Positions 1-64,000 of a stretch of 64,000 nt of DNA are shown here, one piece after another. Where the stretch lies: the sequence record NC_031245.1, one strand, 5' to 3'. Made by a program: the position numbers and the translations under genes. The notes under the pieces are model-generated. The model searched no databases. It was not told where the DNA came from and saw nothing but the letters and a program-made list of their open reading frames with translations. The first letter of the stretch is position 1. The number at the start of each line of letters is the position of its first letter.

Positions 1-116
1 TAATCATAACACATAGCGAAAACTTGTCCATGCCGTATGATTCTCAAATTCTAGTTGAGAAAACTCACGAAGGATTCAGTCGGGTAGTTGAGAGCTACTA
101 AGGAGGAAGAAGTTAA

Positions 117-365
117 ATGGATTACTTCGAGTTAAATTTTAATGATTTTGATACAAATCGACTCGAGAGATTAATCAATCTTTATCTTAGAGAGAACTTT
201 AATTATCTAGAAGGAATCACAATTGATGAGAATGTAGGGGAAGATCATCAATTTGGAGTACATTTAGTAAGACCTATCGAAGTAGCATCTCGTTACATAT
301 TCGAGGAAAGACTTCAGGATTACTTACTAGAGTCCATTAGAAATCAGGGTACTGGGCTACTCTAA
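117..365 (+). CDS. hypothetical protein
   Basis: ORF track; AAGGAGG RBS upstream. Confidence 0.8.
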   Translation: MDYFELNFNDFDTNRLERLINLYLRENFNYLEGITIDENVGEDHQFGVHLVRPIEVASRYIFEERLQDYLLESIRNQGTGLL

Positions 366-380
366 GGGGGTAGGAAGTAC

Positions 381-1058
381 ATGGCTGGAGTTTACGAATT
401 GGAAGCTAAGGTAAAAGCAATATACAATAAGGATCCTGACAATCCAGATCCTGATTTGTACTTAGCTATCCGAAATCTAGCTGAGAAGATTCTGGTAGTG
501 AAACACATTGCTGGAAATCGTGAAGAAGTAGAGTCCATATCGCATAACCTAGCTGCTGATCTTTATATGAGCATAGCCTCAGGAAAGCTCAGGGTTAGTA
601 GTTGGACTAAATACGTGTGGTTACGACTCTACAAATATAGAGAATTATATCTGAAGGAAAAGGGTAAACAGTTCTTCAAGGCTAAGGACTGGGCTCAGGT
701 CGATACATTGAAGAACTTGCATAGCGGTTCTAAGCATTACTTCAATAGTATGGCAGATATTGAGTATGAGGATCTTATCGATAGGATACCTCAAGTGTTC
801 AAAGAGAAATATGAGGAATTTAGTAGATATACTCCACAGCATTGTGACTATGAAAATATCTTACTTTCAGTTGTACTAACTATTGTCAGAGGGGATTTGA
901 CTTTGTACAACGTTCCATCACATAGCTCAGGTTACGTGAGAATGATGAGTAGAGTTATTATTCAAGAATGCTATAAGTATATCAAAAAGTACTCAGGTGG
1001 CGATAACACCAAGGTTCATGAATTTACTAGTTACTTCGAGGTGGTATATAATGACTAA
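381..1058 (+). CDS. hypothetical protein, possibly divergent sigma-like transcription factor
   Basis: ORF with RBS; HNLAADLYMSI..SSWTKYVWLRLYKY loosely resembles sigma region 2; function weakly supported. Confidence 0.5.
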   Translation: MAGVYELEAKVKAIYNKDPDNPDPDLYLAIRNLAEKILVVKHIAGNREEVESISHNLAADLYMSIASGKLRVSSWTKYVWLRLYKYRELYLKEKGKQFFKAKDWAQVDTLKNLHSGSKHYFNSMADIEYEDLIDRIPQVFKEKYEEFSRYTPQHCDYENILLSVVLTIVRGDLTLYNVPSHSSGYVRMMSRVIIQECYKYIKKYSGGDNTKVHEFTSYFEVVYND

Positions 1059-1470
1059 TCAATCCGCTGTAACACCTGATGACTTGCTGAATCAAATGTC
1101 AGAAACTAATGACTTGTATTTCGTATCGATGATGCTATTATATCTTCAAAAGGAAGATAGTCGCTACAGTACATTGTCAGAGTTGTCTTTCATACTTGAT
1201 CAGTCAAGTTTCTTGAACCTGATTTGGTTCTATGAAGGTCAGACGATTAAGATTCCTACTAAGAAAGAGTTGAGTGAGTCACTTCGTCTAATTCTATGTT
1301 ACTATTATTATGATGTTCAGAAGTTGCCATGGGAGGAAGTATTCCATAAGATCGGACTGGAGTATGATGTTAAGACTTCTAGGCACCTGAAAGCTAAGAT
1401 GTCATGGTTCAGAAAAAATCTCAAAAACATTAAACTACCTAAAAGCTTGAAGCCTGAGACTGAACAGTAA
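1051..1470 (+). CDS. putative Mor-like transcription regulator
   Basis: ATG 1051 after GAGGTGG; FLNLIWFYEGQTIKIP resembles the Mor-family L..FGG..IYIP motif. Confidence 0.45.
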   Translation: MTNQSAVTPDDLLNQMSETNDLYFVSMMLLYLQKEDSRYSTLSELSFILDQSSFLNLIWFYEGQTIKIPTKKELSESLRLILCYYYYDVQKLPWEEVFHKIGLEYDVKTSRHLKAKMSWFRKNLKNIKLPKSLKPETEQ

Positions 1471-1586
1471 TTGATAATACAAAAAGAGGGCAAAATTAAA
1501 TCTAAAATACATCAAGGGTACGCATCTGAGTAGATAAATATAACAAGCTAAGACGTACATCTAGAGAAACTAATGGGGGAATTTAA

Positions 1587-2159
1587 ATGATCATCAAAGT
1601 ATTCGGAATTGGAAATCATTCTACAGGATTTGACTCTAAGCAACCACCTATGATGGGGATCATAAATCGTGCTTATTGTTCTAGCGGAACTAGTAAAAAG
1701 TCTAAGTCATGGGGTAATGGGTTCATCTCATTCTCACCTGGTATCAAGTTATATTCAGCACCTGAGTCTGGAGAAACAATTAAAGCTTCTAAGCTAACTA
1801 AGACAATCTCTCCTCTAGTTAAAGGACTAGAGTTCGAAGGAGAATTCAGAACTACTGAAAGTCAGCAAGAGTTCTTAGCTATCTTCCGTCGCTCTATCGA
1901 AGAGCCAACTCATTACTTGATTACAGTGAAATCTAAAATCCGTGAAGGTGACGGTCAAACAGAAATAGAAAGACTGTTACCAGATAGTCAAGGTAAGATA
2001 GTCTCTAAAGCAGAAAGTATTAGCAAATCTGGATCTACTCATTCTTATGAAGCAGTGGTACTTTTTGAGAAAGGTCAGATCGTGCGTACTAACAAAGCTA
2101 CTTATCAAGTAGTTGATCAAAAGTTAGTCCGTACAGGAGTTGCTAAGTCGAATGAGTAA
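1587..2159 (+). CDS. hypothetical protein
   Basis: ORF track; GGGGGA RBS. Confidence 0.8.
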   Translation: MIIKVFGIGNHSTGFDSKQPPMMGIINRAYCSSGTSKKSKSWGNGFISFSPGIKLYSAPESGETIKASKLTKTISPLVKGLEFEGEFRTTESQQEFLAIFRRSIEEPTHYLITVKSKIREGDGQTEIERLLPDSQGKIVSKAESISKSGSTHSYEAVVLFEKGQIVRTNKATYQVVDQKLVRTGVAKSNE

Positions 2160-2466
2160 TATCGAAAGCTTAGCGATCGATCTACTGAAGCAGCTTGACT
2201 GTCCCTACGACACTGATGGGACTTTAAAAACTAGGAAAGCTAACATGCTTAGAGTACAAGCGTGTATGAGAGTCAGCCATGGCATCGAGTCGAGCAATAG
2301 CGAACTTGAAGGGGTAATCAATCAACTCGAATCCGATTCAGTCGATATGGGAGTTAAAGGACTACGACAGTATGTAAAGACAATGCATAGCTCAGTAGTT
2401 GCTAATATGAACCTCCATAGTAAATTGATTTACAAGATGGTCATGGAAGACAATAAAAGGAGATAG
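2152..2466 (+). CDS. hypothetical protein
   Basis: ORF track; ATG 2152 overlaps upstream stop. Confidence 0.75.
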   Translation: MSNIESLAIDLLKQLDCPYDTDGTLKTRKANMLRVQACMRVSHGIESSNSELEGVINQLESDSVDMGVKGLRQYVKTMHSSVVANMNLHSKLIYKMVMEDNKRR

Positions 2467-2482
2467 GTCAAATAAGGGAGTC

Positions 2483-2520
2483 AAGGGGAGTCAATTAAAT
2501 TGACTTCCTTATTTTAATTT
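2483..2520 (+). terminator. intrinsic terminator
   Basis: GGGAGTCAAT/ATTGACTTCC stem followed by TTATTTT. Confidence 0.7.
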
Positions 2521-2525
2521 AATCC

Positions 2526-2554
2526 GCTTGATTAGGTTTCCCTAGACGTCTATA
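2526..2554 (+). promoter_or_regulatory. phage-specific bipartite promoter motif
   Basis: GCTTGATT-N10-AGACGTCTATA upstream of ligase. Confidence 0.8.
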
Positions 2555-2588
2555 TCTTTGAAGGAAGTTGAAACTAGGGGGTATTAAT

Positions 2589-4448
2589 TTGAGTAACACT
2601 CAAGTATTAGAGTCCAAAATCAAAGAATTGTCTCAAGCCTATTACGGAGGTCAGTCAGTAGTTACCGATGAAACTTTCGATGCATTAGTTGATGAATTGC
2701 GTAAAATTGATCCAGGTAATCCTGTACTTACACAAGTAGGTTGGGGATTTGATGTATCCAAGTCCAACCTAACTAAAGTCACTCATACATACGGTAAGGT
2801 AGGGTCACTCGATAAAGTCAAATCTGTTAGAGGTGTAGTCAAGAATCTTGGTGAAAAGAACTTGATCGGTACTCCTAAGCTAGATGGCTTAACTGTAGTG
2901 GCTTATTATACCAATGGGATTTTTACTCGAGGAGTTACTCGTGGTGACGGAACGACTGGTCAAGACGTTACATACAAAATTAAGGATAAAGTTCCAGCAG
3001 TCATAGGAGAGTTTACTGGAGCGATACGTGGCGAGTTCATCTTACCTCTAACTAATTGGAAGAAGTTCTATCCAGATGCTCCAAGTCCACGTAATACAGC
3101 TTCAGGAGTTATCAATCGTAAGTCGGTTAGTGACGAGGAACTTAGCAGATTCGAATACATCGTCTATCAAGTAGTCGGAGGTAATATAGCATTCGACGAG
3201 AAAGATGATATGTTGTTCTGGTTGAAGGATGCTGGATTCAAAGTAGTCCCATTTGGAGTTTATCCTTCATTGAAATGTGAACCTGAATACATGAAATCAG
3301 AGATCGATAGAATGTCTAAAGAGCTTGACTTACCTCTTGATGGTATGGTGTTGGAGGACAATCTGCTAGTAACTGAAAATGGTAATGGTCGAGTAATTGC
3401 TGACCAAGTAGCTTATAAAGTTCAAAACGATACAGCAGTCGCTAGGATCAAGTCCATTAAGTGGTCACTAACTCGTACAGGAAAGTATACTCCAGTAGCA
3501 ATTCTTGAACCGACCGAGTTATCTGGAGCAACAATTCGTCGAGCTTCTGTGTACAATGCTGAATACGTTGAGAAACATAAACTCGGAGCAGGTGCTCTAG
3601 TAACCATAGTTCGTTCAGGAGAAATTATCCCAGTTGTTTTAGATGTAATCGAACCTAGTGATGAAGCACTTCCTACCCACACGGAGGATGGTGAACCATT
3701 GGTACGTGAAGGTACGGATTTGAAGCTTGCATCCGAATCCAGTAACCACTTGACTCGAGCTCGTCTGATACATTGGATTGAACGTATAGGAGCTACAGAT
3801 GGTATCGGAGGTAAGGTATTAGATAAGGTTCTCGAAGAATTAGGTATCGATAAAATCCAAGATATCTACACTAAAGATTACGACGTAAATTCTCTGCACG
3901 GACTTAATGGTTTCGGTGAATCAACAACTGGTAAGGTTCATGAAATGTTTAGTAAGTTGAAATCCCCAATAACTCCTAAGAGATTCCTAATTGCCTTAGG
4001 ACTTCCTTCACTAGCTGGTAGTTCGGCAGAGAAGTTGATAGCTTCCGTAGGTCTTGATGGAATACTCGAAGGTAAGGTTACTTCTTCCACAAAGATCAAG
4101 GGAGTTAACAAGAATGCAATAGGTGGTATCGTTAGTAACATTGACCTAATCAAAGAAATTGCTAGTCTGGTCAAGTTCAAAGAAGTTGATCCAGCACCTA
4201 CGACTTCTCAGGAAGTTCGATTCAAGGTAGCATTAACTGGTAAGTTGAACAATGGTCGCAAACGATCTGAACTCGAGAAATTACTTAAAGAGAACGGAAT
4301 AGGAACTGGTGATGTTAAATCAGGTACTAAGTATCTGATAACCAACAATCCTGATCCAACTTCGAGTAAGGGTAAGAAAGCTAAGAAGGAAGGCATCGAA
4401 ATTATTACGGAGGATGCATTCCTAGCGAAGTATAACTTGAGCTACTAA
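2589..4448 (+). CDS. ligA: NAD-dependent DNA ligase
   Basis: KLDG adenylation motif, TRGDGTTGQDVT, OB-fold TRTGKYTP..LSGATIRRAS, HhH repeats, C-terminal BRCT; TTG 2589 after GGGGG RBS (track start 2568). Confidence 0.95.
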   Translation: MSNTQVLESKIKELSQAYYGGQSVVTDETFDALVDELRKIDPGNPVLTQVGWGFDVSKSNLTKVTHTYGKVGSLDKVKSVRGVVKNLGEKNLIGTPKLDGLTVVAYYTNGIFTRGVTRGDGTTGQDVTYKIKDKVPAVIGEFTGAIRGEFILPLTNWKKFYPDAPSPRNTASGVINRKSVSDEELSRFEYIVYQVVGGNIAFDEKDDMLFWLKDAGFKVVPFGVYPSLKCEPEYMKSEIDRMSKELDLPLDGMVLEDNLLVTENGNGRVIADQVAYKVQNDTAVARIKSIKWSLTRTGKYTPVAILEPTELSGATIRRASVYNAEYVEKHKLGAGALVTIVRSGEIIPVVLDVIEPSDEALPTHTEDGEPLVREGTDLKLASESSNHLTRARLIHWIERIGATDGIGGKVLDKVLEELGIDKIQDIYTKDYDVNSLHGLNGFGESTTGKVHEMFSKLKSPITPKRFLIALGLPSLAGSSAEKLIASVGLDGILEGKVTSSTKIKGVNKNAIGGIVSNIDLIKEIASLVKFKEVDPAPTTSQEVRFKVALTGKLNNGRKRSELEKLLKENGIGTGDVKSGTKYLITNNPDPTSSKGKKAKKEGIEIITEDAFLAKYNLSY

Positions 4449-4456
4449 GGTAATGC

Positions 4457-4485
4457 GGCATCTACATTAGTAGATGCCTTTATTT
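4457..4485 (+). terminator. intrinsic terminator
   Basis: GGCATCTAC-ATTA-GTAGATGCC then TTTATTT. Confidence 0.75.
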
Positions 4486-4506
4486 GTATTTACAGGAGGA
4501 GACATC

Positions 4507-4863
4507 ATGAAGGGAACTATCAATTTCAGTCATACTGTAGATAGAAAGTCAGAGTGTCAACCAATTCTAGAATTCTCAGGTAAGTCCTCGGTGATAGAAA
4601 TCGATCCGACAGTTAAATCCAGGATCAAGTTTTATAATTCTATCAATGCCTATGATAAGCTATTTGATGTCTTGAGACAAGCATTCGAAAGTACTGTAGT
4701 TGAGAATGAATTGGACAAACTACTGGATGGTTATGACGCATATCGTAAAGGAGGAGAACTTATAGTCAAGTGTACATGTAAGCATCCTACTACTTGCCTA
4801 GGTCGAGTTCTTCATGATATGCTAATTAAACACGAAATAATTAATCTTCAGTGGTATAAGTGA
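4507..4863 (+). CDS. hypothetical protein (C-terminal CxC..C motif, DUF4326-like?)
   Basis: ATG 4507 after AGGAGGAG; LIVKCTCKHPTTCLGRVL. Confidence 0.6.
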   Translation: MKGTINFSHTVDRKSECQPILEFSGKSSVIEIDPTVKSRIKFYNSINAYDKLFDVLRQAFESTVVENELDKLLDGYDAYRKGGELIVKCTCKHPTTCLGRVLHDMLIKHEIINLQWYK

Positions 4864-4892
4864 GCTCTATTCAGGTAACCTAAACGTCTATA
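4864..4892 (+). promoter_or_regulatory. phage-specific bipartite promoter motif
   Basis: GCTCTATT-N10-AAACGTCTATA upstream of ssb-ugd-galU-GT-DGC operon. Confidence 0.8.
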
Positions 4893-4941
4893 TCTGTGGA
4901 GAACTGTTTAACCTTGATAATACTAAGAGGAGGGACTACCT

Positions 4942-5355
4942 ATGTTTAATGTAACAATTATTATAGGTCGGTTGACTAAGAATCCAAGTTATAAGTACTT
5001 TGAGAAAAGTAAAAGTCATCGTTGTACTTTCAAGGTAGCTGTACCTAAAGGATGGTTTAGTTCTGAAGCTGACTTTATTCCTATAGTTGTATGGGGTAAA
5101 GATGCTGTCAAGTGTAGAGACAACTTATCGAAAGGTAATTGGATAGCTCTACAAGGTAAGTTGAGTAGTCGGAATTATAAGAATGCTCAAAATATGACAG
5201 TCTATGTAGTCGAAGTCGAAGCTAAAGAAGTATTCTTTATTGATCGTGGCAAGTCCAAGGATGATAAAGGTCCAGACTTAAGTCAGCTACCATTTGCTAA
5301 CTTAGATACTAGTCAATTCAAGTTCGCTCTTGAAGAATCCTCAGACACCGAGTAA
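4942..5355 (+). CDS. ssb: single-stranded DNA-binding protein
   Basis: NVTIIIGRLTKNP, ADFIPIVVWG, LQGKLSSRNY, acidic tail. Confidence 0.92.
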   Translation: MFNVTIIIGRLTKNPSYKYFEKSKSHRCTFKVAVPKGWFSSEADFIPIVVWGKDAVKCRDNLSKGNWIALQGKLSSRNYKNAQNMTVYVVEVEAKEVFFIDRGKSKDDKGPDLSQLPFANLDTSQFKFALEESSDTE

Positions 5356-5378
5356 TTACATCATGAGGAGTGGAACTT

Positions 5379-6689
5379 ATGGATTTAGCTATAATCGGAA
5401 CAGGATTTGTTGGATTGACCTCAGCAGTAGTGTATGCTAGTAAAGGTCATAATGTTATAGGAGTAGATGTAGATCGATTTAAGGTCGACAACCTTAATCA
5501 AGGGATCTGCCTTATTCATGAGGATCAAGTTGGAACATTATTGTATGACGGACTGGAAAAAGGTAATTTAAGTTTTACTACAGACTTAGGAAAAGCTATC
5601 AATAGTTCAGATATCGTAATTATTACAGTAGGTACTCCACCTAGAAAGAACGGTAGTTCTGACCTATCATACTTATTCAAAGCTGTAGACGACGTAGCCA
5701 GTCTAGCTAAGAAGGACTTGATCCTCGTGATTAAGAGTACAGTACCAGTAGGTACTTGTAGAGAAGTAATGTCAATCGTCAAGAAGAGTCCACATAACAT
5801 CGAAGTGGTATCTAATCCAGAATTCTTGGCTGAAGGTACTGCTGTCGCAGATACCTTATCAATGAGTCGACTAGTCGTGGGGTCAGATAGTGAACGAGCA
5901 ATACAAGTTATTCTCGATCTTCATAAAGGTATGACGGATAATTACGTAGTAACTGACCTCGAATCTGCTGAGTTAATCAAGCATGCATCTAATGCATTCC
6001 TAGCTACTAAAATATCATTTATGAATGGTATTGCTAAGCTATGTGAATTCTACGGAGGTAATGTTGACGAGGTAGCTCGTGGGATGGGAATGGATAGTCG
6101 AATCGGTAATCAATTCTTAAAAGCTGGATTAGGATTCGGAGGTTCATGTTTCCCTAAGGATGTATTATCTTTACGTAATATGTCAGATGGGGTTAGCAAT
6201 AACCTGTATACATTGCTATCAGGAGTACTCTCTATCAATAACGAAAACAAGTATGATATAGCATTTAAGCTCGAAGAACTAATGAATAGTCAAGTAGCTG
6301 GACGTAAGGTAGCAGTCCTAGGCTTGTCATTCAAACCGAATACCAATGATATTCGAGAAGCTCCATCCTTAATTATTATAAACAGTCTTTTGGCATTAGG
6401 TGCCGATGTCCATGTCTATGATCCAGCAGTAACTGAAACTGAAATTCGTGATGGCTTAATGGCTAGTGGATACAGAGATCACATTAAATATAGATCTTCG
6501 ATCACTGATGTCCTAGCTGGAGCTGAAGGTGCAGTAATAGTAACAGAGTGGGATCAAATTAAGGAATTAGGAGCTAAAGCTTTTGTCAAGTTGATGAAAA
6601 CTCCTAACGTAGCTGATGGTCGTGGGGTACTCGATCCTAAAGAAGCTAGAGAACAAGGGATCAATCTTTACTCTATAGGTAGAAATTAA
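5379..6689 (+). CDS. ugd: UDP-glucose 6-dehydrogenase
   Basis: GTGFVG Rossmann motif, SNPEFLAEG, IKHASNAFLATKISF, catalytic GFGGSCFPKD, LGLSFKPNTNDIREAP; ATG 5379 fits GAGGAG RBS. Confidence 0.96.
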   Translation: MDLAIIGTGFVGLTSAVVYASKGHNVIGVDVDRFKVDNLNQGICLIHEDQVGTLLYDGLEKGNLSFTTDLGKAINSSDIVIITVGTPPRKNGSSDLSYLFKAVDDVASLAKKDLILVIKSTVPVGTCREVMSIVKKSPHNIEVVSNPEFLAEGTAVADTLSMSRLVVGSDSERAIQVILDLHKGMTDNYVVTDLESAELIKHASNAFLATKISFMNGIAKLCEFYGGNVDEVARGMGMDSRIGNQFLKAGLGFGGSCFPKDVLSLRNMSDGVSNNLYTLLSGVLSINNENKYDIAFKLEELMNSQVAGRKVAVLGLSFKPNTNDIREAPSLIIINSLLALGADVHVYDPAVTETEIRDGLMASGYRDHIKYRSSITDVLAGAEGAVIVTEWDQIKELGAKAFVKLMKTPNVADGRGVLDPKEAREQGINLYSIGRN

Positions 6690-6810
6690 TTAACTAATAC
6701 CAACTTTATAGGGTAATTCATGAGTACTGAACTATCACTTCAGGCTTTATAATTACCAGAAATTACAAGAACTGGTCAACATAAACATTAGGGGGATACA
6801 TCATAAGACA

Positions 6811-7503
6811 ATGGCAACTAGATACTGTAAAAGATGCAACAAAGAGTTAAAACCTACCCAAAAGAAGTACTGCAGTAACTCGTGCAGTGCTAAGGATCGA
6901 GTTATAAGTAAAGAAACTCGTGAGAAAATGAATCAATCAAAAAGAGGTAAGAAGGCTAGTGCTGAAACTCGTGCCAAAATGAGTAGATCTAGAAAAGGTA
7001 AGCCTAAGAGTGATAAACATAAAGCTAGTATAGCTGAAGCTCTTAAAGGTAATACTAACGGTACTGGCAAGAAGGGTATCAAGTTAAGTAAAGAGTCCAG
7101 GTTGCGGATTAGTAAAGCTATCAGCGGAGAAAATCATCCTATGTATGGTAAGTCTCTTAAAGAATCTACCAAGAAGAAATTGAGTGAGGCTAATAGAAGA
7201 AGAGAGAATGATATTGACTTCTACTTCAAGACACTGTTTACAAGTCCATATACTCCTCAGTATCGAATTGATGCACTTAAACACTATGGTCATGTATGTG
7301 AGAATTGCGGAGTGACAGACGTTATCCTAGAGGTTCATCATTTGGATCATGATAGAAGTAATAACGATATCAGTAATCTCTGCGTATTGTGCAGGATATG
7401 TCATCATAAAATTGCACATAAATACGGTAAAATCAAGATTAACACTCAATTTATCAGTCGCATAATTAATAAAAGGGGAGAGATAAACCATGCAAGTACG
7501 TAA
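6811..7503 (+). CDS. free-standing HNH homing endonuclease with NUMOD3-type repeats
   Basis: N-terminal CxxC..YCSxxC, basic repeats (SAETRAKMS, ENHPMYGKS), HNH core CENC..EVHHLDHDRSNNDISNLCVLCRICH. Confidence 0.9.
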   Translation: MATRYCKRCNKELKPTQKKYCSNSCSAKDRVISKETREKMNQSKRGKKASAETRAKMSRSRKGKPKSDKHKASIAEALKGNTNGTGKKGIKLSKESRLRISKAISGENHPMYGKSLKESTKKKLSEANRRRENDIDFYFKTLFTSPYTPQYRIDALKHYGHVCENCGVTDVILEVHHLDHDRSNNDISNLCVLCRICHHKIAHKYGKIKINTQFISRIINKRGEINHAST

Positions 7504-8374
7504 AGCTATTATTCCAGCAGCTGGATTAGGTACTAGATTCCTTCCAGCTACAAAAGCTCAGCCTAAAGAAATGTTATCCTTGATCGATCGACCTGTTATT
7601 GAATATATAGTTAGGGAAATTGTTGAGTCTGGTATCACTGAAATCCTGATAATCACTGGACGTGACAAACGTTCCATTGAGAATCACTTCGACTCTAGTC
7701 CTGAATTAGAGCGTACATTAGAAGAACGAGGTAAACTGGAATTAGTCGAGGAGTTGCGTAAGATTTCAAGTATGGCTAAAATCTATTATACTCGTCAGAA
7801 AGAAGCTCTAGGATTAGGTCATGCAGTCCTTCAAGCTAAAGAGTTTGTCGGTAACGAACCATTTGCAGTATTACTCGGTGATGATATTATGCATTGTAAT
7901 GGTACTCCTTGTTTGAAGCAAATGCTGGATAGATTCGAATTGTTCGAGAATCCAATAATCGCTGCAGAAGAAGTGCCTGATCATATGGTATCTAGCTATG
8001 GTATATTTGCAACTGATGGTGATCCATTGCACGGAGCTCATCAAGTAGTCGATATGGTGGAAAAACCTTCACTGGAGGAAGCTCCATCCAATCTAGCAGT
8101 AATGGGTAGATACATTTTGACTCCAGATATCTTTCCTATATTGGAAACTATCCCTACTGGAGCAGGTGGAGAAATTCAACTAACTGATGCTATTAAAGAG
8201 TTGATACATTTCCGAGAAGTCTATGCTTACAAGTTTGAAGGTAAAAGATACGATGCTGGTAACAAAGTTGAATTTATCAAAGCTAGTATTGAACTAGGGC
8301 TAGAACGGAATGATATTGCTCCACTCCTAAAAGAGTATATCATTGAGTTAGGACTTAAATTATCTAAGGAGTGA
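7490..8374 (+). CDS. galU: UTP--glucose-1-phosphate uridylyltransferase
   Basis: KAIIPAAGLGTRFLPATKAQPKEML, EALGLGHAV, VEKP, GEIQLTDA. Confidence 0.97.
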   Translation: MQVRKAIIPAAGLGTRFLPATKAQPKEMLSLIDRPVIEYIVREIVESGITEILIITGRDKRSIENHFDSSPELERTLEERGKLELVEELRKISSMAKIYYTRQKEALGLGHAVLQAKEFVGNEPFAVLLGDDIMHCNGTPCLKQMLDRFELFENPIIAAEEVPDHMVSSYGIFATDGDPLHGAHQVVDMVEKPSLEEAPSNLAVMGRYILTPDIFPILETIPTGAGGEIQLTDAIKELIHFREVYAYKFEGKRYDAGNKVEFIKASIELGLERNDIAPLLKEYIIELGLKLSKE

Positions 8375-8378
8375 ATTT

Positions 8379-9563
8379 ATGAGGATATTGGTCACTATGC
8401 CAACCACTCATCATATGATTCCTACGCATCCTAGAGGTGGATTTGAAATTTCAGTAGCTCAAAGTGCTATTGCATTAAAAGAACTTGGACATGAAGTGAC
8501 GATTCTAGTTAACAAAGAAGGGTCGTTCACTCCTCCAGGGATAAAGCATTTGCAGTTCGGGAGGTCAATTAGAATACCTCCTAAGATATTCAAAGAGAAA
8601 TTCCTGGAGGACTACGATGTCATAGTTCATCATGCAGGAGTTCCTACGTACGAGAAAGACTCGTACCTCAAGTGGATCAATGACAAGAATCACCGACCTA
8701 AGAAACCATTCATCATAGTCTTTCATGATCCTCATATGTTAAGAGGGGATTCAAGTAAACCAAATAGTATGGAGAACTTTGACTCACCTCTTAATGAATT
8801 CAGACATATGGCTAACAGAGGATTAATAGTTGGAGGAGTAAGTAAGTCGCATACACAATGGATGGCTCAGTCCAAAGAATTAGGTTCAAATATGATGTAC
8901 CTCTATAATCCTACACTGGATTATGGATGGTCGGATCGAATAGTGACTAAACCTCGTCGTCTCATCATCGTTAGTCGGTATGCTACGTACAAGAACCTTA
9001 AAGTTTCAGTTAAAGCTGCAGGTGAGAGTGGTATACCAACTGACGTAATTATTAGTGGTATCTACGAGTCAGATAACGAATACCGTAATACTCCAGATAG
9101 AGAAGAGTCAACTAAGTCCTTCGAACTAAAGGTATTACCGTTATTTCGTAAGTATCCTAACTTGACATTGTATACTAATAAAACTAATCAATTTGTAATC
9201 GATAAGATGAAACATGCTGATTTGATGATATCTGCAAGTACAGGCGAATCCTTCGGTAGAATTTATGCCGAATCACTGTCAGTAGGTACTCCTCTACTAG
9301 TACCTGATTTCGAGATTAGTCGGGAGATCATCCGAGATTGTGGTGAATACTTTACATTCAGTGGTTCACGCAAATCAATGGTGAAAGAAATCCTGACCAA
9401 AATTGAATCAGCTTCATCTATCCCTAGAGACCGATGTCGTGAGTTATGGCACAACAATTATTCTCCAGTAAAAGTCGGACTAGCCTATGAAGAAGTAATA
9501 AATGCTTCAATCAATAATTGGGATAAAGGAGGAGTACTCCATGACATTTATAGTAACGTTTAG
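8379..9563 (+). CDS. GT4-like glycosyltransferase (GT-B fold)
   Basis: GGFE..LKELGHEVTIL N-terminus; ESFGRIYAESLSVGTP (EX7E motif). Confidence 0.88.
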   Translation: MRILVTMPTTHHMIPTHPRGGFEISVAQSAIALKELGHEVTILVNKEGSFTPPGIKHLQFGRSIRIPPKIFKEKFLEDYDVIVHHAGVPTYEKDSYLKWINDKNHRPKKPFIIVFHDPHMLRGDSSKPNSMENFDSPLNEFRHMANRGLIVGGVSKSHTQWMAQSKELGSNMMYLYNPTLDYGWSDRIVTKPRRLIIVSRYATYKNLKVSVKAAGESGIPTDVIISGIYESDNEYRNTPDREESTKSFELKVLPLFRKYPNLTLYTNKTNQFVIDKMKHADLMISASTGESFGRIYAESLSVGTPLLVPDFEISREIIRDCGEYFTFSGSRKSMVKEILTKIESASSIPRDRCRELWHNNYSPVKVGLAYEEVINASINNWDKGGVLHDIYSNV

Positions 9564-10092
9564 TTTGCTCATTCTTATCGTAGTTACACTTTATCTTCTA
9601 AGCAAGAATCGTAAATTGAATCAAATGGTATCACTGGATCATTTGACTAACACCTATAACAGACGATACCTCAATAAGTATAGAAAATATAAGGATCAAC
9701 TTCTCAGCGTACTCGTAATCGATATAGATCATTTCAAGTCGGTCAATGATACCTATGGTCATCCTGCTGGAGATCAGATACTATCTGAACTGGCTGGATT
9801 GTTGAAGAGAATAGTGAGAGAAGAGGACTCAGTAGTTCGAATAGGTGGCGAAGAATTCTTGGTGATTCTTAAGAATACCCCTATCGACATTGCTGAGTCC
9901 CTTGCCGTCCAAATTCTACACGCTATCGGTAACCATAGATTCACTTATAACGACAAAGAGATTAGGATTACTGTTAGTATAGGTGTATCAGAGTCCTACA
10001 CTGATATCGATAGAGCAATCAGTGAAGCAGACCTCAATCTGTACCACGCTAAAGAGTCTGGTAGAAATCAAATCAGAGTACACTGTAATTGA
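9541..10092 (+). CDS. membrane-anchored diguanylate cyclase (GGDEF domain)
   Basis: N-terminal TM helix; DHLTNTYNRR, DIDHFKSVNDTYGHPAGD, RxxD I-site (REED), GGEEF, LYHAKESGRN; ATG 9541 after AAGGAGGAG. Confidence 0.95.
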   Translation: MTFIVTFSLLILIVVTLYLLSKNRKLNQMVSLDHLTNTYNRRYLNKYRKYKDQLLSVLVIDIDHFKSVNDTYGHPAGDQILSELAGLLKRIVREEDSVVRIGGEEFLVILKNTPIDIAESLAVQILHAIGNHRFTYNDKEIRITVSIGVSESYTDIDRAISEADLNLYHAKESGRNQIRVHCN

Positions 10093-10110
10093 AGTTCTCA
10101 AACGTCTATA
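10082..10110 (+). promoter_or_regulatory. phage-specific bipartite promoter motif
   Basis: ACTGTAAT-N10-AAACGTCTATA-CTTG-TGAAG. Confidence 0.75.
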
Positions 10111-10141
10111 CTTGTGAAGACATCGAAGGAGGATTACTAAT

Positions 10142-11209
10142 ATGGGAATTTATTACGTAGCTCGACATAAGTACCATGTGGATGCGATGTATCCTATTTG
10201 GGAAGGTACTGGTGGAGAGTGGATATTTGTACATCGAGAAGTTCACGGTTATAAAGGACTGGAACATTCTAAGAAGAAGTTCTCCGATCTTACTGAAAAG
10301 GATCTGGTAATAGCTAACTGTCCACTGCCTGAAGCATCCTCAGCTAAGTACAAGTTTGTCAGATTAGAGCTAATGCAACATAGTCCAGGTCAACGTACTA
10401 ATATGCGTGAACGTAAATGCGGTATGATTGATTACGGAATTGTGACAACTGACTCTAACTGGGACTTGGACTACGATCTATCACCTACGTACAAGCGTAT
10501 GCGTGATGAAGGTCGTATCTTCCAAGCAGGTGCGTGGTTCAAGAAGTACTACCTTGATAGAATGGAATCCAAGTCTGATGGCAATACAATTCTCCTAGCT
10601 CCAGCTTCATCAAATACTGCAGGAGGATTCTTGAATGTAGTTGGTGAACAAATTATTGAGAAGTTGTTATCTGAAGGGTACAAAGTCATCCTGATGCCTC
10701 ATGAACTTGACGTCTATAACTTACCTGGACGTGGAGTAATCGAGAGACTACGAGAAAGAATGGCTAATGGTGAACTCGAAGGACTAGAGCTACTAGACAG
10801 CAAGAATACTGGTATCGATAAGATCGAATATGCATTCACTAAATCCGATATATGTATCTCGGACTTCTCAGGTACGTCTTATGAGTTTGCGTATCTAAAT
10901 AAACCAGTTATCCATTTAAAGAATACATCAAAAGATAGGTGGAATCCTAAGTATAAACATGGTAACTACCACCATACAGTAGGTCCACTTGTGGATTTCG
11001 AGAAATGTAACTTCCTACCTACAGTTCAGTTTGCTATGACTGCTCCTGAAGAATTTATCCAAGTATCTAATGAAGAGTGGGATAGATTAGAAGCACTTCA
11101 CGATACAGTAGGATTAAGGGAAGTGGATCCGATCACACCTTCAATCAAGATTATCTTAGACTGCTATGACAGATTGCAACAAGGTAATCTACCTAAGAAG
11201 GATTATTAA
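10142..11209 (+). CDS. TagF-like (CDP-glycerol glycerophosphotransferase family) phosphotransferase
   Basis: TILLAPAS, VILMPHE, SDICISDFSGTSYEFAYLNKPVI match family motifs ILYAPTWR / LHP / DILITDYSS..FD..LxKP. Confidence 0.75.
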   Translation: MGIYYVARHKYHVDAMYPIWEGTGGEWIFVHREVHGYKGLEHSKKKFSDLTEKDLVIANCPLPEASSAKYKFVRLELMQHSPGQRTNMRERKCGMIDYGIVTTDSNWDLDYDLSPTYKRMRDEGRIFQAGAWFKKYYLDRMESKSDGNTILLAPASSNTAGGFLNVVGEQIIEKLLSEGYKVILMPHELDVYNLPGRGVIERLRERMANGELEGLELLDSKNTGIDKIEYAFTKSDICISDFSGTSYEFAYLNKPVIHLKNTSKDRWNPKYKHGNYHHTVGPLVDFEKCNFLPTVQFAMTAPEEFIQVSNEEWDRLEALHDTVGLREVDPITPSIKIILDCYDRLQQGNLPKKDY

Positions 11210-11215
11210 TTAGAA

Positions 11216-11244
11216 GCTGTATTAAGGTGTCATAGACGTTTATA
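11216..11244 (+). promoter_or_regulatory. phage-specific bipartite promoter motif
   Basis: GCTGTATT-N10-AGACGTTTATA. Confidence 0.8.
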
Positions 11245-11276
11245 GTCTTGAGGTTGTTAAACGAAGGAGGATACTT

Positions 11277-12428
11277 ATGAAAGTCGGAATTATCAACAAT
11301 ATGAATGTTCCAAAAGGTGGAACAGCTACTTATTTCAGAAACTATTTAATCCCATTGCTACTACATGCTGGAGCAGAGGTGACTTTCATTTCTTACAAGG
11401 GACTAGGGGATTACTGGAACGATAAACTTCCAGAAGACGTCAAAGTCCTGAACGTTAGTCATGAAAACTTTGATGAGCACATCGCTGAATTAAATGGATT
11501 AGACGTTATCCACACTGTAATCTTCCATTCTTATGTTGGTAAGAAAGGTGAACATATTGAACTATGGGACGATTTAACTAAGTTAAATGTACCTTTAGTA
11601 ACAACTGTCCATGCAGTTACACAATTAATGAGATGGTCTCATGACCCATCGGTACTAAACACTAAATCATTCTTAGCTCACCCTAACTTAGCTAAAGTTA
11701 TTCAGTTCCGTTATGGATATTACGACTTGCTGATGGGTAAATTTGCTAAGAAATATAAACCTGAATTCAAGTTACCTAACCGTGAGGATTACATAGTACA
11801 TCATCCATACGTAGGGTACGTGGATCGTAGTAACTTAATCCCTTGGGAAGAACGTCCAAATAACATTAGTTATGCAGGTAGATTCTCTGGAGCTAAACGA
11901 GGATACGTACTAATGGATTCATACGAATACATTAAGTCATTCGACAAAATGGTAGTTGCTACAAACTACGACGACTGTTCGCACTGGGATCGTATGAAAC
12001 TCAATACACTTATTGAGCAAGTAGGTGACAAGCTTGACTTGATCAAGGAGTTCGAACCTACTGATGTTCCTAAAATTGCTAATAAGGCTAAGTTCGTAGC
12101 ATTCCCAGTAGCTTGGGAAGATATTGAATTCCCTAACGAATGGATGTACCAAGAAATGGTATCATGCGGAGTGATTCCTATCACTACGGATAAGATGATC
12201 AAGCGTGTACCTGATGAGCTTAAGGACGTACTCGTATTAACTCACGCTCCTACAACTAAGCCAGTTGACTATGACGCTATCGTAGGTCAGTATTCTCAAG
12301 AGCAATTAAAAGAGATGTCTGATAAATTAGTGGACTATGCTAATCGCAACTGGCATGATATCGACTTAGCTTCTAAGCACCTAGTTGGTGTTTACGAACA
12401 AGCTATTGATAAAGGAGTGACCAAATAA
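11277..12428 (+). CDS. GT-B glycosyltransferase, phage DNA alpha-glucosyltransferase-like
   Basis: MKVGII..GGTATY, SYAGRFSGAKRG, EWMYQEMVSCGVIPI. Confidence 0.65.
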   Translation: MKVGIINNMNVPKGGTATYFRNYLIPLLLHAGAEVTFISYKGLGDYWNDKLPEDVKVLNVSHENFDEHIAELNGLDVIHTVIFHSYVGKKGEHIELWDDLTKLNVPLVTTVHAVTQLMRWSHDPSVLNTKSFLAHPNLAKVIQFRYGYYDLLMGKFAKKYKPEFKLPNREDYIVHHPYVGYVDRSNLIPWEERPNNISYAGRFSGAKRGYVLMDSYEYIKSFDKMVVATNYDDCSHWDRMKLNTLIEQVGDKLDLIKEFEPTDVPKIANKAKFVAFPVAWEDIEFPNEWMYQEMVSCGVIPITTDKMIKRVPDELKDVLVLTHAPTTKPVDYDAIVGQYSQEQLKEMSDKLVDYANRNWHDIDLASKHLVGVYEQAIDKGVTK

Positions 12429-13570
12429 TGAGAATCGGATTCTTAACTTTCCATAATGATTACTCTTCCAACAAAGTTGGAGGAGTAGTTTCTGGACCAC
12501 TTTACATGGTACAGAACTTACGTCAAGTAATTGGTGCTGAAGTAGACTTCTTAGTAGTTGCAGATTCTACTAAGAGAGGGAAAATAAGAAATAAAGCATA
12601 TGAGGAAGATGTTAGTTCATTCCTCGGATTCTTTGAAGGTACTAAGGATCACGAATCTGACGTAGAGCTACTCAATTCTTACGACCTACTCATGTTCATG
12701 ACTCCAGGTAAAACGTATGAGAAGTTCAAAGAAGAGAAAGTAGGTCAGTATAAGAAGGTTCTTGATAAGCTAACAGTTCCATTTGGATTCATAGTTAATG
12801 AAGAACGTGACCGTGATATGTATCTGTATTATACAGAGTTCACGGATCATCCTGGATGCAAGTACATTCTTTACAATTCTGAAGATATGGCTAAGGATTT
12901 CGAGGACTTCAATCAAGGTGGTAAGGTGGTAGCTGAGTTCCAGTTTATGACTCCACTCGAACCTCTAAATAAGATTCTTGAGAAAGCTAGCAATAAAACT
13001 TCCTCAGTAATCAATACAGGTCGTTGGGTTAATCGTAAGCGTATCGTGGAGTACGTAGAGCTTGCTCCTAAGTTCGCTGAAGTAGGAATTCAACCTTACT
13101 TAGCAGGAGCTAAACAGAATCCATTCTACTCTAAACAAGTAGACGAGATGCTAGAAACTCAGTACTTCCAAGATAAAACTTACCAAGATTACTTAACTTA
13201 TGTAGGAGCCTACAAACCTACTAAAGAAGAATTGGATGGACTGCTTGATGATAAGATGTTCCATTACAATTTCGTATTCCTACGTACTAAACGCAAGATG
13301 TATAATCGACTTGAGATAGCTACGATGGAAGCATTCAATAGAGGATGTCTACCAATCGTATGTTCAGAGACTTCACCTGACTGGGTTGAAGGAGCATTGA
13401 GCTTAAGTCGGGATCAACTCGAAGAGATTCCTTCTATAGTAGCAGGTATCTCCGATGCAGAAAGAATTGATAGACTTACTATATTCTACAAGTCTATTCG
13501 AGATAACGTCGAAGCTAAGTATAAAGATATCTTTAATAACTTGTTCGAGAGCTTAGGTATTAATAAATAA
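12428..13570 (+). CDS. GT-B glycosyltransferase, T4 AGT-like
   Basis: LLNSYDLLMF, YKKVLDKL, TGRWVNRK, RLEIATMEAFNRGCLPIV parallel T4 AGT motifs as recalled. Confidence 0.65.
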   Translation: MRIGFLTFHNDYSSNKVGGVVSGPLYMVQNLRQVIGAEVDFLVVADSTKRGKIRNKAYEEDVSSFLGFFEGTKDHESDVELLNSYDLLMFMTPGKTYEKFKEEKVGQYKKVLDKLTVPFGFIVNEERDRDMYLYYTEFTDHPGCKYILYNSEDMAKDFEDFNQGGKVVAEFQFMTPLEPLNKILEKASNKTSSVINTGRWVNRKRIVEYVELAPKFAEVGIQPYLAGAKQNPFYSKQVDEMLETQYFQDKTYQDYLTYVGAYKPTKEELDGLLDDKMFHYNFVFLRTKRKMYNRLEIATMEAFNRGCLPIVCSETSPDWVEGALSLSRDQLEEIPSIVAGISDAERIDRLTIFYKSIRDNVEAKYKDIFNNLFESLGINK

Positions 13571-13574
13571 GGGT

Positions 13575-13976
13575 GTGACTCAATTGACCAGACTATCAAG
13601 AAATAACAGCGAGACACGAGAAATGATCAAGTCCTTGTCAACATTGACAGGACTTGACCCTAAGGCTATTGAAACTGTATTAGTTGCACAAGAATTATAC
13701 ATTCAGCATCAGGTGTATTTGAAATACAAAGCTAATCCTGAAGAACCACCTGAGATTGAATTGCCTTACTTGGGGTCACTCAAGATGTTCCCAATCAATT
13801 ATAAGAACCGTAGTGATGTAACAGACAATGCTGCTGCAAGAGTAAAGTTCTACCCTGAGAATCAATTTAAGCGTAGGTTACGTAAATCGATGTATCAGGA
13901 GAAGAACTTCTTGATAGAGCATTCACTCGAATCCTTCAAGGATCATTTTGTCCAGAAATTCAAATCACTCATTTAA
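13575..13976 (+). CDS. HU/IHF-like DNA-binding protein
   Basis: MIKSLSTLTGLDPKAIETVL..EIELPYLGSLK pattern. Confidence 0.55.
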   Translation: MTQLTRLSRNNSETREMIKSLSTLTGLDPKAIETVLVAQELYIQHQVYLKYKANPEEPPEIELPYLGSLKMFPINYKNRSDVTDNAAARVKFYPENQFKRRLRKSMYQEKNFLIEHSLESFKDHFVQKFKSLI

Positions 13977-13989
13977 GGAGCTATCGTTT

Positions 13990-15420
13990 ATGTCTATAGT
14001 TAGAATGTATGATATACGAGGTATTTATGGTAAGGAGTTAACTGATGACTACGCCTATAACTTAGGTATTCGCCTAGTTAACTACCTTAATTCTGTATCA
14101 CAAAGTCCGACACTAGAAGTATTAGTTGGGTACGATGCACGTCGCAGTAGTCCAGCTCTGCATGATAAATTGGTAGAAGCTATTAGTAAGGCAGGAGCTA
14201 ACGTAGTCTCTGTAGGTATGACTACATCAGGAGTTATCTCTACTCTTGATAAAATGGAGAAACCTGACGCTTCGGTTATGATTACTGCTAGCCATAATCC
14301 TCCTGAATATAATGGATTTAAGATAATTGTTAATGGTCAAGCTCTCTATGGAGACCTATTAGCAGAAGTTGCTAATTACTCAGATATAGTTTTCTCAGGA
14401 GTAGATAGAGGATCAATCGGTAGCTACCCTGAGCTCATCAATAACTTGTACGTACCTGCTATCGTACGTGAATTCAAAAATAGACAGTCTGAAATCGATA
14501 TAATCAATACTTTGGAGTTAGCTATTGACTGTGCTAACGGCTCTGCAGGACCAGTACTTCAAGATGTACTCGACCGACTGGGTCTCAATATAGAGCTTAC
14601 CCTTAAGGAACCTGACGGGTCATTTCCAGTTCATCCACCAGATCCTAGTAAAGAGGATAACTGGGTTCATATTAAATCCCATTACCTAGATACTAAAATG
14701 CTGTTCATGATTGATGGTGATGGTGATCGTGTAGGTGTCATGACTAATGAAGGGACTTTGCTAAAAGGAGATAAAGTACTTTCTATCATAGCTGAGGCAA
14801 GCTCCTCACGTGCAATGGACAATACGATTCTCCTTGATGTTAAGTCCTCCGAGCTAGTTCGTGAGCATATTAAGTCATTAGGCTATCGTGTTAGGTACCA
14901 TCAAACAGGTCATTCCTTGATCAAGAAGTCAATGAATGGTGACAAATTGATAGCAATGGCTGGAGAAGAGTCAGGTCATCTCTATATTAGAGATGAGTTC
15001 TTTGGAGTGGATGATGCAGTCTATAACCTCCTAAGATTCCTATTTGATTCAGTTAAGTTAGGTGCTCATGCTAATCTGGAGTCCTACCTAAACTCAAGGA
15101 TGCCACGAACTTATACTCTTAGTCTTAAGTTTAATGTTTCAGATAACTTAAAGCCTAAGGTAATGGAGAGAGTTGCTCAAAAGGTAGTAGACTACGCTGA
15201 AAGTCTAGCAGGTGAAGTTATAACGATTGATGGAGTTAGAGCTAACTTCCATGAAGGGTGGTTCATCTTACGTCAATCAAATACCGAACCTTATATTGGA
15301 GCTAACATTGAGACTTATGAAGAGGATAAACTAGGTGATATCCGAAAGGTTCTATCAGATCTAGTAACTGAAGCTATTGCCAAGGAGGAAGAATTAAGTG
15401 GTCCAGTTAAATCCAAGTAA
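13990..15420 (+). CDS. phosphoglucomutase/phosphomannomutase
   Basis: YDIRG, ITASHNPPEYNGFK phosphoserine loop, DGDGDR metal loop, GEESGH, FILRQSNTEP; ATG 13990. Confidence 0.95.
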   Translation: MSIVRMYDIRGIYGKELTDDYAYNLGIRLVNYLNSVSQSPTLEVLVGYDARRSSPALHDKLVEAISKAGANVVSVGMTTSGVISTLDKMEKPDASVMITASHNPPEYNGFKIIVNGQALYGDLLAEVANYSDIVFSGVDRGSIGSYPELINNLYVPAIVREFKNRQSEIDIINTLELAIDCANGSAGPVLQDVLDRLGLNIELTLKEPDGSFPVHPPDPSKEDNWVHIKSHYLDTKMLFMIDGDGDRVGVMTNEGTLLKGDKVLSIIAEASSSRAMDNTILLDVKSSELVREHIKSLGYRVRYHQTGHSLIKKSMNGDKLIAMAGEESGHLYIRDEFFGVDDAVYNLLRFLFDSVKLGAHANLESYLNSRMPRTYTLSLKFNVSDNLKPKVMERVAQKVVDYAESLAGEVITIDGVRANFHEGWFILRQSNTEPYIGANIETYEEDKLGDIRKVLSDLVTEAIAKEEELSGPVKSK

Positions 15421-15712
15421 TTTTAATGAAGTTGTTGAGTCAGGGAAAGTCCTAGCAGTAAAATTCGGAGCACCATGGTGCGGTACTTGTAAGTCACTTG
15501 AAGCTCAATTAGATCAAATCATCGAGTCTGATAAGTACCAAGTTGCTGAAGTAAATGTAGAAGAGTCTGCAGATATTGCTGCTCAATACGGAATTATGAG
15601 TATTCCAGCATTACTATTTTTCAAGGATGGTCAGAAAGTGGATGAAGCATCCTTCGTAGGATTTCGTCCAGCTGAGTACATTCAGGAGACTCTTGACTCT
15701 CTATCCAAGTAA
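15398..15712 (+). CDS. trxA: thioredoxin
   Basis: FGAPWCGTCK, YGIMSIPALLFFKDG. Confidence 0.92.
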   Translation: MVQLNPSNFNEVVESGKVLAVKFGAPWCGTCKSLEAQLDQIIESDKYQVAEVNVEESADIAAQYGIMSIPALLFFKDGQKVDEASFVGFRPAEYIQETLDSLSK

Positions 15713-15717
15713 GCCAG

Positions 15718-15754
15718 ATGACCTAGGTAATTATACCTAGGTCATTTTTATTTT
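15718..15754 (+). terminator. intrinsic terminator
   Basis: 12-bp stem ATGACCTAGGTA/TACCTAGGTCAT then TTTTATTTT. Confidence 0.85.
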
Positions 15755-15756
15755 AA

Positions 15757-15785
15757 GCTCGAATCAACCTCCTCGAACGTTTATA
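15757..15785 (+). promoter_or_regulatory. phage-specific bipartite promoter motif
   Basis: GCTCGAAT-N10-GAACGTTTATA. Confidence 0.8.
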
Positions 15786-15844
15786 TTGTTGAGGTGGTGA
15801 TCGAGTTGATCTACATTGAGAAACGTTAAATATGTTGGAGGTAG

Positions 15845-15873
15845 GCTCTAATTAACGAGTTGAAACGTTTATA
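15845..15873 (+). promoter_or_regulatory. phage-specific bipartite promoter motif
   Basis: GCTCTAAT-N10-AAACGTTTATA. Confidence 0.8.
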
Positions 15874-15927
15874 CTGGTGAATGGTGTTGAAGCGTATGAC
15901 ACGTTCGATCAGAACGGAGGGATTGTG

Positions 15928-16635
15928 TTGAGTCGAGTTGGGTACATCTATAAAATAAGCAACAGTGTAGACTCAATGGTGTATATTGGAAGTACAGTGA
16001 AAGATGTAGAGACAAGAATGTACAAAGGAGCTTATTGCCATGCGGGATTAGCTCGTAGAGGTGATAAAAGACCTCTCTATATAGCTATGAGAAATTTAGG
16101 TATTGACAATTTCAAAATCGAGGTATTAGAGGAATTTGAATATGAAGATCCTAAAGAACTTAGAGCTAGAGAGCGAGACATCATTCAGGAGTATGTGGAT
16201 AAATTAGGAGCAGGTAAACTGTATAACATTTACAAAGAGGGATTTACTCTAGGATTCCATACAGAAGAATCACGTAGGAAGTGCAAGGAAGCCATTAATA
16301 CTCCTGAAGTTTTAGATAAGATCAAGAATACACAGTATAGGAGGTACGGATCTTACGGATTTCATACAGCTAAGTCAATTAAAAAGATGAGGATGTCCAA
16401 ATCTTGGTTTGTAGAATATGAAGGTCAAATCTTCATAGGACTTAGACCTCTAGAGTCGTACCTAAAAGATCAAGGGTACGTATGTTCTCGTAAGACCCTT
16501 ACCAATATAATTAATAATAGAGTGGATAAGCTGACTCCTCGACATCGAGGCATGATCGGTAAAGTTCGAATACTTACTGAGCAGGAGAAACTCGACTATA
16601 TTGAGAAGTTAGAGAAGGAGAGTGGTAATGCATGA
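15928..16635 (+). CDS. free-standing GIY-YIG homing endonuclease
   Basis: GYIYKI..VYIGST, GIDNFKIEVLE, catalytic-type R and E; TTG 15928 after GGAGG. Confidence 0.88.
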   Translation: MSRVGYIYKISNSVDSMVYIGSTVKDVETRMYKGAYCHAGLARRGDKRPLYIAMRNLGIDNFKIEVLEEFEYEDPKELRARERDIIQEYVDKLGAGKLYNIYKEGFTLGFHTEESRRKCKEAINTPEVLDKIKNTQYRRYGSYGFHTAKSIKKMRMSKSWFVEYEGQIFIGLRPLESYLKDQGYVCSRKTLTNIINNRVDKLTPRHRGMIGKVRILTEQEKLDYIEKLEKESGNA

Positions 16636-18668
16636 CTACAGTGATTGATATACTAGCAAATGGAGGACTAATGTCTAAGTTCTTCGACAATTATGAACAA
16701 CGTCCTCAACAGATTCAGATGGCTAAATATGTAGATAAAGCTATCGAGGATGGAGAAACTCTTTTAGTACAAGCTGCAACAGGTACTGGTAAAAGTTTAG
16801 CGTATCTCATTCCAGCAATTCTAAGTGGTAAGAAATTCGTAGTATCCACAGCTACGAAAGCACTACAGCATCAATTGCTAGATAAGGATATTCCATTACT
16901 AGAAGAAGTGTTTAGAGGTTTAGGTAAGCCATTCAAAGCTAGACTATTTAAAGGTCGGAGTAACTACATATCCAGACGTAGATTCAAGGAGTACCTCAGT
17001 GAAACTAATAAGCCTGGAGAATTGAGAAGTTTCGACTCGACTATGGCTCAATGGGAAGGTACAACATTCGATGGTGATTTTGAAGAACTAAAATTCAAAC
17101 TACCTCACGACTACAAGAAAGAAGTCAGATCAGATACTGACGATTGTCAAGGTAGAGGTTGTCCTCTATATAGTAGTTGTTTTTATTATAAAGCTAAAGG
17201 TAAGATACAAGAAGCTGATATCATCATAGTTAACCACGACTTATTAGCAGTCGATATAGTTATGAAGAATAATGGAGCTCCAGGTATTCTACCTTCTTAC
17301 GACGGAATCATATTGGACGAGGCTCATCGCTTTGAGGATACCGTAGGTAAATACCTTGGATTCAAGATAAATAAGTTTTCTTTTTCTAATTTAACTGCTA
17401 TGGTTACTCGAGTCATCAAAGAAGAAAAGAGTTATTTCACAGAAAATGCTGACGACAAGGAATACTTAAAACAAGTAACGAGTCAAATATTCCAGTCAGC
17501 TTCAGAGTTCTTCGGAGGATTCGTACCTGCAGATAATAAAAATAGTCGACTTAGACTTAAACCTAAATCTATTACCGAATATATCAAGACTAAGTACTCA
17601 GGATTGTTATCGCAACTAGACGTACTTGATTCATTCTTACAGAGACTACCTGGTAGTACTGAGGAAGCAGCTACTGCACTAGACGGTGCAACTCAAAGAA
17701 TAATGCACTTGAAACAAAGACTAGATACAGTTATAAGATTAAGTGAATATTACGATACGTTTGTATTTTGGTTAGAGATTGACAAGAACGTATCAATCCA
17801 TTGTGCTCCTATTGATGTATCACCTTACCTGAAGAAGTGGTTATTCGATAGACCTCCACTAGAAGAAATCCAAGCTATGGAGAAAATGGACAATGAGACA
17901 TACTTGAAAACTGTAATTATGACATCCGCTACGATGGCAACTAATCGATCCTTCTCGTTCATGAAGCAGAGAATGGGAATCGATCACGCACTAGAACTTA
18001 TTTGTTCAGACGTATTTAACTACAAGGAGCAATCTCTGATCTACGTTCCACCTAATGCTGTAGAAGGTACGTCTAAACAATTCTCAGAAGTGATGGCGGG
18101 TAATGTATTACAAGTCCTTCAGGCATCTCAAGGTAGAGCATTTGTCCTGTTCACTTCTTACTATGAACTTAAGAGGGTACTTGAAATGGTGAGAAATTAT
18201 ATTCCATACACAGTACTAGTTCAAGGTGATATGCCTAAGGGTCAATTAGTCGAGAGATTCAGACAAGATAAGCATTCAGTTCTATTCGCAACTTCCTCAT
18301 TCTGGGAAGGTGTAGATATTAGAGGTGAGGAATTGAGTTGTGTAATTATCGACAAGATACCTTTCCCTCAAGTTGGTGATCCAGTTGTAGAGGCTAAAGT
18401 GGATTACTTGAAACGTCAAGGTAAGGACTGGTTCAATGACTTCTACGTTCCTCATGGAATTATATCTCTAGTCCAAGGATTCGGTCGACTGATTAGGTCT
18501 ATGGACGACTCTGGAGTAGTTGCTATAATGGATAATCGATTGATTATCAAGAACTATGGAGCTAAATTCATCAGGAGCTTACCTGAGGTATATCGTACCC
18601 AAGACATCAATATGGTGGCTCAATTCTATGCATACCAAGATGCAAAAAGACAAGGTAGGTTAGGATAA
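16632..18668 (+). CDS. dinG: DinG/YoaA-family ATP-dependent helicase
   Basis: EQRPQQ Q-motif, AATGTGKS, DEAH, TSAT, LVLFTSY-like, SFWEGVD, QGFGRLIR; Cys cluster DCQGRGCPLYSSCFY. Confidence 0.93.
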   Translation: MTTVIDILANGGLMSKFFDNYEQRPQQIQMAKYVDKAIEDGETLLVQAATGTGKSLAYLIPAILSGKKFVVSTATKALQHQLLDKDIPLLEEVFRGLGKPFKARLFKGRSNYISRRRFKEYLSETNKPGELRSFDSTMAQWEGTTFDGDFEELKFKLPHDYKKEVRSDTDDCQGRGCPLYSSCFYYKAKGKIQEADIIIVNHDLLAVDIVMKNNGAPGILPSYDGIILDEAHRFEDTVGKYLGFKINKFSFSNLTAMVTRVIKEEKSYFTENADDKEYLKQVTSQIFQSASEFFGGFVPADNKNSRLRLKPKSITEYIKTKYSGLLSQLDVLDSFLQRLPGSTEEAATALDGATQRIMHLKQRLDTVIRLSEYYDTFVFWLEIDKNVSIHCAPIDVSPYLKKWLFDRPPLEEIQAMEKMDNETYLKTVIMTSATMATNRSFSFMKQRMGIDHALELICSDVFNYKEQSLIYVPPNAVEGTSKQFSEVMAGNVLQVLQASQGRAFVLFTSYYELKRVLEMVRNYIPYTVLVQGDMPKGQLVERFRQDKHSVLFATSSFWEGVDIRGEELSCVIIDKIPFPQVGDPVVEAKVDYLKRQGKDWFNDFYVPHGIISLVQGFGRLIRSMDDSGVVAIMDNRLIIKNYGAKFIRSLPEVYRTQDINMVAQFYAYQDAKRQGRLG

Positions 18669-18685
18669 ATTTACCTCCCTTCTTG

Positions 18686-18714
18686 GCTCGATTCAAGTTC
18701 AAAGAACGTCTATA
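18686..18714 (+). promoter_or_regulatory. phage-specific bipartite promoter motif
   Basis: GCTCGATT-N10-GAACGTCTATA. Confidence 0.8.
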
Positions 18715-18802
18715 TCTTTAAGGAGGTGATATGCCCATAGAATGTTAATGGTGCTTTGTGCACGTAATGATACTCAAGTAGCTCCAAGGGAGGAGACTAA
18801 AG

Positions 18803-19066
18803 ATGTTCAACTGGGATATTACTACAGGCTATGTAATCCTTGGGATCATAGGTGGTGCGGTTATAGTATCTAGTTTCATAGATCGGGTACTTATCCGCAA
18901 TGGACGTGAGGCATATGTGCCAGTAGTTAATCGAATACTCAAATTAGGTGTAATTGGAGTATGTGGTTATGTAGGTCTAAGTTTTCTAAACTTAGTATCT
19001 GATATGACTGGATTGTCTTTACCTTACGTCAAAGAAGTTCTTAGATTCATCCATGGTTTAGTCTAA
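18803..19066 (+). CDS. small two-TM membrane protein
   Basis: two hydrophobic segments; GGGAGGAG RBS. Confidence 0.8.
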   Translation: MFNWDITTGYVILGIIGGAVIVSSFIDRVLIRNGREAYVPVVNRILKLGVIGVCGYVGLSFLNLVSDMTGLSLPYVKEVLRFIHGLV

Positions 19067-19171
19067 AATCATACCAAGGACACTTATACCAGTGATCGCA
19101 ATTTAACTGTACCAGTGTACGACGTACGTCCTTGATCACCTAAGTTCAATCAATCGGGAGGTTAGAGGAGT

Positions 19172-20806
19172 ATGTTACTGGAAGGTGGATTACTAGCTGC
19201 TGGACTTAGTATTTGGGGTCTCTACAAATACGAAACTAATCCGTCCACTCAATTTAAACGTAAGCTCAACGATGCTATGAATCGTGCAGGATTACGATTT
19301 AAATTCAAAAATAAATCTGGTCATGAAGTAATTGAGAGACCAGTGCTACTATCTATAGAGCCGAGTGAATATGGATGGAAAACACAGTTCCGATTACCAG
19401 TAGGGATGGTTCCTGATGATATTGTCGAAGCTAAGGCAGTTCTTGAAGGAGCAATCAACGCAGAGTTGGATCTAGATTATGAAGGACAATTGATCACAAT
19501 TAACTTCTATACTCATCCAATTCCAGAACCTGGTAGTGAGGCAGCTATGTATAGTAAATCGTTAGTAGAGCAAGTCCAGAAATATCCCTTAGGAATACCT
19601 ATAGGTCATAGTAAAGTAGGATTTATCGTTCATGACCTATCTGAAGGCTCTGCACCACATCTATTAGTAGGTGGTCAGACTGGTATGGGTAAAAGTAATA
19701 TTCTGAATTTGATTATTACTACCCTAATCAAAGCCTATTCGAAAGACCATGTTCACATCCACTTGATTGATACTAAGATGGTGGAGTTCTTTAAGTTCAA
19801 GAATTTAGATCATGTACGTTCCTGCTCGATAGACATCAGTGATGGTGTAAAGTCTGTAACTAATATTCAACGTGAATTGAGAGAACGTCAGAAACTCTTA
19901 ATGACATCGGGATATAGTAACATCCTTGATTATAATCGCGATAGCGATGAATCCGAGAAGTTACCTTTCATCGTACTCATTGTTGATGAATTTGGTGATT
20001 TCCAAGGAGTAAGTGACTTTTGGAAACCTGTTGATGAGTTAGGACGTAAAGGAAGAGCGATGGGTATTCATGTCATACTGTCAACTCAAAGACCTGATGC
20101 TCAGACGCTACCTCCTAAAGTCAAAGCTAACTTAGCAGGAGTTGTTTGTCTAAAGACTAAAACTAAATCAAACTCCCAAATCCTACTTGATTCAACTAGG
20201 GCATTTAAGTTACCACTCAAGAAAGGTCGAGCTTTATTTCAGCTCGATGGATTGAGAGAGGTACAAATTCCTTATATTGAGGAAAAGGTATTGGAGGAAC
20301 AACTTGGTATCTTAATCAATAAAAGGTTCAGAAAAAGGAATGGCGAAGTGGTCATCCTTGATCCTAGCGAACGTGACTACGATAGAGATGTCGTAAATGT
20401 CACTCCTAATCCTGAAAGTGATACTGAATACCTTAATAGTGCATCACTCTTGGGTATATCTGGCTCAGCTGAGTCACATCAAGATTTAACAGCTAATAAA
20501 GTTCAGCGAAAATCACTACCTAATCCTGAGTCTTCTAAGTCGGAGCGTAGTAACTACATCGATACCGTTAAGGAAATCGAGAAGTTAGAAGCTCAAGCAT
20601 TCAAATACAATGAAGAGATGAACGATTTAGGTAGAGAATTATACGAGTTACATTCCAAGTATATTAGTGAAACCAATAGTCGGATTAAGTCACAGTTATC
20701 CAAGTCAGGGTTAGAGGTCAAAGAGAAATATGAGAATCTACAGAAACATCGTGATGATCTTCTCTTGAAGTCCACTCAACTCAGAAAGACGTTAGGTAAG
20801 AAATAA
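19172..20806 (+). CDS. FtsK/SpoIIIE-family ATPase
   Basis: N-terminal TM, PHLLVGGQTGMGKS Walker A, LIDTK..EF, LIVDEF Walker B, GRAMGIHVILSTQRP. Confidence 0.93.
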   Translation: MLLEGGLLAAGLSIWGLYKYETNPSTQFKRKLNDAMNRAGLRFKFKNKSGHEVIERPVLLSIEPSEYGWKTQFRLPVGMVPDDIVEAKAVLEGAINAELDLDYEGQLITINFYTHPIPEPGSEAAMYSKSLVEQVQKYPLGIPIGHSKVGFIVHDLSEGSAPHLLVGGQTGMGKSNILNLIITTLIKAYSKDHVHIHLIDTKMVEFFKFKNLDHVRSCSIDISDGVKSVTNIQRELRERQKLLMTSGYSNILDYNRDSDESEKLPFIVLIVDEFGDFQGVSDFWKPVDELGRKGRAMGIHVILSTQRPDAQTLPPKVKANLAGVVCLKTKTKSNSQILLDSTRAFKLPLKKGRALFQLDGLREVQIPYIEEKVLEEQLGILINKRFRKRNGEVVILDPSERDYDRDVVNVTPNPESDTEYLNSASLLGISGSAESHQDLTANKVQRKSLPNPESSKSERSNYIDTVKEIEKLEAQAFKYNEEMNDLGRELYELHSKYISETNSRIKSQLSKSGLEVKEKYENLQKHRDDLLLKSTQLRKTLGKK

Positions 20807-20807
20807 T

Positions 20808-21269
20808 ATGGAAAATCGTAGAAGCTTACCTACTTGCATAGAAATACTTTGGGGAGGAAAATCCACGATCTTGAATCAGAATGATAATTTGAGGAGAGTG
20901 TGGTTATCCATGAAAACAATAGTCCAAACAATTGATAAAGATGCAATCGTAGATAAAATGTTCAATGAGCTAAAGCAGGAATTTGGCAATGAAGGTATCG
21001 GAATCCTATTCCCTAATTTATCTCAGTCTGAACAAGCATCCAGTGCTGTAGAAATCTACGATACAGAAGCTATTGAGTCAGTAGATACTGCTCAAGAAGG
21101 TATGCGACTTCTTCTGAACGAAGGAGAGGTTACTATATCCAATCCTGTAGAGACGGAGAAACTCAGTCGTATACTTCGTACTCTCAATGTTGATCACATC
21201 AAATTAAGTAATTCCGATGAAGATTACGCATTGTTCGTACTTCAAGAGGATGTATCTAAACTAGTGTAA
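20808..21269 (+). CDS. hypothetical protein
   Basis: ORF track; true start may be downstream. Confidence 0.7.
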   Translation: MENRRSLPTCIEILWGGKSTILNQNDNLRRVWLSMKTIVQTIDKDAIVDKMFNELKQEFGNEGIGILFPNLSQSEQASSAVEIYDTEAIESVDTAQEGMRLLLNEGEVTISNPVETEKLSRILRTLNVDHIKLSNSDEDYALFVLQEDVSKLV

Positions 21270-21311
21270 TTTGGAGGTGAGTAGGCTAGAGTTCTGCTCT
21301 AGCCTATTTAT

Positions 21312-21710
21312 ATGATAATTGGTATACATAAGCAACCTAGATTGCCTGAATCCGAAGCAGGTTTTAAGATTGTAGCAGGAGACACCTTAGAAGATGTGTA
21401 TAAGTCCATAATCCAACAACTAAGACTAGAAGATGGTCAAGATGGGGATATGACTACTATCACCTTCTCTAACGGAACTCAAGTAATAGTCCGTAGGGAA
21501 GTATCATGGGATAATCCAGAGGACTTAGAAGATGATGACGCACCTGATGAATTCTCAGAATTTGACGAAGAGCTAGGTAGTGAGCACGACTTCGTTGATG
21601 TATTCGTAGAAACTCCAGAGATCCGATTCAGAGAAATTAGTTCTACTAATTTGTCTGTAGAAGAATTGATCCCTATATTCACTAGAACAATTTACAGATA
21701 TGAGGAGTGA
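21312..21710 (+). CDS. acidic hypothetical protein
   Basis: ORF track. Confidence 0.75.
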   Translation: MIIGIHKQPRLPESEAGFKIVAGDTLEDVYKSIIQQLRLEDGQDGDMTTITFSNGTQVIVRREVSWDNPEDLEDDDAPDEFSEFDEELGSEHDFVDVFVETPEIRFREISSTNLSVEELIPIFTRTIYRYEE

Positions 21711-21716
21711 TTCTCG

Positions 21717-21962
21717 ATGCATTTAACAGAACAAGAAGTGGAAGCAATAGTTAAGTCTACTCCAGGAGTGGATACTGTTCGAATTGAACAGCAACCTTCA
21801 ATCGTCTATATCCATACCAATCTGAAGTGGTGGGCACCTAAACTATTGGATGCTAGAAAGATATTCCTCCATTTGAATTATATTTTGGAGGTACGTAAAG
21901 TTGTTGGAATTCAGGTTGCTATACGTCTATACTCTTGGAGAGGTAAACTTCTTGAAGAGTAG
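21717..21962 (+). CDS. hypothetical protein
   Basis: ORF track; GAGGAG RBS. Confidence 0.75.
   Translation: MHLTEQEVEAIVKSTPGVDTVRIEQQPSIVYIHTNLKWWAPKLLDARKIFLHLNYILEVRKVVGIQVAIRLYSWRGKLLEE
21903..21931 (+). promoter_or_regulatory. phage-specific promoter motif (intragenic)
   Basis: GTTGGAAT-N10-ATACGTCTATA-CTCT-TGGAG, inside 21717..21962. Confidence 0.6.
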
Positions 21963-22014
21963 GAGTTCTCCGCTAATCAGTATATAGAAGATTATAATAG
22001 GTGGAGTTGATCTT

Positions 22015-22548
22015 ATGACACTAGCTAGTGAGCTAAAGGGTTTGGTAAACAAGAAATTATTAGGAGTCGGGAATGATGGGACTATGTACTTTGAAGGAGG
22101 GACTGCAGTAATCCCTCATCAATACGAAACTTATGTTGAAGGTTACAGTCCTAAAGGACTCGACAAAAAGAAGATTAAATTTTACAGTACTAAATTGTTC
22201 GAGGAAGAAGAGATCCGTATTCAAGTATTTCAAACCAGTGAAGGTATCTCAGTCTATACTCATGTAGAAAATTCTCTGGCTCAAATAGATACTACTTGGT
22301 GTTCAGAAGAAGTTTATAGCATTAAGGGATTGTACATCAATCGGATTATAGTTCCTAAGAAGATAGGTAACCGAGGAATAGCGACTAAGCTTATCCAGAA
22401 ATTGATAGAAGTCAGTGAAACTAATTTACTCCTAGAAATCAATGCATACGGAGATGTTAGTGAGAAGAAACTCAGAGAATTCTATCTAAAATTTGGATTC
22501 GAACCTGCTAAAGATCTTCCAGGATTGTACGTAAGATTAGCTAAATAA
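22015..22548 (+). CDS. GNAT-family N-acetyltransferase (C-terminal domain)
   Basis: INRIIVPKKIGNRGIATKLI acetyl-CoA motif A; LREFYLKFGF. Confidence 0.8.
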   Translation: MTLASELKGLVNKKLLGVGNDGTMYFEGGTAVIPHQYETYVEGYSPKGLDKKKIKFYSTKLFEEEEIRIQVFQTSEGISVYTHVENSLAQIDTTWCSEEVYSIKGLYINRIIVPKKIGNRGIATKLIQKLIEVSETNLLLEINAYGDVSEKKLREFYLKFGFEPAKDLPGLYVRLAK

Positions 22549-22570
22549 AGAATATGGGGAGAGGAGTTAG

Positions 22571-22891
22571 ATGAGTAGTCCCGAAGTCCGTAACTTGATA
22601 GTCGGGATCTACGGTAGAATCGCTCACAACTTAGTAATGTACAGGATTACCGATAGACACGATTATCTTAATGAATTTCTATCACATGCTGCTAAGATAT
22701 TGGTTCAGTCCAATTTACCTGATGAAATCATTGGAGAGATAATCAACAAAGCAATGGAACAGTCCGACCTCGAGTACAAAATGTATTTGGAAGGAGTCGC
22801 CATAAGAAGCTTTGGAGGCAGTGAAGTCACTGCTGAATCCTTAATAGGTTTTCATTGTGAGAGACTACTAGAACTTCTAGCTAAAGACTAA
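22571..22891 (+). CDS. hypothetical protein
   Basis: ORF track; GAGGAG RBS. Confidence 0.75.
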   Translation: MSSPEVRNLIVGIYGRIAHNLVMYRITDRHDYLNEFLSHAAKILVQSNLPDEIIGEIINKAMEQSDLEYKMYLEGVAIRSFGGSEVTAESLIGFHCERLLELLAKD

Positions 22892-22898
22892 TTTTATT

Positions 22899-23114
22899 AT
22901 GAAAAACTTGACATCTAAGAAATGCAAATCATGCGATAAGGAATTTCCATTGGAAGTATTCTCCATACGTAAATCAGCACAGGATGGTCGAGGTAATACT
23001 TGCCCATCCTGCAAGGATGAATGGAGAAGTGGACATACTAGGAGGTCATCAAGAAATGCCAGAAATTATCGAAGCTCAAATGTTAGTAGACGGACTACAG
23101 CAAGTAGTCGGTAG
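22899..23114 (+). CDS. small Zn-ribbon protein (HNH N-terminus-like)
   Basis: KKCKSCDKEFPLEVF..QDGRGNTCPSCK. Confidence 0.6.
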   Translation: MKNLTSKKCKSCDKEFPLEVFSIRKSAQDGRGNTCPSCKDEWRSGHTRRSSRNARNYRSSNVSRRTTASSR

Positions 23115-23913
23115 AACTATTACTAAGGTAGAAAAGTTGGATACTAATAACATAATCAATAATGAGGACGAATTCAAAGAATTCGTAGAAGGCAGTACTA
23201 TTACTGTAGTGTTCCGAGTAGGTAAGAGACCTTGTCTTGTATTAAATAAAGGAGGTGAGAATCAAGATAATCCTGATATGTTAGGCGAAAGTCGAGTTGT
23301 AGATATATTCTTATCCATGGCTGGAGCATTAATGATAGATAAAGAACATAAGAACTCCCGAGTTAAGTTTACCCTGGATAACGGTCAAGTAATCTACTAT
23401 GTGGATGGTCGCAAATGGGGTAGGATGACGTTGAGGACATCAGAACAATGGGAGAAGAAATTTAAGACTTCAGCAGTTGATGCTCTTAAAGCTAGCGATG
23501 AAGAACTCGCCAAGCGACTACTTGAAGTCAAGGATAAGGATAGATCAATGAAAGCCATATTAATGGATCAAGGTATTATAATAGGTCTTGGAAATGTGTA
23601 TGCTCAGGAAGCACTGCACGATGCAGGTATTCATCCTCAGAGATTATTAAAAGATGTAAGTCCTACTGAATTAGATAAGTTAGGTACAGAAATTAAAGTA
23701 ATGCTTGAAGAGTCCTACAAACTCGGAGGACTTAGTATGAAAGACTATTTGCACGTTGACGGATCACTAGGTGAAGCGTTCAATATCACTAAAGTCTATC
23801 GTAAGAAGAAGTGTGGAACTTGTGGGGGTCGAGTTGATAAGATACGACAAGGTGGTCGTTCAACTTATTACTGTTCTAAATGTCAACCGATGGAGGTAAT
23901 GACTAATGCCTAG
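23056..23913 (+). CDS. mutM: formamidopyrimidine-DNA glycosylase (Fpg/Nei)
   Basis: N-terminal MPE at 23056 after GGAGG; DGRKWG, H2TH LMDQGIIIGLGNVYAQEAL, Zn finger CGTCGG..RSTYYCSKCQ. Confidence 0.93.
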   Translation: MPEIIEAQMLVDGLQQVVGRTITKVEKLDTNNIINNEDEFKEFVEGSTITVVFRVGKRPCLVLNKGGENQDNPDMLGESRVVDIFLSMAGALMIDKEHKNSRVKFTLDNGQVIYYVDGRKWGRMTLRTSEQWEKKFKTSAVDALKASDEELAKRLLEVKDKDRSMKAILMDQGIIIGLGNVYAQEALHDAGIHPQRLLKDVSPTELDKLGTEIKVMLEESYKLGGLSMKDYLHVDGSLGEAFNITKVYRKKKCGTCGGRVDKIRQGGRSTYYCSKCQPMEVMTNA

Positions 23914-24364
23914 GTATGATTATAAATACGTAGAGGAAGAAATGAAGTACTATGATGGTCCAGTAATCTTGAAGCTAGAAGGATTTAAGTACGAAACTCA
24001 TAGGAGTGAAAGACTACCTGCAGACTTCCTTAATATCTTATGTGATAACGGATGGGAGCTTGTGGACGTACGTTACCGACTATTCAGAAAAGAATTACCT
24101 GAAGCTGAAGAGATATACGACGACGAGTACTCAAAAGAGTCCTACGATATTCGTAGCTACGTCCCTAGTGCAGGATTCCTATTAATGGAACAGTCCTACG
24201 TTGACAAGATAAAGATGTTCAATAGTCAGATCCACGATGTTGAAAAGGATATGGCTAATTCGAGTCGAACGAGCTACCAATTGTTAGAAACTTATCGGAA
24301 TGAGTTAGTTAAACTAAGGGATCAACTCGAGCATAAGCTTGAAACTAGGTACAGAAATAAATAG
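23906..24364 (+). CDS. hypothetical protein
   Basis: ORF track; GGAGG RBS. Confidence 0.75.
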   Translation: MPRYDYKYVEEEMKYYDGPVILKLEGFKYETHRSERLPADFLNILCDNGWELVDVRYRLFRKELPEAEEIYDDEYSKESYDIRSYVPSAGFLLMEQSYVDKIKMFNSQIHDVEKDMANSSRTSYQLLETYRNELVKLRDQLEHKLETRYRNK

Positions 24365-24381
24365 GAGAGGAAGACATCCAG

Positions 24382-24747
24382 ATGCCAGCACCATTAGACA
24401 TCCAATTAGTCAAGTTTATCAAAGCTAACAAAATCCACAAGTACTACCAGCATTATAAAACTAAAGGTTATTACAAAATCAAAAGTCTATCATTTCATAC
24501 TGAGGAAGTAGACTCTCAAGGTCATCCAGCCATTATGGTTAACTATGTTGATCAGTATGGAGTTAGGTGGACTAGACCTTACGATATGTTCTTCTCTACA
24601 GTGGAACATGATCTTAATGAAGCAGTAGCTCAATCTTCAGCTACTGGAGTTTCTCTGAATGATCTGCTTGCAGTGCAAACACCTAGATTCAAAAAGGTAA
24701 GTGCTAAAGAGTACTACCTTTCCAAGCTAAAATCAAAAACTGCTTAA
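24382..24747 (+). CDS. DUF1653-like protein
   Basis: YQHYKTKGYY..HTEE..VNY..WTRPYDMF. Confidence 0.7.
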   Translation: MPAPLDIQLVKFIKANKIHKYYQHYKTKGYYKIKSLSFHTEEVDSQGHPAIMVNYVDQYGVRWTRPYDMFFSTVEHDLNEAVAQSSATGVSLNDLLAVQTPRFKKVSAKEYYLSKLKSKTA

Positions 24748-24760
24748 GGAGGATTCGATT

Positions 24761-25114
24761 ATGGAGAAGAATAGAAGAGATGCATTTAGACTGGAGAACT
24801 TACAGATTTCTTGTAAGTACGGCAACTGTGCTGAAGGAATTACTAACCTAGTAGACATCAGTGCAACTGGTGCTAGACTAGCTGGCAAGATAGGTGATGT
24901 AGGGAGTCCAATAACTATAACTTTCAGAATTATGGATAAAGCATTCATTAGAACTGGAACTATAGTTTGGGTGGATAATCAGTACACTGCAATGAAATTC
25001 TCTAAGACTACTCCTAGAGAAGAATCCGAACTGCTACGTAATATCTTCCAAGAAGATATCAAAAGGAAGTATGAGTCAGAAAATAATCAAGAAAAGTTAG
25101 CTCAAAACGAGTAA
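24761..25114 (+). CDS. stand-alone PilZ-domain c-di-GMP receptor
   Basis: RDAFR (RxxxR) and DISATG (DxSxxG) followed by a beta-barrel pattern (GTIVWV..AMKF). Confidence 0.85.
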   Translation: MEKNRRDAFRLENLQISCKYGNCAEGITNLVDISATGARLAGKIGDVGSPITITFRIMDKAFIRTGTIVWVDNQYTAMKFSKTTPREESELLRNIFQEDIKRKYESENNQEKLAQNE

Positions 25115-25128
25115 GCTAAACGTCTACA
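25100..25128 (+). promoter_or_regulatory. phage-specific promoter motif (variant)
   Basis: GCTCAAAA-N10-AAACGTCTACA. Confidence 0.6.
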
Positions 25129-25175
25129 GTCTTGAGCCAGTTGTTGGCTACAAAACTGTGGAGGTTGATCTCTTT

Positions 25176-25910
25176 ATGACACGAGTAGTTGAAACTTGGG
25201 AAACGAACCTAGGTAAAGTTTTTGAACATCCTACGTTCTATTTCGCATGGGATACTGAAATCCCTGAAACATTTGATTTTCATCATATGAAGCTTTCCTC
25301 GAAACCTAGTCAAGCTCAGTACCGAGGTACTAAAATTCTTAAGATAAGTTCTGAACACTTGGATCCAGATAAAATCCATCCTGTCTCGAGTGATCAGTTA
25401 AGGTGGTTTCTTGGATCTGATATCGAGTATAGTGGGTCGATACCTTCGGAGCTAGTCAGTGAGCACAAAAGGTTGCTAAATGGTCCAGACCTTGTTCTAG
25501 ATCTTAGTAAAGCTTATGTGAAGGTAGATCCTTCGGTAGCTTCAGACTTAAAATGTATAGTTATACCAACAGGTTCACATAAAGATGTAATCATATCATT
25601 CTGGGGAGGTGTAGTCCAATCGCTGAAGGTAGGTGTAGGTCATAGCTACATAGCTTACTCCATCAGTGAGAGGTTACCTGCCATCCATACTCAAGGGTAT
25701 AATGTCCTATGGGATGAAATTACAACTCCTATATTTCTTAGTTGGTTGTTACCGACTTTCGAGTCGAAGGTTCATACAGAGCAATTTCAAAAGATACTGG
25801 CTTATGCTTTCTTGGAGAATGATATAAAGTTCGAGCCTAAAATAAAGAATAAGATACCTTATGCCTTATTCGAAGAAGTCATAGATAGGTATCTCAAAGC
25901 TAGAATCTAA
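25176..25910 (+). CDS. hypothetical protein
   Basis: ORF track; ATG 25176 after GGAGG. Confidence 0.8.
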   Translation: MTRVVETWETNLGKVFEHPTFYFAWDTEIPETFDFHHMKLSSKPSQAQYRGTKILKISSEHLDPDKIHPVSSDQLRWFLGSDIEYSGSIPSELVSEHKRLLNGPDLVLDLSKAYVKVDPSVASDLKCIVIPTGSHKDVIISFWGGVVQSLKVGVGHSYIAYSISERLPAIHTQGYNVLWDEITTPIFLSWLLPTFESKVHTEQFQKILAYAFLENDIKFEPKIKNKIPYALFEEVIDRYLKARI

Positions 25911-25917
25911 TTTCAGT

Positions 25918-25941
25918 AGGACTCCTTCGGGAGTCCTTATT
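25918..25941 (+). terminator. terminator-like hairpin with UUCG tetraloop
   Basis: AGGACTCC-TTCG-GGAGTCCT-TATT. Confidence 0.65.
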
Positions 25942-25952
25942 ATAATTTAGGG

Positions 25953-26270
25953 GTGAAAGATATGAGTAGTGCTGTAGAATCAAGATTGCAGAAATTGATG
26001 TATTCAAATGATCCTAATGTTAAAGCTTTAGGAATTGTTGCTGAGGTAATGATAGAGAACAACAAACAAGTAGTTGAAGCTATTAATAACCTAGCTAGTA
26101 ACTCTCCAGTTGAAGAAACTGAAAGTACTATTACTGTTGAAGCTCTGAACACTAGGATTGACCTAGCAGTAGCAGAGTTAGTTAAAGCTTATGCAGTTAA
26201 GAATCCAGATGAAAAGGATCAACGGATCAAGTTAGCTATTGAAACTCTAGGTAGGAGTCTATTAGGTTAG
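25953..26270 (+). CDS. hypothetical protein
   Basis: ORF track. Confidence 0.75.
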   Translation: MKDMSSAVESRLQKLMYSNDPNVKALGIVAEVMIENNKQVVEAINNLASNSPVEETESTITVEALNTRIDLAVAELVKAYAVKNPDEKDQRIKLAIETLGRSLLG

Positions 26271-26298
26271 CTCGATCCGAGCTTCCTAGACGTCTATA
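26270..26298 (+). promoter_or_regulatory. phage-specific bipartite promoter motif
   Basis: GCTCGATC-N10-AGACGTCTATA-GTTG-TGAAG. Confidence 0.8.
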
Positions 26299-26345
26299 GT
26301 TGTGAAGTTGGTTGAAACTTCAAGCTTACATAGGAGGTAGTATTT

Positions 26346-26588
26346 ATGGCGACAGCACTAGTATACAGAAAAGGTCATCGTCAATACAGAACTTTGATGG
26401 ACAAGCCACCTGAGCAATTATTGCAGGAAGGTTACACTCACGTAGTGCAATTCTCGGTCGAGAATCTTGACGTAGCTACCGATAATATTAAATCAGCTAG
26501 AATTATTTCAACACTGTATGATGGGTTAATCGGTATATTTAAATTAAAGCGGGATGGCTCAGAAGTTATCCTAGTTGAAGTAGAGTAA
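26346..26588 (+). CDS. hypothetical protein
   Basis: ORF track; AGGAGG RBS. Confidence 0.8.
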   Translation: MATALVYRKGHRQYRTLMDKPPEQLLQEGYTHVVQFSVENLDVATDNIKSARIISTLYDGLIGIFKLKRDGSEVILVEVE

Positions 26589-26605
26589 TTCTAGGAGGTG
26601 GTAAC

Positions 26606-26653
26606 ATGTTAAGATTGATTGCTGTAGTTCTCACATGCCTAAGCTTGAGATAA
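26606..26653 (+). CDS. 15-aa hydrophobic peptide MLRLIAVVLTCLSLR
   Basis: AGGAGGTGG RBS; below the ORF-track cutoff. Confidence 0.4.
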   Translation: MLRLIAVVLTCLSLR

Positions 26654-26660
26654 ATTTCTA

Positions 26661-26696
26661 CCTTATAAGTACTTAATTAATTAAGTACTTATAAGG
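26661..26696. repeat. perfect 36-bp palindrome
   Basis: CCTTATAAGTACTTAATTAATTAAGTACTTATAAGG equals its own reverse complement. Confidence 0.95.
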
Positions 26697-26858
26697 GCTA
26701 GAAAGCTTCTAGAAGGCTCAAACAATCGGGGCGAACCGCCCTTCGCTGGGACTTGTTAGAGCCTTGTAGAAGCCTTCTACAATTCTAGAAAGCCGTTAAA
26801 GACTCAACTTGCGGTTGCCAAGCGTCGAAGGTTAAGAGATTGTAAGGTAGGTGATTTT

Positions 26859-27074
26859 ATGAAATTAAATGAAGCAGAACCTCGTCGTAAGGTAGTCTAT
26901 ACACCATACATCGGGTGTCCTGATCATTTAAAAGAAGAAGGAGTTATTACTACAGTTGGTACTAGGTATGTTTTTGTGAGATACGGAAACGATATTCACT
27001 CAAAAGCTACTAGTCCAGAAGATCTGGAGTATGCCTTCGATGATAAAACGTCTGGAAAGGTGATGGAGTCGTGA
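26859..27074 (+). CDS. hypothetical protein
   Basis: ORF track; AGGTGA RBS. Confidence 0.8.
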   Translation: MKLNEAEPRRKVVYTPYIGCPDHLKEEGVITTVGTRYVFVRYGNDIHSKATSPEDLEYAFDDKTSGKVMES

Positions 27075-27169
27075 AGTTGTTAGCGTGGTCATCAATTATA
27101 TGTTTAGGGAGTTCTCTTATCTCCTTGATGATTTTCAGTGTATCAACTTTTTACCTGTATGTTTAGGAG

Positions 27170-27394
27170 GTGAGCAGATTGGAGCTTAACTGGTTTCAGA
27201 AGTTGCTAACGAAGTTGGCTAGTCGTATTTTACTAAGGTACAAAACTGTAGAAATTCGACCTAACTCGCTCATCATAGTTAGTGGACACCAGTATATTGT
27301 CAAAAGAACTGAAATATATGCTGGAGGTCAAGTCGAACTTGAAGGGGAAGAAGTTGGACAATACCTAGATTCAGTTAGAATCACACAAAACTAA
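27170..27394 (+). CDS. hypothetical protein
   Basis: ORF track. Confidence 0.7.
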   Translation: MSRLELNWFQKLLTKLASRILLRYKTVEIRPNSLIIVSGHQYIVKRTEIYAGGQVELEGEEVGQYLDSVRITQN

Positions 27395-27426
27395 TAAACT
27401 TACATAATTCTAGGGAGAGTGACATC

Positions 27427-28125
27427 ATGGCAAATCAAACACAAGTCAAACTTAGTATTTATGGAGAAAAGGTACCTACAGTAGATTTCGAAGGTCAAGG
27501 TTTTAATGACAACCATCTCGAACTATTGATCAAAGGTACATTCTCAGCATTAGGGGTACCTGCTGAAGTACTACAATCAACTTCTACTAAAACATCTGTT
27601 GAAGTAGGCAATGATTCTAAAACAGCTAAGCAATTAATTCGTGAACAAGCACCTTTTAATACTGGTAAGGAATACGACGTACCTGTAGATATTCCTGCTG
27701 CACCACCTACAATTAGCGAATCTAAGTCAGTATCTAGACCTAGAACATTACCGCTAATCGGAAATGGAGGTACAATCGGACTTGAAGAGAGATTATCCTC
27801 TGATAAGGTAGAAGCGTTAAAGAAAGTAGCTTTAACTCAAGCTCCAGTTACTTCTGATACGAGTGAAGAGCCTGATTACTACAAAACTGGTATTAAGCAC
27901 AAGGACGACACACCTTTATACAAAATACACTATAAGTGTCCTGAAGGTCACAAAGGACGTTACTATATCCCATTAGGTACTAGTGAAGTTGAGTGCCGTG
28001 AATGTGGAGTGTCCTTAACTGTTGAACCTGCTAATCCTGAGAAGGGATTTGGTACTACAGAAGCTCACCGTGATGATTGGGGTAACTTCTTCGTAGCATA
28101 TACACCTTCAGAAAATCAAGCTTAA
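27427..28125 (+). CDS. hypothetical protein with C-terminal Zn-binding motif
   Basis: YKCPEGH..VECRECG. Confidence 0.75.
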   Translation: MANQTQVKLSIYGEKVPTVDFEGQGFNDNHLELLIKGTFSALGVPAEVLQSTSTKTSVEVGNDSKTAKQLIREQAPFNTGKEYDVPVDIPAAPPTISESKSVSRPRTLPLIGNGGTIGLEERLSSDKVEALKKVALTQAPVTSDTSEEPDYYKTGIKHKDDTPLYKIHYKCPEGHKGRYYIPLGTSEVECRECGVSLTVEPANPEKGFGTTEAHRDDWGNFFVAYTPSENQA

Positions 28126-28136
28126 TAAATAATAGG

Positions 28137-28158
28137 GAGGTGGGCACTAACCCACCTC
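28137..28158 (+). terminator. terminator-like hairpin
   Basis: GAGGTGGG-CACTAA-CCCACCTC; weak U-tract. Confidence 0.5.
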
Positions 28159-28177
28159 TAATTCCAAGGAGGAAATT

Positions 28178-28477
28178 ATGGACTACAGTAAAGCTCTCTT
28201 CGTTATCAGAATTGCTGTAGACTACATAGAATCCGCAACTAGAAAAGGCGACTCGTTCATAGAATCCGTACATAGTGCAATTGAGTTTCTAAAAGAATCT
28301 CCAACGTGCTGGAGTATCATAGAAGAATGCGAATTATCAGAGTATATTCAATCATTAATCATATCTGAAAGTACCTTTCGTCAAGAACAATTACTCATGG
28401 ATGAAATTCTACCTGAGTCAATGAAGACTGAACTAATTGATGGATTGATATCAAACTTATGTGTATCTAAAGTTTGA
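28178..28477 (+). CDS. hypothetical protein
   Basis: ORF track; AAGGAGG RBS. Confidence 0.8.
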   Translation: MDYSKALFVIRIAVDYIESATRKGDSFIESVHSAIEFLKESPTCWSIIEECELSEYIQSLIISESTFRQEQLLMDEILPESMKTELIDGLISNLCVSKV

Positions 28478-28543
28478 TATCGGTACATTAATTAATAATA
28501 ATACTTAATTAATACATATAGATAATTCTGGAGGGTACTTAAA

Positions 28544-28957
28544 ATGTATAACAATATTACAACTACAAGATTGGTTAATCATATAATAGATAGTGTGACA
28601 GAGAATGTTACTGAACTTGAAGGTAAGAAACCTAGTTCTGAAGAGATAGCTGTAGACTTGACTATCAAATTAGCAGTTGAGTCTACCGATAAATTGATAG
28701 AAGATGGAGATATTAAAGTAAATGCTATTGAGGATACAGAAGGTCATTTCAGAGTAGACTTACGTCATACAGATTTTGAGTTAATTAGTATGTTAACTCT
28801 AGGGTTAGCTAAGAAAATACCTGAGGCTAATAGATTTCACTTCTATAACTATCAGGAAATCAAAGTAGTTGAAACTTCATACGACTTAAAGTCAAATCAA
28901 TTCTTGATGTTTCCAGTTAATCCTATAGAATACTTAACTTTAGAATTCATTGTATAG
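28544..28957 (+). CDS. hypothetical protein
   Basis: ORF track; GGAGG RBS. Confidence 0.8.
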   Translation: MYNNITTTRLVNHIIDSVTENVTELEGKKPSSEEIAVDLTIKLAVESTDKLIEDGDIKVNAIEDTEGHFRVDLRHTDFELISMLTLGLAKKIPEANRFHFYNYQEIKVVETSYDLKSNQFLMFPVNPIEYLTLEFIV

Positions 28958-28966
28958 GAGGTAGTA

Positions 28967-29326
28967 ATGATGTCTAGAGAAAAGGATCAAGACATCGCTC
29001 AATATTTATTCGGATGGACTAATTTTTCTACGGTCGATGGAGAGTTATATGGAGTAGAACCAAATGGCAAAGAATCTATCGTACCTCGTTATTCTTCCAA
29101 CATTGTCGATGCAGAAAAGATATTAGAGAAAGTATCAAGGTATCAGATTATTAAGAAAGGTGGAAGACTCACAACAGTAATGTTATGGGTAGGCGGAGGT
29201 ACAGCTTACTCAGGTCGAGGATTCGATATAACTGAAGCTATTACATCTTGCTTAATGATTTGGATTAATAGAAAGATTAAGGACTGCAGGGATGGTTCTT
29301 GTACTAATCCTGAACATAACCACTAA
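28967..29326 (+). CDS. phage ABA-sandwich-domain-like protein
   Basis: IAQYLFGW..PRYSSNIVDAEKILEK. Confidence 0.55.
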   Translation: MMSREKDQDIAQYLFGWTNFSTVDGELYGVEPNGKESIVPRYSSNIVDAEKILEKVSRYQIIKKGGRLTTVMLWVGGGTAYSGRGFDITEAITSCLMIWINRKIKDCRDGSCTNPEHNH

Positions 29327-29349
29327 GAGTCAGTATCACTGGCTCTTTT
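29325..29349 (+). terminator. terminator-like hairpin overlapping next promoter
   Basis: AAGAGTCAG-TATCA-CTGGCTCTT-TT. Confidence 0.55.
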
Positions 29350-29370
29350 GGAGTCCCTGAAACGTTTATA
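29342..29370 (+). promoter_or_regulatory. phage-specific bipartite promoter motif
   Basis: GCTCTTTT-N10-AAACGTTTATA. Confidence 0.75.
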
Positions 29371-29406
29371 TGTTTGGAGAGGTGGATAACCAAAGGAGGA
29401 ATCAGT

Positions 29407-29670
29407 ATGTTAACGACAACAGTGTTTATTGCGTCAGTCAGTATTCCTACAGTTCACTTAATTAGGAAAGAAATAAAGTACCGTAAAAGTCAGAGAAAAT
29501 TGAAAGATTTATCCAGATGTATCGATGAAGCTTATGATCAAGTAGTAAATGGTCAATCTTCTGATATATGGACTGCTCTGAAAGTTGAAATAGATAATAC
29601 GATACTAGACAATCCGAAGTTATATGGAGCTAAATCCGTCGTAACAACTCCTGCAGTTAATATCCGATAA
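29407..29670 (+). CDS. hypothetical protein
   Basis: ATG 29407 after GGAGGA. Confidence 0.75.
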   Translation: MLTTTVFIASVSIPTVHLIRKEIKYRKSQRKLKDLSRCIDEAYDQVVNGQSSDIWTALKVEIDNTILDNPKLYGAKSVVTTPAVNIR

Positions 29671-29680
29671 TAATACGGAG

Positions 29681-30049
29681 GTGTTCCTAATGGGAATGAA
29701 GAAAACCCTGAAACAATTGTCACACGAAATAGTAGACTGCATGGCTGATATAAATGAAAGTTCAGTATCTAATGAGTCTATTGTCACAAGGTTAGGTAAG
29801 ATAAGTTTGAAACTTGATGAACTTGTATCGTCAAATACTCAACAAGTACCTTATATAACTTTGTGGGGAAATAGTCGAGAGATGTCAAATTTATCACGAG
29901 GTGAGTCATCTTACCTTTCAAGTCAACATATTCCAGGACTCAACTTCCAAGTTTCAGTGCCGTTATCGTCGATTAAAATGGCTGATGAACAGTTCGCTAA
30001 TACTTCAGCTACTAGGTACGAAGTTCTTCCTAGGGAAGAGTGGGACTGA
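29681..30049 (+). CDS. hypothetical protein
   Basis: ORF track. Confidence 0.75.
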   Translation: MFLMGMKKTLKQLSHEIVDCMADINESSVSNESIVTRLGKISLKLDELVSSNTQQVPYITLWGNSREMSNLSRGESSYLSSQHIPGLNFQVSVPLSSIKMADEQFANTSATRYEVLPREEWD

Positions 30050-30052
30050 TTT

Positions 30053-30304
30053 ATGAATCTTTATAGAGAGGTTACTTTAGAAGAACTTGATAAAGAATTA
30101 AATGAAGAACTGGAACTTATCGATAATAGGGGACTCGTATTGAAGTCTCTTGAAATGGATAATATGTCTGGATTACGTAAAGCTCTAGTCAGACAGTTTG
30201 GTAGAGGTACTGGTCATAAAGCTAAGAGGCTGAAAGTCCTCTACCAATCCAGATTGGATATCATAAATGGCAAGAAAATATATACGGACTTGTGGAAGGA
30301 GTGA
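30053..30304 (+). CDS. hypothetical protein
   Basis: ORF track. Confidence 0.75.
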   Translation: MNLYREVTLEELDKELNEELELIDNRGLVLKSLEMDNMSGLRKALVRQFGRGTGHKAKRLKVLYQSRLDIINGKKIYTDLWKE

Positions 30305-30321
30305 TTTAAGGAGGTGATATA

Positions 30322-30552
30322 ATGCCTAAGTTCACTAGGATCAATTGTGACACGTGCATTGCTTGTGGTGCATGTGGAATGAGTGCTCCAGATGTATACG
30401 ACTATGACGATGAAGGTTTAGCCTACTCAACCCTTGATGAAAATAAAGGTCAGATACCAGTCCCAGAAGAACTAGTGGACGATGTACTTGACGCATTTGA
30501 AGGATGCCCATCTGGTTCAGTTCGAGTCCAAGATACTCCATTCAACGATTAA
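30322..30552 (+). CDS. fer: 4Fe-4S ferredoxin (Bacillus Fer-like)
   Basis: CIACGAC..APDVYDYDDEG..GCPSGSV. Confidence 0.93.
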   Translation: MPKFTRINCDTCIACGACGMSAPDVYDYDDEGLAYSTLDENKGQIPVPEELVDDVLDAFEGCPSGSVRVQDTPFND

Positions 30553-30566
30553 GGGGATGATAATAC

Positions 30567-30944
30567 ATGCGAAAACACATATTCAGAGCGTATCCTGAAG
30601 ATAGGTATACCAAAATTCCTTATGTAGATATTTGTGAAGGTAGCAATCCTAACAAACCTATATGGTTGATGGCTATTTCATTTCCAACGTCACCTAGACC
30701 TAATAAAATCGTAACAGAGATTATCAGGAAACCTGAGAAGACTTTATTGGGTAGGATTCAATGGAAAAGAATTCCTGAAGATACAAGTATTCCTAAAGCT
30801 CAAGTCGAGAAGTGGGCTAGAGATGCGGTAGATTACATCAATAGACATCTAGATGGGGATTTCCCTTATCCTGCTGAGTACGTTGATGTATTCGTAGGTA
30901 CTCCTAAAGTCAACTTTGGTACTTGTAAAATACCGAAATGGTGA
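30567..30944 (+). CDS. hypothetical protein
   Basis: ORF track. Confidence 0.75.
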   Translation: MRKHIFRAYPEDRYTKIPYVDICEGSNPNKPIWLMAISFPTSPRPNKIVTEIIRKPEKTLLGRIQWKRIPEDTSIPKAQVEKWARDAVDYINRHLDGDFPYPAEYVDVFVGTPKVNFGTCKIPKW

Positions 30945-31076
30945 AACCGCCCGCCACGAGCGAAAACAACGGTTTTAAATGGGGAAGCGATATTTTTGGT
31001 GACCTCGTCACCTTATCCGCTCGAATTCGAGCGTGATCTTTCCCCATTTCTCACATAGTCAAGGAGGTACTCACCT

Positions 31077-31232
31077 ATGCAACGTTGTTCCTATTGTAAT
31101 AAACCCGACCCTACGGTTGATCGTCACCTATTTGATGGTATGTGTTCGAGTTGTACCAATCGAGCACTCGACGACCCATCCGTATCTCGTCAAGCGGAGG
31201 AGAATAACAAGAAGCTCACTACCCAGTACTAG
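31077..31232 (+). CDS. 51-aa CxxC..CxxC protein (missed by ORF track)
   Basis: AAGGAGG RBS; MQRCSYCNKPDPTVDRHLFDGMCSSCTNR.. Confidence 0.7.
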   Translation: MQRCSYCNKPDPTVDRHLFDGMCSSCTNRALDDPSVSRQAEENNKKLTTQY

Positions 31233-31438
31233 TAGTTGATTCGCCCAATCGCCCATCACCTACTTGATCGCTCAATCACCTAGGTCATCGCCCATCAACT
31301 GCCCATCACGTAGTTGACCTGCCCTTGACCTACATTGATTGCCAATACACTAAGTTGATGCCCACCTAGCCCGCACCCCGACTCACTAGCTATGTGGTCA
31401 TCTTAGTAACGCCTACCTATTCGTCGGCTCTATAGGAG

Positions 31439-31669
31439 GTGATCGTCGACATGCAATATTCCATCTACTCCTTGCCTAGCCTTCCTTATTATTGGTTTGC
31501 TATCGCAATGTTATGTATTTGGTGGCTACGCTCGTTCCGTAAGATTAACATCAAGTCGACATCAAAGAAGCATATTCGGTCGTTACTTTGTCAATTAATT
31601 ATAATTTCGGCTATCGCCGTATTCTCGACAATAATGCTCCTAATAACAACGACCGACTATACTAACTAA
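31439..31669 (+). CDS. small membrane protein
   Basis: two hydrophobic segments; AGGAGGTG RBS. Confidence 0.65.
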   Translation: MIVDMQYSIYSLPSLPYYWFAIAMLCIWWLRSFRKINIKSTSKKHIRSLLCQLIIISAIAVFSTIMLLITTTDYTN

Positions 31670-31730
31670 CTGCCGACCTGAAATGGCTAACCGAGCCAAC
31701 TTACTATCATACTAAGGAGGTATTCACTTA

Positions 31731-32021
31731 ATGCCCGAATTACAAATCGCCGAATCCCATGGTCTCCAAGATGTACTTGTATTTCAATTATGCGATTGCG
31801 ACTCCGTCGCTGCATATACTCTCGATGAAGCTATTGATTGGTACAAGAACCTTACTGGTCTCACCGACGATGAGCTCTATCCCTATGATGAGATAGAAAC
31901 TGTCCCATTTGACTATCAAGTCCGTATTAGTGAGAGTGACTCTACTCTTACAACTGTACGTCAAATAGTTGATCAACTTTGGGATGGTACACCATTTATC
32001 GTTACATCAAAGGGAGTGTAA
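31731..32021 (+). CDS. hypothetical protein
   Basis: ORF track; AAGGAGG RBS. Confidence 0.8.
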   Translation: MPELQIAESHGLQDVLVFQLCDCDSVAAYTLDEAIDWYKNLTGLTDDELYPYDEIETVPFDYQVRISESDSTLTTVRQIVDQLWDGTPFIVTSKGV

Positions 32022-32027
32022 TCATTA

Positions 32028-32384
32028 ATGAAGAAACTTACTGTACTAGCACTACTTGCTCTATTCCTTGTAGCATGTAGTGCTTCTGAAATTAGGAGTG
32101 AAGCTGAATCAACTAAGGACTATCGAGTAACTAAATTAGAGAATGTCAACTGGACTACGACATCGGAGTACATAGTTGATGAACGGACAGGTTGTCTATA
32201 CATACATGTTAGATCCAAGGATTCATTCTCTACTCCAGTATATGATAGTCGAGGACAAGTTGTTGGGTGTAAGGATATACCTGATGGTACTCCAGTAGAG
32301 GATTACCTCGATGGGACTTCACCTATAAAGGAACAGAGTACTTCAGAGTCTACTAAGGATAGTTCATTAGATAATTCATTTTAG
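32028..32384 (+). CDS. lipoprotein (DUF6440-like)
   Basis: signal peptide with lipobox LVAC; YIVDERTGCLYI. Confidence 0.75.
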   Translation: MKKLTVLALLALFLVACSASEIRSEAESTKDYRVTKLENVNWTTTSEYIVDERTGCLYIHVRSKDSFSTPVYDSRGQVVGCKDIPDGTPVEDYLDGTSPIKEQSTSESTKDSSLDNSF

Positions 32385-32401
32385 ATTAGGAGGACTAACT
32401 T

Positions 32402-32644
32402 ATGGGCAAGGATCTATATAAAGCATTGATTGATACTATATGGGAGCTCCAAGATGGATTTACTTCTGATGAACTTGAACAGGCACTGGACACTAAAGGT
32501 ATTGAGGTTAAGGATATTAATGGACTACTTGATTTTCTATCAGGTATACTTATCAAGGAGGATGGACGTTACTACGTGAATGTAGTTGATATGTTCTATA
32601 GAGTCTATCCCCAATATAAAAATCGAGGTGATAATAATGATTAA
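32402..32644 (+). CDS. hypothetical protein
   Basis: ORF track; AGGAGG RBS. Confidence 0.8.
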   Translation: MGKDLYKALIDTIWELQDGFTSDELEQALDTKGIEVKDINGLLDFLSGILIKEDGRYYVNVVDMFYRVYPQYKNRGDNND

Positions 32645-32906
32645 ACGTACGTTTACTAACGAGCAGAATGAACTACGTGAATTAATGTACAGATATACTG
32701 ATAGGCAGACTAAGCTGATTAACGAGTATAAGGAAGCTAAGGAGGACAATGATGTTGAGGCTCAAGTTACTAATGAAGTACTGCAACGTCAATGTCGTAT
32801 TATGATAGCTGAATTGTTTACTACAATGAAAGCTGTAGGTGCACTAGACGAGGAAGAACTAGAGTTTGGATCTATTAAATCTAGGGAGGTAGTTAGTAAT
32901 GCGTAA
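32637..32906 (+). CDS. hypothetical coiled-coil protein
   Basis: ATG 32637 after GAGGTG. Confidence 0.75.
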   Translation: MIKRTFTNEQNELRELMYRYTDRQTKLINEYKEAKEDNDVEAQVTNEVLQRQCRIMIAELFTTMKAVGALDEEELEFGSIKSREVVSNA

Positions 32907-33150
32907 GGAATTAACACTAGGGGAATTCATTGAGATGACCAAGGACTTGCCTAGAGGTACTAAAATTGTAGCACCTACAAGTAATACAATGGAAATGGGT
33001 TATAGTCTAGTTGATGCTAACTGCCGATTGGTTAGTATCAAGAAGGAAACTAAGCACTTTAAGGATGCATTTGATCATACTCCTTATTCCGTCGAAGTAT
33101 ATCAACAGGACAAGACTAGTAACGAGCAGGTAATCTTGATTCAAGGATAG
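32899..33150 (+). CDS. hypothetical protein
   Basis: ORF track. Confidence 0.8.
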   Translation: MRKELTLGEFIEMTKDLPRGTKIVAPTSNTMEMGYSLVDANCRLVSIKKETKHFKDAFDHTPYSVEVYQQDKTSNEQVILIQG

Positions 33151-33160
33151 GAGTGATTCG

Positions 33161-33394
33161 ATGCCACGTGTAGGTATGAATGTACAAGAATTCAATGATT
33201 TTATGAAGAAGTGCAAGAAACTAGGACTACTTAAAGTCCGCTATGTGTCTCCAACTATCCACATAGGCTCTAAGCACGTAGTTGCTATGAAGATAGTTAG
33301 TACATATGAGACCAAGGAGTTTACGATAACTAACAATCCAGATGAGGATTTCAATTTGAATAAAGCTGTCAATGAATACGTAGATAGCTTATAG
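33161..33394 (+). CDS. hypothetical protein
   Basis: ORF track. Confidence 0.8.
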   Translation: MPRVGMNVQEFNDFMKKCKKLGLLKVRYVSPTIHIGSKHVVAMKIVSTYETKEFTITNNPDEDFNLNKAVNEYVDSL

Positions 33395-33407
33395 AGGAGA
33401 TTTTACA

Positions 33408-34133
33408 ATGAAATACCTATTTAAAGAACCACTAGTCGAAGGTATAATCAAATCAAGACCTAACCGATTCATAATGGAGGTATTGATCGATGGTGAAGTC
33501 CTTAGGTGCCACTGCCCTTCGACTGGACGTATTGGTAACATTAAATTCGAGGACATACCTTGTCTATTATCTAAAGCAGCTAGTGGACGTAAGACTCCAT
33601 ATACTGTAGAAGCATTTTCTCTTGACCCTATCGATAAAGAAGACAAGTCTTGGATTGGTATCAATCAATCCAAATCCAATCGATATATCAAGCACTTCCT
33701 ATCTAACAATGAACTATCTATGTTCTCCCATGTAGATAAGGTAAAGCCTGAGGTCAAGGTAGGTAAGTCTCGTCTTGATTTCAAAGTTAACGATAAGGAT
33801 TACGTTGAAGTCAAAACTATGCTAGCTATGATTGACTGTAGTGGTCATCCTAAAGCTAAGGGAGGAGTCAAGCATAGCCTTAGTGTGGATCGACTCCTCA
33901 AACATTATGCTCAGCTAGGAGAATTAACAGTTGATGGAAGTCGAGCTATTGTCATTACTTGTTTTACATACGATGCTGACATGTTTCAGCCACCTGAACA
34001 TGACGGAGAGCGTGTAACTGAAATACGAGAACGTATCGAAGATGCTACGAATCACGGAGTGGAACAGTGGCAAGTAAATCTAGGTATCGATAAATATGGA
34101 GTATCACTACTCAAGTGTTTTAAGATAAAATAA
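33408..34133 (+). CDS. sfsA: SfsA-family protein (PD-(D/E)XK nuclease fold)
   Basis: RPNRF, CHCPSTGRI, EVKVGKSRLDF, YVEVK. Confidence 0.88.
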   Translation: MKYLFKEPLVEGIIKSRPNRFIMEVLIDGEVLRCHCPSTGRIGNIKFEDIPCLLSKAASGRKTPYTVEAFSLDPIDKEDKSWIGINQSKSNRYIKHFLSNNELSMFSHVDKVKPEVKVGKSRLDFKVNDKDYVEVKTMLAMIDCSGHPKAKGGVKHSLSVDRLLKHYAQLGELTVDGSRAIVITCFTYDADMFQPPEHDGERVTEIRERIEDATNHGVEQWQVNLGIDKYGVSLLKCFKIK

Positions 34134-34153
34134 AACTTCTAGGAGGAGACATC

Positions 34154-34582
34154 GTGAATTTTAACATTATTCAGGGAGGACTAGGTTCTGGTAAGACTAC
34201 GTTCCTAGTCAATGTTCTTAGTGAAAGGGCAGTAAGTACTTCTAAAATTCTTGTCGTAACTCAATCCAATCTTCATTGTGACATACTAAAGAAGAAGTTG
34301 AAGGATAAGTTCGAAGCTATTCATACTTTAGCAGCTGATAAACCTTGTTCTTTAGTCGAGGAGATTACTATAGTGTCACGTGGTTCTAAGTACGACATAA
34401 TTGTGGTTGATTTACCAAACATTACCGCAATAGACCTAATGGATCTATATTCTTATATAGGAACTAAAGATTTAGATGCATTTGTTACAGATACTGCTGC
34501 TGATCAACCGTTAGTCCTTAAGAACTACAAATCTGGAAGAACTTGGAGGATACCTAAATGCCTAACACCTTCTATTATATGA
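34154..34582 (+). CDS. short P-loop NTPase-like protein
   Basis: GGLGSGKTT Walker A; IIVVD. Confidence 0.6.
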   Translation: MNFNIIQGGLGSGKTTFLVNVLSERAVSTSKILVVTQSNLHCDILKKKLKDKFEAIHTLAADKPCSLVEEITIVSRGSKYDIIVVDLPNITAIDLMDLYSYIGTKDLDAFVTDTAADQPLVLKNYKSGRTWRIPKCLTPSII

Positions 34583-34872
34583 TAAATGAGGGAGAATTTG
34601 AAGACTACGATCAAGTGACTCTAGGTCATGAAAAGGAATTCACTGCTGTAGAGTTTGCCGAGATCTATAATAAAGCTTTAAGTCTGATGAAATCCCGAGA
34701 ACAATTTATAAACATCAATAGTCTAGTGGAGACTTTAGTAGAATCATTTGGATTCCACAGTACTAATCCTGTAGTAAATATATTTACTACGTATAATGGC
34801 AAATATGTGGAAGTAGATACTTCTAAGGTAACAATACCGTCGATTATTGTAGATAATTGCAAGAAGGAGTGA
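34558..34872 (+). CDS. hypothetical protein
   Basis: ORF track. Confidence 0.75.
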   Translation: MPNTFYYMINEGEFEDYDQVTLGHEKEFTAVEFAEIYNKALSLMKSREQFININSLVETLVESFGFHSTNPVVNIFTTYNGKYVEVDTSKVTIPSIIVDNCKKE

Positions 34873-34876
34873 AATT

Positions 34877-35983
34877 ATGATAACTACGATTATATCACCT
34901 AAAGGTACAGTAACATCCCGTGAAGGGTTCACTGCTGAGCAACTATCTCGATATCGCATCTATAATAGTAGGGAATTACGAGTTGAGAAAGCTAGTATGT
35001 CCAGGTCAGATGATAGATTTATTGATAGCTTAGAATTCCTAACTCGAAAAGGGTACATAGTTATTGAGAGATCGGGTGATTCATCTATAGAAATTCATAC
35101 TAATAGTCCTCGAGTTGTAACTCCTGGTCAGTATATCGCTCTTATTCAAGGACTATATACTTGGGATGAATTCATGATTCATTCTCTAGTTACTCATGGC
35201 TTCATTGAAGAGGATGTAACGCAATTGAATATTAGTGTAGCTCTTAAGGCTATTTTCGACAGCACGAATAAGTACTATTATGATAAGTTCAGGTCATTAG
35301 GATGTAATACCCACGACTATAATAGGGATTCATCTCAAATTGAATACCTATTCACACTCCTGGATCGATCCCTAGAGTTAAAGGATGATAAAAGAGCAAA
35401 AGAACTAGTTCAGGCGGTAAGCCTTGCTCTTAGGGGATTCAATGAGTTCTGTGAGGATGAAACTAGTCATGATATGTTAGTCGAGAATTACCTATCTCGT
35501 AAAAGGGACTTAGTCCGAGAAGGTAGCTATATCTCTGACTATGTTGTAAATATCCGTAGGTATGTAGGCATTGATAAATACCTGGATTACGGACTATCAG
35601 GTTACCTAGCTCCAGATGGTCAATTCTATGAATGTCGTCATCAAGAACATGACACTGTAGCTCAGAAACTAGTTGAGAAATATAAACTAGATGTCCGTAA
35701 CATAAACTCAAATCGGTTAGGCGACTTCATTAAATTTGGGATAAGTCCTTGGATTAATAATAAGATAGGTGACCATGGATGCCACGTATTTCTTAACTTG
35801 GACGAGAAGTACAGTCCAACTAAGGAGCAAGTCCAGTGGCTAGAGAACAATTGGCACAGAATGACTGATAAACAAGCAGTTGAGTTACTAAGGAATTTAC
35901 GTCACTTTGGACTCGACACTAAATTCAAAGAAATACAATCAAAATTGATCACGAATAGACAGGAGGATACTACTAATGTTTAA
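34877..35983 (+). CDS. hypothetical protein
   Basis: 368-aa ORF; GYLAPDGQFYEC..EH motif. Confidence 0.8.
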   Translation: MITTIISPKGTVTSREGFTAEQLSRYRIYNSRELRVEKASMSRSDDRFIDSLEFLTRKGYIVIERSGDSSIEIHTNSPRVVTPGQYIALIQGLYTWDEFMIHSLVTHGFIEEDVTQLNISVALKAIFDSTNKYYYDKFRSLGCNTHDYNRDSSQIEYLFTLLDRSLELKDDKRAKELVQAVSLALRGFNEFCEDETSHDMLVENYLSRKRDLVREGSYISDYVVNIRRYVGIDKYLDYGLSGYLAPDGQFYECRHQEHDTVAQKLVEKYKLDVRNINSNRLGDFIKFGISPWINNKIGDHGCHVFLNLDEKYSPTKEQVQWLENNWHRMTDKQAVELLRNLRHFGLDTKFKEIQSKLITNRQEDTTNV

Positions 35984-36656
35984 GGAGAATCAAGGACTAG
36001 ATCCAGAAGAGCTTCTACCATTTTGTACCAGATGTTTTGGAGTAGGTATAAGTTATGGTGAAGACGATAACTCTAATTTCTGTCATATGTGTGGTAGTCA
36101 AAACACATGTGTACCTATGAAGAGGGAAGCAATAGCTTACACTCAATCCAATATCGATAATCTCGTAAAAACTAATAAATCAAGACGTTATACTGAAGAA
36201 GATTGTGTAAGAGATACTCGAGAACATATTCAACATGTTCAGGAGTATATGTCACAAATGGCTAATAAGATTATAATCAGAGGACTTGTTCATGATGCAT
36301 CCAAGCTAGAGTCACCTGAATTGGAGACATTCACTGAATATACTCCTAAATTAGCTAACACGACTTATGGCTCTGAGGAGTACTTTAAGTCCTTAGAAGG
36401 TATGAAAGTCGCATTGAACCACCATTACCAGATGAATTCTCATCATCCTGAACACTACGAGAATGGAATCAACGGTATGGATCTACTCGACCTCGTCGAA
36501 ATGATATGTGACTGGAAAGCTGCAACTCTAAGACATAATGATGGAGACATCAAGAAAAGTCTAGAGACTAATCGTGGTAGATTCAAGATCGATAGTCAAC
36601 TATACGAGATTCTTTCAAATACGATTGATCGTTACTTCAATCAATATTCCAAATAA
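35976..36656 (+). CDS. HD-superfamily protein (DUF5662-like) with N-terminal Zn ribbon
   Basis: CTRC..CHMC; HIQHV, HDASK, HHYQMNSHHPEHY, EMICDW. Confidence 0.75.
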   Translation: MFKENQGLDPEELLPFCTRCFGVGISYGEDDNSNFCHMCGSQNTCVPMKREAIAYTQSNIDNLVKTNKSRRYTEEDCVRDTREHIQHVQEYMSQMANKIIIRGLVHDASKLESPELETFTEYTPKLANTTYGSEEYFKSLEGMKVALNHHYQMNSHHPEHYENGINGMDLLDLVEMICDWKAATLRHNDGDIKKSLETNRGRFKIDSQLYEILSNTIDRYFNQYSK

Positions 36657-36657
36657 G

Positions 36658-36686
36658 GCTGGATTACTCCTCTCTGAACGTTTATA
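36658..36686 (+). promoter_or_regulatory. phage-specific bipartite promoter motif
   Basis: GCTGGATT-N10-GAACGTTTATA. Confidence 0.8.
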
Positions 36687-36719
36687 CTTGTGTAAACTGC
36701 TCGGAGAGGAGGATTTATT

Positions 36720-36926
36720 TTGGACAACAAGAAGGATCAGTGGCTATTAGTTTATATGGATCGACAAGGTGAGAGTAAGTCAGAATGGCTCAATGATAAA
36801 GCTTCAGTTGAGAGTCAAGTCAAATATTTGGTAAAGGAAGGAATTACGAACTCCAGTGTTATCAGGATTTTCCCACCTAATACCAATCTAACATCTACAG
36901 AATTTCTATTATATCAGGAGGGATAA
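36720..36926 (+). CDS. hypothetical protein
   Basis: ORF track; GAGGAGG RBS. Confidence 0.75.
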   Translation: MDNKKDQWLLVYMDRQGESKSEWLNDKASVESQVKYLVKEGITNSSVIRIFPPNTNLTSTEFLLYQEG

Positions 36927-36928
36927 CG

Positions 36929-37333
36929 ATGCCAAGTAATACAACATTGACTGAGGATGAAATAATAGAATTAATCAACTCCATGGAGATTACTGAGAGC
37001 TCTGCATCTGGAGGAGAACTTGAGTACGTTTTAGTCAAAGATACTCCAGAAAATAGGGAGAAATTGGCTAAAATTGTACCTGATTTAGATGAATATATCA
37101 AGAATATTGGTAAGCAAGATCCAGACGATGAAGACATCGAAATAAGCGTAGCTGCATTTATGTATGGACGTGCACACGTCTACTCAAAAGGTAAGTTCAT
37201 AAAGTATACGGAAGATGAAATGATCGAAATTATTGTGAATCAGGAAATGAAACTTAGGAACGTGGTTAGTCGAGTAAAAGATTATACTGATAGAATGCAG
37301 AAAGAGTTCTCGGTCGATAATCTCTTGGCATGA
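36929..37333 (+). CDS. hypothetical protein
   Basis: ORF track. Confidence 0.8.
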   Translation: MPSNTTLTEDEIIELINSMEITESSASGGELEYVLVKDTPENREKLAKIVPDLDEYIKNIGKQDPDDEDIEISVAAFMYGRAHVYSKGKFIKYTEDEMIEIIVNQEMKLRNVVSRVKDYTDRMQKEFSVDNLLA

Positions 37334-37545
37334 AACTGTTCTTTAAAGTAACATTGATAGTGGTACTAGCGTTGATGACTACGTACCCTATCGGTTACAT
37401 AATTGTAAGACTAGATCACTGTAAGGTTCACTGTTTCCAAGAAGGAGATATTCTTCTACTTATCATGACTTCAGCTTTTGGTATTACCAATCTTCTAATG
37501 CTATCGTACGTCTTAATCGAACAAAAACAAAGGAGATCATCATGA
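37330..37545 (+). CDS. small membrane protein
   Basis: two hydrophobic segments. Confidence 0.7.
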   Translation: MKLFFKVTLIVVLALMTTYPIGYIIVRLDHCKVHCFQEGDILLLIMTSAFGITNLLMLSYVLIEQKQRRSS

Positions 37546-37853
37546 AGAAACTTCTAACTAGATTCTATCGTAGTCCATACACTCGGTCATTCGTAAAAAT
37601 GGTAGTGTGTATATTTCTAGCAACACTTATAGTCCAATTTCAATACGTATTTCTAGCTAAACAGCTATTAGACGTGTTAATATGGTCAAACTCTTTAGCT
37701 TTAGCACTTGCATTCTATTATTTTATAACAATTCAGCAAAGACTCAGAAAGACTGAGGAAATCAAGAACTTTTATATCCAAGTAAATCCTGAATCTGGAG
37801 ATAAGATTATCGAAGCTCTAGAGAAAGCATATGGTGAACGTAAGTCGGAGTAG
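37542..37853 (+). CDS. small membrane protein
   Basis: two hydrophobic segments. Confidence 0.7.
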   Translation: MKKLLTRFYRSPYTRSFVKMVVCIFLATLIVQFQYVFLAKQLLDVLIWSNSLALALAFYYFITIQQRLRKTEEIKNFYIQVNPESGDKIIEALEKAYGERKSE

Positions 37854-37867
37854 ATACTCCGACTTTC

Positions 37868-37896
37868 GCTGTTTTAAGGGTTATCAGACGTTTATA
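37868..37896 (+). promoter_or_regulatory. phage-specific bipartite promoter motif
   Basis: GCTGTTTT-N10-AGACGTTTATA. Confidence 0.75.
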
Positions 37897-37935
37897 CTCT
37901 TGAGTAAGTTGTTAACTTCGAGGAGGGAGAACATA

Positions 37936-38319
37936 ATGGCACAAGACGTAGATCCGATCATACAGAAGAAACTTATGAGTACACCTATTCCTGAGTTAGC
38001 TCGTATGATTAATGTTCAGGATGAAGACAAGATAAAGGAATGGTTCAGATCAAATGACATCGATTTAGAGGCTACGATAATGTCAGGTGGTATGAGTAGG
38101 CAGAAAGCTATTTATCTGTACAATCTACATACTTTATTCAAGTTTCTAAATGATAGAACTATGATTCAGATTTTAGTTCATCTAACAGATGCCTTAAGGG
38201 AATGTATCACTGCTAAGAATGGTAACTTCAATAAGCAGGACAAGGTCGCTGATAATCTAGTAAAATGTATGGATGTAATCAACCATCACTTATATGTAGC
38301 AATTAATGTGAGGGACTAG
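37936..38319 (+). CDS. hypothetical protein
   Basis: ATG 37936 after AGGAGGG. Confidence 0.8.
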   Translation: MAQDVDPIIQKKLMSTPIPELARMINVQDEDKIKEWFRSNDIDLEATIMSGGMSRQKAIYLYNLHTLFKFLNDRTMIQILVHLTDALRECITAKNGNFNKQDKVADNLVKCMDVINHHLYVAINVRD

Positions 38320-38321
38320 TC

Positions 38322-38492
38322 GTGGATTTAATTATTCAGACTGAGAATCGTATCAAGAAGTTACGTGAGCAGAAACTAGAATTCAAGCGTCAGCATGGAG
38401 TCTTCTCGAAAGAAATCGAGAAGGAATTGAAATACTTAAGAGCAGTGCATAGATTCATTTTGCATGAGAAAACTAAGTTACCTAATTGGTAG
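38322..38492 (+). CDS. 56-aa hypothetical protein (missed by ORF track)
   Basis: GTG start, MDLIIQTENRIKKLREQ..; fills the gap between neighbours. Confidence 0.6.
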   Translation: MDLIIQTENRIKKLREQKLEFKRQHGVFSKEIEKELKYLRAVHRFILHEKTKLPNW

Positions 38493-38503
38493 GAGGTATA
38501 ATA

Positions 38504-38794
38504 ATGGATTTTGATTTGAGACAAGTTATAACTAAACGTAGACCTAAAACATCTCCAGAACCTGGAGATAAGAGGTTCTCTGTATACATAACTATGGGAG
38601 GACTTATGGAAGATCCAGGATTCCATGACGAATACCACGCTACAATCTATTCTTCAGATAAAGACTCAGCAATTGAGGAATGGTTGAGAATTAATCCTAA
38701 ATTCGACGACCCTCAATACCTAAGAAAAGGTCAAAATGGTGAGGGTTGGAGTTACTGGGGATGGGTAATAAGTTGCCACCAAATATCAAATTAA
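38504..38794 (+). CDS. hypothetical protein
   Basis: ATG 38504 after AGGAGG. Confidence 0.8.
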   Translation: MDFDLRQVITKRRPKTSPEPGDKRFSVYITMGGLMEDPGFHDEYHATIYSSDKDSAIEEWLRINPKFDDPQYLRKGQNGEGWSYWGWVISCHQISN

Positions 38795-38819
38795 TATAAC
38801 TTCAAGGAGGATACATCTT

Positions 38820-39290
38820 ATGAGAGATCAAGATAGAGGATTATATAACAAATATACAGTAATCGATAATTCAAATGGACAAACAGTAGATAGACCAACT
38901 TTTGTATTAAGTCCTGCTCAAGACCCTGCAGCACTTCGTGCACTAAAAACTTATAGGGACTATACTACTAACAAGAAACTCGCTCGTGACATTAGTGAGT
39001 GGATTGACAATATCTCTAAAGACTTTGTCGTTCATAAAATTAAAGTTCAAGGTGACTTAATCGTAGGTCCAGGTCATATTGTACCATTTAGTGTACTACG
39101 TCAACGATGGGTGGATTCGGTAGGCAAGTCCCAATCCGATGGGACAATTGTGACTAAGGTTGAAGACGTTAGTCCTGAAGAGATAGAGGTCATCGTTAAG
39201 ATACCTAGATCCTTATCTTCCAAATTCAATAAGTCTGGGCATACTGTAGGATTCTCTATGAACGGTATTTCGAGGGATAGCTCTCATTAA
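38820..39290 (+). CDS. hypothetical protein
   Basis: ORF track; AAGGAGG RBS. Confidence 0.8.
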   Translation: MRDQDRGLYNKYTVIDNSNGQTVDRPTFVLSPAQDPAALRALKTYRDYTTNKKLARDISEWIDNISKDFVVHKIKVQGDLIVGPGHIVPFSVLRQRWVDSVGKSQSDGTIVTKVEDVSPEEIEVIVKIPRSLSSKFNKSGHTVGFSMNGISRDSSH

Positions 39291-39320
39291 ATATTAGAAA
39301 TGGCTTAGGAGGGGAACATC

Positions 39321-40280
39321 ATGAAAACATTCGACAAAGTCCTATTCTACTGCAAACCTGAACCTAAAGAGAAAGATAACCCTAATGCTTATCACGCATT
39401 CCCGCTCGAAGTAGGAGCTAAATCTGACTATACTGCTCGTATCTGGGCTAGTGACCTCCAAAGAACTGAACCAGTCATCTTCGAGTTCAGTAATGAATTT
39501 GAGGATGTAGTATTAATTGATCTGGACAAACGTGGTCAAGGTGGAAGAGCTTATCAAGTAGTTATCAAAGTAGAAGATAAGTCCTTCAGAGTAGACTTAC
39601 GTGAAGATTCCTTAATGGATATTCTACTTAATTCGAGTATTAATCGTGGTAAGTTGGAAGGGACTTATACTTTTATAAGGAAGTCCTCGCAAGTGCACCT
39701 TATCAGAGTAGGTTCAGAGTATTATATTAAGGCACAAAAAGAGAAACCTAAGCACGAAATGAAACCAATACCTAAGTCCGAACTCAAAATAGGTCACTTA
39801 TATGAGACTAGAGGTGGGAACCAAGAAGTCTATCTAGGTGATATATATAAACATGCAGTTATCGGATTAAAAGGCAATACAGTTAATTCAGTGCCTGAGA
39901 AACGTATGGCATTTTTAAGATGGAACTCTTGGCATAGTGATCAGGTTCAGTCCTTCCTGAGAGGTGGGGCTCATAAGGAAGATATTCCTATGTACGCATT
40001 AGAGGTGAAGAAATCCCACTCGTTCGTCATAGATAAAGGTAAAGTCACTGATTTAGGGAGATTAGATATCCTATCATCCATATTTAGTGCAGTTAGAAAA
40101 GAGTTCGATAATTACTATAATAAATACGAATCATACACCTCCAATAAGGTTCTGGCTAACAGCTATATACCGTATATGTATGAATTTGCAAGAAGGCTGG
40201 CAGTTACTACGGATAAAAATGAGCCACTGGACTACAGAGTCTACCAATACTTGAAAGTAAATCCAGGAGGTAGCTTATGA
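39321..40280 (+). CDS. hypothetical protein
   Basis: 319-aa ORF; AGGAGG RBS. Confidence 0.85.
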   Translation: MKTFDKVLFYCKPEPKEKDNPNAYHAFPLEVGAKSDYTARIWASDLQRTEPVIFEFSNEFEDVVLIDLDKRGQGGRAYQVVIKVEDKSFRVDLREDSLMDILLNSSINRGKLEGTYTFIRKSSQVHLIRVGSEYYIKAQKEKPKHEMKPIPKSELKIGHLYETRGGNQEVYLGDIYKHAVIGLKGNTVNSVPEKRMAFLRWNSWHSDQVQSFLRGGAHKEDIPMYALEVKKSHSFVIDKGKVTDLGRLDILSSIFSAVRKEFDNYYNKYESYTSNKVLANSYIPYMYEFARRLAVTTDKNEPLDYRVYQYLKVNPGGSL

Positions 40281-40591
40281 TAACTCAGTGGGACATAAGT
40301 GGAACTGAACGTAAGATAACTTATAACTCTTTATGCAAAGTAATTGTCATATCTCTAGATAATATATTAGAGAATCATAAGGATGCAGGAATCACGCCTG
40401 ATCGAATCCTTCTGACTCCTAGTAGCTACGCTATGTTGACTGCAGTCCTTAACTATGAGGATCAAAATGAGGAGCTAGTGCTACCTAGGACTTACAAGGA
40501 CATCCCTATTACAGTTACGGATAAATTAAGGGAGGACGTAGCTTTTGAAGTAGTAATACCTCCTGACGAAGAATTTAGGCGTATTTTATAA
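40277..40591 (+). CDS. hypothetical protein
   Basis: ORF track. Confidence 0.8.
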   Translation: MITQWDISGTERKITYNSLCKVIVISLDNILENHKDAGITPDRILLTPSSYAMLTAVLNYEDQNEELVLPRTYKDIPITVTDKLREDVAFEVVIPPDEEFRRIL

Positions 40592-40630
40592 ATTTGATAA
40601 GCATCTTAGAGATACATCAATGTTAATTAA

Positions 40631-40659
40631 GCTTTATTAAGGCTTCTGAAACGTTTATA
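40631..40659 (+). promoter_or_regulatory. phage-specific bipartite promoter motif
   Basis: GCTTTATT-N10-AAACGTTTATA. Confidence 0.8.
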
Positions 40660-40723
40660 CTTGTGAAACGTTGCTCGACTGACTTTCAGTCGAGCTATTT
40701 TAATGTTTAAGGAGGGAATCCTA

Positions 40724-41218
40724 ATGGTGGATTTCAGTAAACTCACTAATAAAGAGAAACCTCACGTTACGATAAATGGTAGGGAAGTTGAAGTGGATTC
40801 GATACCTGACCAGTCGCTATCGCTTGAGGAATATTTGACAGTTAGAGCTAATTCAGCAGGATTTGAGGCTCTGTACCCTAAATTGAGCAATAAAGCACTA
40901 ATCCATGCCTCTCAAAATACTCTCAAGAATTGTAAAATCGAACCGAGCAGTGCTACCTATGATTATACCCTTAAAACTCACATAGTTGACCAACTAATTG
41001 GTAGAATCAATGGTATGCTAGAAGGATTTGAGGAGATAATGGATACCGTAGGTTCATTCTATTCAGAAGGCAGTCCTGAAGCTCCTAGATTAGCTACGGA
41101 TAAGACTTTAGGGGAAGTTACTGGGGAGTTATCAGTTATACAGCAAGTAGCCTTACATCACATTCGAGGTCCAAGGTCAAGGAGGAAATACCTTGAAGGA
41201 GGAGCAACGATTGAGTGA
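40724..41218 (+). CDS. hypothetical protein
   Basis: ATG 40724 after AAGGAGG. Confidence 0.8.
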   Translation: MVDFSKLTNKEKPHVTINGREVEVDSIPDQSLSLEEYLTVRANSAGFEALYPKLSNKALIHASQNTLKNCKIEPSSATYDYTLKTHIVDQLIGRINGMLEGFEEIMDTVGSFYSEGSPEAPRLATDKTLGEVTGELSVIQQVALHHIRGPRSRRKYLEGGATIE

Positions 41219-41441
41219 GATTAGCTACAAATTGAATAGAATGATTGATTCTATGTTTAATTTGCATGGAATCAATCCTACTACTTTAAATAAAGTGGTT
41301 CATTTGGTATCAATAGGATACCTACAGCTTATGCCTAGTAATCTGAAAGATAAATGGATACCTCAAACAGAAGTAAGGGACGATTCGAGGTTAGTGGTAG
41401 TTGGATGGACGAATATTGATGACTTAGATTATCCATTCTAA
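41211..41441 (+). CDS. hypothetical protein
   Basis: TTG 41211 after GGAGGAG. Confidence 0.7.
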   Translation: MSEISYKLNRMIDSMFNLHGINPTTLNKVVHLVSIGYLQLMPSNLKDKWIPQTEVRDDSRLVVVGWTNIDDLDYPF

Positions 41442-41470
41442 GCTTGATACGAGTCCTTCGAACGTCTATA
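41442..41470 (+). promoter_or_regulatory. phage-specific bipartite promoter motif
   Basis: GCTTGATA-N10-GAACGTCTATA. Confidence 0.8.
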
Positions 41471-41517
41471 TTGGTGTAAGTCCTTTTTGGGATAGTAACT
41501 TCAAGGAGTGGAAATAA

Positions 41518-41721
41518 ATGACTTTAATAGAGATGCAAAAGGAATTAATTGATGAAGAATTATCCGAATTAGATATTCAAGAGTCCAACTTGATGATTTA
41601 TATTAATGAATCACCTAAAAGCACTGAGGAGTCTCTGGAAAGAGTACGGAATCGTAGAGAAGTATTATTCCGTCAATTGTCGGAGATCGAGAAAGTTGAG
41701 AATCAAAGACATGGCGTCTAG
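41518..41721 (+). CDS. hypothetical coiled-coil protein
   Basis: ORF track. Confidence 0.75.
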   Translation: MTLIEMQKELIDEELSELDIQESNLMIYINESPKSTEESLERVRNRREVLFRQLSEIEKVENQRHGV

Positions 41722-41947
41722 GGAGTCAATTATTGAGCTACTAAAGTCCGAAATCCTAGATACGCAGTCTCAGTTAGGTAATATTAAATCGAAGAGAAAG
41801 TACATGCTAGGGAATATCTCTATGGATAAGGATTCTCGCCAACGTCGAGACAAAGAATTAAAGAATTTAACTACTATAGAATTACAACTTGAACTCAAAC
41901 TTATGAATTTGGAGTCTGAGCTTGAGAGATTTAATACTATGTATTAG
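41711..41947 (+). CDS. hypothetical coiled-coil protein
   Basis: ATG 41711 overlaps upstream gene end. Confidence 0.65.
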   Translation: MASRESIIELLKSEILDTQSQLGNIKSKRKYMLGNISMDKDSRQRRDKELKNLTTIELQLELKLMNLESELERFNTMY

Positions 41948-41996
41948 TTTTGACTTAATTACACAACAACTTAGAATTACATCAGGAGGTAATTAT

Positions 41997-42296
41997 ATGG
42001 AAATTTACGTTATTTCAGCATGGGAATGCCCTGAATTTGGAGGAGGTGGTTCGTCCGACATAGTTCACGTAGGTACTGACTCTGAATTAGCTAAGAAAGA
42101 GCTAGTTAGAATCAGTAAAAAGTATGAGGGTGACGAAGAAATAGCTGTTTGGTTAGAGGTATGGAGAGATGGTAAACCTGTAAGAAGTATTAATGGATCA
42201 GGTTATAGTTCAGCGGATGAAATCAATTTGGATAACGAGGAAGACGACTGCACTAAATACCATTTGTTCTATCAGTTGCAGGAGGGTAAGTTGTGA
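41997..42296 (+). CDS. hypothetical protein
   Basis: ATG 41997 after AGGAGG. Confidence 0.8.
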   Translation: MEIYVISAWECPEFGGGGSSDIVHVGTDSELAKKELVRISKKYEGDEEIAVWLEVWRDGKPVRSINGSGYSSADEINLDNEEDDCTKYHLFYQLQEGKL

Positions 42297-42658
42297 ATAA
42301 ATTAGCTACTAAGTTGTTCGACATCGTTAACAATGACAGAGAATCGTCACTAATTGTTGAGGAATTCTACCTATATAGTGATGAATGGGAGCCGTACGAC
42401 ATACAAGTTTTCAGGTTAACTGGGACTAATGCTCCAGGTGAGAGGATATTGAAATACAATCCGTATGTTGTAAATGAAGTCAAATGGTGGGGTACAGACG
42501 AGGAACTAGCTAAATTGGTACTTATCGTCGATAAATTTGGGCAAGGTGAGTACACTTATGAGCAATTTAAGAAGTCAACTGCAATGAAGCAAGATCCAGT
42601 CATAGCAGCTCACTCCTGGATTGCTAATGTAAAGTCTAAGTTATCATTAAATAAGTAA
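42293..42658 (+). CDS. hypothetical protein
   Basis: ORF track. Confidence 0.75.
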   Translation: MNKLATKLFDIVNNDRESSLIVEEFYLYSDEWEPYDIQVFRLTGTNAPGERILKYNPYVVNEVKWWGTDEELAKLVLIVDKFGQGEYTYEQFKKSTAMKQDPVIAAHSWIANVKSKLSLNK

Positions 42659-42673
42659 ATGGGGGAGTTTAAA

Positions 42674-43060
42674 ATGAAATCTAGATTTAGAATTACTGAT
42701 ACTATAATGGTGATCGCTGCAATAATTATTTTAGCTATAGTAGGAACTAAATTGGGTGATATCGATAAACATGGAGTCGATAAGATTAACAAAATCTATA
42801 AATCCCAAGATGACTATATTACAGAATCCGCTCCACAAGCTACGCAATTAAATACACAGTTATCAATGGAAATGACTAAGGAAGTCGGTAACGTAGTAGC
42901 AATAATTGGTTCGTCCATCGTTATTCTCTTAGGACTTATAATTTTGATTTTGCTATATGCAGCAATCAAAATACAGGCACCGAATCCTATGAAAGATAAA
43001 CTGGATCGTACCAAAGCTGTAAATGAGGATTCGGATGAATCAAAACCTTTGAACGGATGA
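42674..43060 (+). CDS. membrane protein
   Basis: two TM segments; ATG 42674 after GGGGAG. Confidence 0.75.
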   Translation: MKSRFRITDTIMVIAAIIILAIVGTKLGDIDKHGVDKINKIYKSQDDYITESAPQATQLNTQLSMEMTKEVGNVVAIIGSSIVILLGLIILILLYAAIKIQAPNPMKDKLDRTKAVNEDSDESKPLNG

Positions 43061-43066
43061 TGGGGT

Positions 43067-43091
43067 ACTGACCCATTATTGGGTCAGTTTG
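43067..43091 (+). terminator. terminator-like hairpin
   Basis: ACTGACCCA-TTAT-TGGGTCAGT-TTG. Confidence 0.55.
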
Positions 43092-43109
43092 TTAGATAGG
43101 GGGATACAA

Positions 43110-43469
43110 ATGGGGGATTTAGGTATTTTCAACCAAATAGGTAAAGATGGTCAATTAACTAGGGGAACGGATTACATAGATAATACTCAGGTAGTCTCAA
43201 CTCCTGAGGAACCAAAGTTGTTTACTAACTTTTTAGGATTCAATACTGAAGTATTCAAAGTTGGCAAAGCTGTAGAGATAGTTCACTATCCTAAATATAC
43301 CGAGGATGAGGATGATAATAAAGTAGAGAACGTATCAGGTACGTATCTAATTTATCACATAAATCCTGCAGTAATTACTTTAATAGGCATGGAAGGTCAA
43401 ACTATAAGTATTGAAGCTGAGAGATTCACTCATATTCAGCCAGAAGTGTATATTCGATTACTCAAATAA
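43110..43469 (+). CDS. hypothetical protein
   Basis: ATG 43110 after AGGGGG. Confidence 0.75.
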   Translation: MGDLGIFNQIGKDGQLTRGTDYIDNTQVVSTPEEPKLFTNFLGFNTEVFKVGKAVEIVHYPKYTEDEDDNKVENVSGTYLIYHINPAVITLIGMEGQTISIEAERFTHIQPEVYIRLLK

Positions 43470-43491
43470 AAATACCAAGGAGGATTCTTAT

Positions 43492-43704
43492 ATGAACTGG
43501 TTATACTTGAAAGAAGATCACTACATTAGATTCTTTAGGACTAAATGGAATAGCCCTATCTCATTCAAATGGCTACGAACTAAAAGTTATTGTACACCAC
43601 AATGGACTGTACAGTTCTGGTGTAAATATGTAAATATCTACCTAGGTAGATTCGAAATTAAAATATACAAACCTAAGTGGATGAGGTGTATGCTCCACGA
43701 CTAG
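43492..43704 (+). CDS. hypothetical protein
   Basis: ATG 43492 after AAGGAGG. Confidence 0.75.
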   Translation: MNWLYLKEDHYIRFFRTKWNSPISFKWLRTKSYCTPQWTVQFWCKYVNIYLGRFEIKIYKPKWMRCMLHD

Positions 43705-43724
43705 GAGTACCGAGGACTGGATCC

Positions 43725-43753
43725 GCTGGATTCAGTCCTTTTGAACGTTTATA
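43725..43753 (+). promoter_or_regulatory. phage-specific bipartite promoter motif
   Basis: GCTGGATT-N10-GAACGTTTATA-TTGG-TGAAG. Confidence 0.8.
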
Positions 43754-43810
43754 TTGGTGAAGCAGGTGTATCCTGTAGATAAATAGACATCTAGGAGGAG
43801 AACATACGAT

Positions 43811-44137
43811 ATGGCAATTACAGCTAAGACTCATACAGAAGAATTGGTAGAACATTTGGATGAAATTATTGGGATGCACGAGGACAAAGAATTAGGTAGA
43901 CCTTTATGCTATTCTACATTATTGGACGCACGAGCTACTGCTAATAAAGTATTAATTGAGTATTCAGTCGTTGTAAATAATTCTAGTCTAGTTCTAGATA
44001 CGTTAACTAAACTTGATACTAGATTAGTAGATACTTCAGATTCTCTAGGTAACGATATCAAATTAATGGCAGTCGATGAATCCTATTGCAGACTCCTGAA
44101 AAGTAAAGCTGAAGCATTACTAGCCTTAGTTAAATGA
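43811..44137 (+). CDS. hypothetical protein
   Basis: ORF track; AGGAGGAG RBS. Confidence 0.8.
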   Translation: MAITAKTHTEELVEHLDEIIGMHEDKELGRPLCYSTLLDARATANKVLIEYSVVVNNSSLVLDTLTKLDTRLVDTSDSLGNDIKLMAVDESYCRLLKSKAEALLALVK

Positions 44138-44475
44138 TAGGATTAATGACAGCTATGAGCATTCAGGAAGAAATGGATCATATCGAAAGAATAGGTAGAC
44201 TACATGGCGTAGGACTAACTACTAATTTGAGAGACGATGGGTCAGTAGGAGTCAAGATATTCGCTAGTAAAATATTAGGTCATGATTTGATAAAGCTACT
44301 GGAGAAGGAGTTTGAATTCGTACATATCGAGAGGATTGATTATGAAATAGCTAGCGGATGGTTCAGTCGATTACTATTTAAAGTATTTCAATACGAAATG
44401 AACAAGCTAACTGAAAAGGAGTTAATCAATTCGATGGAGGGTACAATTTATTTCAACAAGGAGAGAGGTGATTAA
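44134..44475 (+). CDS. hypothetical protein
   Basis: ORF track. Confidence 0.75.
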   Translation: MIGLMTAMSIQEEMDHIERIGRLHGVGLTTNLRDDGSVGVKIFASKILGHDLIKLLEKEFEFVHIERIDYEIASGWFSRLLFKVFQYEMNKLTEKELINSMEGTIYFNKERGD

Positions 44476-45375
44476 ATGGGAGAAGTCTATAAGATCACAA
44501 ATCTCGTTAATGGTAAAGTTTATATAGGTAGTTCTACTCAAAGTGGACAAGTTAGAATGGACTACCATATGGCTAAAATAGGGGATGCAGCTGGACCATT
44601 CTACTCTGAGATAGATAAATACGGTAAACGTAACTTCCAACTAAGTATTATCTGTAAGGTGGAGGACGAGAATGACCTACGAGAATTGGAGTACGAGCTT
44701 ATTCGAGAACATATTGAAGTGTTAGGTCGTGATCAAGTTTACAACGTAGCAACTCATGTTGATTACTGGAGAGATAGGTCTCATGATCCGGATGTAGTCG
44801 CAAAACGTATGGAGACTATGAGGAGAAGATATGGAATACTCCCTATAAACGACCCTAAATATAGAGAAAAGGCTATTCAATCCCAAATCGACAAATACGG
44901 TAGCTTAGCTTTCCATACACCTGAAGCTCGAGCTAAATCTAATGAAGCATCCCAAACAGATGAAGCTAAAGCTAAGAGAGTAGCTACTCAAGTAGAACGT
45001 TATGGTTCCTTAGGATTCCATACACCTGAAGCTAGGAAGAAGTCAATCGAAATGGCTAGTAAACCTGAAGTCCAACGTAGACGAGTAGCTACGGATAAAG
45101 CTAGGCATGGTGGGAGATTAGCTGCTCATAGTCCTGAAGCTATTGAAAAGAATAAACGTACTAGATCCAACATTGTTGAATATAAAGGTATCGAGTACGC
45201 AGGACTGGCGGATTTGAGGAAGGCATTACGAGAAGATGGGTACGAAGTTCCTGCAACTACTCTGAATCGAATGGTACAGTATAATCGATTCCCTGAGAAG
45301 TATAAGGAGTTAGAAGGCAAGTTCAAGTTAGTGAGACTGGGAGTAATTACTAAACTAGCTAAGAATAAGAAGTAA
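44476..45375 (+). CDS. free-standing GIY-YIG homing endonuclease with internal repeats
   Basis: VYKITNLVNGKVYIGSS; repeated YGSL(A/G)FHTPEAR. Confidence 0.88.
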   Translation: MGEVYKITNLVNGKVYIGSSTQSGQVRMDYHMAKIGDAAGPFYSEIDKYGKRNFQLSIICKVEDENDLRELEYELIREHIEVLGRDQVYNVATHVDYWRDRSHDPDVVAKRMETMRRRYGILPINDPKYREKAIQSQIDKYGSLAFHTPEARAKSNEASQTDEAKAKRVATQVERYGSLGFHTPEARKKSIEMASKPEVQRRRVATDKARHGGRLAAHSPEAIEKNKRTRSNIVEYKGIEYAGLADLRKALREDGYEVPATTLNRMVQYNRFPEKYKELEGKFKLVRLGVITKLAKNKK

Positions 45376-45402
45376 AAAAGAGGTAGGGTTAATCCCCTAC
45401 CT
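45375..45402 (-). terminator. terminator between convergent genes
   Basis: AGGTAGGG/CCCTACCT stem with A-run on the left, giving a U-tract on the - strand. Confidence 0.7.
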
Positions 45403-46010
45403 TACTCTCCGAAATATGAACGAACAATCTTACGAGCTTTCTTTTTCATAGAACGGTAACTTCCGCTACCAGAACTCGACCATCCGAGCTCTCTCGCCAT
45501 TCTGTGTTCACTGTCTTCCATATGTACCAAACGCTCTGCATCGATTGTTGGCTCAAGTTCAACTGCTTCATTCAATTCAAACACACCTTCGATGTAACCT
45601 TTCATAACAACGAACTTACGTTCCTTAGAACCAATTTCGAATTGTTCAACCATTTCCTTGATTTCGAAGAATTTCTCAGGTTGACGGAAAGGACGTTCAG
45701 CCATCAAAGGATTTCTTGAATTTCCAATTTCTCTTGCCCAAGCAGATACCGTTTCGTCTGAAACCATGTCTGTCTTTGAATCCCAACGACGTCTTTCATA
45801 ACGGTAAACGTCAACCGCTTTATTGTAAGAAGTACGAGCAACAATTTTTTCATTTGGAACTTTCTCGCCATCCGAAATTTCAAGAAGTTTTAACCAAAGT
45901 TCTTGTTCCAAGTCCGAAGTTTCAATTCCAAATTCACGACCGTACTTACGAGAAACACCTTTAACAATTTGAGTAACCTTTTCGCCAAAAACCTCTTTTA
46001 AATTTTCCAT
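45402..46010 (-). CDS. phage RNA polymerase sigma factor (sigma70 family, ECF/group-4-like)
   Basis: region 2-like ETSDLEQELWLKLL..SYNKAVDVYRYERR; region 4-like ERKFVVMKGYIEG..RMARELGW..KKARKIV; ATG 46010 is 9 nt from GGAGG. Confidence 0.75.
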   Translation of the reverse strand: MENLKEVFGEKVTQIVKGVSRKYGREFGIETSDLEQELWLKLLEISDGEKVPNEKIVARTSYNKAVDVYRYERRRWDSKTDMVSDETVSAWAREIGNSRNPLMAERPFRQPEKFFEIKEMVEQFEIGSKERKFVVMKGYIEGVFELNEAVELEPTIDAERLVHMEDSEHRMARELGWSSSGSGSYRSMKKKARKIVRSYFGE

Positions 46011-46288
46011 TATCAAAAACCTCCAAGTTTTAATTTAGCAACCAACCACGGTGCTGTGTTTTTTTTTAGGAGTGGGGGAACCGAATTCGACCCCCACAAG
46101 ACAAGTATGCCCCAAATTCGCTTAAAAAGCACCCCCGATATAACCCCGTATGAGGTGAAATTCCCTGGGTTTCCGCACATTATCGCCCTTAATCACCCCC
46201 AATCGCCCTTTTTCGAATTTGAGGAAAAATTTTCGATAACGAGCTTGAAGCAACTTTCATAGACGTAGGAGCGAATCCCTACCTTATT

Positions 46289-46317
46289 ATAATATACCAC
46301 CTTGCGAACCTTGCCAA
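46289..46317 (-). promoter_or_regulatory. sigmaA-type promoter for the sigma gene
   Basis: TTGGCA-N17-TATTAT on the - strand, overlapping TATAAT. Confidence 0.6.
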
Positions 46318-46421
46318 AGGGTAATTTACCTCGTAATAACGCTCAAAAGCCTTGTAGCCAGTCCCTAAAGGTTTCAGCGAACCGCCTGTCGCTGTCAATT
46401 CTAGAAGCCTTCTACGAGCTT

Positions 46422-46450
46422 GCTCCTATAAGGGTTGCTAAACGTTTATA
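46422..46450 (+). promoter_or_regulatory. phage-specific bipartite promoter motif
   Basis: GCTCCTAT-N10-AAACGTTTATA-GTTG-TGAAG. Confidence 0.75.
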
Positions 46451-46497
46451 GTTGTGAAGGAAGTTTGGTATAGAAATAATGAACAAAGGATGATTTT

Positions 46498-47787
46498 ATG
46501 CTTCATGAACCTCTAGCTAATCGTATCAGACCTACGACTATTGAAGAAGTTATAGGTCAATCGCACCTATTAGGTGAGGACAAACCTCTATACAAAATGA
46601 TCAAGAACAACCAACTATCTTCATTAATACTCCATGGACCTCCAGGAATCGGTAAAACTACTATCGCTAGTGCTATTGCTGGTAGTTGTGGACTTCCGTT
46701 CGAACAACTGAATGCTGTAAGTGCTGGTAAGAAAGATTTGGAGAAAGTAACCAAGGAGTACAAGGAAGAAGATACTTCGGTAGTACTTTATGTGGATGAA
46801 ATCCATAGGTTCACTAAGAACCAAGTTGAATACCTTTTACCGTACGTAGAATCGGGTAAGATTATTCTTGTAGGTTCAACGACTGAATCAGTTTACCACG
46901 CACTTCCTAGTGCAATCTTAAGTCGATGTACGGTATTTGAACTCAAGCCATTAACTTCAGAAGAAATAGTCTTAGGACTTAGTCGAGCTCTGCAGGATAA
47001 AGATGGTTTAGTTGAATATATGATAACTTGGGATGATAGTTTACTAGAACGTATTGCACAACTATCAGGTGGAGATATGAGATCCGCTTTAAATATACTA
47101 GAAGTCCTAGTTGTAACAAATGCGGATACAGAAACTAAGCAGACTGTTAACCTAACACTAGAAATGGTGGATTCAGTTAGCGGTACCAAGAATCTAGGTT
47201 ATAACGGCAAGGATACATTATACGATTTAATGTCAGCATTTCAGAAATCCATTCGAGGTTCCGATGTTAATGCAGCATTATACTACCTAGCATTACTTAT
47301 CGAGAGCGGAGACTTACCTAGTATTTGTAGAAGACTTCTAGTTATAGCGGACGAGGACATAGGTCTAGCTCGACCTGAAGTAGCTACACATGTACTAACA
47401 GCAGTTCAGATAACTGAAAGGATAGGACTACCTGAAGCTAGAATTACTTTATCTAAAGCTGTTATTGAACTATGTCTATCTCCTAAATCAAATACTGCCT
47501 ACCAAGCTATCGATAATGCATTAGCGGATATTAGGAATGGACAAGCTTATTCGCCACCTGACCACTTGAAAGATGCACATTATAAAAGTGCAGCTGATCG
47601 AGGTCACGGAGTAGGGTACTTGTACCCTCACAACTACGAACTACAGGATTATGGCGGATGGTGTAACCAGCAATACCTTCCAGATAAATTAAGAGGTCGA
47701 TTATACTACAGACCCAAGAATAATGGCTATGAAAGAGGTATTTCATCGATATATTGGGGACTGGAACAGTTAAAGTCCAATCAATAA
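46498..47787 (+). CDS. rarA: replication-associated recombination protein A (RarA/MgsA)
   Basis: PLANRIRP, GQSHLLG, GPPGIGKTT, VDEIHRF, GSTTE, SAFQKSIRGSDVNAALYYL, PPDHLKDAHY, YLYPH. Confidence 0.96.
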   Translation: MLHEPLANRIRPTTIEEVIGQSHLLGEDKPLYKMIKNNQLSSLILHGPPGIGKTTIASAIAGSCGLPFEQLNAVSAGKKDLEKVTKEYKEEDTSVVLYVDEIHRFTKNQVEYLLPYVESGKIILVGSTTESVYHALPSAILSRCTVFELKPLTSEEIVLGLSRALQDKDGLVEYMITWDDSLLERIAQLSGGDMRSALNILEVLVVTNADTETKQTVNLTLEMVDSVSGTKNLGYNGKDTLYDLMSAFQKSIRGSDVNAALYYLALLIESGDLPSICRRLLVIADEDIGLARPEVATHVLTAVQITERIGLPEARITLSKAVIELCLSPKSNTAYQAIDNALADIRNGQAYSPPDHLKDAHYKSAADRGHGVGYLYPHNYELQDYGGWCNQQYLPDKLRGRLYYRPKNNGYERGISSIYWGLEQLKSNQ

Positions 47788-47816
47788 ACTGATATAAGCC
47801 TTTGTAAACGTTTATA
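47788..47816 (+). promoter_or_regulatory. phage-specific bipartite promoter motif
   Basis: ACTGATAT-N10-AAACGTTTATA. Confidence 0.7.
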
Positions 47817-47845
47817 CTGTTGAATTCGTAAGGAGAGTGAACATC

Positions 47846-48280
47846 ATGAATAAAAGACCACCTTTTAGTAAAGTATTTATGGATGAAGCGGAGCTATGGT
47901 CAAGTCGTTCGACTTGTACAAGATTATCGGTAGGTGCAGTTATAGTTAGGGACAACCGTACCGTAGCTCAAGGGTACAACGGTAGCATAGCAGGTCATCC
48001 ACATTGCAACGAAGTTGGTGACTTAATGTATGAGAACGGTTGTAAGCGTACGATTCATGCTGAAATGAACGCATTAATGATGTGTGCTAAATATGGAATC
48101 CCAACTGCAGGAACTGTATTATATGTAACACATTATCCTTGTCCAGATTGTATGAAACATATAAATCAAGCAGGTATCAAAGAAGTAGTTTTTAAACATG
48201 ATTATAAGCATCGTTATGAGAATAACTTCCATGAAGGGATTAAATTAACTAAATACACGGAGGAAATTGAGAATGCATAA
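47846..48280 (+). CDS. dCMP deaminase (ComEB-like)
   Basis: RSTCTRLSVGAVIV, GYNG, HAEMNAL, PCPDC. Confidence 0.92.
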   Translation: MNKRPPFSKVFMDEAELWSSRSTCTRLSVGAVIVRDNRTVAQGYNGSIAGHPHCNEVGDLMYENGCKRTIHAEMNALMMCAKYGIPTAGTVLYVTHYPCPDCMKHINQAGIKEVVFKHDYKHRYENNFHEGIKLTKYTEEIENA

Positions 48281-48812
48281 AAATTCGATTAGCTGTTGCA
48301 ACTCTGACTGTCGTAAAGAAATAGCAGTCGGAGATACGTATCTCGGTACGAATTATGGAGACGTATGTAGCTTTGAATGCTATTTATCTATTGCTAAATG
48401 GGTTGTAGGAGATTTCAATGACTGGGAAGTTCACGAAGCTCCACCTGAACCTAAGATAATCCTAATTCCGTTATATTATGTAATGGAGGAGGGATTTAAG
48501 GAGTCAGCTCTTCGAGTAGCTAGACAACATTATCCTGAGATTGAACAAGGAGGTCTTGAATGGGTATGGACAGAAATTGAGACTGAGAATCTGTACGCTA
48601 GGTGGATTCTTACTCCTAATTGGGATCACTTAGACCCTAAATCTGTACTTAAAATGTTGTTAGAGAAGCCTAAGAGTGAATTAATAATGAAGGGACAACC
48701 TATAACTCTTCTGAATGGAGCTAATTTCGTTACCTACGACCATACGGAGTACCGTGACAGTAATTATATCGCTAGCGTAGTACTTACTATTGTTAGGGAT
48801 GAGAAATTATGA
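48273..48812 (+). CDS. hypothetical protein
   Basis: ORF track; N-terminal Cys cluster. Confidence 0.75.
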   Translation: MHKNSISCCNSDCRKEIAVGDTYLGTNYGDVCSFECYLSIAKWVVGDFNDWEVHEAPPEPKIILIPLYYVMEEGFKESALRVARQHYPEIEQGGLEWVWTEIETENLYARWILTPNWDHLDPKSVLKMLLEKPKSELIMKGQPITLLNGANFVTYDHTEYRDSNYIASVVLTIVRDEKL

Positions 48813-49090
48813 GTAAATCAAATATGAAAATAGGAGTCATCGGCACTAGTGGCAATATTGAATTGCTACCTATGCCTGAAAATACTGAATGTTCCTTCAG
48901 AACTTATCATGATAAATTGCATAAGAATAATGATAAGTGCCCATTCTGTGAAGGAAGTATTGAATTCAAGACTGCCTATACTTTAGAAGAAGTTGCTAGG
49001 GAGGTATCTAAATTGAAAACAAGGGAACCTATAGTAATCGATAGTATAGATGCCCTTAGTTATAGTGCACGAGTAAAATTTAATAAATAA
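48809..49090 (+). CDS. hypothetical protein
   Basis: ORF track. Confidence 0.7.
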   Translation: MSKSNMKIGVIGTSGNIELLPMPENTECSFRTYHDKLHKNNDKCPFCEGSIEFKTAYTLEEVAREVSKLKTREPIVIDSIDALSYSARVKFNK

Positions 49091-49093
49091 TCG

Positions 49094-49122
49094 ACTTGAT
49101 TCACGTTCTCCAGACGTTTATA
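49094..49122 (+). promoter_or_regulatory. phage-specific bipartite promoter motif
   Basis: ACTTGATT-N10-AGACGTTTATA-CCTG-TGAAG. Confidence 0.8.
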
Positions 49123-49173
49123 CCTGTGAAGTAAGTGCGACATGGTTCGCTGATAAAACTGGAGGTAATATTT

Positions 49174-49632
49174 ATGAAAATTCGTGAACATTTAATTCAA
49201 ACTATCCGTACAGGACTTAGAAATAGCCGATCCCCATTCTTGGTAGCTAGAAATGTAGCTATTGAAGCTCCTAATGGGGAGTTGGTTGTAATTAAATACA
49301 GAAACAGTCTGGATATTCCTACCGATAAAGGAACCTACGTGGAGCTAGTTCTCCATAAAGATAGCTTTTATGCGTACAACGAATATCGAGGAGTTAATTT
49401 GTTAATAAAACCTGAGCATCTTACTAGTGAGGCATTTAAAGCTTACCAACTTCTCGAAGAGTACGACAAAGAGCCTACTTGTAGTGAATGCGGTAAAACT
49501 CCTAATGAGTTAACTGAATACATAAATGCTGAAGGGTTGGCTCCTACAGATTATATGAAGTCGACTGAAAGATCATATGATGAAAATGAACCTAACAAGT
49601 TCACATGCACTAAATGCTATTTCGGAGAGTGA
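49174..49632 (+). CDS. hypothetical protein with C-terminal CxxC..CxxC
   Basis: ATG 49174 after GGAGG. Confidence 0.8.
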   Translation: MKIREHLIQTIRTGLRNSRSPFLVARNVAIEAPNGELVVIKYRNSLDIPTDKGTYVELVLHKDSFYAYNEYRGVNLLIKPEHLTSEAFKAYQLLEEYDKEPTCSECGKTPNELTEYINAEGLAPTDYMKSTERSYDENEPNKFTCTKCYFGE

Positions 49633-49638
49633 TCGAAA

Positions 49639-50121
49639 TTGAATAAAGCTAGTTTTAAACACAACGGCACTGCTGAGCATCGTGGTGAATTCGTTAGTAA
49701 TTATAAAGCAGGGGACTCTGTGACTATTCTAGAGTTCCTAGGAAATAATCGATGCCGAATAGTTGTGAATGAAGGTGAAACTAAGGGATTTGTCATGAAT
49801 GTTAGTCGTGACGAGCTAGACATACCTACATCAACTATTTCCAGTGTTAAGATAAATTTTGTAACTAATAAAGAAAGACAGGATAGGAATATCCCTCTAT
49901 CCCATTTAGTCGAGGATATAGCTAGGGATGCCTATGGAATCAACATAAATCTACCTATTACTTCAGGAATATCTGAGAGAGTTCTGTATCTTTATGATTT
50001 AGCTAAATCCTCAGGTGAATCCAAAGTATTAGACTTAGATGGTCAATTTATTTGGATAATAACTCCTAATGGGAAAATAATTAAAGCTTTTAAACACATA
50101 GAATATATCATCAACGAATAG
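49639..50121 (+). CDS. hypothetical protein
   Basis: ORF track. Confidence 0.75.
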   Translation: MNKASFKHNGTAEHRGEFVSNYKAGDSVTILEFLGNNRCRIVVNEGETKGFVMNVSRDELDIPTSTISSVKINFVTNKERQDRNIPLSHLVEDIARDAYGININLPITSGISERVLYLYDLAKSSGESKVLDLDGQFIWIITPNGKIIKAFKHIEYIINE

Positions 50122-50133
50122 AGGGGTACTTCA

Positions 50134-50568
50134 ATGAATAATGTAGTGGAGTTCGAAGCTATCAAGAAAAGTAAGGAGAAACAAGATCAGGAGTCATTAG
50201 AATTTTATCGTAGTCAGGTTCTTGATCAATTCTTGAGTGCAATAGGTAAAAGTCAAGAGGAAATAATGACTAAAGAAGAGGTACAGCTCACGATAAAGCA
50301 ATTCATGAGCGAATCCACAGAATTAGTATTCGCAAATGCCTCTGAAGCTATTGCATTTGGAGCAGCAATTCTTGATTTACCTGAATTTGACCGAGTATCA
50401 CACTTTCAGGTCAATTCTAACATATCTAGAAAGTCCGTATTCTATAGTCTAACTCCAGTGTACAAATCGCTAACTAGTTACAAGTTTGCTAGTGATGAAT
50501 TGTTGCAAGGAGTCAGTCTTATGAACATAATGGGCATAAAAAGTTTAGAGGAGGACTCTGATGAATGA
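50134..50568 (+). CDS. hypothetical protein
   Basis: ORF track. Confidence 0.8.
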   Translation: MNNVVEFEAIKKSKEKQDQESLEFYRSQVLDQFLSAIGKSQEEIMTKEEVQLTIKQFMSESTELVFANASEAIAFGAAILDLPEFDRVSHFQVNSNISRKSVFYSLTPVYKSLTSYKFASDELLQGVSLMNIMGIKSLEEDSDE

Positions 50569-51155
50569 TTTAGATGTTCAAGAAGAATTATACATAATAA
50601 AAGATAGTAAAAGTGATAATTATTTCGTGAATCCGTCTTATCAAAGCTGGGACTTTACTAAATTTCAGTATAAAGCTAGATTCGATGGTAGAGACCTTAA
50701 ATCGAGCTATAGGCTCTACTTACTGGGATTATACTGACATACCTCCTGACCCTATAGTCGTACCTCTGGAATTAGAAATTACCAAGGAGATAATAGTTAG
50801 AAGCGATTGGGTAATGAATATCGAGAATAATTATGTTTTTCAAGCAGGACTTGTAACTAATGCTGCTGTATATGATGGAGATATCATGTACTCCATTAAC
50901 AATTGTAGGCTAGCCACTAATGAAGAAATAGAGCAAGCTATGATGGAGGATATAAAGAAGAATACTAAGTTTAGGATATCTAAAGCTGTCCAGTTGTCCC
51001 TTACTAACGATAAATCCAAGGTAAAGGACAAAGATAATCCTAAAGTTCTCACAGTTCTCACGAATGGAAACTATAGTATCGATACTCTGCTCGAAGTTCT
51101 GGATAAAACTGACCTAGAACTCGTAGTAATCCCTAAAGAAGCTACTTCCAAGTGA
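50561..51155 (+). pseudogene. probably frameshifted gene (ORFs 50561..50737 and 50685..51155)
   Basis: first ORF has GAGGAGG RBS; second, in the +1 frame, has no RBS and overlaps it. Confidence 0.45.
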
Positions 51156-51170
51156 AGTAGCTCTTTTTAT
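51140..51170 (+). terminator. intrinsic terminator
   Basis: AGCTACTTC-CAAGT-GAAGTAGCT-CTTTTT. Confidence 0.75.
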
Positions 51171-51182
51171 GGCTAAAATTAA

Positions 51183-51211
51183 GCTTGTAAGGAGTTCGTG
51201 GGACGTTTATA
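51183..51211 (+). promoter_or_regulatory. phage-specific bipartite promoter motif
   Basis: GCTTGTAA-N10-GGACGTTTATA. Confidence 0.7.
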
Positions 51212-51231
51212 GTCGTGGAGGAGGGTTTTGT

Positions 51232-51513
51232 ATGAGTTTTTGGTCAAGATTATTTAAATCTTCAGAGAATAATACAGAATTGACGATAGGTCAACAGTTA
51301 AGAGAGGTATTAATTCGTGAACCTGATTGTGATCACGATTATAAATATGTAAGCTACGGTAATGCAGTTCCAACTAGACTTCTACGTTGTTCTAAGTGCA
51401 AATATGAAGTGAGGAACGAGTCTGCAATAAATGAATTCTTAGCTAATTGTGATCACGAGTGGGTAACTAAAGGAGTCATCAAAACTTGTCAGAAATGTGA
51501 CTATACAACATAG
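51232..51513 (+). CDS. hypothetical protein with two CxH..CxxC repeats
   Basis: CDHDY..RCSKC and CDHEW..TCQKC. Confidence 0.75.
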   Translation: MSFWSRLFKSSENNTELTIGQQLREVLIREPDCDHDYKYVSYGNAVPTRLLRCSKCKYEVRNESAINEFLANCDHEWVTKGVIKTCQKCDYTT

Positions 51514-51603
51514 GACCATGAAGCTAGAGCTAGACGTAATGCTGAAATGTTAGATGCAATCTCCAGTAGGTATAACTCCTCTGTAAAGGTAAAGGAGACT
51601 GAA

Positions 51604-51780
51604 ATGAGTAGGGAGGACTATCTAATTATGCGTAAAAGAGAGGTACTTCGATTGCTAGAAAGAGACTGTGTGAGTCCTACAAGTCGTCAAGTAATTGAGG
51701 ATTATATAAATAAATTACATAACCGTATCAATGAATTAGAATCCAAAAAGAATGGGAGCAATGAAAATGCCAGTTTGTAA
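51604..51780 (+). CDS. hypothetical protein
   Basis: ATG 51604 after AAGGAG (track start 51547). Confidence 0.6.
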   Translation: MSREDYLIMRKREVLRLLERDCVSPTSRQVIEDYINKLHNRINELESKKNGSNENASL

Positions 51781-52069
51781 TGGAGAGTTATGCTCAAGTC
51801 CAGCTGACAGTTACGTAGGTATGTTTTTAGAAGGTGAGGAGTGTCCTGCATGCAAAGTTGAACGTGAAAGGATGGAAGCTGATCCTGATTATCGTCCAGC
51901 AAGTCAGAGAGCTCAGGATTACGACTATGTCTACACAAATTGGTACTGCAAGAGTTGTGAGAGAAGTAACGAGACTCCAGTTCCATTCAGTGTCTACTAC
52001 AGACGTATGCCTTACGACCAAATGATGATGTTGAAACAGTGGCTAGATGAAGGGAGAACTCCTCAATGA
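51761..52069 (+). CDS. hypothetical Cys-rich protein
   Basis: ORF track; CPAC, CKSC. Confidence 0.7.
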   Translation: MKMPVCNGELCSSPADSYVGMFLEGEECPACKVERERMEADPDYRPASQRAQDYDYVYTNWYCKSCERSNETPVPFSVYYRRMPYDQMMMLKQWLDEGRTPQ

Positions 52070-52329
52070 CTAAAGAAGTTATAGAAGTAAAAGCAATGGT
52101 AACGATCAATCCAGATTCTCAAACCTATTACCTTAGAATAGCTGACGAGAAAGGTAGGATAACTAAGAATTCTACAAGACTCCAAGCTAACCAGTTTCTA
52201 CAGGCATTAAATAATGCAATCGATGAATTGAGTCAAGGCGATGAATACTACCCTAGTGCTGACCTAAATGCTGGAGATGTATTTACTCTCAGACTAGAGA
52301 TAGAAAGGAAGGATAAGAATGAGAAATAG
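52066..52329 (+). CDS. hypothetical protein
   Basis: ORF track. Confidence 0.75.
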   Translation: MTKEVIEVKAMVTINPDSQTYYLRIADEKGRITKNSTRLQANQFLQALNNAIDELSQGDEYYPSADLNAGDVFTLRLEIERKDKNEK

Positions 52330-52522
52330 CGATGCGAAATATGCATTCCTTATGACAGTATTTACTGTAGCAAACATAGGTATCTCCTCATCCATTGCAG
52401 GAATGGTAGGTACATTCAACGAGAATGCTATAAAACTAACATTCTTAATATGTATGATAGTAGGATTAATTGCTATCTCAATATTCCACTGGACGTATGG
52501 AAGATACATGAAATTCAAATAG
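52319..52522 (+). CDS. small membrane protein
   Basis: two hydrophobic segments. Confidence 0.7.
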   Translation: MRNSDAKYAFLMTVFTVANIGISSSIAGMVGTFNENAIKLTFLICMIVGLIAISIFHWTYGRYMKFK

Positions 52523-52535
52523 GAGTGATTTATAA

Positions 52536-52742
52536 ATGTTATTCGGATTATTTGAATCTAAGTCAGAGAAGACTGCTCGGTTAGAGAAACATGACTTAGA
52601 ACAAGAATTACGTAGAAGAGAAGCTAAGAAGGATGGACTACCATTCTTCGGTTCAGTTTATGAAGATGATTATAGAACACCTGAGCAGAAAGAAGCTAGT
52701 CGATTATCAATCCGTGAACGTCTGGATGAACTATCTAAATAA
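52536..52742 (+). CDS. hypothetical protein
   Basis: ORF track. Confidence 0.75.
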   Translation: MLFGLFESKSEKTARLEKHDLEQELRRREAKKDGLPFFGSVYEDDYRTPEQKEASRLSIRERLDELSK

Positions 52743-52756
52743 ACTAACCAATCGAT

Positions 52757-52789
52757 GCTACCTACTGAAATATGTAGGTAGCTTATTTT
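52757..52789 (+). terminator. intrinsic terminator
   Basis: GCTACCTAC-N8-GTAGGTAGC-TTATTTT. Confidence 0.75.
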
Positions 52790-53361
52790 AATTTAATCCT
52801 CCCTCCCAACTCTAGAAATAATCCTACCTACTACGATAATAATCAATCAATGCCCACTCTCCCGTTTAGGAATAATCCCACTAACAATCCTAAGTAACCT
52901 AATCCTAATCCACCTAATGCTAATAACTATCCTAATAATGCCTATCTCCCTAATGCCTACTACACTTGTACACTTCAGATCAATCCTGAATAGAGTAAGG
53001 TCTACTACACTAATAATCCTAATAATAATGAGCTAGGAGCCTAATACTAGTCACCTAATCGCTAATATGATGAGATACTAGCGTGGTACTAGTAACCTAA
53101 TTGCTAGTATAATAACGTAGGAGCATAGTGGTAGTGACCTAATTGGGAGTAGAATTAGGGTAATAAGGGATAATTAACCAACTTTTAAAGCTATAACGGT
53201 GCTAATGAACGTGCTATAATCGCTGTAGATAGGTTGCCTAAGGCTTAGACTCCAGCTGGACTCGTGAGGTTCTTCCAATTCGAGGTAATAAGCTATGAAT
53301 TCGAGGATCATCACTGATTCTCACCGTTCATGCCCCATCCATCCTACATTTATCTAATCAC

Positions 53362-53604
53362 CCTTAGGGTGGTACGGCATAAACTACTCATAGCTTAGTC
53401 TACCTTAGGCTGATAGGACATAGACTACCTATCACTCGCATATGACCCATTCTCCGCTCCTAGTTACTTATATGCTTAGTTAGCCTTAGGCTGATAGGGC
53501 ATAAGCTAGGTATTAGGTTAATGGAGGCATTGCACTGAGTGATAGTCTAATTGCCCTTAGGGTGGTAGGGCATAGACTAGTCTATTCTTTAATTAGCCTT
53601 AGGG
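53362..53604 (+). repeat. four ~25-bp imperfect direct repeats plus a partial fifth
   Basis: CCTTAGG(G/C)TG(G/A)TA..CATA..CTA at 53362, 53403, 53484, 53555; CCTTAGGG at 53597. Confidence 0.9.
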
Positions 53605-53651
53605 AGTAACCACATACGTCGAGTACAACTATCCCATGGGAGGTAACATGC

Positions 53652-54074
53652 ATGATTACTTTAGATCAAATTAAGTTAGCAGCAGAAGAAGCATCTGTAG
53701 AAGGTATCACTGTAGCAGCTGAGTTCGTAGCTGACACTGCAGATACTTATGGACCACAACATAATGCACAATTCCGTATCTTCAAGAAAGGTGGATTCTC
53801 ACAAGGGATGACTACCTACGGAATGGGTGGATTTGACGGTATGAAAATCCATGACGCTATGGCACCATTCACTCGTGACGTACGTTATGACTTCACTCAA
53901 TTAGATCCACATATCCGATTCCGTATCGAGCAAGGTACTGTTGAGTTCGATCAGGAATTTGTGACTAAGATCCTTAAGGCTGTAGTACGTAGCTTAGGTG
54001 GAGTCTATCCTGAAGCACCACCAGTAACTCCTCCAAGTAATGGTGGCACTGATGGTGGAACTCAAACTCCGTAA
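53652..54074 (+). CDS. hypothetical protein (possible virion protein)
   Basis: GGGAGG RBS; Pro/Gly-rich tail; lies upstream of tail-like genes. Confidence 0.75.
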   Translation: MITLDQIKLAAEEASVEGITVAAEFVADTADTYGPQHNAQFRIFKKGGFSQGMTTYGMGGFDGMKIHDAMAPFTRDVRYDFTQLDPHIRFRIEQGTVEFDQEFVTKILKAVVRSLGGVYPEAPPVTPPSNGGTDGGTQTP

Positions 54075-54086
54075 TAGGTGACTTAA

Positions 54087-54662
54087 ATGAATATCCGCTA
54101 CTACCGTATGTCAAGCATTAGGGTAGTAGACACTAGGACCATAGCTGGTATAGTTGACTTAGGGTTTCATACAACTCTAAGCACTGTACTGACTATGGTC
54201 AATTCTAGTATACTAGCTACCTTGATGACGACTAACCCAGAAGAAGCTACTGTAGGAGTTATAGGTAATCAAGTAGTAAGTATCGAGGAGTTCGACAAGA
54301 ACGATGATCGACTATGGAGGTACCCTGTGATTGAGGTCACTAAAGTAGTTGACGGAGATACGTTGGATGCTAGTCTCGACATGGGATTCAGCCTAGTGTC
54401 TAAAGAACGATTCCGATTAAATTACATCGACACTTACGAACTACGTGACTCAGACCCTATCAAGAAGGAGCTAGCTTATTCAGCTAAACGGTTCATGGAA
54501 GAAATGATGTTATCTAGCATTAGTCCTGTAATCATTAGGTCTGTAAAGACTGAGAAGTACGGACGATGGCTAGGTGATATCTATCTTAGTGATGGCACCT
54601 ATGTGAATGAGCTACTTGTCGAGAAAGGATTCACTGAGTCCGATAATTTACCTAAGAAATAG
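54087..54662 (+). CDS. thermonuclease (SNase-like)
   Basis: VTKVVDGDTL, FRLNYIDTYE, EKYGRWLGDIY, NELLVEKG. Confidence 0.88.
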   Translation: MNIRYYRMSSIRVVDTRTIAGIVDLGFHTTLSTVLTMVNSSILATLMTTNPEEATVGVIGNQVVSIEEFDKNDDRLWRYPVIEVTKVVDGDTLDASLDMGFSLVSKERFRLNYIDTYELRDSDPIKKELAYSAKRFMEEMMLSSISPVIIRSVKTEKYGRWLGDIYLSDGTYVNELLVEKGFTESDNLPKK

Positions 54663-54676
54663 AATAATTAGGAGGA

Positions 54677-55039
54677 GTGCTCATGTTATCAGTAACACTC
54701 AGAAATGAGTTATTGGATCACGCTCTACAAGGATCAACACTGTACTTGGCATTACTAGTTGATGATGGAGCGGGAGGTAAAGTCGAGCTAGCTACTCCTA
54801 GCTATGCACGTCAAGAAATCACATTTGATGTAGCATCAAATGGTGAAGCTAAACTATCAGCTGATGTCTTATTCCCTCTAGCTACAGAGGACTGGGGTGC
54901 AATCAAATCATTCTATATATTTGATGTACCTACTGGTGGAGACTTCAAAATAGCTGGAGACTTTAGTACTGCTAAAGCTGTAGGTGTAGATGACCAGTTC
55001 AAAGTAGGAGCAGGTAAGCTCGCAATTAAATTACTTTAA
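54677..55039 (+). CDS. phage tail-fibre/minor-tail-like protein
   Basis: LYLAL..ELATPSYARQEITF..FPLATEDWGAI..IFDVPTGG pattern common in tail modules. Confidence 0.65.
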   Translation: MLMLSVTLRNELLDHALQGSTLYLALLVDDGAGGKVELATPSYARQEITFDVASNGEAKLSADVLFPLATEDWGAIKSFYIFDVPTGGDFKIAGDFSTAKAVGVDDQFKVGAGKLAIKLL

Positions 55040-55044
55040 CTCAT

Positions 55045-55077
55045 TAGGGTAGGGACTTATAATCCCTACCCTATTTT
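55045..55077 (+). terminator. intrinsic terminator
   Basis: TAGGGTAGGGA-N7-TCCCTACCCTA-TTTT. Confidence 0.8.
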
Positions 55078-55097
55078 AATTAGGTAGGTGATTAGTA

Positions 55098-56120
55098 TTG
55101 ATAGTTGAAGTAGAAGCAACATTAGAGTCAGGTAGTGAATCCCCCGCTCAAGGTAGTGTATTACTCAACTCAGGTGGTACGATGACAGCTATTTCATTTG
55201 GTAACTCACCAAGTGTACTAGTAAGGAATGGGGATGGAATAGCTGAATCAGGCAGTCAATTAACTAGTGAATCGACTAGTGTAGTTAGGCAGTCAAGTGG
55301 ACTAGTCGAATCCGACAGTGAATCTACTAGTGAAAGTATTGGACTAGTCAAATATGGTAGCGGAGAAGTCGAATCAACTAGTGAATCAACTAGTCAATCA
55401 GCTATCTTATTAGGCTCACGTGCAGAGGCTATTGAATTGACTAGTGTAGTCGAAGCTACTGGTAACGTCGACTCGATGAAGGATAACGTAGTCCTAGTTA
55501 ATAGCTTAGTCGAAGCGTCGGGAATGATTCTCTATTCAGGTGAATCTACTAGTAAATCGACTAGTAAAGTAGGTGTGAGCGGAGGCATTATTATAATGGA
55601 GGAATCCGATATAGAGTCCCGCTCCACTACTGAATCAGCTAGTGCAGTATTAGCTACTGGGGAGTCGACTACTGAATTAGCTATTACGATTGAAGCTGAA
55701 GGTGAACTAGTAGCTGATGTATTACCAGTAGTCTATCTTAAGGGTAAGTTAGATATGAGAACTGACGACCTAATGCTCACTAATCAAAATATGGAAGTAT
55801 TCTCAGGAGACAGTCGACGTGTAGTAGTTACAGTCGAGGATGAACTAGGTAAACCTGCCCATCTCGAGTATGCTACTATAGAGTGGACAATTCGTAGAGC
55901 AGGACGTACTGAGTTTATGCATGCAGTCGATGAATTACTCTATAAATCATCAAGGAGCGGGAGCATTAAGATAGGTACTGAGAGCTATAATCAATTCGAG
56001 TTCAATATCAATTCACGTGAAACTGAATCCCTTACTGGTCAATACTTCCATCGTGCAATACTAACCGACCCTAAGGGTAATCGATCAACTTTATTCTCAG
56101 GTATTCTACAATTCATGTAA
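55098..56120 (+). CDS. Ser/Glu-rich repeat virion protein with C-terminal BppU-like/Ig-like domain
   Basis: repeated ES(T/D/G)SESTS; C-terminal GDSRRVVVTVED..IEWTI..YFHRAILTDPKG. Confidence 0.6.
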   Translation: MIVEVEATLESGSESPAQGSVLLNSGGTMTAISFGNSPSVLVRNGDGIAESGSQLTSESTSVVRQSSGLVESDSESTSESIGLVKYGSGEVESTSESTSQSAILLGSRAEAIELTSVVEATGNVDSMKDNVVLVNSLVEASGMILYSGESTSKSTSKVGVSGGIIIMEESDIESRSTTESASAVLATGESTTELAITIEAEGELVADVLPVVYLKGKLDMRTDDLMLTNQNMEVFSGDSRRVVVTVEDELGKPAHLEYATIEWTIRRAGRTEFMHAVDELLYKSSRSGSIKIGTESYNQFEFNINSRETESLTGQYFHRAILTDPKGNRSTLFSGILQFM

Positions 56121-56122
56121 TA

Positions 56123-56146
56123 GGATGGCTAGTCAGCTAGCCGTCC
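56123..56146 (+). terminator. terminator-like hairpin
   Basis: GGATGGCTAG-TCAG-CTAGCCGTCC. Confidence 0.55.
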
Positions 56147-56207
56147 ATTATTAGTACTATTAGTAATAATAATTATCAATAAGGTAGGAATTAGGGGAGG
56201 AATTTTC

Positions 56208-56417
56208 ATGGCATACTTAGGTACGTATATAGGGGAGCTTAAAGGCATACTAACAGAGAAGGGTAGTATTGCAGGAGTATTCGAGGACTTCAAGAAAGAT
56301 AGAGGATTAGTAGGTAAGGTAGAACTCACTGAAGAAATAAAGAAAGACTTCTCAGAATACTTTGCAGATAAAGTAGCAGAGAGGACTAATGCTAAACTAA
56401 AAGAATCCGCTCATTAA
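56208..56417 (+). CDS. hypothetical protein
   Basis: ORF track; GGGGAGGA RBS. Confidence 0.75.
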   Translation: MAYLGTYIGELKGILTEKGSIAGVFEDFKKDRGLVGKVELTEEIKKDFSEYFADKVAERTNAKLKESAH

Positions 56418-56437
56418 GATAGTCCTAGACGTCTATA
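56409..56437 (+). promoter_or_regulatory. phage-specific bipartite promoter motif
   Basis: GCTCATTA-N10-AGACGTCTATA. Confidence 0.7.
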
Positions 56438-56516
56438 CTTCCGAGTGGGACAATAAGGTCAACACTATCAGTTAAGGATTCAGCTACGCGGATTAAGACG
56501 AATTGAGACGAACTAC

Positions 56517-56545
56517 GCTGGATTCCAATCTGATAAACGTCTATA
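56517..56545 (+). promoter_or_regulatory. phage-specific bipartite promoter motif
   Basis: GCTGGATT-N10-AAACGTCTATA-GTTG-TGAAG. Confidence 0.8.
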
Positions 56546-56665
56546 GTTGTGAAGGTGGCTACGAAGGTCACCTAGTTTTATTTTAAGCATCACGTGAACA
56601 TTGCATCTTAGAATCGGCAGCTAGATAGTTCATCATCGCAAACTACTAGCGGAGGGAAGAAATTT

Positions 56666-57103
56666 ATGTATCGAGACATTCTGTTCCACAATCAGGTAAG
56701 GGAAGGCACCGTCATTGTATTACGAAAGAGTTCGGACTTTGAGGTAGTTACTGGTGACAGTACTCAAGAAGTCACAGCACGACGAGGTACAGTATTTGAT
56801 GTAGCAAAGGTATTCTTCAATTCCTTTAATAAGTTGGTCGTCCTTCTAAAGTCGAGTGACCTCGAAATACAACTACCTATTAATCATGTGGTTGATCTAT
56901 TCGAACGAGTCGTCCCTGAATCTGAATTGATGCACAATCAATGGGCTACTCCTTTCAATGAGGACAAGGACTACACAGGGGAAGTAATTGAAATCTATGA
57001 TGAAGATTTCGATTTCGAAGCACTTGAAGCTCATTGTGAAGAGCAAGCTAGGCAAGAATTTTTGAATGAAACTGTTAATAATAACACCCAGAATAACAAC
57101 TAA
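56666..57103 (+). CDS. hypothetical protein (paralog of 57330..57608)
   Basis: shared L(F/Y)HNQVREG and V.LF.RV. Confidence 0.8.
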   Translation: MYRDILFHNQVREGTVIVLRKSSDFEVVTGDSTQEVTARRGTVFDVAKVFFNSFNKLVVLLKSSDLEIQLPINHVVDLFERVVPESELMHNQWATPFNEDKDYTGEVIEIYDEDFDFEALEAHCEEQARQEFLNETVNNNTQNNN

Positions 57104-57119
57104 GTAAAGTAATAAGTTG

Positions 57120-57148
57120 GCTGTCTCACACTGTCTCAAACGTCTATA
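57120..57148 (+). promoter_or_regulatory. phage-specific bipartite promoter motif
   Basis: GCTGTCTC-N10-AAACGTCTATA-GTGG-TGAAG. Confidence 0.75.
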
Positions 57149-57154
57149 GTGGTG

Positions 57155-57224
57155 AAGGGTGCTCGGCTGCCTCACTTTCAGTCCGACACCTGATTAGGTA
57201 GCTCTTCATTGAGCTACCTTTCTT
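57155..57224 (+). ncRNA. candidate small RNA/leader: hairpin plus terminator hairpin
   Basis: bulged 11-bp stem 57158-57190 and 9-bp stem 57196-57219 + TTCTT directly after the promoter. Confidence 0.45.
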
Positions 57225-57329
57225 ACATAGAACACACATCTGACAATCTAAGCTACATAGAATTACTTCAAGATATGGATTGCTGAATCGACTTCACTCT
57301 GAGATAATCACCGCATAGGAGGAATCGGC

Positions 57330-57608
57330 ATGGCAATGAAAGTTGACACTTTGTACCATAACCAAGTACGTGAGGGATTGAAGCTAGTTGTGAAGGACGA
57401 CTTCACAGTAATGGCTGGAGGTAAGACCTATAACCTTAACAAAGGATGGCGAGTACGTATCACAGACGTGGTAAGTCAAGCTGAACGTACACTAGTCCGA
57501 GTTAAAGGTGACTTCGTAATGGGAACTACAATTGATACAATTGTTCAACTGTTCGATAGAGTTATAGAGGAGTTTCCAATTCACTATAACGATCGACGCA
57601 TACATTGA
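57330..57608 (+). CDS. hypothetical protein (paralog of 56666..57103)
   Basis: AGGAGG RBS; LYHNQVREG. Confidence 0.8.
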   Translation: MAMKVDTLYHNQVREGLKLVVKDDFTVMAGGKTYNLNKGWRVRITDVVSQAERTLVRVKGDFVMGTTIDTIVQLFDRVIEEFPIHYNDRRIH

Positions 57609-57619
57609 TTTGAATTACC

Positions 57620-57689
57620 GAGCAGTCATCTTGCTCAGAACTGATCGACTTTCAACTTGATTCGATCAGCTCTGAGTAAGATGAAGCTC
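57620..57689 (+). other. long intergenic hairpin (23-bp stem)
   Basis: 57626-57648 pairs with 57662-57684 with one mismatch and one G-U. Confidence 0.8.
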
Positions 57690-57711
57690 ACTAAAAGGAG
57701 AGAATTTAATA

Positions 57712-58149
57712 ATGAATCAAGCACTTCTTGTTCAAACTGATACTTTTATTCCTATCACTCAGTTCGCTGAGCCACTTTCTGATAATCCTCGATACATCGT
57801 ACGTCGTGCATTTGAGAAAGCTAAGTCTGAAGCAGGTGATCGTTATAAGGAATGTAAGTCGGTCACACAGCATAGAGATTCAATTTCAGTAACCCTCAAA
57901 GTAGGTAGAACACTTCAAGAATTTAACTACAAAATCAAAGACATCCAAGTACCTCGTCAAGTCGGAGTACGTCGTTCAATTCATGAAATACCAACCCTAC
58001 GTGGTATGGGATTCTTCAGAGAACTAATCGATGCTGCAGAGTTCCAAGCTGATGAAATAGGAGCGTTCGTAGGAGATCACGTTATTGAGTATCCTAACCG
58101 CTATGAAGTAGAACTTACAGATGGATCAACCATCACAGTGATGCTATGA
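57712..58149 (+). CDS. hypothetical protein
   Basis: ORF track; AAGGAG RBS. Confidence 0.8.
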   Translation: MNQALLVQTDTFIPITQFAEPLSDNPRYIVRRAFEKAKSEAGDRYKECKSVTQHRDSISVTLKVGRTLQEFNYKIKDIQVPRQVGVRRSIHEIPTLRGMGFFRELIDAAEFQADEIGAFVGDHVIEYPNRYEVELTDGSTITVML

Positions 58150-58540
58150 CATCAATGATATGGTTCATAGAACATACCCACTGGCTTATATTCTTTCCAG
58201 TGGGAGTGTTCATAGCCTATTGGATATACAAATATATATAGAGAAAAAGATAAGTAAGAAAGGTCGTTAGTAGTATGTGGGTAACAATTTGGGGAGTCAT
58301 CTTTGTATTTATTGTTTTAACAGTGTTAGGTTTATTTATAACTAAAAATATAAAGTATGCTTTAGCTTACGGCATAGTCCTTACACTTGCTGTTGTAGGA
58401 CTAAGCTTACTGGGGAGTTTGTCTGAATGAGACTAATTGGTAAAACTTTATGGTGGATAGGTATGATTATAGGAGGTATAGGACTTGGTATCCTATTCTC
58501 TTACATATCTTTTCTAATGGGATACTAAGGAGGAGTTACA

Positions 58541-58834
58541 GTGGCAACTATTATGATACCTGAAGAACATGAAGAAGTAACTTATAGAGATGTGGAGCGT
58601 GTAGTGAGAGCTATCATGGATGAGGAGAAGAAGTTGAGTTATCAATTTCCAGTTTATGCTTTGACTAACTGGAACTATTTGACTACGAAGTATCCTGAAC
58701 TCTATAGGGTTATAACTCGATTCACCTATCCTAATCCAGAGAACTATAAGAAGTATCTGCAACTAGTATCTTCATGGGTCGATGAACTTCAATGGACATG
58801 GTCAGCGGAGGATAGAAATGGACAGACTAACTAA
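58541..58834 (+). CDS. hypothetical protein
   Basis: ORF track; AAGGAGGAG RBS. Confidence 0.8.
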   Translation: MATIMIPEEHEEVTYRDVERVVRAIMDEEKKLSYQFPVYALTNWNYLTTKYPELYRVITRFTYPNPENYKKYLQLVSSWVDELQWTWSAEDRNGQTN

Positions 58835-58920
58835 AGTTCTATGTGTAGTCGCATTGGTAGTCATAATATTCACACTCGGCTATCTTGTAGGTAAAGGTTA
58901 TTACTAAGGAGGATTTATCC

Positions 58921-59538
58921 ATGAATATACTAAGATACATGCCAATTAAGGCTCAGAGACAGTGGTTAGATATAATTATGCGTATGCAAGGTATGGGTAA
59001 CATTTCAGTTGTATCTAAAGACCGTAGAGACAATCCTGAGTATGGAGATATCTACTTCGAGTTCAAGAAAGGTCGTACAGCAGTTACAGTTATGTTCCAG
59101 TTCGATAAGAATGACAAGCAGATACTGAGGACTGTAGGGTACATCCGTCATGAAGGTAATATTGCAGTTGAACACTTTACTCCAGATGAAAGGTTCGACT
59201 TCAGTAAGCTACGTAGATGGTTGAACTTATATGAGATAAAATCAGTCCCGCTCGATATATATCTTAGTAACGAGAAGTTAATGTCTCATACTCTTATGGA
59301 GGAGCAGATGAATAACTATGGACTGCCACCTGAAGTAGCTCAAGCTATTAGGTACATAGTGGAGCGGGAGAATGAGCCACTCAAAGCTATATTCGATCCC
59401 CACTACAGACTAAAGAACTATCCTGAGCAAAACGATATACTCATGGATTATATTTCAATTGGAGTAGAAATCAGCGTAGCTCGACTGGACAGTGTAATCG
59501 ATTATGCTCGTAGTTTAATTACAAAGGAGGACATCTAA
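58921..59538 (+). CDS. hypothetical protein
   Basis: ORF track; AAGGAGG RBS. Confidence 0.85.
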   Translation: MNILRYMPIKAQRQWLDIIMRMQGMGNISVVSKDRRDNPEYGDIYFEFKKGRTAVTVMFQFDKNDKQILRTVGYIRHEGNIAVEHFTPDERFDFSKLRRWLNLYEIKSVPLDIYLSNEKLMSHTLMEEQMNNYGLPPEVAQAIRYIVERENEPLKAIFDPHYRLKNYPEQNDILMDYISIGVEISVARLDSVIDYARSLITKEDI

Positions 59539-59539
59539 T

Positions 59540-60442
59540 ATGTCACGTGATAATTCAATCGTAATGTCAGATACAGAACTAGCTCGTAGGTTAGCAAAGA
59601 ACGTAGACAATATCACTAAGAAACTTGAGGATAAAGATCTTATGAACTATGTAGACTCTATGCTCACTCTAAATCGAGGATTCACTCTACGTCAGTGGAT
59701 CCGAAAGGTCGATAAATACATCGCTAAGATGATGGGTATACGTCAACAAATAGTTCTAGCTGATGAAATGCCTACTGAAGAACTGGATAAGTTAGTCGAA
59801 GACTACACACTTACTGTTGACAATATTGATATCGTTAAGTACATCATAGCTACTAGGTTTAATCCAGGTGAGCGTGAAGAGGACAATTCATCCGTAGTCC
59901 GAGTTAAACTTGACGATAATGTGGAGCGGATTGACCTACCAACTCACGAAGGTTACGAGTACAAGGGTAAAGTTTACCACGAGTACATGCTAGTTTATGG
60001 TAAAGGAAGACATGGTCGTAGACGTATGATAGTTGACTCAGAGGAAGAAGCTATTCGTAAGTTAGAGTTGTATGCTAAGAAGTACGACTTAGAGCTTACT
60101 GTCTATGCAATCGTCAAGTCTAATATGCCTAAAGGTCTAGCTCCAGCATTGATGAAAGCTGTAGACAATATGGACACTGTAGTTATTGATGAAAGTCGTC
60201 GAGGATGGGTATCTGAGAAGGATACGACTAATGAAGAAGTCAATCACCTAGACGATAAACATACTTCAACTGTCGCTAAGCTATTCAAGGAGAAGTTCCC
60301 TGAAGCTGAGAAAATAGTTGGTATGAGATTGATTGACTATAAAGAAGACACTGATACCTATGTTGTATCTATCTCTAGGACTGACAAGAAGTACGAAATA
60401 CCTTATTCAGAAGTAAAGGATAAGCTCACTCAACTTGGGTGA
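59540..60442 (+). CDS. hypothetical protein
   Basis: 300-aa ORF; AAGGAGG RBS. Confidence 0.85.
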   Translation: MSRDNSIVMSDTELARRLAKNVDNITKKLEDKDLMNYVDSMLTLNRGFTLRQWIRKVDKYIAKMMGIRQQIVLADEMPTEELDKLVEDYTLTVDNIDIVKYIIATRFNPGEREEDNSSVVRVKLDDNVERIDLPTHEGYEYKGKVYHEYMLVYGKGRHGRRRMIVDSEEEAIRKLELYAKKYDLELTVYAIVKSNMPKGLAPALMKAVDNMDTVVIDESRRGWVSEKDTTNEEVNHLDDKHTSTVAKLFKEKFPEAEKIVGMRLIDYKEDTDTYVVSISRTDKKYEIPYSEVKDKLTQLG

Positions 60443-60728
60443 GCTATTTCCCTTTAACTAGCTAGTACGATTCATTCGCCTCAATAACCCGCCTAATTGG
60501 ACTCCTTACTCCATGCGAATAACCTTCTAGATAGAGCCAATTGGCTCTGCTAATCACGATAGTTAAGCTTACGCCCGATTGCCCGTAGGCTTGATAAACC
60601 CTTGTTAAATAGGTTAATAATGACCTAGAAAGAAAGCAGAACTAGTAAGTCTATTTCGTTAGACCTGCTCGCTAGGCTTATCCTTTAGGTACTTGCGTAT
60701 CGATCAAACTTTAGGAGGAATTAATAGC

Positions 60729-60791
60729 ATGTTAGAATTTATCCACGAGTATGCTAGTCAGGCATTTAAACATGACGTGAGTCCATCTTAA
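60729..60791 (+). CDS. 20-aa peptide MLEFIHEYASQAFKHDVSPS
   Basis: AGGAGGA RBS; stop abuts the RBS of the next gene. Confidence 0.35.
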   Translation: MLEFIHEYASQAFKHDVSPS

Positions 60792-60805
60792 GGAGGTAGA
60801 TACCA

Positions 60806-61339
60806 ATGCCGATTCACTTTTTACGAGAATATAAGTCAGCTCCGCTCTACCATGGTACAGATTACCATTCAGCTTACTTGATACTTCAGACTAATATGCT
60901 CAAAGCTAATACATCCAATGAGACTGAGACTCATGGAGTTTCTTTCACTAGGAATAAGAACGAGTGGTACTATAAGTTTGTATTCGTAGTTGATCAAGCT
61001 AAGCTTGCTAACAATCATAAGGTAGCTCCAGTTTATAGGCATGGTATTGCAGGACGTGATCTAGCGGAAGAGCGAGTACCTTATGATATCCGTAACCTGA
61101 ATAAACTATTAATTGAAGTCGACGTCAGAGGAGATACTAACTTGAGGATTATACGGAAGAAGCTTCTGAAGATGACTCCTGAGAACTTAGTTACTTTACC
61201 GTCAAATAGTATACTCCAGAGTTACCACTACCTATACCTAGCTATTAAGCTAGCTATAAAGAATAGGATTAAGTTAGGTAAGAACTTGCTCAAGGTTAAG
61301 GCTATGTACGAAGAGATACTTTCAGCTAAATTTAATTAA
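60806..61339 (+). CDS. ADP-ribosyltransferase-fold-like protein
   Basis: LYHGT, GVSFTR, AEERV motif order. Confidence 0.55.
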   Translation: MPIHFLREYKSAPLYHGTDYHSAYLILQTNMLKANTSNETETHGVSFTRNKNEWYYKFVFVVDQAKLANNHKVAPVYRHGIAGRDLAEERVPYDIRNLNKLLIEVDVRGDTNLRIIRKKLLKMTPENLVTLPSNSILQSYHYLYLAIKLAIKNRIKLGKNLLKVKAMYEEILSAKFN

Positions 61340-61356
61340 AACTACTCGGCTAGTCA

Positions 61357-61385
61357 GCTTGATTCGAGTTGTCCAGACGTTTATA
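61357..61385 (+). promoter_or_regulatory. phage-specific bipartite promoter motif
   Basis: GCTTGATT-N10-AGACGTTTATA. Confidence 0.8.
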
Positions 61386-61472
61386 ATGGTGTAAGCGTTG
61401 TTCAGTTTACGTTAATAACACTAGGGAGCTACTCTCCCGCTTCACTACTAATTTAATAAGAGGGATCTTTTT

Positions 61473-61766
61473 ATGACAAATACTCGTACATCTAGACATC
61501 AACGTAAGGGAATATTCGGTAAGTTATTTTTATTGGCTACTCTCATTGTCATACTATTTTACGGAGTGAACTATGTAGCATTCAGTAAGACTAGTAAGGC
61601 TGATGCTCCAGTAGATTTAGGACGTAAAGTAGAAGTTGTTCTACAGAATGGTAACATAATGACCACTCGTGAAGCTTACATAGTTAAGGAGGATGGTAAA
61701 GTTTACTACAGAAGTAAGACTAACCAGATAGATATTACTGGTTGTGAAATTAAATACTTAGAGTAG
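61473..61766 (+). CDS. membrane-anchored hypothetical protein
   Basis: N-terminal TM segment. Confidence 0.75.
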   Translation: MTNTRTSRHQRKGIFGKLFLLATLIVILFYGVNYVAFSKTSKADAPVDLGRKVEVVLQNGNIMTTREAYIVKEDGKVYYRSKTNQIDITGCEIKYLE

Positions 61767-61774
61767 GTGCTAGT

Positions 61775-61960
61775 GTGATTAAAATCAATCCTATAATTAA
61801 TCCTGACTTGATCTGTAATTCATGCAACAATAGATACGGAGGAGCTTATCGACTTAGTATAGGCTCCGACAATAGTGCCACTAACATTTCACTATGTAAC
61901 AAGTGTCTGCATGAGCTACAGGTACAAGTAGGTAAACTAAATCATAGAGCGGAGGAATAA
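61775..61960 (+). CDS. small CxxC..CxxC protein
   Basis: CNSC..CNKC. Confidence 0.7.
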   Translation: MIKINPIINPDLICNSCNNRYGGAYRLSIGSDNSATNISLCNKCLHELQVQVGKLNHRAEE

Positions 61961-61961
61961 C

Positions 61962-62423
61962 ATGGGAGCTATTAAGCTTGAAGATACTAAGACAGTAAAG
62001 GTAAAAGCTATTGGGGACTTTACTTATTCAATTACAAGTATTGTTAGAGGAGAAGCAGTTATTCAGGACTTCTTAATTACTAAAGGTACGACTGGGACTA
62101 TGACTACAGAACCTACTCGTAAACTAATCACACTGGACTATCCTATTGAGCCGTTGAATAACAAGGAATACAGTACTTCAGAGATGAAATTACGTAGGAT
62201 ATCATGTCACACTCAGCTTGAACTTGATCAATGGACTACTTATACTCCTAAGAAGTACAAGGATAAGGATATCGAGGAACTAATGGAGGAGTTTGAGGAG
62301 AATGGTTCCTGCACTCACATATGTCCAGATTGTGGTGATGAATGTTTACCAGTAGAGATCGATTCGGCGACTGCACATTGTGATAATTGTGGTGAAGCTA
62401 AACAGTTTGAGCCTGTAGTGTGA
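61962..62423 (+). CDS. hypothetical protein with C-terminal Zn ribbon
   Basis: CPDCG..HCDNCG. Confidence 0.75.
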   Translation: MGAIKLEDTKTVKVKAIGDFTYSITSIVRGEAVIQDFLITKGTTGTMTTEPTRKLITLDYPIEPLNNKEYSTSEMKLRRISCHTQLELDQWTTYTPKKYKDKDIEELMEEFEENGSCTHICPDCGDECLPVEIDSATAHCDNCGEAKQFEPVV

Positions 62424-62435
62424 GGAGGTATCAAT

Positions 62436-62702
62436 ATGATACTGAATACTGAAGCTAAAGTAACTTGTCCACATTGTCGTACTACCCAATCAATCGACTT
62501 TAGAGGTACTTCAGGAGGATTCATCATGATGCACTGTCAACAATCAGATTGTGATGAATTCTTTACCGAAGATGATACTAACGTATTGCTCAGTGACGTA
62601 AAATTAGATACGTTAAGTTATCTATGTGGAGCGGGACTAGTCATGTTTGATTCTAATAACGTTATACAAGAGGTACCTGGAGTGAGAAATGAAGATGATT
62701 GA
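62436..62702 (+). CDS. Zn-ribbon protein
   Basis: CPHC..CQQSDC. Confidence 0.75.
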   Translation: MILNTEAKVTCPHCRTTQSIDFRGTSGGFIMMHCQQSDCDEFFTEDDTNVLLSDVKLDTLSYLCGAGLVMFDSNNVIQEVPGVRNEDD

Positions 62703-62843
62703 TCAACTAATAGACTCCTTTACTAGAGCTGGTCTCGGTAGAGGGTCTATTTCCGACTACCTCATAGCGACTATTCCTTTAGCAATTTTGACTGTACTGT
62801 TACTTATAGCATACCTAAAAATAAAGAAATAGAGGTAATACCT

Positions 62844-63128
62844 ATGAATACTTCAGGTTACAAATGGATTGTTATCCATCATCCCACTGAGAAGTTATCT
62901 AAGAAGGATGACAGAGTCCACTACCTCAATAACGATAGGGAGTTAGTAAAGCTTCTAAAGGAAATAGCTAAGGAACATGGAGTTAAGATAGAAAGTTCCG
63001 ACGACGTAATTGAAGATGTGATGGAGGCAGTATCAGTCTTCAGTTACGTAACTATATTTGATGCAAGAGATAAGAGACATACTTTTGGATTCAAACTATT
63101 GGATCACCTATTCGATAGTTCTATTTAA
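62844..63128 (+). CDS. hypothetical protein
   Basis: ORF track. Confidence 0.75.
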   Translation: MNTSGYKWIVIHHPTEKLSKKDDRVHYLNNDRELVKLLKEIAKEHGVKIESSDDVIEDVMEAVSVFSYVTIFDARDKRHTFGFKLLDHLFDSSI

Positions 63129-63149
63129 TACATCAGGGAGGAATACTAG

Positions 63150-63635
63150 ATGAATCAATTTTCAGTAGCTCGTAAAGGTGAAGGTAATGTAGCCTATACA
63201 GTATTTGGGACTAGAAAGTCCAGAGTAGGAGATACTCAACTATTAATTTATGATGGTGAGGAGTGGCTATGGGTATCTGCTAAGGATTATTATCCAGTTT
63301 CTGCAGTCAATACTCAAATGCTCGATCAAGTCCTTAAGTTAGTTGAGGAGTCTGAAGTCTATCAGGATATCGTGAAAAATACGATGCAGACTAGTGATGA
63401 TGAATTCCTTGAGGAGCATAAACATAAAACTAATTTACCACTTAATGGTATCCACCTTCACGGATACGCATTTATGGCTGACGGTAGTGAAATAACTCTA
63501 GAGAAGATGGTAGAGAAATTCAATACCGTAGGAATAGAGATGAATGGTCGACTTGTAGGAATATCTTCTGATGGAGAGGTTGCAGGATCATTTGTTAAAG
63601 GAGGAATTCCTCCTGAGGAATTACCATGGGATTAA
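63150..63635 (+). CDS. hypothetical protein
   Basis: ORF track; GGGAGG RBS. Confidence 0.8.
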   Translation: MNQFSVARKGEGNVAYTVFGTRKSRVGDTQLLIYDGEEWLWVSAKDYYPVSAVNTQMLDQVLKLVEESEVYQDIVKNTMQTSDDEFLEEHKHKTNLPLNGIHLHGYAFMADGSEITLEKMVEKFNTVGIEMNGRLVGISSDGEVAGSFVKGGIPPEELPWD

Positions 63636-63710
63636 GTTGGTCATGGCTACTTACTATCGTAGTAGCCTCATTCTTCTTAGCTTTACTACAACATTTAATG
63701 GAGGATTAAA

Positions 63711-63974
63711 GTGGACATATTCGATATCGTTGCAACAGTTTTGGTAATAGCACTCTTACTTTTCATGTTTGTAGGAGGAATCGTAGTCTGTATCTCTGAA
63801 CACAAAGAGTACAATAAAGGTTACTGCTCATGTGGAGGTCGTTGGAAGTCATTCGATATGGCATCCGACTGTAGTATAGGGTGGAATTGTACAAATTGTG
63901 GTAGGTACATGTGGACATCATATGTTAATCCAAGGAGGTATGAGAATGGAAATTCACAAGTTAGAAATAGGTGA
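63711..63974 (+). CDS. membrane-anchored Cys-rich protein
   Basis: TM helix then CSCGG..CTNCG. Confidence 0.75.
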   Translation: MDIFDIVATVLVIALLLFMFVGGIVVCISEHKEYNKGYCSCGGRWKSFDMASDCSIGWNCTNCGRYMWTSYVNPRRYENGNSQVRNR

Positions 63975-64000
63975 ACCTCTTCAGTTAGAGAGACTAACTG

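What the first reader, a model, noticed from the sequence alone, without database searches (positions are those of the whole stretch)
2526..61385. A 24-copy bipartite promoter motif with invariant 10-nt spacer defines a phage regulon
Seen: GCTNNATT-N10-RRACGTYTATA-N4-TG(A/T/G)AG-like elements at core positions 2544, 4882, 10100, 11234, 15775, 15863, 18704, 21921, 25118, 26288, 29360, 36676, 37886, 40649, 41460, 43743, 46440, 47806, 49112, 51201, 56427, 56535, 57138 and 61375. All are on +, nearly all lie just upstream of an RBS and often right after a terminator. The spacer was 10 nt in every copy I counted. None precedes the virion-like block 53652-56417 or 58541-61339. Inference: a middle-type promoter read by a non-host specificity factor; it matches no Bacillus sigma consensus I recall.
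Basis: seen in the sequence. Interest (0 to 1): 0.7.

Follow-up and report, generated by a model that had tools for sequence, protein, structure and literature searches.

The report
Phage SP-15 sigma-factor promoter regulon
The 24 repeats are real: they belong to a set of 65 near-identical promoters of Bacillus phage SP-15, placed before replication and DNA-modification genes and never before virion genes, and most likely read by a divergent sigma factor that the phage itself encodes, which is a familiar kind of phage control whose promoter motif and sigma family I found described nowhere.

Summary
The window is Bacillus phage SP-15 (NC_031245.1), genome 124001-188000.

**Observation: confirmed.**
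- All 24 listed sites exist, all on the + strand.
- They share the layout GCTNNATT-N10-RRACGTYTATA-N4-TG.
- The 9-mer core occurs 26 times against 2.4 expected.
- A matrix built from the 24 sites finds exactly those 24 in the window and 65 in the whole genome. No other position scores in between.

**What the sites look like.**
- They lie a median 43 nt before a start codon that has a ribosome-binding site.
- None occurs in the structural and lysis block.

**Relatives keep the motif.** It has the same spacing and the same absence from virion genes in:
- Listeria phage LIS04: 54-56 sites.
- Bacillus phage HSE3: 37 sites.
- Metagenome contigs.

Before orthologous genes only the two boxes are conserved: 71% and 89% identity, against 30% in the flanks.

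**Likely reader.**
- Every carrier encodes a small divergent sigma-70-like family. One paralog, SP15_217, lies in the window at 45402-46010 on the minus strand and is annotated 'hypothetical'.
- The most distant clade keeps the -10 half but has a different -35 box.
- The sigma genes carry host-type promoter blocks, and most carry the motif as well.

**Best reading:** host sigma-A, then phage sigma, then this delayed-early/middle regulon.

**Status:** a new member of a known kind. No transcript data exist.

The parts
2526..2563 (+). Promoter motif site (core 2544) before SP15_143, NAD-dependent DNA ligase (start 2589)
   Evidence: 46.8 bits. 29 nt from column +16 to the start codon. Terminator-like hairpin 7 nt upstream. 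The LIS04 ligase ortholog also has a site.
4864..4901 (+). Promoter motif site (core 4882) before SP15_145, single-stranded DNA-binding protein (start 4942)
   Evidence: 41.4 bits. 44 nt to the start codon. The LIS04 ortholog has a site.
10082..10119 (+). Promoter motif site (core 10100) before SP15_151, CDP-glycerol glycerophosphotransferase (start 10142)
   Evidence: 41.5 bits. 26 nt to the start codon. The LIS04 ortholog has a site. The first box reads ACT, not GCT.
11216..11253 (+). Promoter motif site (core 11234) before SP15_152, glycosyl transferase (start 11277)
   Evidence: 41.8 bits. 27 nt to the start codon.
15757..15794 (+). Promoter motif site (core 15775), the first of a tandem pair before SP15_157 (GIY-YIG endonuclease) and SP15_158 (helicase)
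   Evidence: 48.6 bits. Directly follows the annotated terminator at 15720-15754.
15845..15882 (+). Promoter motif site (core 15863), the second of the tandem pair before SP15_157/158 (start 15925)
   Evidence: 38.7 bits. 46 nt to the start codon.
18686..18723 (+). Promoter motif site (core 18704) before SP15_159/160 and SP15_161, the FtsK/SpoIIIE-like gene
   Evidence: 37.6 bits. 22 nt to the start codon at 18742. Columns +15/+16 read TA, not TG.
21903..21940 (+). Promoter motif site (core 21921) inside the 3' end of SP15_164, before SP15_165 acetyltransferase (start 22015)
   Evidence: 34.3 bits. 39 nt here are identical to LIS04 138048-138086, where a site also sits.
25100..25137 (+). Promoter motif site (core 25118) before SP15_171 (start 25176)
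   Evidence: 34.0 bits. 42 nt to the start codon. Column +9 is C.
26270..26307 (+). Promoter motif site (core 26288) before SP15_173 (start 26346)
   Evidence: 52.1 bits, the best score in the genome. 42 nt to the start codon.
29342..29379 (+). Promoter motif site (core 29360) before SP15_180 (start 29407)
   Evidence: 39.4 bits. Follows the annotated terminator at 29327-29349.
36658..36695 (+). Promoter motif site (core 36676) before SP15_196 (start 36720)
   Evidence: 36.4 bits. 28 nt to the start codon.
37868..37905 (+). Promoter motif site (core 37886) before SP15_199 (start 37936)
   Evidence: 42.4 bits. 34 nt to the start codon.
40631..40668 (+). Promoter motif site (core 40649) before SP15_205 (start 40724)
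   Evidence: 46.0 bits. A 10-pair hairpin (-16.8 kcal/mol) begins 9 nt after column +16.
41442..41479 (+). Promoter motif site (core 41460) before SP15_207 (start 41518)
   Evidence: 38.3 bits. 42 nt to the start codon.
43725..43762 (+). Promoter motif site (core 43743) before SP15_214 (start 43811)
   Evidence: 47.2 bits. The -35 box lies within the annotated terminator hairpin at 43714-43742.
46422..46459 (+). Promoter motif site (core 46440) before SP15_218, clamp loader (start 46498). It diverges from the sigma gene SP15_217.
   Evidence: 40.5 bits. 42 nt to the start codon.
47788..47825 (+). Promoter motif site (core 47806) before SP15_219, dCMP deaminase (start 47846)
   Evidence: 36.1 bits. 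24 nt to the start codon.
49094..49131 (+). Promoter motif site (core 49112) before SP15_222 (start 49174)
   Evidence: 43.1 bits. 46 nt to the start codon.
51183..51220 (+). Promoter motif site (core 51201) before SP15_226 (start 51232)
   Evidence: 41.8 bits. Follows the annotated terminator at 51141-51170.
56409..56446 (+). Promoter motif site (core 56427), the weakest in the window, far upstream of SP15_237 (start 56666)
   Evidence: 29.8 bits. Columns +15/+16 read CG. 223 nt to the start codon.
56517..56554 (+). Promoter motif site (core 56535) before SP15_237 (start 56666)
   Evidence: 47.2 bits. A hairpin plus T-run begins 2 nt after column +16 (-12.1 kcal/mol).
57120..57157 (+). Promoter motif site (core 57138) before SP15_238 (start 57330)
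   Evidence: 42.8 bits. 176 nt leader. A structured 5' end is predicted (-14.1 kcal/mol).
61357..61394 (+). Promoter motif site (core 61375) before SP15_244 (start 61473)
   Evidence: 43.3 bits. 82 nt to the start codon.
45402..46010 (-). SP15_217, annotated 'hypothetical protein'. It is a 202-aa divergent sigma-70-family protein, 70% identical to SP15_078, which lies outside the window at genome 76605-77303. It is the candidate reader of the motif.
   Evidence: Returned as P0005 in the homolog search with SP15_078. Sigma70_r2 hits in 19 of 23 family members. AlphaFold2 gives two helical domains, pLDDT 77.7. The 28 best PDB fold matches are all sigma factors, but none is significant (best E 0.12). 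Homologs are in LIS04 and HSE3. In the ERR12380611 contig the equivalent gene is also on the strand opposite to its neighbours, close to the clamp-loader gene.
46104..46132 (-). Host-type (sigma-A-like) promoter block about 100 nt before the SP15_217 start codon. Its sequence is conserved before five of the six sigma genes of the SP-15 clade and before those of the distant clade. The sixth, ERR P0007, keeps only the block's downstream end. Here it is degenerate: 2 of 6 and 4 of 6 matches with a 17-nt spacer.
   Evidence: Alignment of the sigma-gene upstream regions. Hexamer table. The homologous block in locus L012 is a 12-of-12 match to the TTGACA-17-TATAAT pattern used by the promoter scan. 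It overlaps the annotated small ORF SP15_217A (46013-46180, minus strand).
46289..46317 (-). Second sigma-A-like match (10 of 12, 17-nt spacer) further upstream of SP15_217
   Evidence: Promoter scan. Weak evidence: 10-of-12 matches occur at chance level genome-wide, 40 on + and 44 on -.
45381..45402 (-). Terminator-like hairpin closing the SP15_217 transcription unit
   Evidence: Scan. Annotated in the record as a rho-independent terminator.

Best explanation
The 24 elements are promoters. They form the window's share of a 65-member promoter class of phage SP-15.

Proposed mechanism:
1. Host core RNA polymerase is directed to these promoters by a phage-encoded, highly divergent sigma-70-family (ECF-like, two-domain) protein. 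SP-15 has two paralogs: SP15_217 in the window and SP15_078 outside it.
2. The C-terminal domain of this sigma reads the upstream box (GCT..ATT, columns -18 to -11).
3. The N-terminal domain reads the CGT-containing downstream box (RRACGTYTATA).
4. Transcription starts about 5-7 nt after that box, at the conserved T-G step, probably at the G or the next purine.
5. The sigma genes are first transcribed from host sigma-A-type promoters. The phage sigma then turns on the replication, nucleotide-metabolism, DNA-modification and many small genes, and boosts its own synthesis, because SP15_078 carries the motif too.
6. Virion and lysis genes lack the motif and need something else.

Shown: the motif, its statistics, its placement, its conservation, and its co-occurrence with the sigma family.
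Inferred: promoter activity, the start point, which protein reads it, and the timing.
For: Statistics:
- 26 against 2.4 expected for the core 9-mer.
- 65 sites of about 40 bits with a clean score gap.
- 61 sites lie on + and 4 on -, each oriented with the gene behind it. The median distance to a start codon with a ribosome-binding site is 43 nt.

Gene class: no site lies between genome 19435 and 74695, which runs from the ribonucleotide reductase genes and the virion structural genes (prohead protease onward) through holin. LIS04 has the same gap at 35748-85297 and HSE3 at 36211-89396.

Footprint: for 20 orthologous SP-15/LIS04 gene pairs:

| Region | Identity |
|---|---|
| Flanks | 30% |
| Spacer | 38% |
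| Upstream box | 71% |
| Downstream box | 89% |
| T-G step | 85% |

Co-occurrence: the sigma family is present in SP-15 (two copies), LIS04 (two), HSE3 (two) and every metagenome contig that has the motif.

Co-variation:
- Contigs whose sigma is only 34-39% identical keep CGTTTAYA-N4-TG but have GAGTNAAT at the same distance. There are 11 exact matches in 6 loci from these contigs, all on the sigma strand. None occurs in the other 126 loci held.
- The N-terminal domain is better conserved towards that clade (46-52%) than the last C-terminal helices (27-32%).
- gp217 residues H169, R170 and R186 are kept where the box keeps ATT. They are replaced in HSE3 gp103 and in the distant clade.

Sigma nature:
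- Sigma70_r2 hits in 19 of 23 members.
- TIGR02937 at E 0.0013 for SP15_078.
- Fold matches are all sigma factors.

Cascade:
- The motif sits before SP15_078, LIS04_17, LIS04_95, the ERR contig's P0007, HSE3 gp103 and the L012 sigma gene.
- A conserved host-type promoter block precedes the sigma genes. It is a perfect consensus match in L012.

Literature: B. subtilis ECF promoters have CGT in the -10 element, adhere closely to consensus, and most ECF sigmas regulate their own genes (PMC5758882).
Against: - There are no transcript 5' ends and no expression time course for SP-15 or any relative.
- The sigma assignment is weak by sequence. Pfam hits are mostly below the curated cut-off, no region-4 model matches, a profile of the family finds no PDB sequence, and the Foldseek E-values are not significant.
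- The -35 box lacks the AAC typical of ECF promoters.
- LIS04 sigmas are only 37-41% identical to gp217 in the last helices yet read (if they do) almost the same box. The domain-level co-variation is therefore suggestive only.
- The window's paralog SP15_217 has no motif. Its host-type promoter blocks are poor or at chance level.
- I found no enrichment of canonical sigma-A promoters on the coding strand. The early class is therefore undefined, and these promoters could be earlier than 'middle'.
Confidence: 0.65

Rival explanations
1. Host sigma-A holoenzyme reads these promoters, alone or with a phage activator that binds the upstream box. This would be sigma appropriation in the style of T4 middle promoters. 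On this reading the phage sigma paralogs serve another class, for example late genes.
For: - Columns +7 to +12 read TATANT (T at +12 in 50 of 65 sites). That is 5 of 6 of the sigma-A -10 hexamer used by the promoter scan.
- 11 of 65 SP-15 sites have TTGA at the position a 17-nt spacer requires. Five score 10-11 of 12 as sigma-A promoters, and one is annotated as such in the record.
- No separate set of canonical sigma-A promoters is enriched on the coding strand.
- SP15_078 is itself behind the motif, as a late-factor gene under an earlier class would be.
Against: - The invariant letters (G, C at -18/-17 and A, C, G, T at +2 to +5) lie outside the sigma-A hexamers.
- The TG of an extended -10 is absent.
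- In LIS04 only 1 of 54 sites has TTGA.
- The distant clade's box bears no likeness to the sigma-A -35 hexamer, although sigma-A is conserved among Firmicutes.
- No bipartite motif was found in the late block that the phage sigma could read instead.
- No MotA- or AsiA-like gene is annotated. This was not tested further.
Confidence: 0.2
2. A phage-encoded RNA polymerase, single-subunit or split multi-subunit, reads the motif, as in T7-like or AR9/phiKZ-like phages.
For: The sequence conservation is very high (about 40 bits), more typical of phage polymerase promoters than of ordinary bacterial ones.
Against: - No polymerase gene is annotated in SP-15, LIS04 or HSE3, apart from an 'alpha subunit' label on a 205-aa HSE3 protein.
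- Pfam found no polymerase domain in the ten largest unannotated SP-15 proteins.
- The element is bipartite with a variable 10-nt spacer and -35/-10 geometry.
Confidence: 0.04
3. The element is not a promoter but another signal: an operator of a dimeric DNA-binding protein, a terminator part, or a replication or packaging signal.
For: - The ACGT centre is palindromic.
- Several sites overlap terminator hairpins.
Against: - There is a strict orientation with the downstream gene and a fixed short distance to ribosome-binding sites.
- The columns flanking ACGT show no palindromic co-variation (Fisher p 0.78 in SP-15).
- Only 5-7 of 24 window sites follow a terminator.
- 65 dispersed copies do not fit an origin or a packaging site.
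Confidence: 0.03

Closest known systems
Phage SPO1 sigma cascade: host sigma-A for early genes, Gp28 for middle, Gp34 (with Gp33) for late (PMC13401047, PMC9429907)
   Same: - A large lytic B. subtilis myovirus with modified thymine in its DNA.
- Host core polymerase is kept and re-aimed by small phage-encoded sigma proteins.
- The replication genes sit behind a phage-specific, highly uniform promoter class.
   Different: - There is no detectable sequence relation. tblastn of gp217 against 50,697 phage records finds only SP-15, LIS04 and HSE3.
- The family has its own PHROG (37530, 'unknown function').
- SP-15 has two similar paralogs rather than two unrelated sigmas.
- I could not fetch the published SPO1 promoter consensus with the tools, so the letters were not compared.
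Bacterial ECF (group 4) sigma factors and their promoters, for example B. subtilis sigma-W, -X, -M (PMC5758882)
   Same: - A small two-domain sigma.
- CGT in the -10 element.
- Promoters very close to consensus.
- The motif lies before the sigma's own gene.
   Different: - There is no AAC in the -35 box.
- No Pfam region-4 match.
- The HSE3 members were explicitly not captured by the ECF re-classification, because they show only a sigma-2 domain or no domain (PMC7826278).
- A profile of the family finds only 203 clusters among 1.84 billion representatives. It is therefore a small separate clade.
- No anti-sigma partner is evident.
T4 middle promoters (MotA/AsiA sigma appropriation)
   Same: - A phage-specific upstream box replaces the host -35 element.
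- The downstream box still resembles the host -10 hexamer.
- SP-15's virion genes are T4-like.
   Different: - No MotA- or AsiA-like gene is annotated.
- The invariant ACGT abutting the -10 has no counterpart that I could verify.
- The comparison rests on general knowledge, not on a tool result.

Membership tests
Sigma-70-family (ECF-like) dependent promoter | Two conserved boxes at about -35 and -10 with a fixed spacer, oriented with the gene | tested here: met
   The boxes are at columns -18 to -11 and 0 to +10. The spacer is 10 nt in 65 of 65 sites. All sites are co-oriented with the downstream gene.
Sigma-70-family (ECF-like) dependent promoter | CGT in the -10 element (B. subtilis ECF promoters, PMC5758882) | tested here: met
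   C, G and T at +3 to +5 in 65 of 65 SP-15 sites, 54 of 54 LIS04 sites and 37 of 37 HSE3 sites, where these letters were fixed by the search pattern.
Sigma-70-family (ECF-like) dependent promoter | AAC in the -35 element (PMC5758882) | tested here: not met
   The upstream box is GCT..ATT, and no AAC column pattern is present.
Sigma-70-family (ECF-like) dependent promoter | [quoted passage not shown] | tested here: inconclusive
   - Sigma70_r2 hits in 19 of 23 family members, best E 1.5e-5, mostly under the cut-off.
- No region-4 model hit.
- The AlphaFold2 model has two helical domains.
- The 28 top fold matches are sigma factors, but the best E is 0.12.
- A profile of the family finds no PDB sequence.
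Sigma-70-family (ECF-like) dependent promoter | The motif lies upstream of the sigma's own gene (autoregulation) | tested here: met
   Sites lie before SP15_078, LIS04_17, LIS04_95, ERR contig P0007, HSE3 gp103 and the L012 sigma gene. This is not met for SP15_217 itself.
Sigma-70-family (ECF-like) dependent promoter | Transcripts start a few bases downstream of the -10 box and depend on the sigma | not testable with these tools
   No RNA data are available. The only indirect sign is slightly more 5'-proximal structure after column +16 (25% against 13% of controls at -8 kcal/mol or lower, p 0.005).
Host sigma-A promoter | TTGACA, 16-18 nt, TATAAT (the pattern used by the promoter scan) | tested here: not met
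   The -10 fits in 5 of 6 places. The -35 fits in about 2-3 of 6. TTGA occurs in 11 of 65 SP-15 sites and 1 of 54 LIS04 sites. The invariant columns lie outside both hexamers.
SPO1 Gp28/Gp34-type phage sigma system | Homology of the sigma to Gp28 or Gp34 | tested here: not met
   tblastn of gp217 at E up to 0.01 finds no SPO1-like phage. The family has a separate PHROG.
SPO1 Gp28/Gp34-type phage sigma system | A promoter consensus equal to the SPO1 middle or late consensus | not tested
   The SPO1 genome paper is not held, and no tool gave me the consensus. I did not compare from memory.
Phage RNA polymerase promoter | A phage-encoded RNA polymerase in the genome | tested here: not met
   None is annotated. 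There is no polymerase Pfam domain in the ten largest unannotated proteins. The test is limited, because not all proteins were scanned.

The most novel reading that the evidence does not exclude
The sigma family may be an adaptation to hypermodified DNA. About half of SP-15's thymines carry a bulky hypermodification (PMC5977210). The promoter has five thymine columns that are invariant or nearly so on the top strand (-16, +5, +7, +9, +15), and more on the bottom strand. The phage sigma might recognise the modified bases in these boxes, or require their local absence. Promoter use would then distinguish replicated or modified phage DNA from unmodified DNA, and this could itself set the timing. 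A bolder variant is that the sigma is carried in the virion, which would explain why no separate early promoter class is visible.
Probability: 0.12. Interest if true: 0.8.

Novelty: new member of a known kind. Interest (0 to 1): 0.5.

Why it matters
It gives phage SP-15, and with it a small lineage that infects Bacillus subtilis, B. cereus and Listeria, its first transcription map:
- 65 predicted start regions;
- a division into motif-driven and motif-free genes;
- a named candidate regulator that the record calls 'hypothetical'.

The sigma family falls outside the current ECF classification. Here it comes with a ready-made natural set of more than 150 target sites in three isolates, plus a clade with an altered -35 box. 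That makes the rules of its DNA recognition directly readable from sequence and structure.

These phages also have hypermodified thymine. The invariant T and A columns of the promoter therefore offer a defined place to ask how a polymerase reads such DNA.

Tried and rejected
**Searches that found nothing**
- Rfam on the whole window: no family.
- tRNA scan: none.
- Motif scan of IMG/VR: only SP-15 itself gave several matches per contig. All other contigs had single, chance-level hits.
- Profile of the sigma family against PDB sequences: nothing.
- Foldseek: sigma factors on top but not significant.
- Text search for the core 8- and 9-mers: only primers and unrelated promoters. The sigma-I promoters in PMC4711584 have a different -10 element.
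- Neither genome paper mentions promoters or sigma factors.

**Searches that were inconclusive**
- A late-gene promoter. No bipartite motif was found. There is only a short AATACAAT-type element just before the ribosome-binding site of a few late genes, kept in LIS04.
- Canonical sigma-A promoters: 40 on + and 44 on -, which is chance level.
- An RNA structure in the conserved stretch before the sigma genes. The consensus fold is -2.2 kcal/mol with no convincing co-variation. The stretch is better explained as a conserved host-type promoter block.

**Ideas rejected**
- Palindromic (dimer-operator) reading of RRACGTYT: no co-variation.
- A phage RNA polymerase among the large unknown proteins: none.
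- A third sigma-like gene of the ERR12380611 contig has no homolog in SP-15 or LIS04.

- One search printed the commonest letter per column beside the counts. I used the counts only.

Full report
**Identity of the window.** The window matches Bacillus phage SP-15 (NC_031245.1 / KT624200.1, 221,908 bp, genus Thornevirus) at 100% identity over the 12-kb stretch searched. It is identical over its whole length to bases 124001-188000 of the record, on the + strand. I fetched the whole genome as six loci. The record annotates terminators and four promoter features defined by likeness to the sigma-A consensus, but not the motif as such. One of those features (genome 217398-217426) overlaps a motif site. 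The genome paper (PMC5977210) contains no occurrence of 'promoter', 'sigma' or 'transcription'.

- All 24 listed positions carry the element, all on +.
- The core ACGTYTAYA occurs 26 times against 2.4 expected, and 25 of these are on +.
- A matrix built from the 24 sites recovers exactly these 24 in the window and 65 in the genome.
- All 65 score above 21 bits and nothing scores between 8 and 21. The shuffled genomes reach 17 at most.

Column counts over the 65 sites:

| Column(s) | Base | Share |
|---|---|---|
| -18 / -17 / -16 | G / C / T | 62 / 63 / 65 |
| -13 | A | 48 |
| -11 | T | 47 |
| +2 | A | 63 |
| +3 to +5 | C, G, T | 65 each |
| +6 | T or C | 43 / 22 |
| +7 to +10 | T, A, T, A | 65 / 65 / 62 / 65 |
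| +15 | T | 59 |
| +16 | G | 63 |

Purines follow at +17 and +18. The total is about 40 bits. The 10-nt spacer shows little sequence conservation and its length is fixed. One possible 11-nt variant lies at genome 86677.

**Placement.**
- 61 sites are on + and 4 on -. The four minus-strand sites stand before the only minus-strand gene cluster outside the window (genes 073-077).
- The median distance from column +16 to a start codon with a ribosome-binding site is 43 nt.
- In the window the genes served include DNA ligase, SSB, sugar-nucleotide and glycosyl/glycerophosphate transferases (candidate DNA-modification genes), a helicase, an FtsK-like protein, the clamp loader, dCMP deaminase and many small unknown genes.
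- No site lies between genome 19435 and 74695, which runs from the ribonucleotide reductase genes and the virion structural genes (prohead protease onward) through holin.
- Only 5-7 of the 24 window sites follow a terminator directly (with the record's own features).
- In some sites the upstream box lies inside the terminator hairpin, for example 43743.

**Relatives.** SP-15 is no longer an orphan.

| Genome | Sites | Gap with no site |
|---|---|---|
| SP-15 (222 kb) | 65 | 19435-74695 |
| Listeria phage LIS04 (OQ999172.1, 181.6 kb) | 54-56, same layout and spacer | 35748-85297 |
| Bacillus phage vB_BceM-HSE3 (MF418016.1, 124 kb, B. cereus) | 37 (0.66 expected), 36 on + | 36211-89396 |

- A 69-kb metagenome contig (ERR12380611) shows the same motif.
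- 23 of the SP-15 sites precede genes whose homolog in LIS04 also has a site, at 27-71% protein identity.
- For 20 of these gene pairs, anchored on the motif, identity between the two phages is 30% in both flanks, 38% in the spacer, 71% in the upstream box, 89% in the downstream box and 85% at the T-G step. This is a clean phylogenetic footprint.

**The candidate reader.**
- SP15_078 (outside the window) is annotated as a sigma-70/ECF-type protein. Its Pfam and NCBIfam hits are weak: Sigma70_r2 at E 0.003 and TIGR02937 at E 0.0013.
- The homolog search returned a 70%-identical paralog encoded by the window itself. This is SP15_217, at 45402-46010 on the minus strand, annotated 'hypothetical'.
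- LIS04 and HSE3 each have two family members. The ERR contig also has two.
- One copy always sits between the lysis genes and the topoisomerase genes.
- 19 of 23 family members hit Sigma70_r2.
- The AlphaFold2 model (pLDDT 77.7) has two helical domains joined by a disordered linker.
- Its 28 best PDB matches are all sigma factors, led by M. tuberculosis ECF sigma-H. None is significant.
- A profile of the family finds only 203 clusters in 1.84 billion representatives.
- The ECF re-classification paper notes that HSE3 Gp01 and Gp103 were not captured (PMC7826278).

**The link between the sigma and the motif.**
- Contigs whose sigma is 34-39% identical (loci L012-L014, L129-L131) keep CGTTTAYA-N4-TG. 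At the same distance they carry GAGTNAAT instead of GCT..ATT.
- There are 11 exact matches in those 6 loci, all on the sigma strand and before genes. None occurs in the other 126 loci held.
- Towards that clade the N-terminal domain is 46-52% identical and the last C-terminal helices 27-32%.
- Invariant N-terminal residues (N63, K64, A65, D67, Y69, R70, R74, R75 of gp217) go with the invariant downstream box.
- H169, R170 and R186 are kept in the sigmas of phages whose box keeps ATT. They are replaced in HSE3 gp103, whose box has lost ATT, and in the distant clade.
- This evidence is suggestive and not decisive. LIS04's C-terminal helices are also only 37-41% identical to gp217.

**Cascade.**
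- The motif precedes the sigma gene in SP-15 (078), in LIS04 (both copies), in the ERR contig (P0007), in HSE3 (gp103) and in L012.
- A block of about 50 nt some 60-105 nt before the start codon is conserved before five of the six sigma genes of the SP-15 clade. The sixth (ERR P0007) keeps only its downstream end.
- This block is homologous to a host-type promoter. In L012 it is a 12-of-12 match to the sigma-A pattern, and in L012 and L130 an 11-of-12 match. In the SP-15 clade it is degenerate.
- I read this as follows: host sigma-A makes the first sigma mRNA, and the phage sigma then drives the regulon and itself. This is the logic described for SPO1 (PMC13401047, PMC9429907), although the proteins are unrelated.

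**Rivals.**
- Host sigma-A alone is unlikely. The invariant columns lie outside its hexamers, and TTGA is present in only 11 of 65 SP-15 sites and 1 of 54 LIS04 sites. The distant clade's box is unlike the sigma-A -35 hexamer.
- A sigma-A plus activator model cannot be excluded.
- No phage polymerase was found.
- A dimer-operator reading fails the co-variation test.

**Limits.**
- No expression data exist.
- The early and late promoter classes remain undefined.

Noticed in passing
window 52790-53650: A gene-free stretch of about 860 nt. It holds five direct copies of a 32-37-nt unit at 53350, 53391, 53472, 53543 and 53585, plus short CCTAAT-rich repeats at 52871-53110. No promoter motif lies in it. 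It sits directly before SP15_232-236, where SP15_234 (54683-55039) hits a PHROG 'head protein' family (E 1.6e-23). It looks iteron-like and could be an origin, a packaging site or a regulator array.
   Followed up: partly
window 46013-46180 (minus strand); L007:8472-8612: The annotated small ORFs SP15_217A and LIS04_16 overlap the conserved promoter and leader block before the sigma genes. The 9-mer TGGTTGGTT just upstream of the ribosome-binding site is invariant before all six sigma genes of three phages. These ORFs may not be genes. The invariant 9-mer is unexplained, and no convincing RNA fold was found.
   Followed up: partly
window 40665-40700 and 56551-56585: Right after two motif sites (cores 40649 and 56535) there is a strong hairpin followed by a T-run. 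The transcripts might stop after about 35-45 nt, giving an attenuator or a small RNA. Sites 56427, 56535 and 57138 all have unusually long leaders (115-223 nt).
   Followed up: no
L003:34966, L004:4178 and 11417 (SP-15 genome 34966, 49178, 56417); LIS04 genome 64365-64401 and 71043-71101: A short AATACAAT-type element sits 2-10 nt before the ribosome-binding site of late (tail and baseplate) genes. It is kept at the orthologous places in LIS04. It is a candidate late promoter or processing signal.
   Followed up: partly
L006:29398-29426 (SP-15 genome 217398-217426): The record's annotated 'promoter similar to the sigma-A consensus' is in fact one of the 65 motif sites (core 217414). Five motif sites score 10-11 of 12 as sigma-A promoters and could be read by both holoenzymes.
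   Followed up: partly
L004:41650-41690 (SP-15 genome about 86655-86690): One possible motif copy with an 11-nt instead of a 10-nt spacer lies inside the 3' end of SP15_088, about 130 nt before the replicative helicase gene SP15_089.
   Followed up: no
L132:7243-8034 (minus strand): The ERR12380611 relative carries a third sigma-like gene with a clear Sigma70_r4_2 domain (E 9e-8). It has no homolog in SP-15 or LIS04. HSE3 also has an extra sporulation-type sigma (gp017).
   Followed up: partly
L003:3750-3950 (SP-15 genome 3750-3950): A tandem array of a unit of about 15-17 nt rich in TATAA and GTACT lies between a terminator and a motif site (core 4100).
   Followed up: no
window 9541-10092 and 24761-25114: The phage encodes a GGDEF diguanylate cyclase (SP15_150) and a PilZ-domain protein (SP15_170), according to the record's annotation. 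Both lie in motif-driven transcription units. This would amount to a c-di-GMP signalling pair in a lytic phage.
   Followed up: no

Follow-up and report, generated by a model that had tools for sequence, protein, structure and literature searches.

A sugar-donor and transferase module of Bacillus phage SP-15 as the candidate source of its DNA decoration

We analysed a 64,000-nucleotide stretch of sequence record NC_031245.1 (the window), which is 100% identical to Bacillus phage SP-15 (KT624200.1, 124001-188000), and propose, with a probability of about 0.6, that a gene module within it decorates 5-(4,5-dihydroxypentyl)uracil (DHPU), the thymine substitute of SP-15 (PMC5977210), with the predicted enzyme gp151 transferring GlcA-1-phosphate from UDP-GlcA and gp153 glucosylating DNA. 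The module occupies positions 5379-15420, a single plus-strand gene block that corresponds exactly to genes 146-155. Kropinski et al. 2018 (Viruses 10:217, PMC5977210) proposed earlier that these genes give DHPU its glucosyl and glucuronolactone-1-phosphate groups, and Ehrlich & Ehrlich 1981, as summarised there, reported glucose and phosphoglucuronate on DHPU in SP-15 DNA. The cluster is real, but it is already a published candidate, identical in sequence and in overall interpretation, and is not new as a discovery. A sequence-only reading of the window had also arrived at a sugar decoration of DNA, which the published proposal supports; it did not mention that the window is SP-15, so the comparison with SP-15 that it suggested would set the phage against itself.

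Donor supply and transcription of the block

The full donor route that had been read from the letters is present, with its domains and catalytic motifs (all features below lie on the plus strand). UDP-glucose 6-dehydrogenase (Ugd, gp146; 5379-6689), which converts UDP-Glc to UDP-GlcA, carries three UDPG_MGDP_dh domains in Pfam (E 1.7e-54, 2e-30 and 1.8e-29), scores 408 bits against the NCBIfam NDP-sugar dehydrogenase model (cutoff 190) and keeps the catalytic Cys motif GGSCFPKD intact. GalU (gp148; 7490-8374), the enzyme for UDP-Glc from Glc-1-P and UTP, reaches 367 bits against TIGR01099 (cutoff 327) and contains the motif GLGTRFLPATK, while the phosphoglucomutase/phosphomannomutase gp155 (13990-15420; Glc-6-P to Glc-1-P) has all four PGM_PMM domains and intact TASHNP, DGDGDR and GEESGH motifs. 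From their sequences, the three intact enzymes together are predicted to turn Glc-6-P into UDP-Glc and UDP-GlcA in the infected cell. The donors furnished by the cluster are exactly these two, and the chemistry of SP-15 DNA needs exactly Glc and GlcA-1-P. Every open reading frame of at least 60 aa in the interval was assigned, and none encodes Wzx, Wzy or an export protein, as had been stated. The dCMP deaminase noted earlier at 47846 is the annotated SP15_219 (gp219; 47846-48280), a source of dUMP.

An intrinsic terminator 3' of the DNA ligase gene (4457-4478; 9-bp stem and T tail), matching the one annotated at record positions 128457-128485, sets the upstream limit of the transcription unit. 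It is followed by a promoter-like motif (4864-4905) whose core, ACGTCTATA at 4884-4892, lies upstream of the annotated SSB gene (gp145; 4942-5355), the first gene after the motif, and of Ugd. Further cores stand upstream of gp151 (10102-10110) and gp152 (11236-11244), and the annotated thioredoxin gene gp156 (15398-15712) is the last ahead of a strong, likewise annotated intrinsic terminator with a 14-bp stem (15716-15747) that closes the block. The core motif ACGTYTATA, part of the extended consensus GCTnnATT-N11-ACGTYTATAnTnnTGAAG, occurs 24 times in the window, always on the plus strand, against 1.9 expected, and none of 100 shuffles reached 24. Besides the cluster genes, sites precede the DNA ligase (2546) and dCMP deaminase (47808) genes; the motif is common to replication genes and nearly missing in the structural module, in agreement with the earlier claim that the cluster shares its promoter motif with DNA-metabolism genes. 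A promoter class specific to the phage would drive the block together with the genes of replication and nucleotide metabolism.

Candidate transferases

The gp151 protein (10142-11209) falls just under the Pfam gathering score for its family (21.7 against 22.1 bits). A profile search gave 76 remote matches, with Pfam Glyphos_transf found in 25 of the 30 aligned members (best 2.7e-35), and H80, P186-H187 and D241 are invariant in the family. The AF2 model (pLDDT 82.5) has TagF as its top 12 Foldseek matches; the profile match to TarL (E 1e-10) spans the HP and SDYS motifs, and the HP-motif His and the SDxS motif of TarL align with gp151. On profile and model evidence, we class gp151 as a divergent, anchor-less TagF-fold phosphotransferase that retains the family's invariant His residues. 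What it has in common with TagF, TagB and TarL (PF04464; PDB 3l7i, 8va1) is the fold and the conserved His/HP and SDxS motifs and, we propose, the chemistry, in which NMP leaves when a hydroxyl attacks an NDP-activated donor at its beta-phosphate. As a proposed UDP-GlcA:DHPU GlcA-1-phosphate transferase, it would let one DHPU hydroxyl attack the beta-phosphate of UDP-GlcA, expelling UMP and leaving GlcA-1-phosphate in phosphodiester linkage, a step equivalent to the TagF reaction with CDP-glycerol. Unlike these CDP-alditol:teichoic-acid enzymes, gp151 is phage-encoded beside Ugd and GalU, is shorter (355 aa against 583 aa for the TarL chain), has no hydrophobic segment, and would use UDP-GlcA as donor and a modified nucleobase as acceptor. 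To our knowledge, all characterised TagF-family enzymes take a CDP-alditol donor and none a UDP-sugar, which counts against the proposal. The published suggestion was that gp151, gp148 and gp146 yield a 'phospho-esterified dihydroxypentyl chain' (PMC5977210), whereas the TagF fold leads us to propose GlcA-1-P transfer.

For gp153 (12428-13570), a hypothetical protein in PMC5977210 as is gp154, the AF2 model has a GT-B fold (pLDDT 81.8, pTM 0.84), and T4 AGT accounts for its top 8 Foldseek matches (E 5e-12 to 4e-10, TM 0.62-0.69; PDB 1xv5, 1y6f and 1y8z) at 14-16% identity. It has no Pfam match and matches the PHROG alpha-glucosyltransferase family weakly (E 1e-4). A different large phage contig carries a homologue 37% identical to gp153, and the genes beside it encode a 5-hmdU DNA kinase (HMUDK, Pfam 4.8e-51), a protein with weak likeness to TAGT, a dCMP deaminase and a TS-like product. 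With its model closest to the T4 DNA alpha-glucosyltransferase, we propose gp153 as the DHPU-DNA glucosyltransferase, which would pass glucose from UDP-Glc to the other DHPU hydroxyl, on DHPU already within DNA; structural similarity of this order (TM about 0.65-0.69 at 14-16% identity) is insufficient to establish a DNA acceptor. Both enzymes are phage-encoded, soluble and set in a DNA-modification context, with a UDP-sugar as donor (predicted for gp153), whereas the acceptor is 5-hydroxymethylcytosine for T4 AGT and would be a DHPU side-chain hydroxyl for gp153.

Four transferases had been claimed for the cluster. Three of these assignments held, namely gp151, gp153 and gp149 (8379-9563), an accessory GT4-type GT-B enzyme by Pfam Glycos_transf_1 (E 4e-10) and synteny. 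The fourth, gp152 (11277-12428) as a GT-B enzyme, found no match in Pfam, PHROG, NCBIfam or the PDB. A 383-aa SP-15 'glycosyl transferase' model in BFVD, equated with gp152 by length alone, aligns with the GT-B model of gp151 (E 1.7e-4, TM 0.48), weak support for what is probably a GT-B glycosyltransferase of an orphan family. Its homologues are limited to LIS04, Streptococcus phage GXN1 and SP-15-like contigs in Logan; in GXN1, an SP15-type UDG-fused DNA polymerase (UDG-PolA) is encoded 2 kb upstream of gp152 paralogues. Further sugars may be added or extended, or alternative acceptors served, by gp152 and, in SP-15, by the accessory gp149; three or four transferases against two reported linkages count against the model. 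As had been claimed, the transferases lack a membrane anchor: none shows a transmembrane helix, hydropathy (Kyte-Doolittle, 19 residues) never exceeds 1.07, and all are predicted from sequence to be soluble.

Related lineages, gp154 and inserted genes

SP-15 was described as a genomic orphan (PMC5977210), whereas we found three more lineages that bear the module (L008/L009, LIS04 and L015). Ugd, GalU, gp151 and gp154 are retained in all four, SSB adjoins Ugd throughout (tblastn synteny), and thioredoxin also follows the mutase in L008. The glycosyltransferase slots vary, from the GT-B proteins gp152 and gp153, accompanied by GT4 or not, to a pair of GT-A-type proteins (one Pfam GT2) that replace gp152 and gp153 in the fourth lineage; the GT4 gene is missing from LIS04 and L015. 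In view of these differences, the earlier suggestion that four transferases may mean a more elaborate decoration is no more than a possibility. The gp152 and gp153 families were also seen without Ugd within the stretches examined. BLAST against a phage collection returned no homologues of gp151-gp154 outside LIS04, GXN1 and one fecal phage contig, the last with one partial 28% match of gp151.

The 130-aa protein gp154 (13584-13976) is 67-68% identical across the four lineages and constant in position, with transferases on one side and a mutase or helicase on the other. The suggestion that it is HU-like found no support, with E 0.13 against Pfam HU-HIG, E 0.064 at 0.9% probability against HU/IHF/TF1 in hhalign, and no PDB sequence match. 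We treat it as a highly conserved, presumably accessory protein.

Two genes that the sequence-only reading left unmentioned are an HNH/NUMOD3 homing endonuclease (gp147; 6811-7503; Pfam NUMOD3 1.5e-17, HNH_3) and a membrane-anchored GGDEF diguanylate cyclase (gp150; 9541-10092; Pfam GGDEF 5e-38) with GGEEF, an RxxD I-site and an N-terminal hydropathy of 2.65. L008/L009, LIS04 and L015 have no HNH gene between Ugd and GalU, and gp150 is missing from all relatives compared. Going beyond PMC5977210, we recognise both, on sequence comparison, as later SP-15-specific insertions outside the pathway; gp150 is probably unrelated to DNA decoration.

Acceptor and chemistry of the decoration

The same pathway could act on a free nucleotide, with dDHPU mono- or triphosphate receiving glucose and GlcA-1-P before incorporation by the SP15-type DNA polymerase, a reading we consider unlikely yet worth serious weight. 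Adjacent DHPU residues are never found in DNA, for which Kropinski et al. suggested steric or charge exclusion during replication (PMC5977210), and this would fit sugar addition before polymerisation. Synthesis of DHPU reportedly takes place at the nucleoside-triphosphate level (Walker & Mandel 1978, as relayed by a citing paper), SP15-like polymerases are a subfamily of their own, with large insertions, and tblastn found no HMUDK homologue in SP-15. Against this stand the likeness of the gp153 model to a DNA-acting, base-flipping glucosyltransferase and the post-replicative 5-hmdU DNA kinase beside gp153 homologues; Kropinski et al. moreover left the timing of decoration unfixed (PMC5977210). 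A rather improbable variant would build the phosphodiester in two steps, with a kinase phosphorylating a DHPU hydroxyl, gp152, gp149 or gp153 placing GlcA from UDP-GlcA on the phosphate, and gp151 doing another job, such as alditol phosphate transfer or work on a different acceptor. It draws on the Carin-5 paper, where the SP-15 side chain is 'phosphorylated and then glucuronated', on the phosphorylated intermediates through which HMUDK-type hypermodification of thymidine generally passes (PMC5889632) and on the surplus of glycosyltransferases. However, the conserved block holds no kinase, the tblastn result applies here too, gp151 and Ugd co-occur in all four lineages, and the accounts of SP-15 DNA consulted mention neither glycerol nor ribitol phosphate.

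Remodelling of the host cell wall, in which teichoic or teichuronic acid would be made or altered, e.g., for superinfection exclusion or receptor masking, is very unlikely. TuaD is the best NCBIfam match of Ugd (E 1.8e-129, below cutoff), gp151 sits within the wall-teichoic-acid polymerase superfamily, and Kropinski et al. remarked on the likeness to teichuronic-acid genes (PMC5977210), but the transferases are anchor-less, gp151 is far shorter than the matching TagF-family chains, and the genome annotation contains no priming enzyme, flippase or ABC exporter. The block also lies inside the replication module under replication-class promoters, and the AGT-like gp153 has HMUDK-linked homologues. 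Some systems use GT-B enzymes, GT4 among them, to glycosylate proteins, and GtfA- and SdgA-type enzymes are among the weak matches, which would favour phage proteins, of the virion or otherwise, as the targets of glycosylation; we give this hardly any credence, with the promoter class nearly missing in the structural module, no structural genes linked to the cluster, and the known DNA chemistry already explaining the need for both donors.

In the preferred reading, decoration of DHPU by gp151 and gp153, SP-15 resembles the 5-HMUDK/aGPT-Pplase pathways (Lee et al. 2018, PMC5889632) and phages YerA41 and Carin-5 (PMC12686479, PMC13697223) in its thymidine-derived hypermodification with linker, phosphate and sugars, its SP15-type UDG-fused polymerase and its glycosyltransferase blocks near replication genes, and differs from these pathways in that no HMUDK homologue was detected. 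What is new here is the AGT likeness of gp153, the predicted TagF fold of gp151, and the retention of the module across four lineages while its glycosyltransferases are swapped.

The SP-15 sugar cluster, its donors and its promoter-like motif

The whole window was 100% identical by megablast to Bacillus phage SP-15 (KT624200.1 / NC_031245.1), with window base 1 equal to record base 124001, and the interval 5379-15420 corresponds to KT624200.1 129379-139420 at 100% over 10042 bases. The sequence-only reading had cited SP-15 as its nearest precedent and advised a protein comparison; the window is SP-15 itself. The interval limits fall exactly at the start of SP15_146 and the end of SP15_155, enclosing one uninterrupted plus-strand gene array whose annotation agrees with our ORFs. 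Table 2 of Kropinski et al. (PMC5977210) lists Ugd, GalU, two glycosyltransferases, a 'CDP-glycerol glycerophosphotransferase' and a mutase, and because the window carries this published cluster with the same published interpretation, both the cluster and its proposed role in DNA decoration are already known. The SP-15 side chain, built on the thymine substitute 5-(4,5-dihydroxypentyl)uracil (DHPU), is predicted at 488 Da and is among the largest natural base modifications reported. Papers on YerA41 and Carin-5 (PMC12686479, PMC13697223) and on SP15-like polymerases restate the chemistry and leave the transferases unassigned, and a full-text literature search retrieved no paper assigning an enzyme to the phosphodiester step.

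The three donor-supplying genes that the sequence-only reading had joined into one route all carry the expected domains and catalytic motifs: the phosphohexomutase gp155 has four PGM_PMM domains with TASHNP, DGDGDR and GEESGH; gp148 scores above the TIGR01099 (GalU) cutoff and carries GLGTRFLPATK; and gp146 (Ugd) has three domains, scores above the cutoff of an NDP-sugar dehydrogenase model and carries GGSCFPKD. Judged by these motifs, the sugar-nucleotide route looks complete and catalytically intact, and the phage enzymes are able to supply both donors, UDP-Glc and UDP-GlcA.

The earlier gene list was incomplete, having overlooked two genes of the interval. A free-standing HNH/NUMOD3 homing endonuclease (6811-7503) sits as an insertion between Ugd and GalU, overlapping the GalU start by 14 bases, and is missing at that position in L008/L009, LIS04 and L015, relatives described below. 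A membrane-anchored GGDEF diguanylate cyclase (9541-10092), whose GGEEF motif is intact and whose RxxD I-site has the canonical spacing, is not in the cluster of any relative. Elsewhere in the window, SP15_170 (24761-25114) is a stand-alone PilZ protein (Pfam E 2.4e-7) with RxxxR (RRDAFR) and DxSxxG (DISATG) motifs. As a pair, the cyclase and SP15_170 resemble a phage-borne c-di-GMP signaller and its receptor; in PMC5977210, which describes the SP-15 genome, neither PilZ nor c-di-GMP is mentioned.

A promoter-like motif shared with the DNA-metabolism genes, as had been claimed, is strongly enriched: the window has 24 copies of ACGTYTATA, always on the plus strand (e.g., 2546, 4884, 10102, 11236 and 47808), where 1.9 would be expected, and shuffled sequences never attained that count. 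The sites share the extended consensus GCTnnATT-N11-ACGTYTATAnTnnTGAAG and occupy intergenic spacers 5' of SSB/Ugd, gp151, gp152, DNA ligase and dCMP deaminase, with a further copy at 10710 inside the gp151 ORF. Genome-wide, SP-15 has 64 copies, 61 on the plus strand and three on the minus strand, the latter confined to the sole minus-strand gene block, and motif strand always equals gene orientation; the motif is nearly missing from the structural module (20-76 kb). Intrinsic terminators at 4457 and 15716 flank the transcription unit. Host sigma-70 consensus sites are rarer in the block than in shuffles (28 vs 40), and therefore no host-type promoter signal is evident. The record annotates sigma-70-like promoters only, without the ACGTYTATA motif, and the word 'promoter' does not appear in PMC5977210. 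SP-15 also encodes an ECF-like sigma factor, gp78 (record 76605-77303), which we infer reads this motif; a CGT-containing -10-like element together with gp78 suggests a phage sigma regulon.

Relatives and the conserved core

SP-15 is no longer a genomic orphan. Three close relatives from Logan assemblies (L004, L008 and L009; 70-85% protein identity) share the order ligase, MazE-like, hypothetical, SSB, Ugd, GalU, GT4, gp151, gp152, gp153, gp154, mutase and thioredoxin, with neither HNH nor GGDEF. Listeria phage LIS04, whose genome announcement does not mention DNA modification, carries Ugd, GalU, gp151, gp152, gp153 and gp154 followed directly by helicase, and its cluster has no GT4, mutase or thioredoxin. 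A fourth, more distant SP-15-like lineage, L015 (Logan ERR12380602, 6902-14671), runs SSB, Ugd, cupin-type GPI, GalU, a gp151 homologue (27%), GT2, a 292-aa GT-A-like protein (IVVPTNN and ADDNF motifs), a gp154 homologue (67%), mutase and helicase, with the GT2 and the GT-A-like protein in place of the GT-B pair gp152/gp153. The cupin-type glucose-6-phosphate isomerase, within the cluster here, is the distant gene 11 in SP-15. Because they are retained across SP-15, L008/L009, LIS04 and L015, Ugd, GalU, gp151 and gp154 form the invariant core, and the glycosyltransferase slots hold GT-B or GT-A-type proteins.

Outside these lineages, the neighbours of gp152 and gp153 homologues, surveyed, as for every homologue, up to 10 kb on each side, point to DNA modification. 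In the 230-kb contig L005 (ENA ERZ27249496 NODE_1, 5312-13352), a gp153-family gene is found without Ugd, within a block ordered as 5-hmdU DNA kinase (HMUDK; Pfam 4.8e-51), TS-like, SpoVG, dCMP deaminase, a 470-aa weakly TAGT-like protein (E 5e-4), the gp153 homologue, GT4 and UDP-galactopyranose mutase. The contig has the size of a jumbo phage, and its block, an undescribed set of genes for thymidine hypermodification, hints at a DNA modification that contains galactofuranose. Streptococcus phage vB_SagM-GXN1 (L003, PQ819873, 17-10176), with only 40 annotated features in its GenBank record, has an 1871-aa, intein-bearing, UDG-fused family A polymerase, then three unannotated ORFs and, 2 kb downstream of the polymerase, two tandem gp152 paralogues. 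UDG-fused, SP15-type polymerases are a marker of T-hypermodified phages in the SP15-like-polymerase literature. The GXN1 gene arrangement suggests glycosylated thymidine in this S. agalactiae phage as well. Judged by gene neighbourhood in all these genomes, gp152 and gp153 appear tied to DNA-base modification generally, and gp151 to UDP-GlcA specifically.

In tblastn searches over the whole SP-15 genome (five pieces), HMUDK, ThyA-like and TAGT-like genes were not found at BLAST-level sensitivity, the L005 HMUDK as query reaching a best E of 0.42. Just upstream of the window (L010, SP-15 record 113729-119044), four genes are grouped: gp127 (316 aa, nucleoside 2-deoxyribosyltransferase domain), gp129 (SDR), gp130 (413 aa, weakly ThyX-like, E 8e-6) and gp131 (691 aa, no Pfam match); they are obvious candidates for synthesis of the dihydroxypentyl side chain.

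Folds of the candidate transferases and their putative partner

The four transferases are soluble: in a 19-residue hydropathy scan, gp149, gp151, gp152 and gp153 reached at most 1.07, in agreement with the earlier view that they lack an anchor, and the only clear membrane helix is the N-terminal one of the GGDEF cyclase (2.65).

The TagF-like call for gp151 survived closer analysis, albeit below the Pfam gathering score. Alone, gp151 scored 21.7 bits against PF04464 (Glyphos_transf; cutoff 22.1) over residues 227-258 only, with no NCBIfam match, and just two close relatives exist among 5.8 billion clustered proteins. A profile of these three sequences against 1.84 billion representatives retrieved 76 remote relatives, and 25 of the 30 aligned members are genuine Glyphos_transf proteins, the best at 2.7e-35. 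The alignment has H80, P186-H187 and D241 as invariant positions, the H80 equivalence being placed by alignment only. The 30-sequence profile found S. aureus TarL (E 1.1e-10), with RPHP opposite KMHP and SDxxISDxSG opposite TDLLISDYSS; in full, SDxxISDxSGxxxEFA pairs with TarL TDLLISDYSSLIYEYA. It was the only profile to do so: PDB searches with the three-sequence gp151, the gp152 and the gp153 alignments found no match, nor did single-sequence searches of PDB sequences with gp151-gp154 give anything significant. The AF2 model of gp151 (pLDDT 82.5, pTM 0.86) has the TagF-type two-domain fold, and in a Foldseek search of the PDB ranks 1-12 were all TagF (E 2e-10 to 1.5e-7, TM 0.53-0.59); in BFVD, no further viral protein was closely TagF-like. 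Given the profile relatives, the TarL alignment and TagF as the top model matches, gp151 is a divergent, minimal, anchor-less member of the TagF superfamily. Characterised TagF/TagB enzymes work with a CDP-alditol as donor and, as acceptor, teichoic acid associated with the membrane; gp151 has 355 aa and no hydrophobic segment.

The two proteins previously called GT-B fared differently. The gp153 model (pLDDT 81.8, pTM 0.84) adopts a GT-B fold whose closest solved structure is T4 DNA alpha-glucosyltransferase (AGT), which fills Foldseek ranks 1-8 (E 5e-12 to 4e-10, TM 0.62-0.69), ahead of generic GT4 enzymes such as BshA, MshA and OtsA (E 2e-9 or weaker, TM 0.52-0.57). By sequence, gp153 matched PHROG 2888 'alpha-glucosyltransferase' weakly (E 1.1e-4, no stretch passing alone), and had no Pfam, NCBIfam or PDB sequence match. 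By contrast, gp152 is a putative GT-B protein and an orphan by sequence, which had no family match in Pfam, PHROG, NCBIfam or PDB sequences, even when six family members were put through relaxed Pfam and PHROG scans; its family did not align significantly with that of gp153 (hhalign E 0.03, probability 1.7%), and pairwise BLASTP linked none of gp151, gp152 and gp153 to another. The one piece of fold evidence for gp152 is a BFVD model, A0A127AWG9 (383-aa SP-15 'glycosyl transferase', equated with gp152 by length alone), whose alignment with the gp151 GT-B model gave E 1.7e-4 and TM 0.48. The fourth transferase, gp149, is indeed GT4-type (PF00534 Glycos_transf_1, E 4.1e-10, 39.9 bits against a cutoff of 26.4; PF13439 Glyco_transf_4 under its cutoff at 23.5 bits).

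The HU-like protein of the sequence-only reading can only be gp154, and this identity was not borne out: Pfam HU-HIG gave E 0.13 (12.7 bits, cutoff 26.2), hhalign against HU/IHF/TF1 reference sequences, possibly with errors in them, gave E 0.064 (probability 0.9%), and PDB sequence and profile searches gave no match. Across all four lineages the 130-aa gp154 keeps 67-68% identity (window 13584-13976; homologous stretches L008 10100-10492, L002 12381-12773 and L015 12850-13242), above Ugd at 53-70%. This identity persists even in L015, where gp151 falls to 27%, and implies a partner or substrate under tight constraint.

Proposed routes to the decorated base

These observations lead us to enzyme-to-bond assignments, offered as hypotheses. 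In TagF-type chemistry at gp151, a DHPU hydroxyl would attack the beta-phosphate of UDP-GlcA, UMP would leave and GlcA-1-phosphate would stay diester-linked; gp153 would place glucose on the other DHPU hydroxyl, on DNA; gp152 and an accessory gp149 may add further sugars or serve alternative acceptors; and gp154 would be an essential partner. At a probability of roughly 40%, gp151 is a minimal soluble TagF-fold enzyme drawn from teichoic-acid synthesis and the first known nucleic-acid-directed sugar-1-phosphate transferase, turning UDP-GlcA into UMP and phosphodiester-linked glucuronate on DHPU, in which case the surplus gp152 and gp149 would mean that the 1981 structure understates the size or heterogeneity of the real side chain.

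Two rivals keep the cluster on DNA bases and alter the route. The sugars may be added at the nucleotide level, ahead of polymerisation, which accords with the reported synthesis of DHPU as a dNTP, the lack of adjacent DHPU residues in SP-15 DNA and the lack of a BLAST-detectable HMUDK in SP-15; alternatively, a kinase and a glucuronosyltransferase could together form the phosphodiester. Remodelling of the cell wall by the cluster, or glycosylation of phage proteins, is disfavoured by the promoter class of the block, by the AGT and HMUDK links and by the missing membrane machinery. No flippase, Wzy-type polymerase, chain-length regulator or exporter was found among the interval ORFs or annotated genes genome-wide, as the earlier reading had stated for Wzx/Wzy, export and chain-length genes, and the marks of a wall teichoic or teichuronic cluster (membrane priming transferase, flippase or ABC exporter, membrane polymerase) were not found in the interval or the annotated SP-15 genome. 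The earlier observation was largely right, and its interpretation as DNA decoration is supported.

Ever since the 1981 structure report, the enzymes attaching both SP-15 sugars have stayed undefined. Named candidates now exist, gp151 for the sugar-phosphodiester and gp153 for DNA glucosylation, and four lineages share a core of Ugd, GalU, gp151 and gp154. Sugar-phosphate transfer onto DNA by a soluble enzyme would, if true, be an activity not seen before, and might serve as a tool to label DNA.

Follow-up and report, generated by a model that had tools for sequence, protein, structure and literature searches.

A predicted c-di-GMP writer and reader encoded by Bacillus phage SP-15: a membrane-anchored diguanylate cyclase and a single-domain PilZ protein

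Membrane-local cyclase-receptor pairs operate in Bacillus subtilis, where c-di-GMP-bound MotI and ComFB stop motility (PMC7064775, PMC12265714). A rise of host c-di-GMP is known from lytic phages of Pseudomonas, and loss of motility has been documented for the phages with YIP peptides (PMC8085984). The PilZ protein of Pseudomonas aeruginosa, which binds PilB/FimX, is itself targeted by a phage protein, PlzR (PMC11461919). Consistent with the original prediction that no phage with a paired cyclase and PilZ module had been described, the literature that we searched contained no paper discussing the pair presented here.

The window, the whole stretch of 64,000 nucleotides analyzed, corresponds with 100% identity to bases 124001-188000 of Bacillus phage SP-15 (KT624200.1 / NC_031245.1), window base 1 being base 124001 of the record. 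The phage origin first proposed for this DNA was thereby borne out, SP-15 being a lytic jumbo myovirus, and the features predicted for gp150 and gp170 were found at their expected coordinates, far above chance. Neither is new as a gene: GenBank labels SP15_150 'diguanylate cyclase' and already notes Pfam PilZ for SP15_170, and Figure 5 of the 2018 genome paper colors the cyclase gene (PMC5977210). The discussion of the pair is new, as are the identity of the gene cluster, the block absence in phage LIS04, the four-member phage-only PilZ-like family, and the motif retention and slow evolution in SP-15. The relevant features, in window positions, are:

4942..15712, + strand: transcription unit holding the cyclase gene, with terminator-like hairpins on either side (4457-4478 and 15716-15747)
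8379..9563, + strand: gp149, a GT1/GT4-type glycosyltransferase; at the 3′ end, 23 nt are shared with the cyclase gene
9541..10092, + strand: gp150 (SP15_150), a minimal membrane-anchored diguanylate cyclase of 183 aa
15716..15747, + strand: hairpin, the intrinsic terminator closing the cyclase unit; the following unit holds the PilZ gene
24382..24747, + strand: gp169, a DUF1653 protein, whose gene is a conserved partner preceding the PilZ-like gene throughout the four related phages
24761..25114, + strand: gp170 (SP15_170), a single-domain PilZ protein of 117 aa
25918..25937, + strand: terminator-like hairpin ending the unit with the helicase, FtsK, Fpg, DUF1653, PilZ and gp171 genes

Domain profiles, motifs, sequence alignment and an AF2 model all supported the description of gp150 as a membrane-anchored, sensorless GGEEF cyclase with every catalytic motif and an RxxD site. 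The protein scored 130.7 bits (E 5.4e-38) against the Pfam GGDEF profile PF00990, for which the cut-off is 23.8 bits, and 142.6 bits against TIGR00254; it also matched solved cyclases (PleD, WspR, DgcZ and others) with E-values down to 1.4e-25. A hydrophobic helix (residues 2-20, Kyte-Doolittle 2.65) followed by SKNRK precedes the motifs DHLT at 33, DIDHFKSVND at 61-70 and GHPAGD at 73-78. The inhibition site REED (93-96) is separated by exactly five residues (SVVRI) from the active site GGEEF (102-106), and AKESGRN occupies residues 170-176. The metal- and GTP-binding residues D61, D63, K66, N69, D78, R100, K171 and R175 are present, and gp150 keeps 24/24 invariant columns of a GGDEF alignment (n = 25 sequences), in which R93 and D96 of the RxxD site and Asp78 are themselves invariant. 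We take Asp78 to be the guanine-specificity position by analogy with PleD and the Hypr enzymes. Hypr GGDEF proteins, which make cGAMP, have Ser or Thr there, and the aspartate thus argues for c-di-GMP, not cGAMP, as the product.

In the AF2 model (pLDDT 96.4), an unbroken helix spanning residues 2-31 leads straight into the GGDEF fold; merely 12 residues separate the membrane helix from the domain, leaving no room for a sensor. As modeled, this helix appears similar to stalk helices and to the active GCN4-WspR fusion (3i5c). A strong ribosome site, with the Shine-Dalgarno AAAGGAGG 8 nt upstream of the ATG at 9541, shows the annotated start to be correct; the ATG at 9502 was rejected as a start, as the Shine-Dalgarno fits the one at 9541. 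The GC content of the gene (0.380, versus 0.383 for the window) indicates a long-resident gene in which every catalytic residue is still kept. No phage orthologue of gp150 was found in our searches; its closest homologues are non-Bacillus, the best bacterial ones being at most 45% identical and without adjoining transferases. On every feature tested, in sequence and predicted structure, gp150 matches canonical diguanylate cyclases, and its predicted activity is c-di-GMP synthesis.

The second predicted element, a stand-alone 117-aa PilZ protein with both RxxxR and DxSxxG, was likewise upheld by profile, motif positions and predicted fold. Preceded by AAGGAGG ahead of its ATG, gp170 scored 31.4 bits against Pfam PilZ PF07238 (cut-off 22.5 bits) and covers profile positions 1-102 of 102. 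RDAFR lies at residues 6-10, after R5, and DISATG at 32-37; both motifs in the correct order and spacing were recovered in 78 of 100,000 composition-preserving shuffles. The AF2 model (pLDDT 81.8) has disordered residues 1-7, placing RxxxR in a flexible N-terminus, a beta-barrel at 16-80 that carries DxSxxG, and a C-terminal helix at 86-116. A Foldseek search of the PDB returned PilZ domains for all of the top 31 matches (E 1e-5 to 8e-3), those of Alg44 and BcsA among them. The best was B. subtilis MotI (5vx6, E 1.2e-5, TM 0.63), whose E-value is barely apart from those of other PilZ proteins and hence shows no specific gp170-MotI kinship. By sequence and predicted structure gp170 is a canonical PilZ protein, with a pocket predicted to bind c-di-GMP.

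The SP-15 genome contains one GGDEF gene and one PilZ gene, with no second copy of either. An Rfam scan of its whole 222 kb gave no family at gathering score, the GEMM-I/II c-di-GMP riboswitches included. Among 357 SP-15 features no EAL or HD-GYP phosphodiesterase is annotated, which makes 'circuit' a generous term; of the three HD or phosphohydrolase candidates, one is a YfbR-like nucleotidase, one an OB-HD protein and one a DHH/DHHA1 protein.

When 1.84 billion representatives were scanned in full with HMMER and a profile search was added, only four members of the gp170 family emerged, all in phages, in the same synteny and each after a DUF1653 gene; the two genes overlap start to stop in LIS04 and L017. 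Only the SP-15 member (1/4) combines the motifs with a passing Pfam PilZ score, the members from LIS04, L015 and L017 having neither RxxxR nor DxSxxG and PF07238 scores of 14.5 bits or none. The terminal branch of the SP-15 protein is 6-9 times shorter than those of its three relatives over 80 columns, against ratios of 1.3-2.2 for FtsK and Fpg, a contrast that is partly a lineage effect since the SP-15 branch is the shortest for all four proteins compared. LIS04, a syntenic Listeria phage, lacks GT1 and the cyclase together as one block, and no GGDEF gene was found anywhere in its genome. Co-occurrence of the two genes in related phages, a check that the original prediction called for, gave a mixed picture: the PilZ-like gene is present in all four, but the cyclase is absent from LIS04 and the motifs are intact in SP-15 only. 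This pattern argues for a link, in SP-15, of cyclase presence with motif retention, from one fully informative comparison, that with LIS04; the two metagenomic relatives inform on the PilZ motifs but not on the cyclase. The relatives thus suggest, rather than prove, that gp150 and gp170 work as a pair.

Based on these comparisons, we propose, with a little less than even confidence, that a constitutive, product-limited gp150 raises c-di-GMP in infected cells, loading gp170 and engaging host receptors, and that gp170 is an adaptor that became ligand-independent in the relatives. The writer would dimerize through its single membrane and stalk helix and be active once made, product inhibition at the RxxD site being its sole brake. 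Because gp150 is co-transcribed with genes for DNA replication and hypermodification, c-di-GMP would climb from the early or middle phase. The DUF1653-paired reader, with its intact RxxxR/DxSxxG pocket, would be loaded by this c-di-GMP, while in cyclase-less relatives the adaptor would have lost its pocket and would act without ligand. Since c-di-GMP diffuses, host receptors (MotI on MotA, ComFB and YdaK) would be engaged as a side effect, stopping flagellar rotation and favoring matrix production. Nothing was found to support the flagellum-dependent entry that had also been envisaged: according to the genome paper (PMC5977210), the baseplate bears short spikes, and SP-15 is not mentioned in reviews of flagellotropic and Gram-positive phage adsorption.

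A bolder form of the paired reading, possible although on the doubtful side, is a circuit private to the virus, in which the constitutive, self-limiting cyclase would serve as an infection-stage clock and rising c-di-GMP would switch on the phage-specific PilZ adaptor, which would act together with the DUF1653 protein. The adaptor target would then be conserved in Bacillus and Listeria, and the relatives would have hard-wired the adaptor and dropped the ligand. If true, no virus before SP-15 would have been shown to encode a c-di-GMP writer as well as a reader, and the family would be a natural case of a receptor found on both sides of ligand dependence.

Against any pairing, gp150 and gp170 are encoded 14.7 kb from each other and belong to separate transcription units, not to one operon, and the host produces its own c-di-GMP, so that gp170 need not depend on gp150. 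The two proteins may instead act independently, the cyclase flooding MotI, ComFB and YdaK and causing motility arrest or a sessile shift, with gp170 reading host c-di-GMP as a sensor of physiology. We regard this as rather unlikely, even though the effects of the host receptors are documented, a phage-induced rise in c-di-GMP with lowered motility is known in Pseudomonas, the PilZ-like family is older than, or independent of, the cyclase in the SP-15 lineage, and phage G has a similar cyclase with no gp170 relative detected by tblastn. Independence leaves unexplained why the pocket survives solely in the cyclase-bearing phage and why the SP-15 copy evolves slowly; moreover, c-di-GMP production is common to all the Listeria and Bacillus hosts, and a host-state sensor would be expected to keep its pocket in LIS04.

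The setting of the cyclase gene raises two further explanations. The 4942..15712 unit, which encodes SSB, UDP-glucose dehydrogenase, HNH, GalU, GT1, the cyclase, a TagF-like enzyme, a GT, gp153, gp154, phosphomannomutase and thioredoxin, is the SP-15 DNA-hypermodification operon, credited with the dihydroxypentyluracil bearing glucose and phosphoglucuronolactone (PMC5977210). The cyclase does lie within a sugar-gene operon, as predicted from its surroundings, but the locus serves DNA hypermodification and not a surface glycan.

The cyclase may be a mere passenger or relic without a selected role, acquired jointly with GT1 from a bacterial operon for exopolysaccharide or teichuronic acid, with the PilZ motifs as an uneroded ancestral state. 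The 23-nt overlap and joint absence from LIS04 fit such an origin, as do the bacterial descent of cluster genes stressed in the genome paper (PMC5977210), the failure to find a phage orthologue for the cyclase or for GT1 (gp149) in other phage records, and the tolerance of jumbo genomes for extra genes. It is nevertheless improbable: the gene keeps all 24 invariant GGDEF columns, its I-site and a strong ribosome site despite a fully ameliorated composition, the best bacterial homologues reach at most 45% identity and do not lie beside transferases, and the loss of the PilZ motifs in three similarly diverged relatives makes neutral retention in SP-15 alone unlikely.

Still less probable is regulation of DNA hypermodification itself, with local c-di-GMP activating one of the operon's transferases, GT1 (gp149) or another, as in cellulose, alginate and Pel synthesis. 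The cyclase gene does lie within the operon, with an overlap into GT1, the two were gained or lost jointly, and there is ample precedent for glycosyltransferase systems that c-di-GMP activates, the PilZ domains of Alg44 and BcsA being structural matches of gp170. LIS04, however, retains UDP-glucose dehydrogenase, GalU, the TagF-like enzyme, the GT, gp153 and gp154 without any cyclase, which makes the control of sugar transferases by c-di-GMP, also put forward initially, unlikely as a general rule. The GGDEF matches do not include most of the other phages whose thymidine is modified in the SP-15 manner, no transferase of the operon has a PilZ or recognizable receptor domain, and the cyclase sits in the membrane although the substrate is DNA or nucleotides rather than a polymer extruded through it.

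Finally, it is very improbable that gp150 makes another nucleotide such as cGAMP or counters host defense (as a decoy or GTP drain) with gp170 as a nucleotide sponge, since Asp78 and Asn69 occupy guanine-contacting positions, the former unlike Hypr enzymes, an RxxD site specifically recognizes dimers of c-di-GMP, and gp170 carries the motifs of a c-di-GMP pocket with no convincing defense-family match in PADLOC, against which stand weak matches of gp150 to Cas10 palm-domain models (PADLOC, E 5e-4) that reflect a shared fold, the DHH/DHHA1 phosphoesterase of SP-15, and the many counter-nucleotide enzymes of jumbo phages (PMC7824862).

Returning to the proposed writer and reader, the closest systems each share part of the design. 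B. subtilis DgcK, DgcP and DgcW with MotI (DgrA) likewise pair a GGDEF writer with a PilZ reader bearing RxxxR and (D/N)xSxxG, and the PilZ clutch on MotA offers membrane-local signaling as a further likeness (PMC7064775). Unlike these host cyclases, gp150 has a single helix, no sensor and its nearest homologues outside Bacillus. The two-domain MotI/YcgR architecture (PilZN/YcgR-N plus PilZ) is absent from gp170, which is one domain of 117 aa; it aligns to part of the 209-residue, two-domain MotI (14% structural-alignment identity, TM 0.38 by target length) and to part of the 226-residue YcgR.

Single-domain adaptors (MapZ/PA4608 with CheR1, PA0012, 4xrn) resemble gp170 in size, in the barrel with a C-terminal helix, in the N-terminal arginine switch and in the motifs. 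They work through ligand-dependent binding of a partner protein, and, judging from its model, gp170 may belong to the same class in design. Its family differs from them in being phage-only, with four members located after DUF1653, three of which (3/4) have no pocket. These three, from LIS04, L015 and L017, recall the ligand-independent PilZ of P. aeruginosa as PilZ-related proteins without RxxxR or DxSxxG, whereas the SP-15 member retains its pocket; no sequence relationship between the gp170 family and Pseudomonas PilZ was found.

Among phages, the YIP peptides of Pseudomonas PB1-like phages, which activate the host cyclase YfiN, are an example of a lytic phage raising c-di-GMP, as proposed for SP-15, but SP-15 brings the cyclase itself together with a reader and does not rely on a host cyclase. 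A counterpart of the writer is gp350 of phage G, another Bacillus jumbo phage: a membrane-anchored sensorless GGDEF protein with REED five residues before GGDEF, which differs in its two helices, its length (254 aa) and its genomic setting and is 37% identical to gp150 over the domain. Phage G carries this GGDEF protein with an I-site independently of SP-15.

The diguanylate cyclase and PilZ genes lie in two consecutive units of Bacillus phage SP-15 (221,908 bp, genus Thornevirus), whose genome (KT624200.1 / NC_031245.1) matches the two window stretches compared at 100% identity, the first base of the window corresponding to base 124001 of that record.

Features of the window
9541-10092: gp150 (SP15_150), GenBank label 'diguanylate cyclase'
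24761-25114: gp170 (SP15_170), GenBank 'hypothetical protein; Pfam PilZ'
4457-4478 and 15716-15747: terminator-like hairpins flanking the gp150 unit, which runs from SSB to thioredoxin
25918-25937: hairpin ending the gp170 unit, which follows that of gp150 and runs from a GIY-YIG endonuclease to gp171
12428-13570: gp153, annotated hypothetical, 62% identical to its homologue in Listeria phage LIS04
6811-7503 and 15925-16635: HNH and GIY-YIG homing-type endonuclease genes, within and adjoining the hypermodification operon

The start of gp150 was placed at 9541, and the upstream ATG at 9502 ruled out, because AAAGGAGG stands 8 nt before the former. Against Pfam GGDEF and TIGR00254 the protein reached 130.7 and 142.6 bits respectively, and it matched solved cyclases, PleD, WspR and DgcZ among them, with E-values down to 1e-25. 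None of the expected motifs is missing (DHLT at 33, DIDHFKSVND at 61-70, GHPAGD at 73-78, AKESGRN at 170-176), an RxxD-type site, REED (93-96), lies five residues ahead of GGEEF (102-106), and each of the 24 columns that are invariant in an alignment with 24 of its closest homologues is kept. A strongly hydrophobic segment (2-20) precedes SKNRK, so by the positive-inside rule the catalytic domain is cytoplasmic. In the AF2 model (pLDDT 96.4), a single helix (2-31) leads directly into the GGDEF fold, leaving no space for a sensor domain. We infer a constitutively active enzyme, limited solely by product inhibition, which very probably synthesises c-di-GMP and may dimerise through its helix.

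The gp170 start is preceded by AAGGAGG, and the protein covers the full Pfam PilZ profile (31.4 bits). RxxxR lies at 6-10, with an extra Arg before it, and DISATG at 32-37, an arrangement obtained in 78 of 100,000 shuffles. The AF2 model (pLDDT 81.8) comprises a disordered N-terminus, a barrel (16-80) and a helix (86-116). PDB sequence searches with gp170 or its family profile returned nothing significant, and matches came from fold comparison alone: the best 31 Foldseek matches in the PDB are without exception PilZ domains, led by B. subtilis MotI (5vx6, E 1.2e-5, TM 0.63) and closely followed by PA0012, MapZ, Alg44, BcsA, PlzD, PlzA, MrkH and YcgR. A specific mimicry of MotI was rejected, since this match is not clearly better than those to other PilZ proteins and the first domain of MotI is missing. 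In both sequence and modelled fold, gp170 is a canonical single-domain PilZ protein, and it is likely to bind c-di-GMP. Coordinates, motifs, domain scores and fold models thus bear out the cyclase and PilZ observation of the original prediction. In BFVD, S5VYD7 (114 aa, E 1e-6) is the sole other viral protein with a confident match to the gp170 fold.

Local tblastn over all genome pieces found a single GGDEF gene and a single PilZ gene in SP-15. There is no EAL or HD-GYP gene among its annotations, and three HD or phosphohydrolase candidates proved on inspection to be other proteins. The 'phosphohydrolase' SP15_099, outside the window (KT624200.1 95208-96131; L012:45208-46131, in a piece of the remaining genome), has 307 aa, combines DHH with DHHA1 and gives weak matches of RecJ type. 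This architecture includes nanoRNases degrading pGpG and c-di-AMP phosphodiesterases; SP15_099 may supply the eraser that SP-15 otherwise lacks, or may be a nuclease with no part in this signalling. No Rfam family reached threshold in the 222 kb, so no c-di-GMP riboswitch was found. Endonuclease ORFs interrupt the major capsid and DNA polymerase genes, each of which is annotated as a join, and the absence of an Rfam match leaves the intervening stretches without a recognisable group I intron model. Also outside the window, the 'pectate lyase' SP15_064 (KT624200.1 56443-69648; L012:6443-19648) is a single 4,401-codon gene beside baseplate genes, and its product is probably a giant depolymerase or receptor-binding protein associated with the tail. 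At window 30001-32000, which holds a ferredoxin gene and small ORFs, GC content is 0.42 against 0.38 and the skew is slightly negative.

Tblastn with gp170 identified one phage relative, Listeria phage LIS04 (OQ999172, 181.6 kb), syntenic with SP-15 over the entire region. Its gene order is ligase, SSB, UDP-glucose dehydrogenase, GalU, TagF-like, GT, gp153, gp154 and helicase, then FtsK, three small genes, Fpg, DUF1653 and PilZ-like. Both the GT1 glycosyltransferase gene adjoining gp150 (gp149) and the cyclase are missing together, an 86-codon ORF standing instead, and the 151 phage records in which a GGDEF match was obtained do not include LIS04. Two of its genes are unannotated, the gp153 homologue (L004:41254-42417, 62% identity) and the DUF1653 gene (L002:5690-5983), and the record is filed as species 'Thornevirus SP15' though its proteins are just 47-66% identical to those of SP-15.

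A word-indexed protein search returned gp170 alone; its family was found only with a full HMMER scan of 1.84 billion representative proteins, which together with a profile search gave four members: SP-15, LIS04 and two metagenomic contigs. Each contig represents an SP-15-like phage that has its genes in the order of SP-15. IMG/VR was scanned with gp170 and the TagF-like protein, with a two-sequence alignment for either one, and with an alignment of helicases; it yielded only SP-15 itself or helicases of 20-31% identity. Scans of JGI metagenomes gave no match. B. cereus phage HSE3, which is less closely related, carries neither the cyclase nor a PilZ-like gene. The expected co-occurrence of the two genes held in part: a PilZ-like gene is present in 4/4 phages, and the cyclase is absent from LIS04, the sole fully informative case. 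The SRR29716580 contig begins inside the helicase gene and so is uninformative on this point. The 69-kb contig ERR12380611_696 must reach into the sugar cluster, and the stretch compared in it was 10 kb either side of the PilZ-like gene. That the cyclase homologue matches include no such 69-kb contig argues weakly for absence.

A DUF1653 gene lies immediately upstream of the PilZ-like gene in each of the four phages, with start/stop overlap in LIS04 and L017, one of the metagenomic relatives. The two form a conserved, phage-only cassette, which gives a first functional handle on DUF1653, a family with one incidental mention and no described function in the literature searched.

DUF1653/PilZ-like cassette and residues at the RxxxR and DxSxxG positions
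SP-15, window 24382-25114: RRDAFR; DISATG
LIS04, L002:5690-6294: FAALFH; SISYNG
L015 phage (metagenomic), L015:9631-10282: KRFR; EITHNT
L017 phage (metagenomic), L017:6617-7284: ERSSNV; QLGNSS

Longer N-termini are excluded in the three relatives by in-frame stops, and their PilZ-like proteins fall below the Pfam PilZ threshold. Judged from these residues, the ligand pocket is kept only in SP-15, the phage with the cyclase, LIS04 being the sole fully informative contrast. SP-15 PilZ is 38-44% identical to each relative, and the relatives 26-31% among themselves. Three-point estimates gave SP-15 a terminal branch of 0.10 against 0.65-0.89 in the others for PilZ (80 columns), 0.18 against 0.23-0.39 for FtsK, and 0.16 against 0.25-0.34 for Fpg. 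The PilZ contrast is partly a lineage effect, because SP-15 has the short branch in every protein compared; it is three to four times stronger in PilZ than in FtsK or Fpg, with just 80 PilZ columns. These data fit an ancestral ligand-binding adaptor that would have stayed constrained in SP-15 beside the cyclase and lost its pocket elsewhere. Independent action of gp150 and gp170, with which a PilZ-like gene in cyclase-less LIS04 would agree, is less likely beside a pocket so distributed, and we lean towards a functional coupling of the two in SP-15.

The best gp150 homologues are at most 45% identical, the named ones mainly from Proteobacteria. Those neighbourhoods that were read hold ordinary bacterial genes, transferases not adjoining; a bacterial GT-plus-cyclase source block was sought in the neighbourhoods of the best homologues and none could be named. 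The one-helix architecture was not found among the short homologues inspected, and gp149 has no homologue in other phage records. Since the GC content of gp150 equals that of the window (0.380 vs 0.383), the gene is an old resident in which every catalytic residue is still kept. That it is a passenger is improbable next to this retention. The eight PHROG families with GGDEF domains are all of 'unknown function', and none matched gp170. Of the GGDEF-bearing GenBank 'phage' records, many are plainly bacterial contigs and most look so (Acinetobacter phage MD-2021a, Listeria phage LM 4-14-1 and 4-11-1, Salmonella WGS scaffolds, for example), so that such collections overstate the number of phage-encoded cyclases. 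A genuine second phage case is gp350 of Bacillus phage G, also a Bacillus jumbo phage (L003:4635-5399), a membrane-anchored, sensorless GGDEF protein with a REED site before GGDEF. It shares 37% identity with gp150 over the domain but has two helices instead of one, and was probably acquired independently.

The lytic jumbo myovirus SP-15 infects B. subtilis W23 and B. licheniformis, and in its DNA 5-(4',5'-dihydroxypentyl)uracil with glucose and phosphoglucuronolactone replaces about half of the thymine; its genome paper credits genes 146-155, within the gp150 unit, with DNA hypermodification (PMC5977210). A weak match of gp153 to the phage alpha-glucosyltransferase family phrog_2888 (E 1e-4) agrees with this assignment, making gp153 a candidate DNA-sugar transferase of a pathway common to SP-15 and LIS04. 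At the corresponding places LIS04 is without the HNH, GIY-YIG, phosphomannomutase and thioredoxin genes. GT1 and the cyclase form an insert specific to this lineage, outside the conserved pathway, which corrects the picture of the operon by two genes. A 2025 paper reported that SP-15, LIS04, RP13, YerA41, Carin-5 and others share the SP-15-type thymidine modification. Genera with this modification are largely missing from the GGDEF matches in phage records, which likewise places the cyclase outside the pathway. Control of DNA glycosylation by the cyclase, for which its position in the operon would speak, is accordingly quite improbable, and a different product or an anti-defence role for gp150, with its complete cyclase motifs, is the remotest of the readings weighed.

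In the SP-15 genome paper the cyclase occurs only in the legend of Figure 5, and PilZ and c-di-GMP are never mentioned (PMC5977210). Neither phage cyclases nor PilZ are a subject of a survey covering 224 jumbo phages, and our search for phage-encoded cyclase, GGDEF or PilZ found only work on YIP peptides, which activate host YfiN (PMC8085984), and on PlzR, which binds host PilZ (PMC11461919). In B. subtilis, cyclases and receptors act by direct membrane-local contact, MotI bound to c-di-GMP disengages MotA, and ComFB-c-di-GMP likewise blocks motility (PMC7064775, PMC12265714). We tentatively propose, at slightly less than an even chance, that gp150 is a constitutive writer whose c-di-GMP would load the phage-family adaptor gp170 and, as a side effect, engage the host receptors MotI, ComFB and YdaK. 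Among the predicted consequences, arrest of motility by way of MotI and ComFB is the most concrete, its selected role being putative. The suggestion that SP-15 entry depends on flagella found no footing, as no accessible text links this phage to flagella.

What is new is the pairing of cyclase and PilZ in a virus, the cyclase insert, the phage-only cassette and the pocket kept only beside the cyclase. The interpretation offered in the original prediction finds partial support. The novelty it claimed stands for the pairing and not for its components, both of which were already annotated and are ordinary members of known families. In Bacillus, c-di-GMP would be expected to rise on infection, engaging MotI, ComFB and YdaK. 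A comparison seldom available in nature is provided by the four-member family: one protein with a pocket and a cyclase, and three in other phages without the pocket. It could show what single-domain PilZ adaptors do when ligand-free. Phages destroy or sequester host cyclic nucleotides, and one group activates a cyclase of the host; if the proposed circuit is real, viruses also write and read c-di-GMP themselves, with their own synthase and a matching receptor.
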